In this document: in pieces, positions 1-32,883 of the stretch
Layout of the letters: the number at the start of each line of letters is the position of its first letter
Numbering within the stretch: position 1 is the first letter of the stretch
From: a virus
Length of the DNA stretch: 32,883 nt
Virus record (IMG/VR): IMGVR_UViG_3300049218_000083
Location: 133,861 to 166,743 of that record
Strand: one strand, 5' to 3'
The notes under the pieces: generated by a model
What the model was told of the DNA's origin: nothing
The model's input: the letters and a program-made list of their open reading frames with translations, nothing else
Database searches by the model: none
Program-made: the position numbers and the translations under genes

Positions 1-688
1 TGTTCTCTTTCGCTTCCTTTTCTTTGCGAAGCTTTATCGCTAAAGCACGCACAGCATCATGAGCAGCGCGGGAGTCTCGAATATGCTTGTCAATGTAGCG
101 AGTAGTGAATAGATGCGGAGTAGTGTAATCACCCTTTGGGTCTTTTTCATTGGCTTCCTTGATTGCATCAGCAGGAGCACCGATGTCACGCTTGTAGACG
201 CTGTACTTCACTCTCTTCTTAGAGGTGTCAGTTCCAGCTGGCAAGTTCTGCGCATAATTGTTGTTGCCTGTGGTTGGAGCGATGTAAGCTTCGGCTTGCG
301 GCATCAGTAATGCATGACCACCGGACATCTTCCGACGACGCTCCAACCCTTCAAGTGAATTGTCAAGCTTTGTTGCAACTCGACCTTTCTTGTTCTTAAC
401 ATTGATAGGCTTTGGTGCTGTCACAGGAACACCATGCTGAGAACGTGCGACATTCTTTGACATCGTGCTCTCAGCCTTCAATCGACCATTGTCAGCTGTG
501 TCTCCAGCTGTGGTCAATCCAGTGTCTGGGATGACCTTTGGCTTTGGATATGGAACCTTGACAGTCTTGTTCAGTCCCTTGAAATCTTTCTCCTCCGCAG
601 AGAATGTCTTGACATTGTCAAGATCCGTTGTCTGTTTCTTAACAGCCGCTGCGCGGGCAGCGGTGTATTTGTTGCGGAGAGCGGACAT
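1..688 (-). CDS. Lys-rich hypothetical protein running off the left edge; possible internal head/virion protein
   Basis: Not in the ORF track. Read manually from ATG at 688 (MSALRNKYTAARAAAVKKQTTD...), open to position 1 (>=229 codons). ATG directly follows the upstream TAA. Contains Glu sites such as IKE-A, reminiscent of T4-type prohead protease (I/L-x-E) sites. Confidence 0.75.
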   Translation of the reverse strand, partial: MSALRNKYTAARAAAVKKQTTDLDNVKTFSAEEKDFKGLNKTVKVPYPKPKVIPDTGLTTAGDTADNGRLKAESTMSKNVARSQHGVPVTAPKPINVKNKKGRVATKLDNSLEGLERRRKMSGGHALLMPQAEAYIAPTTGNNNYAQNLPAGTDTSKKRVKYSVYKRDIGAPADAIKEANEKDPKGDYTTPHLFTTRYIDKHIRDSRAAHDAVRALAIKLRKEKEAKEN

Positions 689-856
689 TTACTTTCCTTG
701 CTTCTTCTGTGCAATCTGACGTTCGCACTCACGAAGGTTCTTGATCAATGGTGAACGGTTGTTTAGACCATTCTGATCAACCAACTGTGAACGACGGACG
801 TCCTTGATAAGACGATCGTGGTAAGCTTGAAGCTCTGCTAGTGTTTTCTCTGCCAT
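689..856 (-). CDS. 55-aa hypothetical protein (MAEKTLAELQAYHDRLIKDVRRSQ...KKQGK)
   Basis: Manual translation; purine-rich GAGGAAGAAG upstream; fills the gap between neighbours exactly. Confidence 0.75.
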   Translation of the reverse strand: MAEKTLAELQAYHDRLIKDVRRSQLVDQNGLNNRSPLIKNLRECERQIAQKKQGK

Positions 857-929
857 GTTACTTCTTCCTCATTTCGCGCAGTGTTTTCTCTGCCATGTTA
901 CTTCTTCCTCATTTCGCGCAGTGTTTTCT
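840..929. repeat. Perfect 40-bp tandem duplication (2.25 copies) at a gene junction
   Basis: gtgttttctctgccatgttacttcttcctcatttcgcgca at 841-880 and 881-920; the 10-bp agtgttttct occurs at 840, 880 and 920. Confidence 0.97.
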
Positions 930-2166
930 TTCCTGGGGTTGGTTGCGTCTCATCTACATGATACGCAGTCAAACCGATTCCACCAGATGGCACTGAACCC
1001 ATTCTGCTGTCAAACGTATCGCCAGGTGGTTTCATGCCTTTAGCTGGTCGATCCTTACTGTATTTAACACCTTTCTTCTGAGCCTGTGTAACAACGACCT
1101 CTTGGTTGCTGTCTTCTTCGATGCATTCGTGCATGCCCTTGGCACACTTACAGATTTTAACATCAGCCTTGGCTGGGTCTCCACCTTTCTCTTCTTCATC
1201 AGCACGGCACCATGCTTCAGCATGATGGGCGTCACCATGGTGAACCCAAGCATTTCGGCGGTCATTCTGTGTGGCGGATGGACATCCAATCTTGTGAATG
1301 CGGTATCCGCTAGTCATGTGACTGAAAGTGATCATGTGCTTTTGTGCACCTTCTACCACTTCTCGAGAGGTGGCCTTGTCGCCAGGAATGGAAATGCCAC
1401 CCTTGTACTTGTCACCTTGTTTCTTGTCGTTTTTTTTCACTTCCATGTCAACGATGGTAGCACGAGCCTCATCAAACTCCTGCTCAAACAATGTGTCGAC
1501 ATCAGTCTCTGTCTCTTCAACGGTTGGATGGTTCTTGTAACGATGATCGTCTACAGATACCAGCTTGTTGAAACTGCCGTCCTTGATGCGCTTCATGCCC
1601 TTTGGTACTGGGTGCGGCGTCTTTGGACCTGGAACGTGGGGTGTTGTTTTGATCAGCTGCTTGCGGAAATGATCTTCCATGCTTTCAGCGAGCTCGGTCA
1701 GCCATGCTACGATTTGACCTTGAGTTTCTTCGTTGACTGTTTTGTAATCGTTGGAGTTGTCGAACAGGAAGAATCCTTCACCAAACAAATCTTTGTATGT
1801 GTGCATCATACGAAGAGATTCGTCATACTGTGCTGATCTTCGTGATTCGATAATCTTAGAGCGCAAGAATGATGCTTCGTTATCTGTGTATACGAAGATC
1901 ATCGCTGTTTGATAGCCCATGGCTTCGAGTACAGTCTTTGATATGCCTACACGTGGATTGTCGGCTTTGCCGTTGATGATCAATGGCTGACCATTGACTT
2001 CTTCTAGGTTTTTGTTGTTCAGGATGGCGTCAACAAGCTTCGGCAAGGGGAGCTCGACAGCTGTAGATTCTTTCAATGCGGTATGGAGAATGAAATCCTT
2101 ACCGGAACCTGGGCCACCAACGAGGAATACACAATTATTATTTTGCACAAAATCTTCCTTTCTCAT
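898..2166 (-). CDS. P-loop kinase-like (zeta-toxin/AAA_33-like) N-terminal domain fused to a charged low-complexity C-terminal region
   Basis: Walker A VFLVGGPGSGKD; LIINGK at the expected Walker B position; LEAMGYQTAMIFVYT and FFLFDNS motifs as in T4-like phage kinase-fold proteins. Confidence 0.7.
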   Translation of the reverse strand: MRKEDFVQNNNCVFLVGGPGSGKDFILHTALKESTAVELPLPKLVDAILNNKNLEEVNGQPLIINGKADNPRVGISKTVLEAMGYQTAMIFVYTDNEASFLRSKIIESRRSAQYDESLRMMHTYKDLFGEGFFLFDNSNDYKTVNEETQGQIVAWLTELAESMEDHFRKQLIKTTPHVPGPKTPHPVPKGMKRIKDGSFNKLVSVDDHRYKNHPTVEETETDVDTLFEQEFDEARATIVDMEVKKNDKKQGDKYKGGISIPGDKATSREVVEGAQKHMITFSHMTSGYRIHKIGCPSATQNDRRNAWVHHGDAHHAEAWCRADEEEKGGDPAKADVKICKCAKGMHECIEEDSNQEVVVTQAQKKGVKYSKDRPAKGMKPPGDTFDSRMGSVPSGGIGLTAYHVDETQPTPGKKTLREMRKK

Positions 2167-2266
2167 CTCTCACTTTTGTATGGGTAAGAGTTACCAAATT
2201 GTCCGGATGATTATTTGCTATACCATCTGTGACATGTTTTGGAATTTTGTGATGTATATGATTCAT
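2138..2266 (-). pseudogene. Internally deleted HNH homing endonuclease remnant (42 aa)
   Basis: Manual translation MNHIHHKIPKHVTDGIANNHPDNLVTLTHTKVRDEKGRFCAK. The HHxIPxH..G..N.P.NLV.L HNH start is joined directly to an RDEKGRF C-terminal motif; AGGAAG upstream; AT-rich. Confidence 0.7.
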
Positions 2267-2290
2267 TGCTTCCTACACTGTGAGAAAGTT

Positions 2291-2315
2291 GCCGGGAGTT
2301 TACAAGGCTCCCGGC
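2291..2315 (-). terminator. GC-rich hairpin, probable intrinsic terminator or processing stem
   Basis: 8-bp stem GCCGGGAG/CTCCCGGC with 9-nt loop, followed on the minus strand by AACTTTCTC (weak U-tract); lies just downstream of the 2353-2532 gene. Confidence 0.55.
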
Positions 2316-2352
2316 GCAAGATTATTATTATCTTTGAGTTTTCGTTATTCGC

Positions 2353-2532
2353 TTAAAGCTTAGAAACGACGGTGTTTGCAACTGCGCTTTCTGCGGTGTT
2401 TGCTGCTGACTTAACATCAGCCTCAACGCCAGCTACAACTGCAGCACCAGTGACAGCCTTTCCAGACTTGAACAGCTTGTATGCTACGACGGCTGCAAAA
2501 ACGGCGACGCCCAAAAGTATTAGACCCAACAT
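2353..2532 (-). CDS. 59-aa small membrane protein with an N-terminal hydrophobic helix
   Basis: Manual translation MLGLILLGVAVFAAVVAYKLFKSGKAVTG...VVSKL; strong SD AGGAG 6 nt before ATG. Confidence 0.8.
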   Translation of the reverse strand: MLGLILLGVAVFAAVVAYKLFKSGKAVTGAAVVAGVEADVKSAANTAESAVANTVVSKL

Positions 2533-2562
2533 GTTCTTCTCCTGTTAACGAATCCGTACCTC

Positions 2563-4002
2563 CTATTTAGGAAAGAGAACTTCCTCTTCGTCTACAGTTT
2601 TCTCCTGGACATCCGTTCGGGTGAACTTGTACTTTGCGAAGCCTGAGCCACCCTTTGGTAATGAGGATGCAACGTCCTTGTTATCGTTGTTTGCATCCTG
2701 GAGATCTTGCTTCTGATCCTCGACGTCATAGAGTTTCATCTTGGCTCGGTCAACCCGAATGATGAATCTCTTGTTACGATTGACATCGTTGTTACGATTT
2801 TTCAGCTGCTTCACAGCCAGATGACCCATCTTGGCTAGATCTTCATTCGTAGTAATCGCGAACATAAGATCTGCAGTAGCCGGAAGGCCAAACGACTCAG
2901 AAGTATCCTCGAGACCTGGATCGCTGTTTGTAGATCCGCTGCGGGTCGTCTGAGTAGCTGAAATCAACGGCACCTTGAACTCAACAGCCAAACCACGAAG
3001 CTCTTCGGCAATAGCCTTGATGTGGGTGTAGCTGTTGACGGTTCCACCTGGTTTCACACGAGCGGAACTGCAGATGTTGATGTAATCGACAATCACGACG
3101 TCAGGTTTGAACTGCTTCTTCATCGCAAGTTCATTCAGCAACGCACGGAAGTGATTTGCGTTAGCACCAGCTGTTGGATACTCCTTGACGAACAGCTTCC
3201 CTTTGACGGTTTGCTTCAACTTCGCCATACGAGCGTCAAACTTCTCCTGACTCATAGCCATCAAGTCATCCAACGTCACGTTGAGAAGGTTTGCATCAAT
3301 ACGCTGCGCAATCTTCTCTTCAGCCATTTCCATGGTGATGTACAGGACGTTGTAATGCTGCGCCAAATAAGCTGCAGCGAAGTGACACATCATGAGCGAC
3401 TTACCAACGTTGGTGCCGGCCAGGATGACAGTCAATGTCTTAGGTTCAAGTCCACCGTTTGTGATGCGATTGAAATACTCGAGATCGAAAGGTAGTTTCT
3501 TGGTGGTACGATGATAGAACTCAAAACGTTCAGCCGCATCTTCCAAGTAGTCATGACCCACGTTTGGATCAAACGAAATTGCTAGCGCGTCCTGGAGGAC
3601 TTGAGGGATGGCTCCTTTGTCCTTCTTAGACTTGCCGTCCATGATTTGGATGGACTCGTAGATCGCGTTGTGCAACGCTTTCTCTTGACAGAACTTTTCA
3701 GTTTGGTCTGCGATCCAATTCGGATCAGTGGTCGTTTTATCATTTTTGATCAGCTGTATGAGTGATTCGACAGTCTTCGCGTCCGACTCGAAGAGTGTGT
3801 CAAGATTGGCAACCGTAATCGCCAACGCATCGGTGTCGGGAACCGTGTTGTATTTCTGAACATACTTGAAGATTTCTTCGAAGACAACCTGCTCAGCACG
3901 GCTGTCATTGAAATACTCACTCTTTAGGTGAGGAAGTGCCTTTCGTAGAAACGGCTCGTGTCTCAGTAAATTCTTCAGAATAATCTGGCTCAGTGTCATC
4001 AT
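2563..4002 (-). CDS. 41: Replicative DNA helicase (T4 gp41-like, DnaB family)
   Basis: AGTNVGKS Walker A, YITMEMAEE, VIVDYINI, AEELRGLAVE, ATQTTRSG, SESFGLPATAD, KQLKNR; synteny with uvsX. Confidence 0.97.
   Translation of the reverse strand: MMTLSQIILKNLLRHEPFLRKALPHLKSEYFNDSRAEQVVFEEIFKYVQKYNTVPDTDALAITVANLDTLFESDAKTVESLIQLIKNDKTTTDPNWIADQTEKFCQEKALHNAIYESIQIMDGKSKKDKGAIPQVLQDALAISFDPNVGHDYLEDAAERFEFYHRTTKKLPFDLEYFNRITNGGLEPKTLTVILAGTNVGKSLMMCHFAAAYLAQHYNVLYITMEMAEEKIAQRIDANLLNVTLDDLMAMSQEKFDARMAKLKQTVKGKLFVKEYPTAGANANHFRALLNELAMKKQFKPDVVIVDYINICSSARVKPGGTVNSYTHIKAIAEELRGLAVEFKVPLISATQTTRSGSTNSDPGLEDTSESFGLPATADLMFAITTNEDLAKMGHLAVKQLKNRNNDVNRNKRFIIRVDRAKMKLYDVEDQKQDLQDANNDNKDVASSLPKGGSGFAKYKFTRTDVQEKTVDEEEVLFPK
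2564..2570 (-). promoter_or_regulatory. Putative gp55-dependent late promoter CTAAATA
   Basis: Variant of T4 TATAAATA overlapping the gp41 stop, upstream of probable late genes; the same heptamer recurs at 16288-16294. Confidence 0.55.
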
Positions 4003-4342
4003 CTTTCAAAACCTCTTGTCGAATCGTGTGATAGTTCTGCTGCGCTTCTTCGATGCAGACTAACATAATTTCCTTGGCCATGGTGGTAAACGTATCACCA
4101 TGGTATGAGTCGTGTTTGCCAGGGATTTTCTTAATGATCGTATGATCGAACGTTGCTTTACCATAGTCGTCTATCACTTCACAGTTGACTGTGTAGATCG
4201 TTCCCTTGTATGGTCCTTTCAGAATTTCGATGGGCAACAATCCAGTGTATTCATCAGCAATGCGGAAGTAGTCGTCCTTGACATACTTCTTCTTGCGCGT
4301 GTTGATCAAAATGCGATCGATAACATCGTAAAGCCAATTCAT
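3917..4342 (-). CDS. T4 gp40-like head vertex assembly chaperone
   Basis: Position between uvsX and 41; IEILKGPYKGTIY...ATFDHTI resembles the gp40 family. Confidence 0.6.
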   Translation of the reverse strand: MNWLYDVIDRILINTRKKKYVKDDYFRIADEYTGLLPIEILKGPYKGTIYTVNCEVIDDYGKATFDHTIIKKIPGKHDSYHGDTFTTMAKEIMLVCIEEAQQNYHTIRQEVLKDDDTEPDYSEEFTETRAVSTKGTSSPKE

Positions 4343-4343
4343 G

Positions 4344-5438
4344 TTACTTCGCCTCTTCTACTTCTTCTGTCGGTTCAGCGACCTCTTCATCGTTGAATTC
4401 TTCCAATGGAGATCCATACATGAACTCCTTCTTGCAGCCTTCATCGATCTTGTCCAGAATTTCCTTGGTGAAGAACTTCGTTGGGTTCTTGATCACCTGA
4501 CTCTGGAATACTGGCTTATCGTGACCTGGGAATAGCACCTTCTTAGAGATCTTTTCCACGATGCCGAACTTCTCAGCCAAGTCGAGCAATCCATAGTAAC
4601 GATCCAAGCCATCGCGATAGTCAAGCAAGGTTTCTACCTTCTTGTTCTCGATAGTCAAACGAGCCTTGTTTGTTGCCGCAGTGACGACCGCTCCTGAGAC
4701 CGCTTTCGCATCCCCAGATTCATCTTTTTCCCATTGCTTTGATTTGCTCAGGAATACGATGGTTGAGGCGGCATATGGAAGACCCTGACCGCCACCCATT
4801 GTCTTGGTTGGGACGTATGCGCCGACCGATTCATAAACATGGTTGGTGACTATCATCGCGACCTTGGCACGACCAAGTTTCAACGTAAGGACGCGGAAAG
4901 CTGCACGGACAAGTCCAGCACGCGTCATATCCTTGGTTTCAGAACCAGCAGCAATATCCGTGACTTCCTTGGTAGTAGACAAGCTGCCAAGAGAGTCAAG
5001 AACCATGAACAATGGTTGACGTTCCTTCTCAGGAATTTCCAGATACTTGTCGATGATACGAACGCACTGGCTGCGGAACTCTTGAATGGTAACGACTGGG
5101 CAGATGTAGACACGGTTGGCTGGAATGCCTCGTGAAGTGATTTGATCTGTCGTCACGGCTGATTCTGATTCGAAGTACACGACGCCACCTTTTGGGTTGG
5201 CTTCGAGAAACATCTTCACGACGTTCAGCGCATAGAATGTTTTGCCTGTTGCAGGCAAGCCTGCGAACGCACTGATCTTGTTACCTGGAACACCACCATA
5301 GATGGAACCAGAGAAAAGGGCATTCAGTGTATAGGAGCCGGTGTCGATAAACTGGGTGACATCCGCATCATTCCCTTCAGATACTTTGCTTGCAAACTCG
5401 TTGCCAGCGACCTTTACTAGATCGTCGAATTGTGACAT
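4344..5438 (-). CDS. uvsX: UvsX RecA-like recombinase
   Basis: FIDTGSYTLNALFSGS, Walker A GLPATGKT, VLDSLGSL, DMTRA, TNHVY, MGGG. Confidence 0.96.
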   Translation of the reverse strand: MSQFDDLVKVAGNEFASKVSEGNDADVTQFIDTGSYTLNALFSGSIYGGVPGNKISAFAGLPATGKTFYALNVVKMFLEANPKGGVVYFESESAVTTDQITSRGIPANRVYICPVVTIQEFRSQCVRIIDKYLEIPEKERQPLFMVLDSLGSLSTTKEVTDIAAGSETKDMTRAGLVRAAFRVLTLKLGRAKVAMIVTNHVYESVGAYVPTKTMGGGQGLPYAASTIVFLSKSKQWEKDESGDAKAVSGAVVTAATNKARLTIENKKVETLLDYRDGLDRYYGLLDLAEKFGIVEKISKKVLFPGHDKPVFQSQVIKNPTKFFTKEILDKIDEGCKKEFMYGSPLEEFNDEEVAEPTEEVEEAK

Positions 5439-5491
5439 GTTATTCTCCTGAAACTAATCGTCAATTATACTGTAAATTCAGTGTAATAGAG

Positions 5492-8155
5492 TCATTCACC
5501 GAATAAACTTTCGAGAGTAGATTCCTCGGTCATGTTCCACCCAATCACGTCAGTCACCCTCGTAATTTGTTCCATGAAAGTTTTCTGGAACATACGTGGA
5601 TAGTCGACATATTTGTCGATACCGAACTCCTTAGGAATTACAGTTGTGAATGACACGACTGGAAACTGAATTGGATTCGGCTCCTTAAGAAACACATACT
5701 TCAGCTTCTCACCGTCTTTGATTTCCTGATACTTCTTGGTCAGGTTCAACTCGTTAAGCCAGTGATTGTAAATCAGTGCTCCCTTGACATGTACGGGAGT
5801 CTTGCTTTTGAATATCTGTTCGCCGCCAGCGTACTCTTCCAGACCATTCATCATGGTCGGAGCAGCAATGTCTTGAACTGGCAGGTTGAAAAACTCGGTG
5901 CGGAACTTGTCGACGTAATCTAACAGAGCATTGACGTCCTCGTTGATAATCAACTCGTAAGCTTCCTTCACCTTCTTGCGGCAAATTTCAGGAGTCGTAG
6001 ATTTGATCGCAGCCATGCCAACGATCTTCAGCTTCGGCTTCGCATATTCAACACCTTCGTTGTTATACACGTTGATCATGTAATTCTTTTTCTTCACCCA
6101 GATAGCCTGATCCGCCAACGCTTCACGTTTCATTACCAGCTTCTGGGCATACGCATTCACATAGTCAGCCAACTCGATACAGAACTTGTCGATTCTTGGG
6201 CCAATTGCTTCAGAGCACAATTTGTCCAAAGCACGGATCAGCTTCGCTGGACCCATACCCTTCTGCACGTCTTTCGGGAAGGCTTTGTCGATCAGCTCCT
6301 TGAATGTCACATAAACAGAATCCGTGTCCGATGCAATCACGTAGTCACCATTCTTAGCACCGATCTGTTTGTTGATCAGAGCATTCAGGCGACGCTGAAT
6401 CCAGATGATGGACAACTGCGCCGACAAGGTTACAGCCTCAGCAATACGAATATCGTAGAACCGGAACCACTCGTTGCCGATGGCACCATACGCCGAATTC
6501 AAACAGATCTTCTTTGTAGACTGTAGGTTATTGTAACGGGTGATCAAGTCATTAATTTGTTTATATCTTGGATCTGATTCGTATGCTTCTTTGAATTTGT
6601 CATTCACTCTAGTTGGATTTGGTTCCTTGTCTCTATACTCCTGGATAAGTTTTTCCAATTCCTTTTTTTGTTCAAGCATCAGCTTCTTAAATTTAGCACG
6701 ATCGATGTAAAAGCGATCCATAAGCTCGGACAGGAAACCCTGTTTATCGATTCGAAACACCTGACCATTCGGAGTCAAAGTCAGCTTCTTACGCTTCAGG
6801 ATACTTGTGTCCAACGCTTTGTCAAGCATGTTGTCAACGTTGATCTTGTAACGATTGTCATCAAACCACTTCTCGAGTTCTTCATCGTAGTTTACTGGCT
6901 CGATTAGCATTTCTGGAGACAGGTTGTACATCATGATCAAGTGAGGGTACAAAGCCTGGAAGTCATATGACGCAACCCACTTGTACTTCCCTGGCTTGGG
7001 ATCCTTGACATACGCGCCAACGAACTGCTGACACTTTTTGGTCACCTTCTTAGGTGGCATCACCAAACCCTTCTTCTTGAAGTCGTTCAGGATGATGGTA
7101 TCCCACATACGGACCTGACTGAAGATGTCATCGTAGTTCACATGTGCATCATAGGCAAGAGTCATGCCCAGAACCAACAATTGGTTCTTAGCCTCGATCT
7201 TCATGACCAATTCAACGTCTCGGATGTTGTACTCGATGAACTGCTGGAAGTTGCGCTTGAACAAAGTAAACAAGTCTTCGTATTCACTGTAATCAATCTT
7301 CTTAGTTCCAACTTCCACGAAGCCGATGTAGTCAAGCTTGTAGGATTCCTGGCTCGGGTTGGCTGAATATTTCTTGTACAACTCGATGTAGTCGATCATG
7401 CCGACTCCATAAATATCATACAGTTGAACTTCTTTGTTTTTACCAAGCGTGACTGTCCGACCTTTCACAATTCCCCATGGTGAGAGCCTCTTGTAAAGCT
7501 CTTCTTCAGGAAACAGATTGATCATACGATTGATCAGGTATGGGAAGTCAAAATAGTTGGTGTTCCAACCAGTTACGATGTCCGGCGTGTTGCTCATCCA
7601 AAGATTCATGAATGAACGGATCAGATCTTCTTCATCCTCACACTCTTCATACACAATCTTGTCAATGACGCTCCGATCAAGCTCCTTACAAAGAGTTGGA
7701 TCAAACGCACCACAACCATAGACGTAGAACTTGCCGTTGACGAACATCGTGATAGCCGTGATTGGCTGACTTGCTTCAGTCGGCTCCGGAAAACCATCCT
7801 CGGATCCAACCTCGATGTCGATGTAAGCAATAGAGATGTGATCCAGCTTCCAGTCAACATCACCAGGATGAGCCTCAGCGATGTAACTGTACTCGTGACG
7901 ATTGTCACCGTAGATCTTGAAATTCTCGACTTCCTTGTACCGACGCTTGAAGTCTTCGCAGTCTTTGATCGAATCAAACTTCTTCTCTTCGACATACTCA
8001 CCAAAATGAGTCTTGAACTTTGTTGCTTTCTTAGTCGGTAAGTAGAGGCTCGGCTTGAAGTTCAGCTTCTTTTTGACACGGACACCGTTCTCGATGCCAC
8101 GATACAAAATGCTGTTGCCAACCGTCTGGACATTCGTGTAGAAACTGTTACTCAT
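5492..8155 (-). CDS. 43: Family B DNA polymerase (T4 gp43-like)
   Basis: ExoI DIE, ExoII GWNTNYFD, ExoIII YNIRD; motif A YDFQALYP, motif B KKICLNSAYG, motif C SDTDS; C-terminal clamp-binding LESLFG. Confidence 0.98.
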   Translation of the reverse strand: MSNSFYTNVQTVGNSILYRGIENGVRVKKKLNFKPSLYLPTKKATKFKTHFGEYVEEKKFDSIKDCEDFKRRYKEVENFKIYGDNRHEYSYIAEAHPGDVDWKLDHISIAYIDIEVGSEDGFPEPTEASQPITAITMFVNGKFYVYGCGAFDPTLCKELDRSVIDKIVYEECEDEEDLIRSFMNLWMSNTPDIVTGWNTNYFDFPYLINRMINLFPEEELYKRLSPWGIVKGRTVTLGKNKEVQLYDIYGVGMIDYIELYKKYSANPSQESYKLDYIGFVEVGTKKIDYSEYEDLFTLFKRNFQQFIEYNIRDVELVMKIEAKNQLLVLGMTLAYDAHVNYDDIFSQVRMWDTIILNDFKKKGLVMPPKKVTKKCQQFVGAYVKDPKPGKYKWVASYDFQALYPHLIMMYNLSPEMLIEPVNYDEELEKWFDDNRYKINVDNMLDKALDTSILKRKKLTLTPNGQVFRIDKQGFLSELMDRFYIDRAKFKKLMLEQKKELEKLIQEYRDKEPNPTRVNDKFKEAYESDPRYKQINDLITRYNNLQSTKKICLNSAYGAIGNEWFRFYDIRIAEAVTLSAQLSIIWIQRRLNALINKQIGAKNGDYVIASDTDSVYVTFKELIDKAFPKDVQKGMGPAKLIRALDKLCSEAIGPRIDKFCIELADYVNAYAQKLVMKREALADQAIWVKKKNYMINVYNNEGVEYAKPKLKIVGMAAIKSTTPEICRKKVKEAYELIINEDVNALLDYVDKFRTEFFNLPVQDIAAPTMMNGLEEYAGGEQIFKSKTPVHVKGALIYNHWLNELNLTKKYQEIKDGEKLKYVFLKEPNPIQFPVVSFTTVIPKEFGIDKYVDYPRMFQKTFMEQITRVTDVIGWNMTEESTLESLFGE

Positions 8156-8191
8156 AAGCTAAATATTCTATATGAACTATGACTGTCCAGC

Positions 8192-8395
8192 TCATAGGTT
8201 CGATATACGTGCTCGAAGCACTCGCGTGTACTCTTTCCACTGGTCTTCGTTCATCGCAGTTCCATCACGAACTGGCTGACTGCCGACAATGCCCCAGCTT
8301 GATCCATCGGCGACCATCGAGAATCCAGTAAAATCCTTGACATCGACTTTCATCGTCTCGAAGAATTTACGAAGATCTTGAAGTGAGTTCATCAT
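8192..8395 (-). CDS. Hypothetical protein (67 aa)
   Basis: ATGA overlap with the upstream gene; same strand as the operon. Confidence 0.7.
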   Translation of the reverse strand: MMNSLQDLRKFFETMKVDVKDFTGFSMVADGSSWGIVGSQPVRDGTAMNEDQWKEYTRVLRARISNL

Positions 8396-8664
8396 GTTGC
8401 AGATACCTCGGTTGTTGCAGCGACTACATCAGTGGCTGGCTCGATAGCCAATGCCTTGTCCAGCTTCTGGGTCTTGAAACGCTTTGCCGTTGCATGTGCG
8501 TCGATGAAAAGTTTACGCAAAGAACGCTCATAGCCTTCTGGACCAGCACCCTTGTGAAGCTGACGCAATTCCTTGTTGTGTGTTCCTACTGGAGAAACAC
8601 TCAGATCAGCCAGTCGCTTTAGTTCCCGTGGAAGACGACGGTTGAACGTCGATCGGTTTGCCAT
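8392..8664 (-). CDS. Small basic hypothetical protein (90 aa)
   Basis: GAGG SD upstream; tight packing with neighbours. Confidence 0.75.
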   Translation of the reverse strand: MANRSTFNRRLPRELKRLADLSVSPVGTHNKELRQLHKGAGPEGYERSLRKLFIDAHATAKRFKTQKLDKALAIEPATDVVAATTEVSAT

Positions 8665-9382
8665 TATCTATTTCCTCTTTCAGTAATTCGTCACACTTTC
8701 TCAAAAACCGTTCATGCTGTCCGGCAAGACGAATCTGGAAGTTATGCCAGAAAGACTCCTCGCCAGTCAGCGGATCAGCAAACGTCGTACCAAGACCATA
8801 CCGTGGCATACCGTCCGCAAGAGCCCAGCCTTGCGGAGCCTCGAGTGGAGCAGCTTCAAATTCAGCTGGCATATAGAACTTCACGGGAATACCGTGCTTT
8901 TCACATAGCCAAGTGTACTCTTCAGCCACATCAGATCTCGAAGTTTCTAGAGCCGATGGTCTACCAATCGTCAAGAAGGTTGAATCACTTATCGCCATCG
9001 CGCTAGGAGCCACGAAGACATGCTGACCATTCTGTATATGGTTGGTACGTTGGATGTTTCCAACCAACGACCCATTATACGCTTGTTCGATGTAACTATC
9101 AATGGCTCTATCGTTCAGTGGCACGGCATCGATATCCAGGAACATGATAACATCGAAGTCATACTGTTTTGGAACCTTACCCAAGAATTCTTTTCTGACG
9201 ACTGAACCGTTGAGGTGCCAGGTGCAATCCATCGAGAAACCATGCGGCATCTGTGTCAGGATCTGGAAAAACGGCACATTGCTCTTGTTGAACTTGTCGA
9301 CGACTTTACGTTGTGCCGTGATCGCTTCCTTTGGAATGTTGCTCATGTAGAATGAGAATATTCCTGCTCTTATTTTATCCAT
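8606..9382 (-). CDS. Putative GT-A fold nucleotide-diphospho-sugar transferase
   Basis: Hydrophobic strand + DxD (VIMFLDIDAVPL), SDVAEE acidic motif, late His (FWHNF); overlaps the methyltransferase gene. Confidence 0.65.
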   Translation of the reverse strand: MDKIRAGIFSFYMSNIPKEAITAQRKVVDKFNKSNVPFFQILTQMPHGFSMDCTWHLNGSVVRKEFLGKVPKQYDFDVIMFLDIDAVPLNDRAIDSYIEQAYNGSLVGNIQRTNHIQNGQHVFVAPSAMAISDSTFLTIGRPSALETSRSDVAEEYTWLCEKHGIPVKFYMPAEFEAAPLEAPQGWALADGMPRYGLGTTFADPLTGEESFWHNFQIRLAGQHERFLRKCDELLKEEIDNGKPIDVQPSSSTGTKATG

Positions 9383-10002
9383 ACGAATTTCTCTCTTCTG
9401 TCGTAGACTTTACCAAACAGTTCGCCGACTGCTTGTTTGATTGGTGGATGATGCCAGTCGTCGCCGATCAACACGCCTCCCTTTTTGAGGATGCTTGCCC
9501 AGTTTGATAGGTCATTCTTCACAGAACGATAATCATGGCCGGCATCGATATACACTGCGTCCGGATACAATCCCAACTTCGTGAAGGCGACGAAACCGTT
9601 CTGTGAGTCGATCGGGAATGGTGTGATGTAAGGATCGAGACCCTTGTGGACGTTGTTGGATAGGAACTGCTGATAGAGTGTTGGTCTGCCGTTGACGAGG
9701 TTGAGACGGTTGCCGGGATAATGTTGATCACCGACCCAATGCTCTTCACTCCCCAACCATGTATCTATACAGACAACCTCAAAGTCTTGCGCGTAGTCTA
9801 ACACGACGCTGGTCATCGCTCGCGCGGAGCCGCCCATCCAGGATCCAACTTCGACGATCAGCTTTGGATTGAAATGGGGTGACAGGAACTCTTTGAAACA
9901 AGGATGGTTACTGACAAATCCGTGGCCGTTGAATGGCATGAGTTCAAGATCCTTGTATGGATCATGATCACCAAACAACTTCTTACGAACTATTTGCGCC
10001 AC
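9370..10002 (-). CDS. Class I SAM-dependent methyltransferase (Methyltransf_24-like, probable O-methyltransferase)
   Basis: IVEVGSWMGGS, VVCIDTW, VYIDAGHDY, LKKGGVLIGDDW. Confidence 0.85.
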   Translation of the reverse strand: MAQIVRKKLFGDHDPYKDLELMPFNGHGFVSNHPCFKEFLSPHFNPKLIVEVGSWMGGSARAMTSVVLDYAQDFEVVCIDTWLGSEEHWVGDQHYPGNRLNLVNGRPTLYQQFLSNNVHKGLDPYITPFPIDSQNGFVAFTKLGLYPDAVYIDAGHDYRSVKNDLSNWASILKKGGVLIGDDWHHPPIKQAVGELFGKVYDRREKFVWIK

Positions 10003-10727
10003 GGAAATCCTTCTGGATATCGCTTTGCCATCTCCTCGTTTCCACGAATGAAGAACGAAGAACTGACCGAGATACCTGTACTGTCAGTCGTATAGTTTAC
10101 CGTGTATTTGCCAGTCCCAATACCGGGAGCTGTTGCGGCCAGTGCTTTCACTAATGCTCGATCGACTTCCATCACGTTTGGCTCTCGAGCCTTACGATAC
10201 CAAATCGGAGTGACGAACACCGCAAGGTTCCTGTGAATGAAATAGCAGTTGACATCGACAAGTCTGTCATCCTTGTGTAGGATGGTAGGATAGTCTGGGC
10301 CGAGGCTTTCACAATCATCGTTACACTCGACGCCATTAGCATCGATAACCTTGCGTAGACTCCATCCCCAACCATACTGACCGCTGGTTACAGCCGCGAT
10401 GCAACTCTTGATGTGATTAGCGTCGATGTAATTGTCATCGTCAAGGTACATGACATATTCACCTTCTGCCAGGAAGGTTGCTGCCGCATACATTCGATGA
10501 CCATTCCATCGATCAGCACCAACGATACGTGGCATCTCAATGACTTCGTGTTTGTGGAAACCTTTGATCGATGCGTTGTATCCAATCTGCTTGACTTTGG
10601 AATGTGCAGGTGGCCCATCAGCCATGATGATATGCTGAATGTCAGCGTGCGTTTGTTGCGCAACTGACGCGATGCAGCGCAGTAGTGAATCACGACCAGT
10701 TGTAGCCGTGACGACAGTGACAAGCAT
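9990..10727 (-). CDS. GT2-family glycosyltransferase
   Basis: VTVVTATTGR, SVAQQT, HIIMADG, YVMYLDDDN (DxD), EVDR catalytic region. Confidence 0.88.
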   Translation of the reverse strand: MLVTVVTATTGRDSLLRCIASVAQQTHADIQHIIMADGPPAHSKVKQIGYNASIKGFHKHEVIEMPRIVGADRWNGHRMYAAATFLAEGEYVMYLDDDNYIDANHIKSCIAAVTSGQYGWGWSLRKVIDANGVECNDDCESLGPDYPTILHKDDRLVDVNCYFIHRNLAVFVTPIWYRKAREPNVMEVDRALVKALAATAPGIGTGKYTVNYTTDSTGISVSSSFFIRGNEEMAKRYPEGFPWRK

Positions 10728-10834
10728 TACGACTTACCGCGAATCGAACGCTGGTGCGCTGCCCATCTCTTGAGACGCTTCTTAGATCCACGCTTCGCGC
10801 GACCCCTTCCTCGTCCTTTCAATCCTACACCCAT
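10727..10834 (-). CDS. 35-aa highly basic peptide
   Basis: Manual translation MGVGLKGRGRGRAKRGSKKRLKRWAAHQRSIRGKS; GGAG SD; its TAA overlaps the GT2 ATG (TAATG). Confidence 0.7.
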   Translation of the reverse strand: MGVGLKGRGRGRAKRGSKKRLKRWAAHQRSIRGKS

Positions 10835-10837
10835 GAT

Positions 10838-11071
10838 CTACTCCACCTTTGAATACACATCATCCCAGCGCATGTACGATAGCTCTGGGTCCTTGCAAAA
10901 CATCTCACCTTCGGTCACCAGGCTCGGTCCCCATCTAGCAGAAAAAGCATGGTAAGGAACATCAAGTTTATACTTGAAACCTTTCTCAGTCAACTCGGTG
11001 ACAGTGAACGCTGATTCGATATTACGTCGAACCATGAACCTGTCACCGACTTTGACATCATCGAAGATCAT
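10838..11071 (-). CDS. Hypothetical protein (77 aa, MIFDDVKVGDRF...)
   Basis: The internal ATG at 11071 gives a short overlap with the upstream gene and is preferred over the track start at 11137. Confidence 0.65.
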   Translation of the reverse strand: MIFDDVKVGDRFMVRRNIESAFTVTELTEKGFKYKLDVPYHAFSARWGPSLVTEGEMFCKDPELSYMRWDDVYSKVE

Positions 11072-11903
11072 TAGCTTTGACCACTGCCTCTCGATCAGCC
11101 TGAGTGAAGTTGACAGACGCAGCGCCGACAACACCACGAGATGCTGAGATACTTGAGCTGAGAGTGCTGTACGTCCTCAACATTGTATCCGGTGCCGCAT
11201 CATAAGTCATAGACGACTGTGCAGCGATTCCATAGCTTGCGCCAACGGTGATAGCATCCTGGTTAGCAGCCAAGAATACGAATGCCCAGTTGTAAATGTT
11301 TTTCTGATGGGTGATCATTTCGTTGATTTGTGCACGGTTGTATGTACGACTGTGCAACTCCTGACCGTCAGTCAGAATCACGAAGAAAACCTTCTCTGGA
11401 CGCTCGCTCTCAGGAAGAGCAGCAAGCTTCGCACCAGTTTCGTTGATAGCAACGCCGATAGCGTCCATCAACGGAGTACCTGTTTCGCACAGGTAGTTCT
11501 TATCGTTCAAGTCAGGGATGACGTTCACATCAGCAAAGTCATATGTCTTGGCAACGTTGTGATAACTTGGTGTCACCGTAGTGTTCCAAAGCAAGCCACC
11601 AACTGCATTCGCAGAACCGACGCCGACTGGCGGATAGTTGACTGGAACGACGCCTGGGTTACCAGGAGTTAATGGAAGTGCAGAACCGATAGCAACACCA
11701 CCAACTGCAACTGGCTTGATTGCTGGTTGTGTGTAACCAACAGATTCTTTCGCGAACTGGTAAAGTGACCATGTCAAATTACCTGGCTGAGCCTTTTGAT
11801 CTTTCAGGAACGTGTTGTAACCAGCGATGGTTTGTTCTTTCAAATGTGCCATAGAACCTGAATTGTCCAGGACGAATGTAATGTGGGAATATCCGCTCTT
11901 CAT
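11058..11903 (-). CDS. von Willebrand factor A domain protein
   Basis: MIDAS DNSGS, GTPLMDAIG, ILTDGQE, WAFVFLAANQDA; Pro/Gly/Val-rich insertion. Confidence 0.88.
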   Translation of the reverse strand: MKSGYSHITFVLDNSGSMAHLKEQTIAGYNTFLKDQKAQPGNLTWSLYQFAKESVGYTQPAIKPVAVGGVAIGSALPLTPGNPGVVPVNYPPVGVGSANAVGGLLWNTTVTPSYHNVAKTYDFADVNVIPDLNDKNYLCETGTPLMDAIGVAINETGAKLAALPESERPEKVFFVILTDGQELHSRTYNRAQINEMITHQKNIYNWAFVFLAANQDAITVGASYGIAAQSSMTYDAAPDTMLRTYSTLSSSISASRGVVGAASVNFTQADREAVVKANDLR

Positions 11904-12737
11904 TTATGCTACCTCGAAAGTTAAATTAGGATCGAAGAGTGGGTTCTCATCCGAGACCTTTGGATTGCGTGTGTAACCACGCGGATTGCACATGACCTTA
12001 CACTCACCAATGGCATAGCGGAAGTTGTCATGCGTGTGACCATGCACCCAGTTCTTGATATTTGGATGGTCAAGGATGAGTCCGCTCAGGTCACTGCTGT
12101 AAGCGTAGTTCATCGGGTCATTCCCGTATTTAGGATGAACTGAATTGAAACTCGGTGTGTGATGTGTCATGACCAAGAATTCCATGTCCGGATGCTGGTC
12201 AAGCTCGGTTAAAAGACAATTCTTGGTAATGTTGTGTTCATCCATGGAGTCCGTTGGATGATATGAAGGTGCATTGTTGTACGGCTGACTTGTACCATAC
12301 TTGATCAGGTAGAAGTCGTTCATGCCCTGGCGCGCTGCGTAAATCGCAAGCGGATCACCCTTGTTCATATCTGTCCACATCGTTGCGCCAAACAACATGG
12401 TCTTGTCTGTAAGCTTGACAGCTTCGTTGTCCAACACCGTGATGTTTGTGATTTGGCGGTCAGTCAGAAAGTCACGCAATGTCTGGATCGTATCTCCAAA
12501 CTTTCCATGGTAGTGTTCGTGATTGCCAGCAATGTAAAAGGCTTGCTTATACTTGGTTGACACCATCCTGAAGAACGCATCGCAGCGCTCTTTCAGCTTC
12601 TTAGATCCACCGTCTGTCCGATGACGTTGTAAGAACGCAGCCACAGTGATGTCACCAGATAGCAGCAACGTTTCACCACCGTCTAACTCAATCGGGCAAA
12701 ACTCCAGATGGAGATCGCTCACCAGATGTACCTTCAT
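11904..12737 (-). CDS. Calcineurin-like metallophosphoesterase
   Basis: SDLH, GD, GNHEHY, THH, HGHTH, CNPRGY motifs. Confidence 0.92.
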   Translation of the reverse strand: MKVHLVSDLHLEFCPIELDGGETLLLSGDITVAAFLQRHRTDGGSKKLKERCDAFFRMVSTKYKQAFYIAGNHEHYHGKFGDTIQTLRDFLTDRQITNITVLDNEAVKLTDKTMLFGATMWTDMNKGDPLAIYAARQGMNDFYLIKYGTSQPYNNAPSYHPTDSMDEHNITKNCLLTELDQHPDMEFLVMTHHTPSFNSVHPKYGNDPMNYAYSSDLSGLILDHPNIKNWVHGHTHDNFRYAIGECKVMCNPRGYTRNPKVSDENPLFDPNLTFEVA

Positions 12738-12942
12738 TTAGCTTCTTCCTTCGTTCTTCTATTTTGTCAATGACATCCAGCTTCTCATCCTTAGAGTATC
12801 CACTCCATTCTGAGATTTCTCTGAGCGTCCTCAAGCATCCACCACAGTAACCAGTTCGGCTATTGACGCCGCACTGATTCGTACATGGTTGAGTTGGTTC
12901 TCGCTGAACCTCTAACCACCATGCGTCGTTCATACTTCCCAC
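12688..12942 (-). CDS. DUF1289-like Cys-rich small protein
   Basis: PCxxxC...GYCxGCxRTxxEIxxW pattern. Confidence 0.75.
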   Translation of the reverse strand: MGSMNDAWWLEVQREPTQPCTNQCGVNSRTGYCGGCLRTLREISEWSGYSKDEKLDVIDKIEERRKKLNEGTSGERSPSGVLPD

Positions 12943-13412
12943 AATTGGACATTACATTCACGCGCATACTGCCGAACTTTTTCGAACGCTGGACCCCAAC
13001 GAGTCAGCTGTTCTTGGGTTGCCTTCGGTGCTACAAACCGCACGATTCCATTCTGGACCATCTGTACAAAGCATCGATCGCAAGGCATGAATGGCGTGGT
13101 ATATAGCGTGTATCCTTTCACTGGCTCACGAGAGTGTGCCAACGCATTTATCTCACCGTGAATGATACGACTATACTTCTCTTCACGGTTCGCATACAAT
13201 TCAGCCTTGTCAGGCATTCCACGTGGGAAACCGTTGAACCCAACTGAGCACACGCTGTTGTCTGGACGAACAATGACTGCGCCAACCTTGGTTGACGGAT
13301 CCTTTGATCGAGATGAAATGTACTGACACATTTCAAGATAGAAATCATCCCAAGATATTTGAGATGGTGTTCTCCACTCAGGGAGTAGAATCATCGATGT
13401 TAGTTCGTCCAC
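12930..13412 (-). CDS. cd: dCMP deaminase
   Basis: SKDPSTKVGAVIV, GFNGFPRG, HGE, PCxxC zinc motif. Confidence 0.92.
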   Translation of the reverse strand: MDELTSMILLPEWRTPSQISWDDFYLEMCQYISSRSKDPSTKVGAVIVRPDNSVCSVGFNGFPRGMPDKAELYANREEKYSRIIHGEINALAHSREPVKGYTLYTTPFMPCDRCFVQMVQNGIVRFVAPKATQEQLTRWGPAFEKVRQYARECNVQLWEV

Positions 13413-13417
13413 TAGAT

Positions 13418-13642
13418 CTACCTCAAATATTCTCGAATGTCTCTTAGCTGTTTAACTTCACGATGCCATTGACCTGGCAACCCTGGAATGCTGTGAATCA
13501 GATGATAGAAGCTGGCGCTGTTGTAGTCGTCACAACACAACTCCTCAACTATCGCCATCAAATCAATCACACCCTCGGTGCAATATGCTCGATATTCAAG
13601 AGGCAAGTTGCCGCTCGGTGTTTGTTTGATCAGGTAATACAT
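13418..13642 (-). CDS. Hypothetical protein (74 aa)
   Basis: Fills the gap on the coding strand. Confidence 0.6.
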   Translation of the reverse strand: MYYLIKQTPSGNLPLEYRAYCTEGVIDLMAIVEELCCDDYNSASFYHLIHSIPGLPGQWHREVKQLRDIREYLR

Positions 13643-14153
13643 CGCGCGACCTTCTTTGCGAGGCTAGATAATCTTCGTGATAAATGATTTCGCCAGTTTC
13701 CAAGTTTGGACAAAATCCCCAGAATGCATTGTTAATCGTCTTGCCACGCGTGAACGACGTCCACGTCTTACCTGGCTTGGGTATTTCTACCCAGTGTAAA
13801 TTTGCCGGAACTCGAACATCATGACTTTCGTCAGTCGATCTCCAGGTTGTGCAGTCCTGATAGTGCCAACTTCCTGGACCCATCCATTTCGTTCCCCATG
13901 GAGTATGCTGCCAGTATCCACCTTTCAGCACAATCGTGAAATACCAATCCCACGGATGAGTGTGAAACACTGGATCATCTGATCGTAGGAACTGATGAAG
14001 GAATGTGTTGAAAGGGATGTCCTTGCGTTCACGCTTCGTGCTGTCAGCCCAAGCAACATAGTATCTCGTGAGATACGGTTCAACGTTCTCTCGATCATAG
14101 ATCGTGTACTTACGATCATGTTTCTCAAGTTGATTCAGCAACCACTGGAACAT
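13596..14153 (-). CDS. Cupin-fold protein
   Basis: LHQFLRSD...HTHPW...TIVLKGGY...HWVE, matching the two cupin metal-binding motifs. Confidence 0.75.
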   Translation of the reverse strand: MFQWLLNQLEKHDRKYTIYDRENVEPYLTRYYVAWADSTKRERKDIPFNTFLHQFLRSDDPVFHTHPWDWYFTIVLKGGYWQHTPWGTKWMGPGSWHYQDCTTWRSTDESHDVRVPANLHWVEIPKPGKTWTSFTRGKTINNAFWGFCPNLETGEIIYHEDYLASQRRSRDVLPDQTNTERQLAS

Positions 14154-14194
14154 AGTCCACCATTACAAGAATGATCACCAATTATAAGTCTTAA

Positions 14195-15571
14195 TCAACG
14201 AAACCGTTTCAACGATTCATCGTAGAGTTCGTCATTCTTATAGTATTCTTTGAACTTGTCATCGATCTCTTTGTGTTCAGCTAACGCAACCTGGAACTTG
14301 CTGAACCATTTGAACAACTCATCGTCTGACAGCTTTTTCAGCTCAGCATGAATGTTCATGTAGTGTTTCTTAACAGCAAGAGCGATATTAACAGGCTGGT
14401 GTATCGACTCCACAAGCTGCTCTTTCATATCATGTGGAGCGTATTGTGCAATTGGCAAATCACCCGCCATGGTAATCTTCTGAAGTCTGCCATGGTCAGC
14501 GCAGTTGAAGATCTCAATCAGTTTGTTGGTTTTACCAAAGGTCGTGGTCGTGCTAAGGTAAGACAAAGTCGCTGGTGGGTTTGGTTTCGTAAACGTGTAA
14601 TGGTACTGGTCGCTGAAAATCAGAATCAAAACGACGAATGAACCAGTGTGCTGCATGACTTCCCATGTTCTGCCAGTACTGGAGACGTCAATGTAGATAG
14701 CATTCTCAGGTGCTTGGCTTTTCAGATACGCAGCTGCCTCTTTTGGCTGACTCAAGGCTACTTCTCGTGAGAACGGAAGGTAGTATGAATCCACATCATA
14801 AAACGTGTTGTAGATCTTATACAGAAGCTGACAGTCGCGCCCAAGGAACACAGGTCGACGCACATTCTTCAGTTTACGATAGATCATCTCAGAGGCGAAA
14901 AACAACCATGGCAGGTTCAGCTGGTTGGCGAGATCAAACACGTCGGTATGAGAATCCATCCTATCGCGGCGAAATCGAACCTCACGAACGAGCTCGGCAA
15001 GCAATGGAGCCTTGACAATGTTCATGATATCATGCTCAATGCTAGTCAACTGAGGACGACGGTAATGAACTCCGTTTATACCATGCTGCTGGGCTTGTGT
15101 GACGTCGCTTTGTAGGTTATCGCCCAGATGTAACTCAGGTTTGAATACACCGCTCACGCTCCTCCAAAACGAGCCTGTATGCTTACCATTGTTAGACTGA
15201 TAAACGGTGACTTGTTTATCCATGCCTACAGAGCGAACGAGTTTGAGAATATCTGCAGCTGACAAATACATGTCAGAAATCAACGCGTCACCATGACGGA
15301 CCTCGTTGATATTAGTTTGGATCGGGATGGCATTCTCTTGTTCGTAAGCGACTTCGAGACTACAAAGCGCATCAGCCATCACTGGATCGATGACCTGAAG
15401 GTTGACGAGGTGTTGATAGATGTTACGAAGTGACACACCGCGTGCGTTTGCATTCTTACGGTGGAAGAAGAAGTTTGGAATCTCAAGGTCGGCATCCATC
15501 TGCCGCCAGATTGCTTCACCATCGATACACCGTCTTGTGATGAGTGTATCGAATACATCAAATGATCTCAT
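14195..15571 (-). CDS. HAD phosphatase + PRTase-like two-domain protein; putative PRPP-dependent ribofuranosyltransferase
   Basis: N-half HAD motifs SFDVFDTL, ISDMYL, K(HTG), HLGDN..SD. C-half FLGRD..LL, YL..SRE, YIDVSSTGRT (PRPP-loop-like). Confidence 0.65.
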   Translation of the reverse strand: MRSFDVFDTLITRRCIDGEAIWRQMDADLEIPNFFFHRKNANARGVSLRNIYQHLVNLQVIDPVMADALCSLEVAYEQENAIPIQTNINEVRHGDALISDMYLSAADILKLVRSVGMDKQVTVYQSNNGKHTGSFWRSVSGVFKPELHLGDNLQSDVTQAQQHGINGVHYRRPQLTSIEHDIMNIVKAPLLAELVREVRFRRDRMDSHTDVFDLANQLNLPWLFFASEMIYRKLKNVRRPVFLGRDCQLLYKIYNTFYDVDSYYLPFSREVALSQPKEAAAYLKSQAPENAIYIDVSSTGRTWEVMQHTGSFVVLILIFSDQYHYTFTKPNPPATLSYLSTTTTFGKTNKLIEIFNCADHGRLQKITMAGDLPIAQYAPHDMKEQLVESIHQPVNIALAVKKHYMNIHAELKKLSDDELFKWFSKFQVALAEHKEIDDKFKEYYKNDELYDESLKRFR

Positions 15572-15574
15572 GAT

Positions 15575-15841
15575 TTATGGTAGCCTGTAATGTTCCTTTA
15601 CAGCGTTTGGTGCATACTCTTCTACATTGCCTTCGAAGAATTTGTCGAGAACAGCCTTGGCTTGTTCAACAGTTATGCCACATGATTCCGCGTAGCATTT
15701 GAGATGGAAGTCATCACGCTGATCCCTTTCAAGGCGACGAAGATCACCCTTGATCATTGAAAGTGGGTGAATGTGCGGATCATAGTCACCATCAAGTTGG
15801 TTCCGTTTGACAACGCGATCGTATGTCATTGGGTATCCCAT
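15575..15841 (-). CDS. Hypothetical protein (88 aa)
   Basis: TAATG coupling to regA. Confidence 0.7.
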   Translation of the reverse strand: MGYPMTYDRVVKRNQLDGDYDPHIHPLSMIKGDLRRLERDQRDDFHLKCYAESCGITVEQAKAVLDKFFEGNVEEYAPNAVKEHYRLP

Positions 15842-16245
15842 TAGATTTTCTTCTTGGTTCCGATGCTGTACTTGGCGACAAGTTGCCAGTCAGCCTTGTC
15901 CTTGAATGAGATGATCTTTATTTGTGAAAGAGGCGCAACCGCTGTATCAGGGATCTCAGGAAGAATCTTAATCAGTTCCCACTGCTGGAGCAGTTTTGCG
16001 ATGGTGTTACGACGTTGGTAGTCGTTCTCTGTAATTGTCGATGGTTTGCCGTCGAGAGCAAATAGTTCCTTAAAATGAACAATTGCGTATCGACCTTGCT
16101 TATGAAGAATGTGGGCAGATTGGTAGAGAACATTTTCGTTCTTGGCAGCGACACCGATTCGGGTCAACGATTCTCTTACGATGTTAAAGCTGTCTGGCTT
16201 CGTCAGCGTGACTTCCAGTCCTACACCTTTGAATATGTCAGTCAT
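15841..16245 (-). CDS. regA: RegA translational repressor
   Basis: VRESLTRIGVA, LYQSAHILHKQGRYAIVHFKELF, RRNTIA, KYSIG. Confidence 0.97.
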   Translation of the reverse strand: MTDIFKGVGLEVTLTKPDSFNIVRESLTRIGVAAKNENVLYQSAHILHKQGRYAIVHFKELFALDGKPSTITENDYQRRNTIAKLLQQWELIKILPEIPDTAVAPLSQIKIISFKDKADWQLVAKYSIGTKKKI

Positions 16246-16287
16246 TTCAATTTCTCAACGTTTGGTCATGATCCGATCTTCTCCTGA

Positions 16288-16294
16288 TATTTAG
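16288..16294 (-). promoter_or_regulatory. Putative late promoter CTAAATA upstream of regA
   Basis: Same heptamer as 2564-2570, at a gene boundary. Confidence 0.45.
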
Positions 16295-16507
16295 AGAAGC
16301 TCGTTTCGGTCATGAAACATCAAGTTGATATCACTGGAAGCAACAAGCACATAATCTAGATCACGCATGTAATCGATCATCTGTGCTGTACGACCAGGCT
16401 TCATAGTTCTGCGCATAGCTGCGGTGCAACCATGCTGGAATCGTTGGATTTGAGAGTGCGTTCTCATCCACTTCACAATAGACAAATGGATTTGGTATGC
16501 GCTTCAT
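16291..16507 (-). other. Small ORF(s) of uncertain frame between gp62 and regA
   Basis: A 48-aa ORF at 16361-16507 is ATGA-coupled to gp62; an overlapping frame stays open to 16291. Confidence 0.4.
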
Positions 16508-16887
16508 TGACCGATCGTCAAAACTGTGCGGATGTGTTCCAACTCTGACTCTTGGAGTACACTCAGAGCCATTCTTGCTTTCTGATCACTGTATCCGAAA
16601 TACTCTTTGACCAACTCGAGATCTTCAGGCTTGACAGGCTTGATCCAGGATGCATAACCACGCTTCTTCTTACGCAACGAGTGGAAGAAGAAATTGTACT
16701 GCGCAACCTCAGGAAGCACATGATAAATGTTCATCTCAGCCGCATAGAAAATGCTGTCATCGTGATACGACAACATCTTGTTGACTACAAATGGCTTGTA
16801 CTCCTTCTCATATTCCTCGAAGCAATGCTTCTTGGTCAGCTGAAGAGAAGGCAGGACGACTTTGAATAGATCACTCATCTTCAGCAT
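16504..16887 (-). CDS. 62: Clamp loader small subunit (T4 gp62-like)
   Basis: YKPFVVNKMLS, AAEMN, QYNFF, KEYFGYS..KA; synteny 45-44-62-regA. Confidence 0.93.
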   Translation of the reverse strand: MLKMSDLFKVVLPSLQLTKKHCFEEYEKEYKPFVVNKMLSYHDDSIFYAAEMNIYHVLPEVAQYNFFFHSLRKKKRGYASWIKPVKPEDLELVKEYFGYSDQKARMALSVLQESELEHIRTVLTIGQ

Positions 16888-17320
16888 CCAATAAATGTGG
16901 AAACATTATTGTATAGCGTTTGATGTTGTTATTCCAGTTCGTCAAACATTTTCTGATGTGTGGAATGTCATCACCCATGAAACCCAACGCTCGGTTGCAA
17001 CTATCGTGCAACCAACTCCTAAACTTGTTGGTCTTGTGATTATGGTCCATCGACAAAACATCAACATCCGTTGGTGGCTTGCCACAGTAATCACAAACTT
17101 CAGGCATTGGTGGCGCGGTTCGACGTATTTCTTTTCGAACTTTTCCTGCTATGCTACAACATGACTTGCAAATACTGTTTCGACCGTCGTGACTGTTCTT
17201 ATGCTTGTGGAATCCATTGTACGCAATGTAATTTCCACATTCCCTGCAGTGTTTCCCTGGTGGGAGATCTCCTTCTAGCTCTAGCGGTAGACTAGACCCT
17301 TCATACAAATCGTTTCCCAT
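16871..17320 (-). mobile_element. Free-standing Endonuclease VII-family (HNH) homing endonuclease
   Basis: N-terminal CxxC...CxxC finger; CDYCG, MDHNH.T.KFR.WL...CNRALG; AT-rich; inserted between 44 and 62. Confidence 0.85.
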
Positions 17321-18261
17321 TACTTGATCTCACATTCAACCATCACTTCCGTCAGAAACGCAGCTAGATTGATTTCCTGATCCGCAACCTGCGAAGCATA
17401 TTGCAGATACTTACCCAACAACACAACCAAAATCGGATGAGACTCTGGCTTGAACATATCGTTCATCTTCAGATAGATGTCACGCATGATGACACCCGAA
17501 TCAGCATCCGAGTTGTTTCCAACCCACTTCCGCAACGCTTTGAAGTCTTTGGCTTTCAAGAAGCCAACAATTTCCTCAACCTTGGCATCAGTTGCCTGGG
17601 CAAGAATACCTTCATCGATCGCACCTGACGCAGCATACTTCTGCAGTTCACCCAATGTCCGGCGAAAGTCTGGAAAGAATCGCGTGATAACCGCAGCTAC
17701 CACTTCCTTCTTGTATGGGACATTCTGTTCATCCAGAATACCAAGCGCACGCTTGAAGAAGTCAGCAGCCATCTTCTGTTTGTCAGATTTCTGCAGCTTG
17801 AAGTCAATCGGTGGACATCGGCTATGAATCGCCGGAATGATACGGTTCTTGTGATTACAGGTGAAAATGAAAGAACAGTTTTCACCAAACTCTTCGATCG
17901 GACCACGAAATGCGTCCTGGGCATCAGCAGTCAATCCATCAGCCTCATCCATGATGATGGCTTTGCGGCCACCACCCAACGATACACTAGAGGCGAAGTT
18001 TGGAACCTTGACCTTGATAGTGTCAACACCACGATCCCTACCTGATCCATTCAATAGGATGTAGTCAACACCAATTTCTTCGCACATAGCACGCGCGATA
18101 GTTGTCTTGCCAGTGCCGGGAGTGCCGGTCAGCATCATATTCGGAATTTCACCCTTGTCGACGTATGTCTGGAAGATCTTCTTGGTCACTTCCGGAACGA
18201 TACAATCTACCACTTTCTTCGGGCGATAAATCTCGACCCACAGAATATCATTACCAATCAT
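17320..18261 (-). CDS. 44: Clamp loader large subunit (T4 gp44-like)
   Basis: LWVEIYRP, GTPGTGKTT, DEAD, SRC motif, FPDFR. Confidence 0.97.
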   Translation of the reverse strand: MIGNDILWVEIYRPKKVVDCIVPEVTKKIFQTYVDKGEIPNMMLTGTPGTGKTTIARAMCEEIGVDYILLNGSGRDRGVDTIKVKVPNFASSVSLGGGRKAIIMDEADGLTADAQDAFRGPIEEFGENCSFIFTCNHKNRIIPAIHSRCPPIDFKLQKSDKQKMAADFFKRALGILDEQNVPYKKEVVAAVITRFFPDFRRTLGELQKYAASGAIDEGILAQATDAKVEEIVGFLKAKDFKALRKWVGNNSDADSGVIMRDIYLKMNDMFKPESHPILVVLLGKYLQYASQVADQEINLAAFLTEVMVECEIK

Positions 18262-18273
18262 AAATTCCTCACG

Positions 18274-19005
18274 TCACTGGGTATAGAGTTTCCACGCTTT
18301 CAGGTAATTGTGTTCAGCAATTTCCCATGACCAATTATACTTGATACCACCAAACGATTCGAGATATGATGCTACAACTTCCTTGATTCCATCCTGGCTT
18401 GGCCAGTCTGCACCTTTGGTGACCATCAGACTATCAGCCTCGACAAACAGCGCGATGATGTCAGCACGCTTGCAGCCTTCGGTAATCTTTGATGGTAATT
18501 TGAACTGTTCACGCAAACGCGCATCCAGTTTGCTTTCAATCTCTTTGTACTGTGGCAGTAAGACCTTCCATGGTGATGGAATATCTGCCAGGTACGCTTC
18601 CGTTCCATCATGCAGCAATCCTTCCACTGGATTTCCTAGATCAAGGTCCTGCATGATTTGAGAAACAAGAACACAGTGCTGCGCGACGGAGTAGAACTCC
18701 ACGCAGTGTCCGTTAAATCTGCAGAGCTTGCTGAGTGCAGAAGCTATTACATTAATGTCGAATGGACTTCGATCTATGTAAAAGTTCTTACCATTGACCA
18801 GTTCAATGAACAGGCCATCGGTCATCTTTTCTTTGTATACTTCGTCAGCTTGCTTTGTAGGAACGAACAAGGGATCAACCTCACTGCTTAAATAGCAACA
18901 GGGAACGCAGTGATAAACACCTGGCATCCTGTGACACGAACAAGTACAACCACCGAAAGCTTTCGGCAAGTCCTTGTTGAAATAATTATTCGGAAGAAGG
19001 CTCAT
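18274..19005 (-). CDS. HD-domain 5'-deoxynucleotidase (YfbR/YfdR-like) with a Cys-rich N-terminal extension
   Basis: CRFNGH, YSVAQH, LLHD..EAY..DI.SP.K, KRAD. Confidence 0.85.
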   Translation of the reverse strand: MSLLPNNYFNKDLPKAFGGCTCSCHRMPGVYHCVPCCYLSSEVDPLFVPTKQADEVYKEKMTDGLFIELVNGKNFYIDRSPFDINVIASALSKLCRFNGHCVEFYSVAQHCVLVSQIMQDLDLGNPVEGLLHDGTEAYLADIPSPWKVLLPQYKEIESKLDARLREQFKLPSKITEGCKRADIIALFVEADSLMVTKGADWPSQDGIKEVVASYLESFGGIKYNWSWEIAEHNYLKAWKLYTQ

Positions 19006-19363
19006 TGTCTATCACCTGTCGAACTGCTTCTTCCAGAGTATTGTCTGGCTCCGGACGTTTGATCACAACATAACCAGCACGCTCAAGAGCAGCGATCTTG
19101 TTGTGAAGACGCATCTCTTCTTCTAGTTTGTCCTGGCGACGCTTCGCCCAAAGATCAACACGAATGTGATCCTGAAAATCTCCAGGATTCTTCAACTCTG
19201 GTATGGTCTCAGACAAATACACGTTGATGTTATTGATCCTGAAGTGAACTTGATCACTCAAGGTTTGCAGTTGTTCCTTCAACTGAGCCTGTGTTACACA
19301 TGGCTCAGCTTTCGGTGGAAAAATATCTTCCGCTGCTTTGCAATCGCAATTACTGCAACCCAT
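18986..19363 (-). CDS. Hypothetical protein (125 aa)
   Basis: AGGAG SD; packed between 45 and the HD gene. Confidence 0.75.
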   Translation of the reverse strand: MGCSNCDCKAAEDIFPPKAEPCVTQAQLKEQLQTLSDQVHFRINNINVYLSETIPELKNPGDFQDHIRVDLWAKRRQDKLEEEMRLHNKIAALERAGYVVIKRPEPDNTLEEAVRQVIDNEPSSE

Positions 19364-19364
19364 G

Positions 19365-20087
19365 TTAGGCTCCTACGACGCCTTCCTCAAGCAACTGAGG
19401 CGCATCGAAAGAAGACTGCTTGGACTCGATCGAGATCCAATACTGAAGCTTCTTGGTCTTGTGTGTGAAAAGAGAAACGCCAACCTTGGAAATCTGCACC
19501 GTGTATTCGCCTGGGATGACCTTCAGGTTGTCGATCTTGAAGACTGCCTTGAAGTTGGCAGAAGCAACGGTGCCCAGCTCTACGCTTGCACTGTCAACTA
19601 CTTCACCCTTCACGTCGACCGCAGAGATGGTGATGTTCTCACCAGCTTCACCGGCGACAACGATGTTTGGACACTTCAGGATGCTCGATACGTTGAACAC
19701 CCAATCGAAGATTTCTTGAGTTAAAGTCAGATCGACGTTGAACTTCTCGATCTTCAGTTCCTTGGATGGCGGACCCATGATAAACTTGGTGTCAGTGAAA
19801 CGCTGACGAATCTTACCCTTGCCATTCAGGCCAAGGAACACGAATGACTCGTTTTCGATTTCCACTTCCAACGCGCTCTTGTTCAATGACAACAGCGCCA
19901 GCAACTTGTTCAGGTCATAGATACCAAACTCATTCTCGAACGTCTCATCTACAACCGCACGAGCAAGGATTGTCTTGTTCTGGGAGATGGTACGGATCAC
20001 ATTGCCTGGCTTGATAATCAAACCGCTGTTGATCGATGCAAAATTCTTCAGGACTTCAACAAAGTTCTCACTCAATTTCATGTGCAA
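19365..20087 (-). CDS. 45: Sliding clamp (T4 gp45-like)
   Basis: LKNFASINSG, FGIYDLN, NLKVIPGEY, YWISIE. Confidence 0.96.
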   Translation of the reverse strand: MHMKLSENFVEVLKNFASINSGLIIKPGNVIRTISQNKTILARAVVDETFENEFGIYDLNKLLALLSLNKSALEVEIENESFVFLGLNGKGKIRQRFTDTKFIMGPPSKELKIEKFNVDLTLTQEIFDWVFNVSSILKCPNIVVAGEAGENITISAVDVKGEVVDSASVELGTVASANFKAVFKIDNLKVIPGEYTVQISKVGVSLFTHKTKKLQYWISIESKQSSFDAPQLLEEGVVGA

Positions 20088-20116
20088 TTCTCCAAAATGT
20101 AGTTCTATTATAAATG

Positions 20117-20737
20117 TTAACGCTTGGCGTATTCGGTAATTTTCACCTGTAATTCTTGCACTGTACCATCATTTCTGATTACAGTTTGCAGCAACGGATG
20201 ACCGATCCATGCCCACTCCGAATAGTGAACCTCTGGATATTGCGGCATGGTTTGAACTGTTCCATCCCAATTGTTTGCTTCGTTGATGGCAACAGCAGTG
20301 CTGTACCAGGCTGGCCTCTCACCACGCATGATCTGTGCAAGCTTGCCGCCAACGTGCATGACCATTTCGATTTCATTTGGAAAGCGAACATCAGTTATGA
20401 CGTAATCCTTGGTCGTGTCCAAACTGCGCAGCAATGCACCAACCCATAGATCCTTTCCGAACACATTGCGACCAGCTTCAGTGCCCATCCATTGGAGCAC
20501 TAGACGTGGTGTGATAGTCTTCTTCAACACAGCTGACCAGTACTCGTCAGGCTGTTCACGAAACGCACGTGATTCCGGTGTGTCACCTTCAAGTAAATGA
20601 CGTGGCCATCCGAAAATAACCGCAACAGCATCTTTCAGAATCTTAGCAAACGATACTGGAGTGAATCCGTCAGCTGCTAGGAGCTCTCCAGCAGTTCCCT
20701 TGCCCGATCCAATGATGCCTAGAAATCCAACGATCAT
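20117..20737 (-). CDS. Deoxynucleoside monophosphate kinase (T4 gp1-like)
   Basis: GIIGSGKG, SFA..LKD, PRLVLQWMGTE, ITDVRFPNE, HYSE. Confidence 0.92.
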   Translation of the reverse strand: MIVGFLGIIGSGKGTAGELLAADGFTPVSFAKILKDAVAVIFGWPRHLLEGDTPESRAFREQPDEYWSAVLKKTITPRLVLQWMGTEAGRNVFGKDLWVGALLRSLDTTKDYVITDVRFPNEIEMVMHVGGKLAQIMRGERPAWYSTAVAINEANNWDGTVQTMPQYPEVHYSEWAWIGHPLLQTVIRNDGTVQELQVKITEYAKR

Positions 20738-20883
20738 AATTCATCCTTCTTAAAGGCTATTGGCACCGCATAGTTCTTAGCTTTGTGCCAGCTTTCCTGT
20801 ATCTCTTCTTGCGTTGCAGCAGGAGGTGATGGATATTCGATTGGACCTTTTGCTGGCGTCTTTGGTTTGGTCGACTCGGTCAT
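20734..20883 (-). CDS. Small hypothetical protein (49 aa, MTESTKPK...)
   Basis: ATGA overlaps at both ends favour the start at 20883 over the track start at 20949. Confidence 0.6.
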   Translation of the reverse strand: MTESTKPKTPAKGPIEYPSPPAATQEEIQESWHKAKNYAVPIAFKKDEL

Positions 20884-21110
20884 ACTGGGTCCGCCGTTAC
20901 ACCAAGAACACCCTTGGCATCTGGCTCCGGAAGGCTCAACACCTTCCAAGATTTACCAAGTGGTTCTTCTCCATCTGGTGCCTCTTCAATGATCGCGATG
21001 ACTTCACCAACCTGAACACCTGCTAATCCAAGTTGTTCACGCCTTTCTCCGGTTACAGAAACGACTGAGAACTTACGCAGTTCGAATGAAGTATCGATAC
21101 CCTTGATCAT
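20880..21110 (-). CDS. Hypothetical protein (76 aa)
   Basis: TAATG coupling to the glycosyltransferase gene. Confidence 0.7.
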   Translation of the reverse strand: MIKGIDTSFELRKFSVVSVTGERREQLGLAGVQVGEVIAIIEEAPDGEEPLGKSWKVLSLPEPDAKGVLGVTADPV

Positions 21111-22096
21111 TACAGATTTCCTACCAATTGCGCAACCGCAGCCATGTTACCTTGGAACGCATACGTACCGACGTGGAACGTGCGCATCCATGGACACAAC
21201 CAAATTTCTCCACCCATGTTGCGCCACTGTTGACAGAAGAAATAGTCTTCTGACAAATAACGCTCAGATCCACCGACTTCAACAATTTCACCCTTCTTGC
21301 GTTCACCCAGGTCCTGTTGAATTTCCATCTGACGCTTCTTGTCGATGATGCAATCAAAGTATGCGTGAATGTAACGAGATCCATCAAAGTTAGCTTGACC
21401 GACATGGTCAGGCTTGTAGCTGTACTGAGGATACTGAAGAGCCCAACGCAAGAAGACCTCGCGCTTGATCATCATGTAACCTGTACCGATCTCCATAACC
21501 TTCAGTGGTTCACCGACGTTGAACTGACCTGTTCCAGCAACTGGATTGAAGACATAGTCTCCAATGGTTTGTTCAACTTCCTGAGAGGTCAACTCTTTTG
21601 GAACATCATACAGTGGCTTGGCGATAACTGCCCCATCTGCAGTTGGACCAGCAGCCTGTGCAGCCATGTTTTCAGCAGCAATCTCGATGTTCTTCTCGTT
21701 GACCGTCTTGATCAGGCTATGACGTTTGTTGATAGCTGTAATCGCACTGTTCCACTTGATAGACTTCTTTGGATATGGTGCACCAATGATGTCCTTGTCG
21801 AGTGCCATCAAAGCCAACACATCTTTCGGATCGAAGTGAATATCGGCATCGAGGAACAACAAGTGTGTGTAACCTGAACGCAGGAACTCATCGACCAGGT
21901 AGTTGCGAGCTCGCGTAATCAAGGATTCGTTGAAGATGAATGAGAAGCGATTCTCCATTCCGTACTGACCGCACATACCCTGAAGGTCAAGGCATGCTTT
22001 CATGTACATACCAAGGCACATACCACCATACATTGGAGTGGCGATGAAAAGCTTGTTCTTACGTAGCTGCTCAACACTGATTGATAAATTTACCAT
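21110..22096 (-). CDS. GT-A fold glycosyltransferase
   Basis: FIATPMYGG, ESLITRARN, LLFLDADI (DxD), GTGYMMI.R, YLSEDYFFC, HVG. Confidence 0.85.
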   Translation of the reverse strand: MVNLSISVEQLRKNKLFIATPMYGGMCLGMYMKACLDLQGMCGQYGMENRFSFIFNESLITRARNYLVDEFLRSGYTHLLFLDADIHFDPKDVLALMALDKDIIGAPYPKKSIKWNSAITAINKRHSLIKTVNEKNIEIAAENMAAQAAGPTADGAVIAKPLYDVPKELTSQEVEQTIGDYVFNPVAGTGQFNVGEPLKVMEIGTGYMMIKREVFLRWALQYPQYSYKPDHVGQANFDGSRYIHAYFDCIIDKKRQMEIQQDLGERKKGEIVEVGGSERYLSEDYFFCQQWRNMGGEIWLCPWMRTFHVGTYAFQGNMAAVAQLVGNL

Positions 22097-22165
22097 TTGG
22101 GATCCTGTTCTTGTTATTAGAGGCGGATGATTACCAATAATACCGCAGCAAACTGTAAAAGGAAA

Positions 22166-22732
22166 TCAACCTAAGATCAATTCGTCAATGAGATACTGAA
22201 TGATCTTGTGCTGATCTTCTGGTGTTTCGTTCACATACGTTTCAGACAGCGGCATCAGAACCATGTTTGACATGAGATTTTCGATCTTCGTTTCACGACC
22301 ACGCTTGAACGTATCTGTTTGCGTATCGTTCCGAACTTCATGACGAGCATGAATTGTTGCTGGACTTGCTGTAATGAAGATGATCTTCAGGTCGAGCGTA
22401 GGATCATCCGCAAGCAATTCCAAAAAAGACTGATTGAAAAGACGGTCACCCTCGAACAGCACATTGCCTGTTGTCTCTTTGACAAACTTTACAGCTTGCG
22501 GCTGAACAGCCATTGAGAGGCGATCAGTTCCACCGAACGGTTCACCCTCTGGGTACTTACCGATGATGTGCAAGTTTGATCCAGACATATAGAGTGTAGG
22601 GACTAGCTTCACATCCTCACGCTCAAACCATGTCGCACCTGGTCGACGATCTTCGGTTGACTTGATGAACTTCTTCATTATGGTCGACTTGCCAGTCGCT
22701 GGTTCGCCGCCGATTGCTATAATTTTTCTCAT
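22166..22732 (-). CDS. P-loop nucleotide kinase of the type linked to phage base-modification loci
   Basis: GGEPATGKST, IGKY..GE.FGGTDRLSMAVQP, FEGDRL; ATGA-coupled to the dioxygenase. Confidence 0.8.
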   Translation of the reverse strand: MRKIIAIGGEPATGKSTIMKKFIKSTEDRRPGATWFEREDVKLVPTLYMSGSNLHIIGKYPEGEPFGGTDRLSMAVQPQAVKFVKETTGNVLFEGDRLFNQSFLELLADDPTLDLKIIFITASPATIHARHEVRNDTQTDTFKRGRETKIENLMSNMVLMPLSETYVNETPEDQHKIIQYLIDELILG

Positions 22733-24030
22733 CCGAACAAATGCTCCAATGAACTCTCTTCTTCAAGAGGGTGATATTTGTCAACTAGAACCTGACCAAA
22801 ATTCTGGCCAAGGAACTGATACCATTCATCCGACTCCCACATACCTGGGCTGATTCCATTCCAACCGTTTCTCCAAAGCTTGTGGTCCTGGTTCTTGCGG
22901 CGCGACTCTACAAACTGAAAGCGAGCATCTTCGTATCGTTTCTCACCCAGTTCGAGCATCTTCTCTCGCAAGTAACACACCAGGCTGATACGCTCAAGCT
23001 CGACACCCTCTTTCGCAACGATTGGGGTGTTCCCATGGATGTACTCATGGTTGGAAACCAACAACAAATCACCCGGACGAATGTTCACTGCTGCTCTGAT
23101 CTCTGGGAGAATCAGATAGCCACCTTGATAGTCAAGGTTCTTGGCAACGACAGTTAGGTTCGAGAACCCAGCGGCAAAGTCGCCTGCGTCGCGGTGCGCT
23201 GCTGTACGGAAGTTCTTGTTGACAGTGATAGTCGTCAGTGGTGTTCCAGGAATCCGGAACGCTGGATCGATCTTATCCGCTGCCTCCATCTGTGCAGCAT
23301 ATCGCTTTGGTAAGAACTCCTTGAACGCTGAACTCAGCCGCTCCATGAATGGATAGCAAAGTTTCCAGGTGTCGAAATTCTGTGCCGTGTACGCTGTAGC
23401 TCGACCATACGGAATGCGCGGATACCGATCAAACCAGCCGGCAATACCAGAGTCGACAGGATTAGCGTAGAAGGTATCGCTGATCAAATCAGACAACACC
23501 CACTTGGCTTCTTTGCGGACCTTCTCGAGAGGGAGGCCATAAAGACCGTTCAGCCACTGTTCAAAATCGAACTTGTGTTTCTCTTTCTCGGACGTCAACC
23601 AAACCATGCCGCGAGTGCCCTGCTTCTTGTTAGCCACGAAGCGGATCTGCTCGATGTCAGTTTTCAAGTCTGTGAAATGACTGGAGCCAAGGTCGACAAG
23701 ATATTCGAGAACGTCGATTTGCTCATCAGTCACCCAGTCGCGGTTCAACAGCTTTGGGCCCAGGGAGCCAGCTGCCAGGCCACGGTTTTGAGTGGCGTGC
23801 ACAGCTCCGCGTAGACCGTCATAGGCACCGATCTGTTCAGCCTTGGTAAAGTAATTCTTGCGAAACTTCAGGATGACGTTACTTTCATCGTTCACCTGTT
23901 CAGCACCCATGGGCAGCTTGAGATATACGTCGCAGTCTTCATCCAGCAACGTATCGTAATGAGCCTCGTCTAGAAATTGACCGAGGAGGTGGTCACAATC
24001 ATGTTTCTCGAGAACTAGAACTTTTGTCAT
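22729..24030 (-). CDS. TET/JBP-family 2-oxoglutarate/Fe(II) dioxygenase
   Basis: TTITVNKN..TAAHRD (HxD), GDLLL...IHGNT (distal His), RISLVCY (2OG-binding Arg); C-terminal SLEHLFG. Confidence 0.85.
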   Translation of the reverse strand: MTKVLVLEKHDCDHLLGQFLDEAHYDTLLDEDCDVYLKLPMGAEQVNDESNVILKFRKNYFTKAEQIGAYDGLRGAVHATQNRGLAAGSLGPKLLNRDWVTDEQIDVLEYLVDLGSSHFTDLKTDIEQIRFVANKKQGTRGMVWLTSEKEKHKFDFEQWLNGLYGLPLEKVRKEAKWVLSDLISDTFYANPVDSGIAGWFDRYPRIPYGRATAYTAQNFDTWKLCYPFMERLSSAFKEFLPKRYAAQMEAADKIDPAFRIPGTPLTTITVNKNFRTAAHRDAGDFAAGFSNLTVVAKNLDYQGGYLILPEIRAAVNIRPGDLLLVSNHEYIHGNTPIVAKEGVELERISLVCYLREKMLELGEKRYEDARFQFVESRRKNQDHKLWRNGWNGISPGMWESDEWYQFLGQNFGQVLVDKYHPLEEESSLEHLFG

Positions 24031-24127
24031 GGAATCTTCCGTAATGATGGAACCCAGGCACTGACACCTGGGTCCCGATTCAACCGCATATTCTGGTATA
24101 TATGCGATACCACTTTCATCTACTACA

Positions 24128-24156
24128 ATTCTATACTTTATGAAGAGTCCTGTAAA
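24128..24156 (-). promoter_or_regulatory. Sigma70-type promoter for the dioxygenase-kinase operon
   Basis: TTTACA-N17-TAGAAT about 100 nt upstream of ATG 24030. Confidence 0.7.
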
Positions 24157-24232
24157 GTTACACCATCGTACCTTGTCCTCCGTTTAGAAGTTCACATCGC
24201 TATCGTCATCACCCGTATCCATCACGCTTTCG

Positions 24233-25885
24233 TCACCCGCCAGTCGCGACCAGCTTCGCCATCTCTTCAACCGTCTGGTCGAGAAGGTCGCCGGTAGCCG
24301 CGAGGATGTCCGAAGCGGAAATCGTACGCTTGATACCGAAGGCAGTCACCTCAGCACCGCCAGTGGCCTTGTTCCGGATACAACGCACCGAGTGCTTGTA
24401 TTTGGAGGAAACCGCTGCAACGTTGCGGGGATCGCCGAAAGTCATGGCAGATATGTCGAACGTGGTAGTCTTACCAGCAGCCTGACGGAGCGCGAGAAGC
24501 GCATCCTTCTTGTTACCAGCAGCCGTCGTCGCCGTCTTGGCAGGAGCCATCGGGCTGGAAGCAGGTTTCGGGGCAACAGGAGGCTGGTTAGCCGCAGCCG
24601 CATGAGCATTCTTACGCAAGGCGACCAGCGGATCCTGGGCAGTAGCCGCAGGAGCAACCTTCGCAGCCTGTGCAGGAGCCTGGGCGACGTTCTTCTGGCC
24701 AAACACGATCTTCTTGTCGAGGTCGGCGTCGATCTTCGAGTAGAAGTCCATGTAAACCGTCTTGACTTCGTTGTCGAAACGATTCAAGCACAACTCGATG
24801 GCCTTGCGGCGAGTCTTGAAGATGCAGTAAGCACGAACGATGTGGGTCAACCGGCGAGTGGAGATCACTTCCGAGACCGAACCAGCGGCATAACCCTGGC
24901 GGATCATCTCAGCCCACTTCGCAAGGTGCGCCGCGAACTGCGTCACGTTCAGCTCAGGTTCCGGCTTCAGTTCGTTGAAGAGTTTCTCGAGAATCGACCG
25001 CTCGGTCTTCTCGCTGGGATATTCCTGCTCCACCGTGATGGCGAACCGTTCCAGGAACGCGTCGTTCAGCACGTTGGCACCGATGAAGCGACCGTCGTCC
25101 GAGCCTTTGCCCTTGGTGTTGGCAGTAGCCATCACGTTGAAGCCAGGAGCCGGAGTGATGTACTCACCACGCTTCTTGTTGAAGTAGCCTTTGCCTTCGA
25201 GGATGGGCTGCAAGCACAGGAGGCGCTCAGAGCCATAGTCGGTTTCGTCCAGGAGAAGAACCGCGCCACGCTTCATGGCGACGACGACCGGACCATCGCG
25301 CCACTTGGTGTCACCATTGACCAACTCGTAGGCACCGATCAGGTCGAACTCGTCAGTCTCCTTGGTGATGTTCACGCGGATCAACTCACGCTGTGCCTCG
25401 TTACAAGCCTGGGCGACCATCAGGGTCTTACCGTTGCCGGAGAGCCCAGTGATGTAGACAGGGTAGAAAATCTTCGAGGCGATGATTCCCTTGAGATTGT
25501 TGTAGAAGCCGAAGGGGACGTAGCCAGGCTCCTTCTCAGGGATGAAGTTATCTTTGATCACGGCAGGTTCACCATCCGTGATGTGGAGAACGTTAGCAAC
25601 CGCTGTGGCGACCATGTTTTCGTTGGCCGCCTCGCGCACCACGTTGGCCGGATGCAAGAAACGGGAGTCGGTGGCGTCACCTGCCACGCGGAACTTGCCC
25701 CAACCAGCCTTGTATGTATCGGCGGCGAGGAACCGGGGATTCTTGTAGCCTTTGGCTTTCACGAAGTCATCGACCTGTTTAGAGGTCACGATATCGGTGC
25801 CGTAGAAGGCAGAGATTTCGGCGCAGAACTGCTTCTGCTGCGCTTCATCGTAGGATCGGGATTTAACAGTCACTTCAGTCTCCAT
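24233..25885 (-). CDS. MoxR/CobS-like AAA+ ATPase with a long C-terminal extension
   Basis: GLSGNGKT, LLLDE, ATANTKGKG, AFLERF, ISTRRL. Confidence 0.92.
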   Translation of the reverse strand: METEVTVKSRSYDEAQQKQFCAEISAFYGTDIVTSKQVDDFVKAKGYKNPRFLAADTYKAGWGKFRVAGDATDSRFLHPANVVREAANENMVATAVANVLHITDGEPAVIKDNFIPEKEPGYVPFGFYNNLKGIIASKIFYPVYITGLSGNGKTLMVAQACNEAQRELIRVNITKETDEFDLIGAYELVNGDTKWRDGPVVVAMKRGAVLLLDETDYGSERLLCLQPILEGKGYFNKKRGEYITPAPGFNVMATANTKGKGSDDGRFIGANVLNDAFLERFAITVEQEYPSEKTERSILEKLFNELKPEPELNVTQFAAHLAKWAEMIRQGYAAGSVSEVISTRRLTHIVRAYCIFKTRRKAIELCLNRFDNEVKTVYMDFYSKIDADLDKKIVFGQKNVAQAPAQAAKVAPAATAQDPLVALRKNAHAAAANQPPVAPKPASSPMAPAKTATTAAGNKKDALLALRQAAGKTTTFDISAMTFGDPRNVAAVSSKYKHSVRCIRNKATGGAEVTAFGIKRTISASDILAATGDLLDQTVEEMAKLVATGG

Positions 25886-25954
25886 AAAGTAAGTTCACCA
25901 GGCCAGTAGTTTGAGGGTTAGTGTTACGATAAGAAAGAGGCGCAGTTATCGTTT

Positions 25955-28285
25955 TTACAATCCCTCGGCGACTTCGGCGGCGAACTCGCGGACGATAGTC
26001 TTCACGTTCTTTTTCTGGTTCATGTGGTGGTTAAAGCTGGACTGGGCAGCTTCCTGGGACATTCCAACGCTGACCCGCAATTCCGCCTTGTAAGTCATCT
26101 TGGCGGTGTCGATGTAGTAGTAGCTATCATAGCCGAGGTCCGGAGTCGAGACCCAGCCGTTCTCCTGAAGACGCTTGGTCAGCTCCCGTGCTTTCGGAGC
26201 CAGCGTTGGGTTTCGGCCGATCTTCATAGTGATGATAGCAGAGTCGCCGAAGAAGTAGCCGATATGGCGGCAACCAGTAATCTGGCCAACCAGCTTGGTC
26301 AGCGCAACCTGATACGGAACAAACGGCGAGATGGTATTGTCCGGCAACTGGCTCAGTTTGGTCTTCGGGTCAATCAAGCCGAAGATCGTTTTCTGCCGCT
26401 CAGAGTGAGACATACGACCCTGCTCATCACCGAAGCTGATGAAGCCATCACCGTCACCGTCGGTCAAGTGAATCACACTGGTGATATCCACCTTGTGATT
26501 ATTCTTGAACTCCTCGATTATTTGACGAGAAGCAAGCAGCATGTGCATGTAGGGAGTGCCGCCAGTCTGGTAACCCATGGTAGCAATGTTCACCGCCCAG
26601 TTAGGATTCTTCGTGAGAATGTCTTTCACAGTTTGATCGCGGTTGGAAGAATTACCGATCTGGGCCAGCGCGTGGAGCATGTTCATCGCACGCTGATAGT
26701 TGGAACCACGCAGATTCGAAGAGAACATATGGCGAAGGTTGAATCCACTGCAGTAAGAGCGCTCCGCGAGCATCACACCGTTGGTACGGTTGGCCTGGAT
26801 CAACGATCCGCCAGTCGAGTAGTTGTAGCTATGCTGGTCACCGAAACCGTAAACGTCGAACGGGATGTTCACACGCTTGCAGAAGGTCGTCAGGATCAGC
26901 ATCTGTTCAACGATCTCCTTGATGATTGGGTCCATCGAGCCACTCAGGTCCAGGAACAGAATCATGCCGTGGGACTTGCCCTTGGTCACCGTGGTGATCT
27001 TACGGAAGATGTCATTCGTGAACTTGTAGCGGTTCAGCTTCTTGTCATCCAACTCGCCGGTCTTGGCGGTCAGCTGGCGCGCATACTGGTTGGCGTTTTT
27101 GCGCATCTCGAATTCTTTCACCAACATGTCGATGTAGTTCTTGTTGCGACGAAGGAACGCAGTATGGAGTTGCGCACACAGGGTGCCGAAGTTGTAACCC
27201 TCGGCAGAACAAGCACGACCGAACTCTGTCTCGAACCGTTCCAGAACAACCTTGTGAGGAACGATACAACGCTTCAGGTCAACCTTCGGCAAGTCGGCGT
27301 AGATAATCTGGGGAGCGCTGCTGTTGATCAGGTCGTCTTCCATCTTACGCTGGGCAGCATCAGTTATGGAGTCCGGCTCCGGCGTCGAATCACGCTCTTC
27401 CTTGCTCAGGCCAGCGCCAGGAGCGCTCGGGCCATCTTCCACTTCACCCTCGCCGTCAGCGTCGCCATCAGATTCACCATCGGCATCGCCGTCAGATTCT
27501 TCATCACCCTCATCCCCATCACCAGAGCCTTCGCCGTCGGCGTCATCGCCGTCGCTCTCGTCTTCACCGTCATCGGGATCCGTAGAGCCAGCCTCGGTTT
27601 CGCCTTCTTCGTCACCCTCACCTTCGTCGCCCGACTCACCAGCTTCTTCCTCGTCGCCGGCATCGTCTTTCTCTTCCTTCTTTTCCTGTTTCTTCTGCTC
27701 GTCCTTGGCCTGATACTTTTGGAAGTCGTAGATCTCGCGAGCGAGCTCAGCAACTTCATCCCAAGTCTCGACGGTGGCCACACGGTCAACGAACTTCTTT
27801 TCGGCAGGTGAGAACTCGACCAGCACAGACGCGCCGATCTTGAAGTAAAGGTTGATTCGGTCGATCAGACCCAGCTTCGAGAGGTCCTTGATCTTCTTCA
27901 CACCGAAAAGGTCACGGTCGGCCAGAGCCTGATAAGCTTCGGCGAACGGTTTCCGCAGGCCAGGATACTTGCGCTTAACGATTTTCTCAATACGCGCATC
28001 CTCGACCACGTTGAGGAACCGTTTGATATTCTTGCGCTTCGTGTCATACACGATGGCGTCATGCCAGCCATCGGCAGGCGTGTGCAGCGCGTGGGAGATC
28101 TCATGACCCATCAGAAGGTCATAGATGTTAGTGTCCATGTCTTTCCAAACCGGGCAGTGAAGCACGCGGTTCTTCAGGTCGAACTTCGCGGTGCGGATCT
28201 GGCGGTGGTGGACGGTGATATTCTCGGCAGCCATCAGCTTGGCTAGAACAGACTTGTTAGAGGTCAGGTCAGTTTGCTTTTTCAT
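25955..28285 (-). CDS. CobT-like protein: HExxH metallopeptidase-like domain + acidic linker + VWA domain
   Basis: HEISH, NVVEDARIE, about 100-aa D/E/G linker, MIDAS DLSGS, GGTP, LTDG. Confidence 0.88.
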   Translation of the reverse strand: MKKQTDLTSNKSVLAKLMAAENITVHHRQIRTAKFDLKNRVLHCPVWKDMDTNIYDLLMGHEISHALHTPADGWHDAIVYDTKRKNIKRFLNVVEDARIEKIVKRKYPGLRKPFAEAYQALADRDLFGVKKIKDLSKLGLIDRINLYFKIGASVLVEFSPAEKKFVDRVATVETWDEVAELAREIYDFQKYQAKDEQKKQEKKEEKDDAGDEEEAGESGDEGEGDEEGETEAGSTDPDDGEDESDGDDADGEGSGDGDEGDEESDGDADGESDGDADGEGEVEDGPSAPGAGLSKEERDSTPEPDSITDAAQRKMEDDLINSSAPQIIYADLPKVDLKRCIVPHKVVLERFETEFGRACSAEGYNFGTLCAQLHTAFLRRNKNYIDMLVKEFEMRKNANQYARQLTAKTGELDDKKLNRYKFTNDIFRKITTVTKGKSHGMILFLDLSGSMDPIIKEIVEQMLILTTFCKRVNIPFDVYGFGDQHSYNYSTGGSLIQANRTNGVMLAERSYCSGFNLRHMFSSNLRGSNYQRAMNMLHALAQIGNSSNRDQTVKDILTKNPNWAVNIATMGYQTGGTPYMHMLLASRQIIEEFKNNHKVDITSVIHLTDGDGDGFISFGDEQGRMSHSERQKTIFGLIDPKTKLSQLPDNTISPFVPYQVALTKLVGQITGCRHIGYFFGDSAIITMKIGRNPTLAPKARELTKRLQENGWVSTPDLGYDSYYYIDTAKMTYKAELRVSVGMSQEAAQSSFNHHMNQKKNVKTIVREFAAEVAEGL

Positions 28286-28341
28286 GACTCAAATCTACCC
28301 TAGTCATTACGAAAAGGGTAGACCCAACTCGCCGAAAAGTG

Positions 28342-29076
28342 TTAACTGGCGCTCGTTTCTTCGATGACAGTCGGCGTTGTGATCGTCACGCTTGGCAATT
28401 CGATCGTCACATCCGGTATGGATAGGTTGATTTGTTTCTGCAGTTCCTGCGCCTGACGCTCAGCCGCAACCTTGGCCATTGCCTTCTGGATAGCAAAGTT
28501 CTTGGCTTGCTGGATGCGCTGCTTCTCGAGCTTCTTCAGATTCGTCTTGACTTTCCCCTTTGCCTTGTCCAGCGTGTAGCGGTTGACGAGACTTATGTAC
28601 ACGACTCCATTCAAATGGTCCAATTCGTGTTGGAAAGTCCGAGACGTCAAACCTTGAAACTTGCTCTCACGCAACGCACCAGAGAAGTCTTGGTATTGGA
28701 CGTTGATTGTTTCCGGACGCTTGATCATCAGGAACAATCCTTTCCATGATAAGCAACCTTCTTCGAACGCGGTCTCACCTTCAGCTGATATGATCTTTGG
28801 GTTGAAACAAGCGAAACCATTTCCATCCGGTGATCCCATGACGAACACTCGGTATGGTAAACCGATCTGAGGTGCGGCCAATCCTACACCATAATTCTTC
28901 ACCATGGTTTCGAGCATCGAGATAGCGAGGAACTTTGGATCAATCGGTGGGTTGGCAAAGTCAAACTCTGGCGTTTGCTGATGAAGCACTTCCGAGTCGT
29001 TCGGGACCAATGGGTAGATGGCATACTCATATTCGATGCCTTCTGCAGTCTTCTTGTACTTTACCGGCTCACTCAT
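28342..29076 (-). CDS. def: Peptide deformylase with a C-terminal extension
   Basis: GVGLAAPQ, EGCLS, QHELDHL. Confidence 0.95.
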   Translation of the reverse strand: MSEPVKYKKTAEGIEYEYAIYPLVPNDSEVLHQQTPEFDFANPPIDPKFLAISMLETMVKNYGVGLAAPQIGLPYRVFVMGSPDGNGFACFNPKIISAEGETAFEEGCLSWKGLFLMIKRPETINVQYQDFSGALRESKFQGLTSRTFQHELDHLNGVVYISLVNRYTLDKAKGKVKTNLKKLEKQRIQQAKNFAIQKAMAKVAAERQAQELQKQINLSIPDVTIELPSVTITTPTVIEETSAS

Positions 29077-30797
29077 TATTCCTCCAAGTCAACTATTTCT
29101 GAGAAGCTATTTCGTTTCTCAAATCGTATCGTGCTATCGAACTTGTCATGTAGCAACTCACGGTGCGAAATGACGAAGACATTAGACCCTGATGGTAACG
29201 CGGAAAGCATCTGTAATACTAGATCCGCACCTGCACCATCAAGCGAACTGTCGAAAATTTCATCCAGGATCAACAAGTTGGTGTTCATAGAATTCTTCAG
29301 CTTTGCGACTGCTCTCCAGGCGAACAAGAGTGCAATGTCGATCTTTTGCTTTTCACCTTCGCTGAAACTATCATATGTGAACTGGTCACGGTGCCGGCTC
29401 TTTATCGTTTCTTCAAACTCCTCGTTCAACTCGAAGTTGACGAAGAAGTCCATGGATGCCAGGTACTTGTTCACAAGGTTGTTGATGACAGGCAAATACT
29501 GCTTGATGATTTGCGCCTTGATTCCACCATCCTTGAGCAAGTTGACTGCCACCTCATAATACGCTCGGTCTTCGAGTATCTCAGCGCGTTTCTCGTTGGC
29601 GGTTTTCAGAGTGTCGATCAGCTTGTTAGACGTATCCACCATATCATCGCTGATGACTCGCTTGGTCTTCAGGTCCTCGATCTTCTTCTCAGTCTGGACT
29701 ATGAACTCGCGCGTTGTCTCAATTGAGGAAAGATGAGAAGCTTTCTGACGTTTGAAAGTCGCGATCTGATCCTCAATCTTCATTATCTCGAGAAGCTTGG
29801 CGTCGATCTTGGTCTTGTGTTTCTTGGCAGAAATCTTCATGTCAGAGTATTCAGTGCGTTTCGCAGTCGCCTCGGCAATGACCTTATCGCGCATCTCACG
29901 ACTCATTTCTTGCCTACATGTCGGACAGCTTTCGTTCTTACCGTAGAAATCCAGATCATGGTTGCACTTACTGATCTTGTTCTCGAGGGTTGTCAGCGTC
30001 TTTTCTATCAGCTGACGTTTCCCTTCGGCTGTGATACGCTCCAAAGCTTTATTCCGAAGGTCATCTATCTTGCGGTCAAACTCTTCAATGACTGCTTGGT
30101 ATGTGTCGATCTTTTCCTTGCGCTCGTAAATTTCTTCTTCCAGTGCTTTGATGGCTTCCTGGTTATTCTTTTGAGCATCCGCAACATACTTCTTCTGCAA
30201 CTCAATCTGAGCCTTGGTCGACTCCAACAGGTTCTTGTTTGCTGCAAGTGCTTCTTTGGCTGCTGTGAAAAACTCCTTGGCAACCTTGTTCATGCTGGAG
30301 AAGATCTCGATGTCGAGTAGGTTCTCGATAATCAGACGGCGATCCTCAGCCTTCAGTTTCATGAACGGGATGAAACTCTTTGATCCAAGGATTACGATCT
30401 GAGTGAACGCACGATGATTGAACTTCAGCATCGTGTTCTCAAGATGCGTCTGATAGTCCTTGCTGATAGCTTCCTGATCAACCAACTGACCATCGATTCG
30501 GATTTCAAATATGTTTGGGCTGATGCCGCGACGTATGAAATACTTTTTGACACCGACGCGGAACTCTAGCTCGACCAGACAATCTTTCTGGTTGATGCTG
30601 TTGACTAGGTTGGGCTTGTTGATCTTGCGGAATGGCTTACCAAACAGCGCGAACGTCAGTGCGTCCAGCATAGTGCTCTTTCCGTGGCCGTTCTTTCCTA
30701 CAACCAACGTGGTTGCTTTGCTGCAGAGATCTACCTCTGTGAAAACATTACCAGTGGAAAGGAAATTCTTCCAGCGTATCTTCTCGAAAACTATCAT
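29076..30797 (-). CDS. 46: Recombination nuclease ATPase subunit (T4 gp46, Rad50/SbcC-like)
   Basis: KNFLSTGN, GKNGHGKST, CPTC zinc hook, FSEGEK signature, LILDEIFD, VISH. Confidence 0.97.
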   Translation of the reverse strand: MIVFEKIRWKNFLSTGNVFTEVDLCSKATTLVVGKNGHGKSTMLDALTFALFGKPFRKINKPNLVNSINQKDCLVELEFRVGVKKYFIRRGISPNIFEIRIDGQLVDQEAISKDYQTHLENTMLKFNHRAFTQIVILGSKSFIPFMKLKAEDRRLIIENLLDIEIFSSMNKVAKEFFTAAKEALAANKNLLESTKAQIELQKKYVADAQKNNQEAIKALEEEIYERKEKIDTYQAVIEEFDRKIDDLRNKALERITAEGKRQLIEKTLTTLENKISKCNHDLDFYGKNESCPTCRQEMSREMRDKVIAEATAKRTEYSDMKISAKKHKTKIDAKLLEIMKIEDQIATFKRQKASHLSSIETTREFIVQTEKKIEDLKTKRVISDDMVDTSNKLIDTLKTANEKRAEILEDRAYYEVAVNLLKDGGIKAQIIKQYLPVINNLVNKYLASMDFFVNFELNEEFEETIKSRHRDQFTYDSFSEGEKQKIDIALLFAWRAVAKLKNSMNTNLLILDEIFDSSLDGAGADLVLQMLSALPSGSNVFVISHRELLHDKFDSTIRFEKRNSFSEIVDLEE

Positions 30798-31870
30798 GCG
30801 TTCTCTTTTGACTGCGCTTCGTGATAGATCTTACGCATCACTGACTTCATCTTGTTCTTATCAAGTTTGGTCTCGATGCTGTCGACGTATGTGTCGAGCA
30901 GATTGTGAGTGCTTTGCGCCTGATCGACAGTCTCATCCATCAGATCAGAGATTGTGTTATAATCAGTGAAGTCTTCAACAATCGAGAGATCCGCGGGTTC
31001 CGCATCATAAAAATTGCTAATGAACCGATCAAATAGCATTGTACTGTTTTTATTCTTGACGATAACTTTGACATAGCGATCCTTGTACTCGGCATACTCC
31101 TTGCCGTCAATAGTGTCTACAGTTTCTTTGTCGTCATCATAGACGATCTTGTGAAACATCTTGTATGGGTTCTCAATGAACTTCAGTTCTCGTGTTTCAG
31201 TGTCAAAAATGTGGAAGCCACGAGGATCTTCCCAATCCGCCCAAGTCATTTCTCCCGGCGAACCCACATAATAAATTTGACCGTCAGAAGACTTATGATG
31301 AAAATGTCCGGAGACAACCAAATCATATCGAGCAAACAATTCACGTTTCGTTTCTCCGTGCCAGGTGATTCCTGATTCCATTGCAAATCCATCGATCTCA
31401 AAGTGTCCAAAGCAGACAGACGACTTGCTGTCCGCGATGAACTTCATGATCTCTTCCTTGTTGTCTGTACAGATCCAAGGAATGAAGTCAACCAACACAC
31501 CATCGAACACCATCCTGGTTGGTTCCTTAATGATGTCGATTCCCAAACCATATTCACCAAGTGTTAGCTCTGGGGAATTTACTCTAAGTGTATTTTTCAG
31601 ATACACGTCATGATTCCCAAGATACGTTATCAGATTCAACTTGCCATCTACAAACTCATCGAAGAAATATCCTCTACACTTCTGCAGCGTATCAAAATTG
31701 ATGAACTTACGACGATCAAACAAATCACCTGTTTGAATGACTTGTTTGATTCCCATGGACTTGATAGTCGGGAAGAACAGCTCCTGATAGAACCTCGCAT
31801 ACAACTCATGGAAGACCCTTGAGTCATTGCGCATGCCGAAATGTGTATCACCTAGGATGGCTATTTTCAT
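30794..31870 (-). CDS. 47: Recombination nuclease subunit (T4 gp47, Mre11/SbcD-like)
   Basis: GDTHFG, GDLFD, GNHD, GHFE, SGHFH. Confidence 0.97.
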   Translation of the reverse strand: MKIAILGDTHFGMRNDSRVFHELYARFYQELFFPTIKSMGIKQVIQTGDLFDRRKFINFDTLQKCRGYFFDEFVDGKLNLITYLGNHDVYLKNTLRVNSPELTLGEYGLGIDIIKEPTRMVFDGVLVDFIPWICTDNKEEIMKFIADSKSSVCFGHFEIDGFAMESGITWHGETKRELFARYDLVVSGHFHHKSSDGQIYYVGSPGEMTWADWEDPRGFHIFDTETRELKFIENPYKMFHKIVYDDDKETVDTIDGKEYAEYKDRYVKVIVKNKNSTMLFDRFISNFYDAEPADLSIVEDFTDYNTISDLMDETVDQAQSTHNLLDTYVDSIETKLDKNKMKSVMRKIYHEAQSKENA

Positions 31871-31875
31871 CTTCT

Positions 31876-31903
31876 ATTATAGCTTATTTATCATCCGGTT
31901 CAA
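31876..31903 (-). promoter_or_regulatory. Sigma70-like promoter for 47-46 with an embedded ATAAATA late-promoter-like motif
   Basis: TTGAAC-N16-TATAAT; ATAAATA at 31885-31891. Confidence 0.45.
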
Positions 31904-32492
31904 TCAACAACTCCAAATTCTTCTTGCTTGTTTCTTTCGATTTCTTCTTCGCAGCTTCCTGCGCTTCCTCGTATTTTCCGATGAACTCTTCGATATTTGC
32001 GTACATCTCAAACTGACCTTCCTGATCAGCATTTGGCATCTCATTCAGTTCAGCTTCGTGAAGGATACCAGCCTGTTGAGTTGCTTTGTACTTGATGTAC
32101 AGATGCTTCTTTTCACGCTGGATACGTCGAATGAAAGCATAATATGAAATCTTGGAGAAGTAAGCATGAGGATACTTGGACCAACGAGGATCGAAGTTAT
32201 CAAAGTACATGATACAGTTTTCGATGGCGTCTCCAATCATGTCCTGCTTGAATGGGTAGTTGTTGAAGATTGGCTTGTGAGCTAGATTGGTAGCAATCAG
32301 AAAGATATCCTTTCCGAGGCTCTCTGTAATACGTGGCTTTGGTAACTTCGCTTTACGAGCCGCTCTCGCTGCCTTTCGGTACTCTTTGATCTTACGGTAC
32401 ATGTCGTTGTTGTGGACATAGTTGTTCTTAGGCTTGTCCACGCTCTTGGTGGATGACAGTTCTGGAATGAACTTCGATTTTTCTCTGGACAT
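31884..32492 (-). CDS. 55: Late transcription sigma factor (T4 gp55-like)
   Basis: NYVHN, IATNLA.KP.F.NY, DMIGDAIENC, NFDP, AYF..I.YYAFIRRIQREKK; adjacent to 47. Confidence 0.95.
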   Translation of the reverse strand: MSREKSKFIPELSSTKSVDKPKNNYVHNNDMYRKIKEYRKAARAARKAKLPKPRITESLGKDIFLIATNLAHKPIFNNYPFKQDMIGDAIENCIMYFDNFDPRWSKYPHAYFSKISYYAFIRRIQREKKHLYIKYKATQQAGILHEAELNEMPNADQEGQFEMYANIEEFIGKYEEAQEAAKKKSKETSKKNLELLIEPDDK

Positions 32493-32826
32493 GGATGGTG
32501 CTCGTTGTTGTTATTGTGGTTCACCTCGTCATGATATAATGTTACAGTTCTATTATACGCTATCGGCGAATGTCACCCATGGTCAAACGAGCTTGACCGA
32601 TTGTTATAATAATGATGATTACACATAGGAATAGATTCTATCGTGCCATTGTACCGTTCTCTAACTGCTCTGTTGGTTGCAATTTTATCACAGTAAAAGC
32701 ATCGTGGTTTCGCTTCGCACCAACACCACCAAAGTTCCAGACAGGAGTGAATTTCTTATTCATGGTTTCCTACGTGCATAATTTGTCCAAGATATTCAAA
32801 TCAAGTAATTTAGAAAGTATTAACAC

Positions 32827-32883
32827 AAAATCAAAGATAAAATCAAAGATAAAATCAAAGATAAAATCAAAGATAAAATCAAA
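32827..32883. repeat. 12-bp tandem repeat AAAATCAAAGAT, >=4.75 copies, running off the window
   Basis: Units start at 32827, 32839, 32851, 32863 and 32875 (partial). Confidence 0.95.

Follow-up and report, generated by a model that had tools for sequence, protein, structure and literature searches.

[quoted passage not shown] Their 5hmU is produced via a dUMP hydroxymethylase. Phage T-dioxygenases also exist, and the 5mYOX clades C1 and C2, comprising ParB-dependent and ParB-independent systems, have kinases, AADTs, GATases, or GTs as linked genes (PMC13229309). Other phage clusters join an MT, a 5mYOX, and GTs to form glycans on 5hmC, and mono- to tri-saccharide DNA marks are known (bioRxiv 10.1101/2023.12.21.572611). 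The base J pathway of kinetoplastids (JBP1/2 and JGT) likewise employs TET/JBP-type hydroxylation of thymine in DNA. Glucosyl-hmC of T4 and arabinosyl-hmC of RB69 are known glycosylated bases. Bcs3 of H. influenzae type b, composed of CrpP and CriT (8A0C; PMC10299916), and a T. composti enzyme (7SHG) share a domain order in which a HAD phosphatase is followed by a phosphoribosyltransferase-like domain.

The window, meaning the whole stretch of DNA that was analysed (32,883 nt; positions 133,861-166,743 of IMGVR_UViG_3300049218_000083), belongs to a 167-kb T4-like freshwater phage, the genome of which is 98% complete according to CheckV. A sequence-only reading had proposed that a dioxygenase, a kinase, and several sugar enzymes of the window form one DNA hyper-glycosylation pathway. 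Nearly all of the genes it listed were found, every one of them in the replication module and on the minus strand, to which all coordinates below refer, and transmembrane-like segments were seen in none of the window proteins. On the computed gene order and co-occurrence, the stretch is better described, in our judgement probably, as three separately inherited accessory units in a T4-like replication module than as one pathway.

The TET/JBP dioxygenase and its coupled kinase

The TET/JBP-type Fe(II)/2OG dioxygenase (22729-24030; 433 aa) was called correctly. It matches PF12851 at E 2e-23 and 82.9 bits, against a curated cut-off of 34.9, and its iron triad and 2OG arginine (H279-R-D281, H328/H332, and R347) do not vary among 10 relatives. 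Neither a J-binding nor an SNF2 domain was detected in the protein, and the 'SNF2 DNA repair protein' label on its DLP6 and Cr30 homologues looks like an annotation carry-over. The C-terminal end, SSLEHLFG, is a tail of the type found in DNA polymerase; among all ORFs of the genome, only TET and pol end in [ST]LE.LF, and the clamp-type tail of TET is conserved across relatives. The gp45-type sliding clamp (19365-20087; PF09116) is likely to be the docking site of this tail, and a test of the complex weakly supported such binding (0.34, compared to 0.00 for the best control).

The predicted substrate is thymine, and the enzyme is a probable thymine dioxygenase. The earlier claim that it creates a hydroxymethyl-pyrimidine handle in DNA is supported, the handle most likely being 5hmU, because the 98% complete genome contains no C5-methyltransferase and no ThyA homologue but encodes ThyX and a dCMP deaminase (12930-13412; PF00383, E 6e-16). 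A TET/JBP enzyme with no neighbouring C5-methyltransferase is also characteristic of the 5mYOX C1/C2 systems. Compared to these systems, ParB is encoded nowhere in the 98% complete genome and the cassette lies inside the replisome module of a T4-like phage; moreover, the polymerase-like clamp-binding tail has no mention in PMC13229309. Unlike the M6-type pathways, 5hmU would here arise by post-replicative TET oxidation of T.

The preference for T over 5mC is deduced from the missing methyltransferase alone, and 5mC could come from a host enzyme of the Dcm type, in which case TET would act on it as in phage C5-MT/TET systems and the kinase would phosphorylate 5hmC. Some phage 5mYOXs do oxidise T and 5mC alike (PMC8256090, PMC13229309), and the same kinase family occurs in the C5-MTase-TET-x-kinase cluster of Melnitz phages. 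We regard such a route as highly improbable in this phage, in which the methyltransferase is lacking; a C5-MT is found in only 6% of 5mYOX pathways (PMC13229309), and the cassettes of the relatives carry the AADT, GATase, and PLP genes of thymidine hypermodification, a context that points to T as the substrate of TET.

The P-loop kinase (22166-22732; 188 aa), a 5-hmU DNA kinase-like member of the base-modification family as in the M6-type pathways, was also named correctly. Its match to Ploopntkinase3 is borderline (27.3 bits; cut-off, 27), while the Walker A motif GEPATGKS and the other family-invariant motifs are retained. No BLAST link was found to the M6, ViI, and SP10 kinases. The intact ORF begins in an ATGA overlap with the stop codon of TET. 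The gene coupled to TET in this phage is therefore a kinase rather than a glycosyltransferase, and such a kinase would be the entry step of amino-acid-type thymidine hypermodification. The M6-type pathways carry an AADT, whereas the present genome yielded no match to PF18724 (aGPT-Pplase) at E<=1, and a lineage HMM run on the genome with filters off (--max) gave nothing below E 0.2. Of the 64 loci carrying the kinase, 62 also encode an AADT, the two exceptions being the present window and the C5-MTase-type phage Melnitz.

In the mechanism that we propose, TET/JBP, probably held at the fork by its clamp-binding tail, would hydroxylate DNA thymine to 5hmU, and the translationally coupled kinase would convert this to 5-phosphomethyl-dU (5-PmdU). 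The AADT that uses 5-PmdU in relatives is missing here, and therefore the final base would be either 5hmU/5-PmdU or one made by an unrecognised transferase; an intact kinase without AADT leaves room for another transferase, possibly a sugar enzyme. Alternatively, the pair could be what is left of a complete AADT cassette that is decaying or functionally reduced; 5hmU would then be partial at best, hypermodification would go no further, and the biological role would be small. The arrangement of TET and kinase only was found in no other surveyed thymine-type locus, the nearest TET-bearing relative holds PLP-x-AADT between the two genes, and the entire cassette is gone from some relatives. A remnant is nevertheless unlikely in our view; both ORFs are intact with all family-invariant residues kept, the ATGA overlap is clean and typical of a working operon, and TET has retained its clamp-type tail. 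The two-gene unit probably modifies thymine in phage DNA.

GT328 and the variable slot across relatives

GT328 (21110-22096), one of three GT-A glycosyltransferases that had been proposed, shows both a GT-A fold and a DxD motif, the latter being the invariant D83-A-D85. Structure alignment by VIA-align gave Z scores of 13.6 to Chlorella virus hyaluronan synthase (8SNC; rmsd 2.5, 160 aa aligned), 13.4 to LH3/ColGalT1 and STIV A197, and 12.0 to Mnn9 (23% identity). Adjacent to GT328 lies a dNMP kinase (20117-20737; T4 gp1-like) of general nucleotide metabolism. Its earlier assignment is upheld by its conserved place adjoining GT328 in relatives, while the PF21448 score of 26.9 bits falls just under the cut-off of 27.1. 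An HD-domain dNMP phosphatase (18274-19005; T5 Dmp-like; phrog_318, E 6e-52) is present as had been stated.

A TET-anchored survey of 80 IMG/VR loci (52-61% identity) revealed the conserved order gp55-gp47-gp46-pdf-776aa-AAA5-TET-[cassette]-GT328-dNMPK-clamp-gp44-gp62-regA. The variable slot is bounded by the AAA+ ATPase gene on one side and GT328 on the other, and its upstream border, formed by the AAA_5 ATPase and its 776-aa partner (24233-28285), is retained in TET-less relatives. In the window, the slot contains only TET and the overlapping P-loop kinase, and in relatives it contains TET with GATase/GNAT/PLP, AADT, and kinase, TET with a GT-B, or nothing. A GATase, with or without GNAT or PLP, plus an AADT was seen in 53 of the 80 loci; AADT, PLP, GATase, and acetyltransferase genes are shared with the M6-type pathways, and the links of TET to kinases, AADTs, GATases, or GTs are those known for 5mYOX C1/C2. 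In about 20 of the 80 loci, from sister phages, a GT-B directly follows TET and no kinase is present; 5hmU glycosylation is therefore plausible in the lineage. The TET and GT-B of these sister phages may be analogous to the base J pathway, whereas the present phage couples a kinase to TET. TET is found away from this slot in Cr30, L077-L082, and L111.

Anchoring the survey on GT328 gave at least 565 IMG/VR relatives, and the slot was covered in 57 of the best 80 loci. Among these 57, GT328 is present beside a slot without TET in 44, six carry TET and GT-B, six carry TET, AADT, and kinase, and none carries TET and kinase alone. In phiM12, GT328 is also located between gp46 and gp45, and searching the phiM12 group with TET gave no match. 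GT328 is a core gene of the phage lineage, with or without TET, and its acceptor would be independent of TET.

The sugar block between regA and pol

The block between regA and pol comprises a CrpP/CriT-type ribofuranosyltransferase, a GT2, an O-methyltransferase, the 258-aa protein p258, a metallophosphoesterase, and the 281-aa protein p281. The ribofuranosyltransferase (14195-15571) had been described as a HAD+PRTase-like protein with a possible ribofuranose product, which proved right. Profile and fold matches show a CrpP-like HAD phosphatase followed by a CriT-like phosphoribosyltransferase, and the CrpP domain of Bcs3 (residues 384-610) was matched at E 1e-16 in a profile comparison with the PDB. 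The HAD domain has an FDxFDTL motif with invariant D5 and D8. In Foldseek searches with the AF2 model (pLDDT 92.8), Bcs3 (8A0C/8A0M) and T. composti 7SHG were the only strong matches at E 1e-11 to 1e-14, with 8A0M at 9e-14, 7SHG at 9e-12, and the next match at only 1e-2. The phage protein shares the domain order of these enzymes; it differs from them as a stand-alone protein of 458 aa with no polymerase or SH3b parts and with ~14% identity. It would presumably take PRPP as donor and a glycan hydroxyl as acceptor. The family is mostly viral, with at least 137 IMG/VR relatives, and no phage member of the CrpP/CriT-type ribofuranosyltransferases was described in the literature searched.

The other calls in the block fared unevenly. 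The GT2-family glycosyltransferase (9990-10727; PF00535, 31.5 bits), the class I SAM methyltransferase of the CmcI/rhamnosyl O-methyltransferase type (9370-10002; Methyltransf_24, E 4e-16), and the calcineurin-like metallophosphoesterase (11904-12737; PF00149), part of a conserved block upstream of pol, were all borne out. Among block-carrying relatives, the methyltransferase is absent from L084, L085, and L091 and present in L087, L092, and the P0199 contig. The third proposed GT-A, the conserved phage protein p258 (8606-9382), is a weak call and a possible GT-A; it has a conserved, DxD-like FLDIDAVP motif, and beyond this only an Atlas lead below threshold and matches to beta4GalT at chance level (E 0.09 in Pfam, E 0.6 for the profile against the PDB) were obtained. 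Two glycosyltransferases and one ribofuranosyltransferase are solidly assigned. The protein p281 (11058-11903) matches phrog_7371 and has a faint VWA-like N-terminus, and a small Cys-rich DUF1289 protein (12688-12942; PF06945, E 3e-16) is encoded nearby. The reported cupin (13596-14153) is a weak call, its sole basis being a match to phrog_4786 'cysteine dioxygenase' at E 5e-19; the gene is found also in relatives whose slot is TET-free.

Inheritance of the units and its meaning

According to the single-pathway proposal, TET would create a hydroxymethyl-pyrimidine, GT328, GT2, p258, and the ribofuranosyltransferase would add an oligosaccharide, and the O-methyltransferase would cap it, yielding a mark richer than the known mono- to tri-saccharide ones. 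In favour of this, the enzymes are all real and soluble, and their genes lie no more than 15 kb apart in the replication module, the same early module in which T4 DNA glucosyltransferase genes are located. G003, the nearest block-carrying relative that has TET, likewise joins TET (as TET-PLP-x-AADT-kinase) with the sugar block, the sister phages place a GT-B next to TET, and the orphan kinase leaves a step unfilled. Phage GTs also put up to three sugars on 5hmC in clusters where, as here, several GTs or sugar-tailoring enzymes accompany a 5mYOX (bioRxiv 10.1101/2023.12.21.572611). In contrast to those clusters, the GTs and the 5mYOX of this phage are inherited separately, and a cytosine methyltransferase is lacking. 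The sugar block is absent from all 80 TET-anchored loci, and it is syntenic, at 40-80% protein identity, in four relatives (L084, L085, L087, and L101) in which the slot runs from AAA5 to GT328 without TET or kinase. These relatives are fragments (G001 is 28% and G002 13% complete, and L087 and L101 were searched in part), and TET may lie elsewhere in them. Around more distant ribofuranosyltransferase homologues, no TET was found within 10 kb, the neighbours being Methyltransf_21, GT17, epimerase, NTP-transferase, and DegT genes. GT328 is independent of TET, which is itself coupled to a kinase rather than to a GT. The gene-neighbourhood survey that the sequence-only reading had itself suggested therefore went against it: the GT and methyltransferase genes are not co-inherited with the dioxygenase. 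Because they are inherited independently of the TET-kinase unit, the sugar-transferase genes probably do not make up a single pathway of DNA hyper-glycosylation, and we consider that model decidedly doubtful.

A narrower link, to which we give a very small chance, is that neighbouring sugar enzymes have taken over 5-PmdU or 5hmU in this phage and in G003, forming a ribofuranose-containing, O-methylated thymine glycan, and serve another acceptor in TET-less relatives. If true, a PRPP-derived pentofuranosyl group would here be found for the first time in a DNA hypermodification. Under the preferred reading of three separate units, the sugar genes most likely serve a TET-independent acceptor; the regA-to-pol block would build or extend a glycan on a cytoplasmic acceptor, for which a phage protein is favoured as a guess only.

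Collectively, these results caution that gene proximity in a phage replication module does not equal a pathway. GT328 and the CrpP/CriT-type ribofuranosyltransferase represent two widespread phage families with acceptors to be found. Across many freshwater T4-like phages that form a large group, a single slot next to the clamp genes alternates between an amino-acid-type thymine hypermodification cassette, a sugar-type one, and no cassette at all. The present phage, in which the cassette goes no further than the kinase, offers a natural test case for the fate of 5-PmdU without AADT.

Genome context and the enzymes encoded

The parent IMG/VR phage record is 166.7 kb long (CheckV completeness 98%), with the window at its end, and all genes of the window lie on the minus strand. 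A T4-type replication/recombination module was recognised by Pfam, comprising gp55, gp47, gp46, peptide deformylase, an AAA_5 ATPase with a 776-aa partner, the gp45 clamp, gp44/gp62, RegA, family-B polymerase, UvsX, and gp41. Among cultured phages, Stenotrophomonas phage DLP6 and Caulobacter phage Cr30 come closest as judged by the TET/JBP-type Fe(II)/2OG dioxygenase (TET; 43-50% identity); megablast of the whole window against cultured phages gave no useful match. Relatives keep the AAA_5 ATPase and its partner (24233-28285) whether or not they have TET, and the pair makes up an island of raised GC content (0.54-0.55 vs ~0.46), where antisense frames of 505 and 595 codons consequently stay open. 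The peptide deformylase (28342-29076; PF01327, E 4e-36) adjoins gp46 and is conserved throughout the lineage. An Endonuclease_7-domain gene (16871-17320) separates gp44 from gp62, the two clamp-loader genes; it is found at this position in few relatives only and may therefore be a mobile endonuclease insertion.

Most of the enzymes listed in the sequence-only reading proved to be real. TET (22729-24030) was detected with E 2e-23, the P-loop "nucleotide kinase 3" (22166-22732) with a score barely over the cut-off, and the dNMP kinase (20117-20737), whose position is conserved in relatives, with a score barely under it. Pfam identified a GT2 glycosyltransferase (9990-10727), a Methyltransf_24/CmcI-type methyltransferase (9370-10002), a metallophosphoesterase (11904-12737), and a dCMP deaminase (12930-13412), and PHROG profiles an HD dNMP phosphatase (18274-19005) and, for the supposed cupin (13596-14153), "cysteine dioxygenase"; an NCBIfam search added nothing decisive. 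The proposed third GT-A enzyme, however, is only a candidate: this 258-aa protein (p258, 8606-9382) has a conserved FLDIDAVP motif and otherwise chance-level matches only, and hhalign found no relation to GT328 (probability 0.3), the 328-aa GT-A protein encoded at 21110-22096. The GT-A assignment of GT328 was itself borne out by an invariant D-A-D motif and by structural comparison of its model (pLDDT 71.5, moderate), for which Foldseek TM-scores were low and the fold was then settled by VIA-align, with Z scores of 13.6 for Chlorella virus hyaluronan synthase, 13.4 for LH3/ColGalT1 and STIV A197, and 12.0 (23% identity) for Mnn9. In this phage and its closest relatives, an insertion of ~45 residues (about 122-168), predicted as a long helix, is present in GT328, and most relatives have forms of 266-279 aa without it.

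The suggestion of a ribofuranose transferase was also confirmed. Single-sequence PDB searches with the 458-aa protein (14195-15571) gave no match, and its family profile matches the CrpP phosphatase domain of the Haemophilus capsule enzyme Bcs3 (E 1e-16). Its model (pLDDT 92.8) has Bcs3 and the Thermobacillus polysaccharide ribofuranosyltransferase 7SHG as sole strong matches (E 1e-11 to 1e-14; next 1e-2). In Bcs3, CrpP precedes CriT, and together they transfer ribofuranose-5-phosphate from PRPP and afterwards cleave off its phosphate (PMC10299916). Further homologues neighbour Methyltransf_21, GT17, epimerase, NTP-transferase, and DegT genes, and TET was not found up to 10 kb away from any of these homologues. 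The Methyltransf_21 (FkbM-type) gene repeatedly adjoins phage homologues (loci L088 and L097 and the P0011 contig), suggesting that ribofuranose and methylation are a conserved pair in phages.

Sugar genes and TET in relatives

The regA-to-pol interval holds a sugar block consisting of the genes for the ribofuranosyltransferase, GT2, methyltransferase, p258, metallophosphoesterase, and a 281-aa protein (p281, 11058-11903), and a variable slot separates the AAA_5 ATPase and GT328 genes. Across 80 IMG/VR loci anchored on TET (52-61% identity), the order gp55-gp47-gp46-pdf-776aa-AAA5-TET-[variable genes]-GT328-dNMPK-clamp-gp44-gp62-regA...dCMP deaminase is kept. The variable genes in 53 loci begin with glutamine amidotransferase, to which a 298-aa protein, GNAT, and a 443-aa protein (alternatively a PLP enzyme) may be added, and end with an amino-acid:DNA transferase (AADT, PF18724); ~20 loci have a single GT-B glycosyltransferase and no kinase. 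The slot thus acts like an exchange point for different chemistries of thymine hypermodification. The cassettes of sister phages (L003-L082) are of the GATase/GNAT/AADT/kinase, PLP/AADT/kinase, or lone GT-B type, as exemplified by L044:11295-15760, L003:11463-13558, and L005:11290-12624. AADT accompanies the kinase in 62 of 64 kinase-bearing loci, the exceptions being the window and the Methylophilales phage Melnitz. In the latter (L089, MZ577097.1 4010-8090), the polymerase gene is followed by an HhaI-like C5-methyltransferase, TET, a 427-aa unknown protein, and a kinase belonging to the family of the window kinase. This cluster, a counterpart of the cytosine type from a marine phage in culture, is annotated as hypothetical.

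The sugar block was found in none of the TET-anchored loci, at least 17 of which span TET to the deaminase. In three syntenic relatives, the 50-kb contig L084, L085, and the Logan contig L087, the AAA+ gene leads to GT328 without TET or kinase. Each of them encodes the ribofuranosyltransferase, cupin, deaminase, DUF1289, metallophosphoesterase, p281, GT2, and p258 at 40-80% identity, L087 additionally having the methyltransferase. A 177.5-kb contig (L100/L101) combines the metallophosphoesterase-p281-x-p258 part and GT328 with a slot holding only a 198-aa unknown gene. The genomes of these relatives without TET are incomplete; in Cr30, L077-L082, and L111, TET occupies other genomic positions. 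One relative, G003, combines the block with a full TET-PLP-x-AADT-kinase cassette, and one further block-bearing relative also encodes nucleotide-sugar synthesis genes. When the survey was anchored on GT328 (at least 565 IMG/VR relatives, best 80 loci examined, 57 covering the slot), the slot was without TET in 44, held TET and GT-B in six and TET, AADT, and kinase in six, and in one TET lay elsewhere; TET and kinase alone were found in none of the 57. In Sinorhizobium phage phiM12 and related phages, a group in which the TET query had no match, GT328 is also encoded between gp46 and gp45. As judged from gene neighbourhoods, GT328 is independent of TET. The sequence-only reading was largely right in its observation, but its interpretation of the sugar enzymes and TET as one pathway is not supported: the survey of relatives that it proposed gave no co-occurrence, and GT328 and the sugar block, which occur beside a syntenic slot without TET, are probably inherited independently of it.

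TET, the kinase, and the replication fork

The genome contains neither a C5-cytosine methyltransferase nor a ThyA-family enzyme, and ThyX and dCMP deaminase are encoded, from which it could be deduced that the phage makes ordinary thymidylate. TET retains its HxD...H/R residues, and its profile found only marginal TET2 and clavaminate-synthase matches in the PDB. Thymine is therefore the likely substrate of TET, in agreement with the existence of phage T-dioxygenases and the presence of a C5-methyltransferase in few 5mYOX clusters (PMC13229309). A ThyA-type hydroxymethylase was likewise not found in G001, G002, and G003, all of them genome fragments. The TET homologues of DLP6 (L001 18001-19347) and Cr30 (L002 18001-19329) are labelled "SNF2 DNA repair protein", a label apparently taken over from JBP2; the window TET showed no SNF2 domain.

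The start of the kinase gene overlaps the TET stop codon (ATGA), and every family-invariant motif is retained in the kinase. No AADT was found in the genome by Pfam or by a lineage-specific HMM without filters. In characterised pathways, the kinase yields 5-phosphomethyl-dU, and AADT swaps the phosphate for an amino acid (PMC8989533). On its gene content, the phage would possess the first two steps of the thymidine hypermodification route and lack the third. GT328 as a substitute for AADT was rejected, since it co-occurs both with AADT and with empty slots.

The C-termini of TET (...EEESSLEHLFG) and of the polymerase (...EESTLESLFGE) are the only two such ends among the ORFs of the genome, and no such tail is present on the kinase, GT328, GT2, p258, or the ribofuranosyltransferase. 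Almost all relatives share the tail on their TET (S-T-L-E-D-L/M-F-G/A), and it is preserved on their polymerases too. In T4 and RB69, gp43 docks on gp45 via a C-terminal peptide of this kind, and the shared tail supports, by analogy, the action of TET on DNA at the replication fork. A predicted complex of the clamp with the TET tail scored 0.34 against 0.00 for the best control, with runs agreeing in at least 66% of contacts and a partner pLDDT of at least 37. Of 80 solved complexes, 58 pass the mark of this test, as do two of 110 mismatches; at 0.60 or under, the passes are seven of the 80 and both of these mismatches. A similar clamp-peptide complex has been solved for RB69, and the pass may be due to likeness to it; the model thus gives weak support to clamp docking of the tail.

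Possible sugar acceptors and apparently new features

An alternative target of the sugar enzymes is the host surface. Gtr-type O-antigen conversion is unlikely because neither transmembrane-like segments in the window proteins nor a flippase were found. The acceptor should be cytoplasmic: either DNA or a phage protein, or else a small or lipid-linked molecule on the inner side of the membrane. That phages with no TET in the slot keep the sugar genes speaks against a base made by TET being the usual acceptor, and we tentatively favour a phage protein as the putative acceptor.

Published precedents exist for phage 5mYOX enzymes that oxidise T after replication, for thymidine hypermodification through kinase and AADT, and for 5hmC bearing one to three sugars (PMC13229309, PMC8989533, PMC8256090, bioRxiv 10.1101/2023.12.21.572611). 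What looks new here is a slot within a T4-like replisome module that swaps cassette types, a TET with a clamp-type tail in a genome in which no ParB was found, a kinase-only cassette without AADT, and a mostly viral family of CrpP/CriT-type ribofuranosyltransferases, of which the literature searched holds no phage member.

Follow-up and report, generated by a model that had tools for sequence, protein, structure and literature searches.

What might a reading frame that no family model recognizes be doing in the replication block of a T4-like phage? The window that we analyzed, a stretch of 32,883 nucleotides of T4-like phage DNA from an environmental metagenome, carries on its minus strand an intact 458-aa open reading frame (14195..15571), which an initial annotation had read as a putative ribofuranosyltransferase acting on a phage-made glycan. 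From its fold, its motifs, and its gene neighborhoods, we propose that the protein is a soluble bifunctional enzyme of the PRP-gPRT (CrpP-CriT) type, part of a mobile cassette, which would ribosylate an oligosaccharide built by the phage; we put the probability of this reading at about 0.8. The carrier phage is of a lytic, T4-like type.

The gene had been placed two genes downstream of regA (15841-16245; PF01818, E value = 2.5e-40), which is right because 3 nt separate its ATG from the stop codon of an 88-aa reading frame that itself follows regA. Its GC content is that of its flanks (0.45 to 0.46). Scans of the protein against Pfam, PHROGs, and NCBIfam gave no match, the sole Pfam line being a chance-level “head fiber” entry (E value = 0.095), and single-sequence phmmer searches of the PDB, with the full-length sequence and with its C-terminal half, were also empty. 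A megablast query of 6 kb spanning the gene likewise had no match in 50,697 phage records, and tblastn with the protein returned two distant records only, Virus Rctr41k (28% identity) and a fecal phage. A search of 1.84 billion representative proteins recovered 1,448 relatives (E value ≤ 1e-3). The best BFVD matches are proteins of Klosneuvirus and Terrestrivirus, and the nearest cellular relatives, in Rhizobium, Neorhizobium, and Acetobacteraceae, lie amid glycosyltransferase genes. All of the motif strings quoted in the initial annotation, ISDMYL, K130, and IDVSSTGRT among them, are present in the reading frame, and two of the spacings given with them need correction: DTL and R are separated by two residues, not one, and SD and GI by seven, not three. 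These motifs are far beyond chance: the family has 1,448 relatives, and the same residues are invariant across an alignment of 57 sequences (A1).

The AlphaFold (AF2) model of the whole protein (pLDDT = 94.8) was compared, as had been suggested at the outset, with solved PRP-gPRT enzymes, and both domains aligned. The Z score was 18.6 with the CrpP-CriT part of Bcs3 (427 of the 458 residues aligned, Bcs3 residues 382 to 974) and 16.4 with the Thermobacillus composti ribofuranosyltransferase 7SHG. Model residues 1 to 448 are colinear with Bcs3 382 to 974 and with 7SHG 12 to 597, and the two domains share one polypeptide with the phosphatase first. Foldseek with the whole model also returned Bcs3 (E value = 5e-13) and 7SHG (E value = 1.5e-11), at a sequence identity to the solved enzymes of 8 to 17%.

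Residues 1 to 176 (15044..15571; minus strand, as are all motifs below) make up a HAD-type phosphoribosyl-phosphatase (PRP/CrpP-like) domain, assigned from a profile search of the PDB and from the fold. The family profile A1 matched residues 386 to 610 of Bcs3 CrpP (E value = 5e-18) with motifs I to IV aligned, which bears out the CrpP-type phosphatase proposed for this half, and residues 1 to 174 of the model aligned with HAD structures at Z scores of 10 to 12.7. Motif I, SFDVFDTLITRR (residues 3 to 14; 15530..15565), has the first Asp only, the nucleophile D5; its D+2 position is Phe, as it is in CrpP (FDIFDTLIRR), whose atypical motif I has been described (PMC10299916). D5, D8, T9, and R13 are conserved in 106 to 108 of 109 distant relatives. 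By profile alignment, motif II is ISDMYL (residues 98 to 103, with S99 and D100; 15263..15280) and motif IV is HLGDNLQSD (residues 148 to 156, with G150, D151, and D156; 15104..15130), downstream of which stands HGI; motif III, K130 (15182..15184), is aligned with Bcs3 K548. At least 105 of the 109 relatives keep D5, S99/D100, K130, and D151/D156.

The rest of the protein, residues 177 to 458 (14198..15043), was assigned from its fold as a glycan phosphoribosyltransferase (gPRT/CriT-like) domain flanked by helical bundles. When residues 193 to 458 were folded alone (pLDDT = 92.9), this C-terminal domain aligned with Bcs3 (8a0c_A, residues 621 to 969; Z = 15.9, RMSD = 3.9, 241 residues aligned) and with 7SHG (7shg_B, residues 254 to 597; Z = 14.4). 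In a VIA search of 48,161 chains, only the Bcs3 and 7SHG chains reached a Z score of at least 8 with this domain, the next-best structure being HPRT at 5.8; Foldseek with the domain alone returned 7SHG (E value = 4e-5) and Bcs3 (E value = 4e-4). The initial annotation had made its proposal depend on a PRTase-like fold in this half, and the half does adopt such a core. A 19-sequence profile of it gave only noise against the PDB (E value > 0.2); the gPRT assignment thus rests on fold and motifs, and residues were equated with those of Bcs3 by fold, by loop topology, and by the spacing of motifs.

Judged by that topology and spacing, the three loops and the catalytic-type Glu of Bcs3 have counterparts here, the loops lying in FLGRDCQLLYKIY (residues 242 to 254), YYLPFSR (263 to 269), and IDVSSTGRT (294 to 302). 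Loop 1 (G244-R245-D246; 14834..14842), which follows the first strand, occupies a strand-to-helix position in the predicted models of both the whole protein and the C-terminal half alone and is by topology the counterpart of Bcs3 S678-R679-D680, which binds pyrophosphate and ribose (PMC10299916). R245 is conserved in 108 of 109 relatives and D246 in 107, with Ser at position 244 in 59. Loop 2, S268-R269 (14765..14770), corresponds to Bcs3 S707-R708 and keeps its Ser in 104 and its Arg in 106 of the 109. In the PRPP loop, IYIDVSSTGRT (14666..14698), D295 and T302 would match E818 and T825 of the Bcs3 loop that binds the 5-phosphate (PMC10299916), and the acid-to-Thr spacing is +7 in both proteins; D295 is found in 105 of 109 relatives and replaced by Glu in 3, and T/S299, G300, and S/T302 are also conserved. 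In the string EIFNCADHG (14489..14515), E353, which the model puts in the helix that follows the fifth strand, is a candidate general base and the putative counterpart of Bcs3 E874. N356, H360, and G361 form a loop after that helix comparable to Bcs3 loop 6. E353 is present in all 85 aligned relatives and N356 in 83 of them, both being invariant in A1. Overall, the putative counterparts of the residues that PMC10299916 names in Bcs3 are invariant across the 57 aligned sequences, and 104 to 108 of the 109 distant representatives keep them.

A PRTase-like core with a PRPP loop would also suit a nucleobase phosphoribosyltransferase which, together with a 5′-nucleotidase, makes an unusual nucleoside for nucleotide metabolism and acts on no glycan at all, and the neighboring genes for a dCMP deaminase, a dNMP kinase, and an HD nucleotidase would fit that role. 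We consider this very improbable, since classical PRTases reach Z scores of at most 5.8, against 14 to 16 for gPRT/CriT structures, and PF00156 has no match in the protein even at an E value of ≤1. In place of the adjacent acidic DD pair stands D295-V296, with position 296 hydrophobic in 98 of 109 relatives and the second acid supplied from loop 1 in the manner of CriT. The conserved genomic partners also argue against a nucleobase enzyme, as they are glycosyltransferases and sugar-type methyltransferases.

For a glycan-directed ribofuranosyltransferase, homology suggests that the C-terminal gPRT domain would bind PRPP-Mg, with R245/D246, S268/R269, and the D295...STGRT loop holding the pyrophosphate, the ribose, and the 5-phosphate. 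E353 would probably deprotonate a hydroxyl of the acceptor sugar, and this hydroxyl would attack C1 of PRPP, so that ribofuranose-5-phosphate becomes O-linked to the acceptor with release of PPi. Next, the HAD domain at the N terminus (nucleophile D5; S99/D100, K130, and D151/D156) would strip the 5-phosphate to give a neutral terminal Ribf.

Comparative genomics shows the enzyme to be part of a viral glycan cassette that is mobile. Of 31 close phage loci, 24 have an FkbM methyltransferase gene within 122 nt of the gene, and in 15 of 32 distant viral loci the two are adjacent; FkbM is fused to three homologues (P0111, P0129, and P0131), and many giant-virus MAG contigs have HAD-gPRT with FkbM adjacent or fused. 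Two further homologues (P0061 and P0118) have weak, below-cut-off Methyltransf_24 matches fused C-terminally. Within 3 kb of the gene in the 31 close loci, a GT2 homologue occurs in 18, usually abutting, a homologue of a 258-aa protein (orf258) in 13, and an Anp1-like glycosyltransferase in 11, the last being fused to GT2 in two of them (L018 and L025). A P4H-type 2OG-Fe(II) oxygenase (PF13640) heads the operon in 11 T4-like loci; an operon of the L002 type runs 2OG oxygenase, GT2, ribofuranosyltransferase, FkbM, orf258. Around bacterial relatives (34 loci), the ten commonest neighbor families include GT41, GT1-MT, and GT2, and flagellin is not one of them.

In this phage the cassette is spread over 13 kb, the FkbM gene is absent, and all three of the other partners, GT2, the Anp1-like enzyme, and orf258, are found in the window, on the minus strand, as are the Methyltransf_24, 185-aa, kinase, and TET/JBP genes described below. 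The GT2 glycosyltransferase (245 aa, DDD motif; 9990..10727; PF00535, E value = 2e-7) is next to a 210-aa Methyltransf_24/CmcI-like methyltransferase (9370..10002; PF13578, E value = 4e-16; PF04989, E value = 4e-6), a candidate sugar O-methyltransferase. Then comes orf258 (8606..9382), a member of a virus-only family with the DxD-like string FLDID and possibly a third GT-A; it has no Pfam or PHROG match, and in the protein atlas it falls in virus-only clusters, the nearest named cluster being GT2 (20% of members) at 0.93. The Anp1-like GT-A glycosyltransferase (328 aa; 21110..22096) matches phrog_1574 (E value = 4e-56) and weakly PF03452; phmmer searches of the PDB with it and with GT2 yielded nothing useful. 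Directly downstream of the 458-aa gene is a gene for a 185-aa protein (13596..14153) whose only match is phrog_4786, “cysteine dioxygenase” (E value = 5e-19), with no Pfam match and nothing useful by phmmer against the PDB; it also follows the ribofuranosyltransferase gene in three syntenic loci (L007, L008, and L010), in the slot that FkbM fills in most other relatives. Hydrophobic segments of transmembrane strength are absent from all of the cassette proteins. Their isoelectric points are all mildly acidic (5.5 to 6.75) and were uninformative as a clue to DNA binding. A search of the phage genome for a PRPP synthetase gave one weak, below-cut-off match, a 279-aa protein beside a NAMPT-like gene, which we set aside as a donor supply because the two look like an NAD-salvage pair.

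These conserved glycosyltransferase and methyltransferase neighbors and fusions support the earlier suggestion that a phage-made glycan is ribosylated. Since the cassette couples the enzyme to a sugar-type methyltransferase and two to three soluble GT-A enzymes, the most likely outcome is that one ribose, then O-methylated or extended, is added to a short oligosaccharide built by the phage in the cytoplasm.

On what would such an oligosaccharide be carried? Quite possibly, though we hold this only tentatively, the cassette acts in the cytoplasm to attach a short O-glycan, with methylated ribose at its end, to capsid, tail, or fiber proteins. A complete 36-kb phage has the cassette after genes for an 865-aa virion/tail-fiber-like protein, a holin, and an endolysin. 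Particles of giant viruses and of some mycobacteriophages are glycosylated, and the FkbM-linked genes of giant-virus contigs and the Klosneuvirus and Terrestrivirus matches fit this pattern. The P4H-type oxygenase at the operon head would fit glycosylation of hydroxy-amino acids, GT41-type genes stand beside the bacterial relatives, and the enzymes are soluble with export genes absent. Against a virion carrier, the genes of this phage lie in the early replication block and not amid structural genes.

That block also holds a gene for P-loop nucleotide kinase 3 (22166-22732; PF18751, E value = 3e-6) and one for a TET/JBP dioxygenase (22729-24030; PF12851, E value = 2e-23), which are probably genes of DNA-base hydroxylation or modification. 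The Anp1-like gene of this phage adjoins them. A scheme that we find conceivable but doubtful is therefore one in which the TET/JBP enzyme hydroxylates thymine (or 5mC) in DNA to a 5-hydroxymethylpyrimidine, the Anp1-like enzyme adds the first sugar to the hydroxymethyl group, GT2 and orf258 extend it, and the 458-aa enzyme adds a ribofuranose from PRPP; that this ribofuranose goes onto an oligosaccharide at such a base of the phage DNA seems to us rather doubtful. In favor of DNA as the carrier, the three genes are contiguous (21110-24030) and 5.5 kb from the gene (7 kb for TET/JBP), and they share its replisome block with genes for a gp1-like dNMP kinase, an HD dNMP phosphatase, and a dCMP deaminase. 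The Anp1-like enzyme is a cassette partner in other loci, and its R...DAD...EDYF resembles, as a lead only, the R...DDD...EDY/F of JGT-like phage DNA GT-A enzymes. TET is also present in two relatives (G001 and G015), phage DNA bearing trisaccharides and pentofuranose chains is known, and the solubility of all cassette proteins fits a DNA carrier.

Several observations speak against DNA as the carrier. None of the 31 close loci has a TET gene within 3 kb, and TET occurs in only 2 of 15 related records, most of which are fragments; across these largely fragmentary records, co-occurrence of the gene with TET/JBP or ThyS does not appear conserved. The only complete relative, the 36-kb phage with terminal repeats (G005), has the cassette, placed after tail-fiber-like and lysis genes, and neither a TET nor a ThyS homologue. 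The genome of our phage is itself without a C5-methyltransferase or ThyS homologue, and the giant-virus and bacterial homologues are coupled to the same methyltransferase without a link to DNA. Two accounts of phage DNA glycosylation (bioRxiv 10.1101/2023.12.21.572611 and PMC13326640) make no mention of ribose or PRPP.

The envelope of the host is an unlikely carrier. An O-antigen, a capsule, or a lipid-linked intermediate would in that case be altered at the inner membrane face during infection, with receptor masking or superinfection exclusion as the result. O-antigen or capsule chains are the substrates of all characterized PRP-gPRT members, the nearest cellular relatives sit amid glycosyltransferase genes, and the position of the G005 cassette after the lysis genes is moron-like. 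However, Pfam scans of the reading frames of the window found no ABC transporter, flippase, or polyprenyl-phosphate glycosyltransferase. The lack of transmembrane-strength segments in the cassette proteins, the lytic, T4-like type of the carrier phage, and the presence of the same gene pair in giant viruses of eukaryotes also argue against an envelope glycan. A carrier other than virion protein, a DNA base, or a host envelope glycan is, we think, distinctly improbable in this phage.

To our knowledge, it was not until 2022-2023 that PRPP-dependent ribofuranosyltransferases were defined, and then for the synthesis of bacterial capsules and O-antigens alone. A compact version with all of the predicted catalytic residues proves to be a recurrent viral gene, found in T4-like phages, a small terminal-repeat phage, and giant-virus MAGs. 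Its coupling to a sugar methyltransferase and to soluble GT-A enzymes is nearly universal there. This recurrence implies that viruses themselves build ribose-containing, probably methyl-capped glycans. Because Pfam, PHROG, and NCBIfam have no model for the family, its members are currently annotated as “hypothetical” or “HAD hydrolase.” The donor, PRPP, is supplied by every host, and the cassette, with four to five small soluble proteins, would be easily reconstituted in Escherichia coli. If the glycan is on virions, the cassette offers a defined system for phage particle glycosylation. A glycan on DNA would instead widen the chemistry of anti-restriction hypermodification and would be the first ribose-containing DNA hypermodification and the first addition of a sugar to DNA with PRPP replacing a nucleotide-sugar donor. 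No published description of such an enzyme in a phage came to our notice, in agreement with the initial annotation, whose author knew of no characterized phage example.

Among known routes to pentofuranose addition, the three-component polyprenyl-phosphoribose route (PMC11127046) is membrane-bound and extracytoplasmic. Like the reaction proposed here, it starts from PRPP and needs a phosphatase step; unlike in that route, no protein examined here has a transmembrane-strength segment. Type I PRTases (HGPRT and XGPRT; PF00156) likewise have a five-stranded parallel core and an (S/T)-G-x-(S/T) 5-phosphate loop after an acid, but the C-terminal domain of the phage enzyme aligns with them at Z scores of at most 5.8. 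The phage enzyme lacks a hood domain and the adjacent DD pair and would be expected to make an O-glycoside rather than an N-glycoside.

The closest parallels are the PRP-gPRT enzymes, whose characterized members all act on O-antigen or capsule chains. Haemophilus Bcs3 CrpP-CriT has the same order of HAD phosphatase and PRPP-dependent Rib-5-P transferase, the same atypical motif I (FD[VI]FDTL, first Asp only) with motifs II to IV aligning, and an unchanged order of loops 1 to 3 and of the Glu that follows the fifth strand. It differs in being about 660 aa within a 1,215-aa polymerase, against a stand-alone 458 aa, and in having CroT and SH3b, which the phage enzyme lacks. The phage enzyme is also without the HB-2 insertion (26 residues from SR to the acid, against 110 in Bcs3), has Asp for Glu818, and in its clade has Ala as the counterpart of R712, which is Arg in 46 of 109 relatives; identity is 8 to 17%, the host is viral, and there are no capsule export genes. 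Stand-alone enzymes of this type are 7SHG and Klebsiella pneumoniae ORF5(O4) and ORF7(O7) (PMC11231755), which likewise have two domains and work alongside separate glycosyltransferases. The phage enzyme is about 130 residues shorter than 7SHG (458 versus 591) at 10 to 16% identity. The description of it as stand-alone and compact is true, but not as a phage specialty: compactness as a phage adaptation was rejected because the short SR-to-Asp spacing is common to all 109 representatives and is thus the norm for the subfamily. Klebsiella- and 7SHG-type enzymes belong to ABC-transporter O-antigen loci and serve polymerization, whereas the phage gene has no transporter and has a methyltransferase as its conserved partner.

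Phage DNA glycosylation is known from the alpha- and beta-GT of T4, from 5mYOX(TET)-associated GT-A/GT-B clusters (bioRxiv 10.1101/2023.12.21.572611), and from the arabinosylation of RB69 and DLP3 DNA (PMC13326640). Those systems likewise use soluble phage glycosyltransferases encoded amid replication genes, and a TET/JBP-kinase-GT-A cluster is present in the same window as our gene. The donors proposed or used in bioRxiv 10.1101/2023.12.21.572611 and PMC13326640 are NDP-sugars, whereas the donor proposed for the phage ribofuranosyltransferase is PRPP.

The window, 32.9 kb long, forms the right-hand end of a virus record of 166.7 kb that is about 98% complete. The window genes, nearly all on the minus strand, together form a T4-type replication block. 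This block includes a gp41-like helicase, UvsX, DNA polymerase, regA, gp62, endonuclease VII, gp45, gp46/47, and a gp44-like clamp-loader ORF (17320-18261) named by synteny, whose DLP6 homologue is annotated as a sliding clamp loader subunit. The DNA polymerase shares only about 42% identity with cyanomyovirus polymerases, and the virus is therefore a distant T4-like phage. The gene of the candidate ribofuranosyltransferase (RFT; 14195..15571, minus strand) is intact, encodes 458 aa, and starts 3 nt past the stop of a small ORF behind regA. The motifs quoted in the initial annotation are all present, and only the dot spacing given within them was off, in trivial ways. Elsewhere in the window, a GC-rich island (23001-28300; 0.52 to 0.56 versus 0.44 to 0.49 elsewhere) spans a TET gene, an AAA_5 (MoxR/dynein-type) ATPase (24233-25885), and a 776-aa protein without a Pfam match (25955-28285); a peptide deformylase (28342-29076, minus strand; PF01327, E = 4e-36) lies between the latter and gp46. 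A 281-aa protein (11058-11903; phrog_7371) recurs with the island genes in the related loci L007 and L008.

The RFT protein had no match in Pfam, PHROGs, or NCBIfam, and a single-sequence search of the PDB returned nothing. An exhaustive search placed it in a family of 1448 representatives (E ≤ 1e-3), and its close relatives (n = 138), equal in length and 33 to 52% identical, are almost all unannotated metagenome proteins. Among UniProt viral structures, the best matches were Klosneuvirus and Terrestrivirus proteins that are either labelled uncharacterised or called "protein kinase," and no phage protein matched. Cellular relatives (27 to 32% identity) occur in Rhizobium, Neorhizobium, Acetobacteraceae, and others, with neighbours that include GT41, a GT1-methyltransferase fusion, and GT2. 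A 45%-identical phage-type copy with an FkbM gene just upstream was also seen in an alphaproteobacterial MAG (L066, a 1-Mb chromosome-sized contig) and perhaps belongs to a prophage or arrived by recent transfer, because its identity is much above that of the other bacterial relatives. Five separate parts of the metagenome protein P0121 (1884 aa) matched the query, which may reflect ribofuranosyltransferase modules repeated in tandem within a single giant polypeptide.

The profile of a 57-sequence family alignment (A1) had a single significant match in the PDB (E = 5e-18): residues 386-610 of Bcs3, the Haemophilus influenzae capsule polymerase, corresponding to its CrpP phosphatase. In this match, FDVFDTL corresponded to FDIFDTL, SDMY to SDMY, the lysine of motif III to K548, and GDN..SD to GDNKHAD. 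AlphaFold2 on A1 gave a confident two-domain model (pLDDT 94.8, pTM 0.93), for which Foldseek ranked Bcs3 (E = 5e-13 to 1e-11) and 7SHG, the polysaccharide ribofuranosyltransferase of Thermobacillus composti (1.5e-11), far above all else. In VIA-align, the whole model aligned colinearly with Bcs3 382-974 (Z = 18.6, 427/458 residues) and with 7SHG 12-597 (Z = 16.4), and plain HAD enzymes aligned with residues 1-174 only (Z ≤ 12.7). Since sequence search could not detect the C-terminal half, even with a 19-sequence profile, we folded residues 193-458 alone (pLDDT 92.9) and compared them with 48,161 representative chains without a Foldseek prefilter. Only two chains reached Z ≥ 8. The first was Bcs3 621-969, the CriT transferase domain, with Z = 15.9 over 241 aligned residues (rmsd 3.9), and the second was 7SHG 254-597, with Z = 14.4; in the model, this half therefore does adopt the PRTase-like fold that had been proposed for it. 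Classical purine PRTases stayed at Z ≤ 5.8, and Foldseek gave 4e-5 for 7SHG, 4e-4 for Bcs3, and about 0.02 to 0.03 for HGPRTs. Membership of RFT in the classical type I PRTases was considered and rejected, as the features of that class were lacking.

We fetched 63 viral loci with RFT relatives, 31 from close phages (37 to 45% identical) and 32 distant, and compared them with this phage's own proteins. An FkbM-type methyltransferase (PF05050) lies ≤122 nt from the RFT gene in 24 of the 31 close loci, the others being cut at that end or members of the window's own sub-lineage. Homologues of three window proteins recur within 3 kb: the GT2 (9990-10727) in 18/31, usually overlapping the RFT gene start; the 258-aa orf258 (8606-9382) in 13/31; and the Anp1-like GT-A (21110-22096; phrog_1574) in 11/31. 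A P4H-type 2OG-Fe(II) oxygenase comes first in the operon in 11/31 (for example, L002:8449-9264, PF13640, E = 1e-14, with 10 similar loci). On T4-like contigs the recurrent order is 2OG-oxygenase, GT2, RFT, FkbM, orf258, and gp43, the stop of one gene overlapping the start of the next; the order on another phage backbone is RFT, FkbM, an Anp1GT::GT2 fusion, and orf258. This fusion of about 460 aa (L018:10119-11522; L025:11996-13378), a Rosetta-stone link, suggests that both enzymes act on the same glycan. Moreover, FkbM is fused to RFT C-terminally in P0111 and N-terminally in P0129 and P0131, confirming the coupling of RFT to methylation; in P0061 and P0118, Methyltransf_24 matches the C-terminal part weakly, short of the Pfam cut-off. 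FkbM lies directly behind the RFT relative in 15/32 distant loci, many of them giant-virus MAGs. Many such contigs (L033-L063) carry HAD-gPRT relatives of 26 to 32% identity, with FkbM directly behind or fused in most cases.

In the window's own sub-lineage (the window, L007, L008, and L010), these genes are scattered among replisome genes. FkbM was not found in this phage's genome; its slot in the sub-lineage is taken by a 185-aa gene whose only match is a PHROG annotated "cysteine dioxygenase," and in the window orf258 and GT2 flank a Methyltransf_24/CmcI-like methyltransferase. At the opposite end of the genome, beyond the window, another 458-aa ORF contains a second weak match to GT2 (genome 3769-3990).

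The glycan might be carried by phage DNA, a candidate slightly less probable than a virion protein: a TET/JBP dioxygenase (433 aa, PF12851, E = 2e-23), P-loop nucleotide kinase 3, and the Anp1-like GT-A are contiguous at 21110-24030 (minus strand), near a gp1-like dNMP kinase (20117-20737, minus strand; PF21448, just under cut-off), an HD-domain dNMP phosphatase-like protein (18274-19005, minus strand; phrog_318, E = 6e-52), and a dCMP deaminase (12930-13412, minus strand), a set typical of phages that reshape nucleotide pools. Neither a C5-DNA-methyltransferase nor a ThyS homologue was found in this phage's genome, which would leave thymine as the base on which the dioxygenase acts, and the cluster looks like a thymine-directed (5hmU-based) hypermodification set; phage T-dioxygenases are described as acting on thymine in a recent report (PMC13229309). 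Phage GT-A enzymes beside such dioxygenases glycosylate DNA, up to trisaccharides (bioRxiv 10.1101/2023.12.21.572611), and pentofuranose chains are known on phage DNA (PMC13326640). However, TET lies within 3 kb of the RFT gene in 0/31 close loci and was found in only 2/15 related records, most of which are 5 to 30% fragments. The L002 contig, the one searched contig of the oxygenase-operon group reaching upstream of the dNMP kinase, also carries a TET/JBP gene at a distance of about 3 kb. In the only complete relative, a phage of 36 kb with terminal repeats, RFT-FkbM-Anp1GT::GT2 comes directly after a tail-fibre-like structural gene, holin, and endolysin, and both TET and ThyS are absent. Protein glycosylation is at least equally indicated by the giant-virus and bacterial occurrences and by the P4H-type oxygenase of the operons seen in T4-like phages, and we give a virion protein a probability of roughly one in three. 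The host envelope is a less probable carrier, since Pfam scans of the window ORFs revealed no transporter, flippase, or lipid-carrier enzyme and neither RFT nor any of its recurrent partner proteins contains a segment hydrophobic enough to span a membrane; some other carrier is less probable still.

By homology with characterised enzymes, we infer that the gPRT domain would move ribofuranose-5-phosphate from PRPP onto a hydroxyl of a sugar acceptor and that the HAD domain would next strip the 5-phosphate. Because the methyltransferase partner is near-obligatory, the added ribose or its neighbour may then be O-methylated, perhaps as a cap; because there are two or three GT-A partners, the product may be a short hetero-oligosaccharide whose cytoplasmic synthesis would draw on nucleotide sugars and PRPP of the host. 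The analysis itself establishes the fold, the residues, and the gene linkage. Two adjoining genes beside ClpP, outside the window (L065:4436-6778; genome 101436-103778), encode a NAMPT-like protein (499 aa, PF04095, E = 3e-40) and a 279-aa protein that weakly matches the PRPP-synthetase N-domain; this pair probably serves NAD salvage or NAD reconstitution and could also raise the PRPP supply.

The CriT active site comprises S678-R679-D680 (loop 1), S707-R708 plus R712 (loop 2), E818, backbone 821-825, and T825 (loop 3), and S884 (loop 6), with E874 as the proposed base (PMC10299916). The first three strand-to-helix loops of RFT hold G244-R245-D246, S268-R269, and D295-V-S-S-T-G-R-T302; in loop 3, Thr follows the acidic residue at +7, just as in Bcs3. 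E353 lies on the helix after the fifth strand, followed by N356...H360-G361. These counterparts are invariant in A1. Among 109 distant phage, giant-virus, and bacterial representatives (26 to 53% identity, aligned to the family HMM), the conserved residues are R245 (108), D246 (107), S268 (104), R269 (106), and D295 (105, with Glu in 3); Ser occupies position 244 in 59/109, giving a Bcs3-like SRD. E353 is kept in 85/85 aligned representatives and N356 in 83/85, and the HAD catalytic residues are conserved to an equal degree among the 109. RFT has every testable feature of the PRP-gPRT ribofuranosyltransferases (CrpP-CriT type), of which it is a new viral member. The literature on PRPP-dependent ribofuranosyl transfer that full-text searches retrieved concerned bacterial O-antigens and capsules only, and two phage DNA glycosylation reports (bioRxiv 10.1101/2023.12.21.572611; PMC13326640) mention neither ribose nor PRPP. 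Compared with the known enzyme, RFT shares with CrpP a Phe in place of the second Asp of the canonical DxD (CrpP: PMC10299916), and the equivalent of Bcs3 R712 is Ala in the phage clade. RFT is without the HB-2 helical insertion, so that 26 residues separate its SR from the acidic residue versus 110 in Bcs3; this short spacing is common to 109/109 representatives and is therefore a trait of the subfamily rather than a phage speciality.

Follow-up and report, generated by a model that had tools for sequence, protein, structure and literature searches.

A probable thymidine-hypermodification locus without its amino-acid:DNA transferase in an uncultured T4-like phage

Which base, and by what chemistry, would be modified by a phage locus that sets a TET/JBP dioxygenase beside a P-loop kinase, a GT-A glycosyltransferase and a dNMP kinase, directly before the sliding clamp gene gp45? 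We analyzed a window of 32,883 nucleotides from the genome record of an uncultured T4-like phage (166,743 bp, or 167 kb; 98% complete), together with the whole record and related loci. The reading that we favor, with a probability of roughly 60%, is that the block belongs to the published type of thymidine-hypermodification locus with TET_JBP, kinase and amino-acid:DNA transferase (AADT) genes, but has lost the transferase. The pathway type is already published (Lee 2021, PMC8989533; O'Toole 2026, PMC13229309), and the novelty is the transferase-less state only.

The five genes lie on the minus strand in the transcription order dioxygenase, P-loop kinase, GT-A, dNMP kinase and gp45, confirming the positions and order given in an earlier note. 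The ATGA coupling described there was also borne out, as the stop codon of the dioxygenase gene (22729-24030) overlaps the start of the kinase gene (22166-22732). This junction is bridged, with 0 differences, by a further contig, which comes from a different moss-metagenome sample. The gene order recurs in dozens of related contigs and is therefore not due to chance. A sigma-70 promoter had been proposed to drive the dioxygenase, and a match (TTTACA-17-TAGAAT, 10/12 matches) is indeed present at 24156-24128 on the minus strand, within the 202 nt that separate the CobS-like gene from the dioxygenase. Such sites are, however, no commoner in the region than in shuffled sequence, and the promoter stands as a candidate only.

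The earlier note had recognized neither a C5-methyltransferase nor an aGPT-pyrophosphorylase partner in the window and suggested a genome-wide search. In the whole 98%-complete record, PF00145, PF00303, PF18724, PF18723 and PF02195 have no match; C5-methyltransferase, ThyA-type enzyme, AADT/aGPT-Pplase, HMUDK_hel and ParB are all absent genome-wide. A six-frame search of the genome with clade-specific HMMs for the lost cassette genes likewise returned nothing at E<=10. C5-methyltransferase is also absent from the records of five relatives (DLP6, Cr30, phiM12, G001 and G002), three of which are complete genomes. Its absence, although real, is not the oddity it had been taken for, since a TET without this partner is the norm: just 6% of phage 5mYOX pathways include a C5-MT (O'Toole 2026, PMC13229309). 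ThyX is present, outside the window (G000:C1:128188-128805; PF02511, 9e-53), and a dCMP deaminase lies at 12930-13412 on the minus strand (PF00383, 6e-16). As these two enzymes supply dTMP, thymine is made and available as a substrate.

The dioxygenase (433 aa; 22729-24030, minus strand; PF12851, 2e-23) retains an intact HxD...H...R catalytic signature, with H279, D281, H332 and R347 invariant in the family, and carries an N-terminal extension of about 220 aa. Its AF2 model (pLDDT 82) has TET2-DNA, CcTet and NgTET1 as top PDB matches. That TET2, NgTET1 and CcTet act on 5mC, as do the characterized clade A/B phage TETs (PMC8256090), speaks for a standard route in which the dioxygenase makes 5hmC from 5-methylcytosine, followed by glycosylation or phosphorylation. 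We consider this route very unlikely, because the genome encodes neither a C5-MTase nor a dCMP methylase or hydroxymethylase of the ThyA family, the five relatives' records also lack the C5-MTase, and the sister cassettes carry an AADT and a kinase, enzymes characterized on 5hmU-derived DNA. Most likely, the dioxygenase converts T to 5hmU in DNA, after replication, and the kinase then phosphorylates the 5hmU. The thymine substrate suggested earlier thus gains indirect but strong support from the missing C5-methyltransferase and from sister operons with AADT, kinase and tailoring enzymes. The characterized phage T-dioxygenases are of about 290-300 aa, a different architecture from the 433-aa enzyme, whose function here is predicted, and in E. 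coli some ParB-less clade C1 enzymes showed no activity towards either T or 5mC (PMC13229309).

The C-terminal tail of the dioxygenase, SSLEHLFG (22732-22755, minus strand), resembles that of the phage's gp43 polymerase, STLESLFGE, and is a candidate sliding-clamp docking peptide. Among 254 ORFs, only gp43 and the dioxygenase end in this motif, which is kept across related loci as (S/T)TLEDLF[GA] with L428 and F432 invariant. In sister cassettes, the GT-B enzyme also has a polymerase-like C-terminus and the AADT closes with a looser GLEA[LI]W, while the GT-A has no such tail. The clamp itself, gp45, is encoded at 19365-20081 on the minus strand, its true start probably being the ATG at 20081 (238 aa), and a profile of its family recovers the clamps of RB69 and T4 (1B77/1B8H and 1CZD) at 2e-28. 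Predicting the complex of the tail with the gp45 trimer gave an ipSAE of 0.58 against 0.00 for the best control, which passes the mark reached by 58 of 80 solved complexes and 2 of 110 mismatches; this is weak support, since among passes a score of 0.60 or below was seen in only 7 of the 80 solved complexes and in both passing mismatches. The runs shared at least 50% of contacts, with a partner pLDDT of at least 37. The pass may reflect memory, because a similar complex, the RB69 clamp with a polymerase peptide (1B8H), has been solved. The likeness of the tail to that of the phage DNA polymerase points to an enzyme that works on DNA at the clamp.

The P-loop kinase (188 aa; 22166-22732, minus strand) matches PF18751 (Ploopntkinase3; 27.3 bits, cut-off 27), which nearly all of its listed homologues also carry, and all 25 of 25 family-invariant residues are kept. 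Aligned by hhalign with the characterized 5-hydroxymethyluracil DNA kinase (5-HMUDK) M6 gp54, it scores a probability of 94.9% (E 4e-8, 89 columns), a remote match that covers the N-terminal half only, and the characterized 5-HMUDKs belong to PF18748, whereas this family is PF18751. M6 gp54 produces 5-PmdU in DNA, a phosphorylation that blocks NcoI (PMC8989533). We therefore regard the gene as a putative 5-HMUDK whose usual transferase partner is absent: of 36 IMG/VR loci with the kinase, 32 have an AADT upstream of it, as do 6 of 6 nearest database relatives. The kinase could also be a relic that has not yet decayed, as its product has no known consumer without the AADT.

The related loci indicate how this state arose. 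A frame of CobT-CobS-TET-[variable cassette]-GT-A-dNMPK-gp45 is common to 80 IMG/VR relatives, the cassette being either a GT-B enzyme (19 loci) or GATase/GNAT/PLP genes with an AADT (PF18724, 1.3e-20) and a kinase. All six nearest database relatives have the order TET-(PALP)-AADT-kinase-GT-A. The phylogeny places the dioxygenase (support 100/99) within a clade in which the 7 other members all carry AADT-kinase, and the AADT was therefore lost secondarily. The absence of an aGPT-Pplase is thus genuine, but represents a lineage-specific loss and no new design. The same loci bear on whether the dioxygenase might act on RNA, for example at m5U54 of phage tRNAs, with its neighbors unrelated. Although RNA bases are oxidized by some TET and AlkB enzymes, the coupling of the dioxygenase to AADT/kinase cassettes in relatives, its clamp-like tail and its position among replisome genes make this highly improbable.

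The GT-A-fold glycosyltransferase (328 aa, phrog_1574; 21110-22096, minus strand) is a conserved gp45 neighbor and a candidate DNA glycosyltransferase. Its AF2 model (pLDDT 94) has a confident GT-A fold, with the STIV protein A197, Mnn9 and the LH3 GT domain as top Foldseek matches, and R64, D83xD85, S282-E283-D284 and H308 show complete or near-complete conservation. The enzyme may glycosylate 5hmU in a base-J-like manner. If that were the whole route, the dioxygenase would make 5hmU in DNA, the GT-A would glycosylate it, and the kinase would be a roleless leftover of the deleted AADT cassette. The R...DxD...EDY residues fit motifs of phage DNA GT-A enzymes and of the trypanosome base-J glucosyltransferase, and the GT-A lies beside the dioxygenase in 56 of 56 related loci that extend to that point. 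T4 likewise has its a-gt gene inside the 47-55 replication/recombination cluster. Additionally, the cultured relative DLP6 has only the dioxygenase and the GT-A, and 18 restriction enzymes, some of them with sites made up of G and C alone, are reported not to cut its DNA (PMC5349666, PMC8228603). Such resistance is not readily accounted for by modified thymine alone; at the G/C-only sites it also hints, in favor of the 5mC route, that a base other than T is modified in some part of the clade. We consider the glycosylation-only route possible but doubtful. The GT-A is equally present with AADT cassettes and with GT-B cassettes, in the latter of which the tailed GT-B is the obvious DNA glycosyltransferase; it lacks the polymerase-like tail, and its family occurs in TET-less phiM12-type phages and in one small phage with neither TET nor ThyA-type enzyme. 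The kinase, moreover, keeps its invariant residues and its translational coupling to the dioxygenase.

The dNMP kinase (206 aa, T4 gp1-like; 20117-20737, minus strand; PHROG 139, 1e-36) is an ordinary nucleotide-supply gene; against Pfam DNMK it scores 26.9 bits, just below the cut-off of 27.1. It adjoins the GT-A in 49 related loci irrespective of cassette type. Between the two lies a 76-aa ORF (20880-21110, minus strand) with no Pfam or PHROG match, and relatives have small ORFs at the equivalent place. Because the GT-A and dNMP kinase are fixed syntenic neighbors under any cassette, and the GT-A also occurs without TET, the four genes of the block proposed earlier need not form one pathway. 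Two nucleotide-kinase-like genes beside the dioxygenase, and the lack of a dUMP hydroxymethylase in the genome, could suggest that dTMP (or dTTP) is hydroxylated and that the P-loop and dNMP kinases phosphorylate the product for incorporation. This nucleotide-level alternative found no support and we judge it most improbable: the dNMP kinase accompanies gp45 whatever the cassette, the P-loop kinase family pairs with the DNA-acting AADT, and the dioxygenase combines a polymerase-like clamp tail with a DNA-TET fold. To our knowledge, free nucleotides are not a substrate of any TET/JBP enzyme.

For the favored thymidine-hypermodification pathway, the genes present and absent across the genome, the intact catalytic residues, the synteny and the placement in the tree are directly shown, whereas all of the chemistry that follows is inferred. 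Ordinary dTTP would be made via dCMP deaminase, ThyX and dNMP kinase, and the DNA replicated with T. The dioxygenase, probably docked on the gp45 clamp through its polymerase-like tail, would then oxidize thymine to 5-hydroxymethyluracil on the DNA polymer. The ATGA-coupled kinase, a distant relative of 5-hmdU DNA kinases, would phosphorylate the newly formed hydroxyl, yielding 5-phosphomethyl-dU. An AADT and a PLP enzyme would next replace the phosphate in all close relatives; here, with these genes deleted, the pathway would stop at 5hmU or 5-PmdU, or be diverted. Because the transferase is lost, the phage DNA probably contains oxidized or phosphorylated thymine with no amino-acid adduct.

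The closest known systems are the metavirome TET_JBP, 5-hmdU DNA kinase and aGPT-Pplase2/AADT clusters (Lee et al., NAR 2021/22, Fig. 2 sequences 22-25; PMC8989533). There, as here, a TET/JBP enzyme replaces the dUMP hydroxymethylase, its neighbor is a P-loop base kinase, and a cytosine methyltransferase is lacking. The nearest relatives of our phage have precisely that set, together with PLP, GATase or GNAT tailoring genes. In contrast to those clusters, the AADT and all tailoring genes are missing genome-wide here, the kinase is PF18751 and not PF18748, and the HMUDK_hel partner is absent. The phage thymine dioxygenases of 5mYOX clades C1 (ParB-dependent) and C2 (ParB-independent) (O'Toole et al., PNAS 2026, PMC13229309) share the Tet_JBP catalytic core, the lack of an adjacent C5-MT and the association with kinases, AADTs, GATases and GTs; the neighborhood legend of that paper also lists AAA and HTH genes, which this phage's clade has as well. 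Unlike these systems, our genome has no ParB, and unlike the tested enzymes (~290-300 aa), the 433-aa dioxygenase has its long N-terminal extension and clamp-type tail.

The base J system (kinetoplastid JBP1/2 and JGT) and the phage GT-A DNA glycosyltransferases likewise combine a T-oxidizing TET/JBP enzyme and a GT-A (R...DxD...EDY) in one locus, and GT-A matches adjoining gp45/clamp genes were noted in a preprint on the phage enzymes (bioRxiv 10.1101/2023.12.21.572611). Here, the best PDB matches are A197, Mnn9 and LH3 and not TarP, use of DNA is only a candidate activity, and the GT-A family is also found without TET. Finally, Pseudomonas phage M6 and Salmonella ViI (dUMP hydroxymethylase, 5-HMUDK gp54, AADT gp51) phosphorylate 5hmU in the polymer as an activation step, as we propose here, and M6 gp54 is a remote homologue of this kinase family. 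In M6/ViI the phosphate is always displaced, by an enzyme that our phage does not encode, and a ThyA homologue produces the 5hmU ahead of replication, whereas here it would arise after replication.

The virus, a T4-like phage recovered from moss metagenomes, is represented by a record of 166,743 bp that CheckV rates as 98% complete and whose last 32.9 kb form the window. Among cultured phages it stands closest to Stenotrophomonas phage DLP6, Caulobacter phage Cr30, and phage C48C1, with approximately 45-50% protein identity. Megablast found no near-identical DNA in cultured phages, the sole match being a 102-nt piece of a dNMP kinase gene. The locus lies on the minus strand, where a CobT-like VWA protein (25955-28285) and a CobS-like AAA_5 ATPase (24233-25885) precede a 433-aa TET/JBP dioxygenase (TET; 22729-24030; Pfam 2e-23), a 188-aa P-loop kinase (22166-22732; PF18751), a 328-aa GT-A-like protein (21110-22096), a 76-aa ORF, the dNMP kinase (20117-20737), and gp45 (19365-20081). 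Past gp45 the order is HD phosphohydrolase, gp44, an EndoVII-like gene, gp62, and RegA. The gp45 ORF as listed (19365-20087) opens at a TTG; the ATG at 20081 is probably its true start, since gp45 in relatives opens with MKLS.

The ATGA coupling described in the earlier note is present, as the TET stop and the kinase start overlap in exactly this tetranucleotide. The sigma70 promoter that it placed ahead of the dioxygenase is less secure: a TTTACA-17-TAGAAT site exists, but shuffled sequence yields matches of this kind at least as often. Between this promoter-like site and the TET ribosome-binding site lies a perfect 10-bp G+C-rich inverted repeat (GGGACCCAGG...CCTGGGTTCC; 24048-24075, minus strand), which could form a transcript-stabilising or regulatory hairpin; in relatives, a small HTH_39 gene fills the CobS-TET gap in its place. 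The CobS-like and CobT-like genes (24233-28285) have a G+C content of 0.53-0.56 against approximately 0.46 and always stand directly upstream of TET in the clade. They may be functionally tied to the dioxygenase, for example through metal loading or remodelling.

TET matches the Tet_JBP family (PF12851) with 82.9 bits against a gathering cut-off of 34.9. The HxD...H Fe(II) triad and the 2OG-binding arginine (H279, D281, H332, and R347) show no variation across 34 members of the family. In Foldseek searches with the AF2 model (pLDDT 82), the TET2-DNA complex ranked best (2e-10), followed by CcTet and NgTET1, with a TM-score of only ~0.45, and the modeled double-stranded beta-helix fold resembles those of DNA-bound TETs. 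An RNA substrate for the enzyme would be very improbable.

With respect to possible partners, the two absences noticed earlier in the window extend to the entire 166,743-bp record, which holds neither a C5-methyltransferase (PF00145) nor an aGPT-Pplase (PF18724, the amino-acid:DNA transferase or AADT, formerly aGPT-Pplase2). Searches of the whole record likewise found no ThyA-family enzyme (PF00303) and no HMUDK_hel. C5-methyltransferases are also absent from DLP6, Cr30, phiM12, and two IMG/VR relatives, G001 and G002, the latter 100% complete. Among phage 5-methylpyrimidine dioxygenases (5mYOX), a C5-methyltransferase occurs in only 6% of pathways (O'Toole 2026, PMC13229309). A route through 5mC would be the standard use of a TET enzyme, and we give it very little credence alongside these absences. 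Two traits of phage thymine dioxygenases (5mYOX clades C1 and C2) are seen: the lack of a C5-methyltransferase partner, and linkage to a kinase here and to AADT, GATase, GNAT, PLP, or GT-B genes in relatives. The genome encodes ThyX and dCMP deaminase, and thymidylate is therefore made by the ordinary route.

The kinase keeps all 25 family-invariant residues, and its catalytic set is intact (Walker A GEPATGKS, FEGDR, R130, R134, and R146). Nearly all of its homologues among the matches listed carry PF18751. It matches this family only and not PF18748 (HMUDK_HMUD1), to which M6 gp54, a characterized 5-hydroxymethyl-dU DNA kinase (5-HMUDK), belongs. BLASTP detected no similarity to M6 gp54, while hhalign of the kinase family profile gave 94.9% probability (E 4e-8) over only the N-terminal 89 of 188 columns. 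The AADT/aGPT-Pplase neighbor typical of 5-HMUDKs is missing here, yet it stands beside the orthologous kinase in relatives. Further homologues occur in Cr30, in the Melnitz phages, beside their TET, and in Rhodococcus phage Tonitrus, whose genome authors annotate a five-gene thymidine hypermodification system. Cr30 combines TET, kinase, and GT-A and shows no AADT beside the kinase, while of these genes DLP6 carries TET and GT-A only. 5-HMUDKs are reported to produce 5-phosphomethyl-dU (5-PmdU) in DNA, a product that by itself blocks NcoI (Lee 2021, PMC8989533).

An IMG/VR scan with the TET protein as query returned 80 loci at 52-60% identity, which share the frame gp55-gp47-gp46-PDF-CobT-CobS-TET-[variable cassette]-GT-A-dNMPK-gp45-gp44-gp62-RegA...dCMP deaminase. 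The cassette takes the form of a single GT-B enzyme of 442-444 aa with no kinase (19 loci), GATase-GNAT-AADT-kinase, GATase-298aa-AADT-kinase with or without an unknown protein of 443 aa, or PLP-AADT-kinase. Of the 36 kinase-bearing loci, 32 have AADT (PF18724, 1.3e-20) adjoining the kinase, and the end of AADT overlaps with the start of the kinase. The four kinase-bearing loci lacking AADT (L006, L013, L029, and L030) have proteins of 437-447 aa and 116-122 aa, with no Pfam match (for the L046 representative and the L006 member); these two proteins might serve the kinase as alternative partners. All six of the closest database relatives of TET plus kinase (58-66% identity) read TET-(PALP)-AADT-kinase-GT-A, and those with longer sequence continue with dNMPK and then gp45.

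In a maximum-likelihood tree, the TET of this phage falls inside a clade of eight (support 100/99), and the other seven members all carry AADT-kinase. Because TET nests among them, the absence of the transferase is a secondary loss. The TET/kinase junction is not an assembly artefact, since it is spanned, with zero differences, by a contig of 697 nt that comes from a second moss sample. Searches for relocated or decayed cassette genes (BLASTP at 1e-4, and HMMs built for the clade, run at E<=10 against all six frames of the genome) found none but the kinase. Upstream of gp43 lie overlapping GT2, Methyltransf_24, and 258-aa genes (8606-10727). We considered them as compensation for the lost AADT and rejected this, as such genes also occur in relatives with an AADT cassette: G001 has all three, and G002 has the GT2 and 258-aa genes. 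They are a feature of the clade, not peculiar to this phage.

The GT-A protein has a confident AF2 model (pLDDT 94) with a GT-A fold, and its best Foldseek matches in the PDB (STIV A197, Mnn9, and the LH3 GT domain) are all GT-A enzymes. The residues R64, D83-A-D85, S282-E283-D284-Y285, and H308 are conserved. R...DDD...EDY/F motifs are described for DNA glycosyltransferases of the GT-A type from phages and for trypanosome JGT (bioRxiv 2023.12.21.572611), and the R...DxD...EDY residues of the protein may, going by the motif description, correspond to them. These features suit the main rival reading, a base-J-like route in which GT-A glycosylates 5hmU. Such a route would leave the kinase, with its invariant residues kept, as a relic, and we consider it unlikely. 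The family is huge (7154 clusters), an ESM Atlas look-up returned only unnamed viral GT clusters, and homologues are placed between gp46 and gp45 in TET-less phages of the phiM12 type; a homologue also occurs in MW202753, which has neither TET nor a ThyA-family enzyme. The phiM12 and MW202753 genomes speak against a dependence of such GT-A proteins on a 5hmC- or 5hmU-making enzyme encoded in the same genome. Owing to the family size, the occurrence in TET-less phiM12-type phages, and the absence of a polymerase-like tail, we treat GT-A as a conserved neighbor and a candidate DNA glycosyltransferase only.

Many GT-A homologues in relatives (P0125, P0126, P0128, P0136, P0138, P0158, and P0161) carry one or two interrupting inteins that contain LAGLIDADG endonucleases. 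In several homologues the intein begins near query residue 124, roughly at the position of a long extra helix (115-148) in the protein of this phage. Because inteins usually settle in important genes of high conservation, this GT family (phrog_1574) probably matters to the phages.

The dNMP kinase scores just under the Pfam DNMK cut-off (26.9 against 27.1 bits) and matches PHROG 139 at 1e-36. It is fixed beside gp45 for every cassette type, and because this position is independent of the cassette, we read it as ordinary nucleotide supply. Oxidation at the nucleotide level, which a neighboring dNMP kinase might bring to mind, has a very low probability in our judgment. Two genes are inserted between gp45 and gp44 (18274-19363), an ORF of 125 aa and an HD-domain phosphohydrolase of 243 aa (phrog_318, 'dNMP phosphatase'); at this position they are missing from all 80 related loci. 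We rejected the phosphohydrolase as a clue to the pathway, as its family occurs in 305 phage records, including temperate ones, and its similarity to M6 gp59 is faint.

The C-terminus of TET provides additional insight into where the enzyme acts. It ends in SSLEHLFG, while gp43 of the same phage ends in STLESLFGE, and (S/T)TLEDLF[GA] closes nearly all complete TET homologues among the 80 loci, with L428 and F432 invariant. Among 254 ORFs, only gp43 and TET have the motif within their last 12 residues; the kinase and GT-A do not show such a tail. In relatives, gp43 ends in SLEDFFS, the cassette GT-B in STLDDMFG, and, in looser resemblance, AADT in GLEA[LI]W (tail-bearing examples in sister phages, L007:11290-12624, L023:12607-13614, and L046:14732-15760).

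Complex prediction with the last 44 TET residues and a gp45 trimer scored 0.58 against 0.00 for the best control, which supports the contact weakly. Of 80 solved complexes, 58 attain the mark, against 2 of 110 mismatches; passes at 0.60 or below comprise only 7 of those 80 complexes and both passing mismatches. At least 50% of contacts were shared between runs, and the partner pLDDT was at least 37. The pass may reflect memory, since an RB69 clamp-peptide complex has been solved (1B8H). Taken together, the tail, its conservation, the rarity of the motif, and the prediction favor a role for TET on DNA at the replisome. The polymerase-like tails suggest that several enzymes of post-replicative modification, TET and the GT-B of sister cassettes among them, ride the sliding clamp, which could explain fast modification of the whole genome.

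Our preferred reading, at a probability of about 0.6, is a post-replicative pathway from T through 5hmU to 5-PmdU with no displacement. Clamp-docked TET would oxidize thymine in DNA to 5hmU after replication, and the coupled kinase would phosphorylate it to 5-PmdU; as the displacement step is missing, the pathway would stop at one of these two bases. A more specific version, in which a share of the thymines in packaged DNA ends as 5-phosphomethyluracil through a clamp-tethered dioxygenase and an orphan kinase, with the phosphate as the anti-restriction group, is doubtful. To date, this phosphorylated base has been described solely as an intermediate of the pathway. DLP6 calls for caution across the clade: its DNA reportedly resists 18 restriction enzymes, some with G/C-only sites (PMC5349666, PMC8228603), a result for which we rely on the table entry of the review, 'DNA is restriction enzyme resistant'. 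Modified thymine by itself is no ready explanation for such resistance.

Contigs with TET_JBP, kinase, and AADT have been published (Lee 2021, PMC8989533), as have phage thymine dioxygenases (O'Toole 2026, PMC13229309). The class combining TET-made 5hmU, a base kinase, and amino-acid transfer is therefore known, and no new field is opened here. Compared with the tested phage thymine dioxygenases of approximately 290-300 aa, the TET of this phage is longer. It also differs from the C1 ParB-dependent subclass of 5mYOX, whose cognate ParB activator has no counterpart here, as ParB_N was not found in the genome at E<=0.1. What is specific to this phage is the retention of the kinase without the transferase, together with a hot spot of cassette swapping, at which amino-acid-type and sugar-type thymine cassettes replace one another across a large T4-like clade while the flanking TET and GT-A genes stay fixed. 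The phage thus offers a natural knock-out of the transferase step in an otherwise intact, circulating virus, and raises the question of whether 5hmU or 5-phosphomethyl-U suffices as a protective end state.
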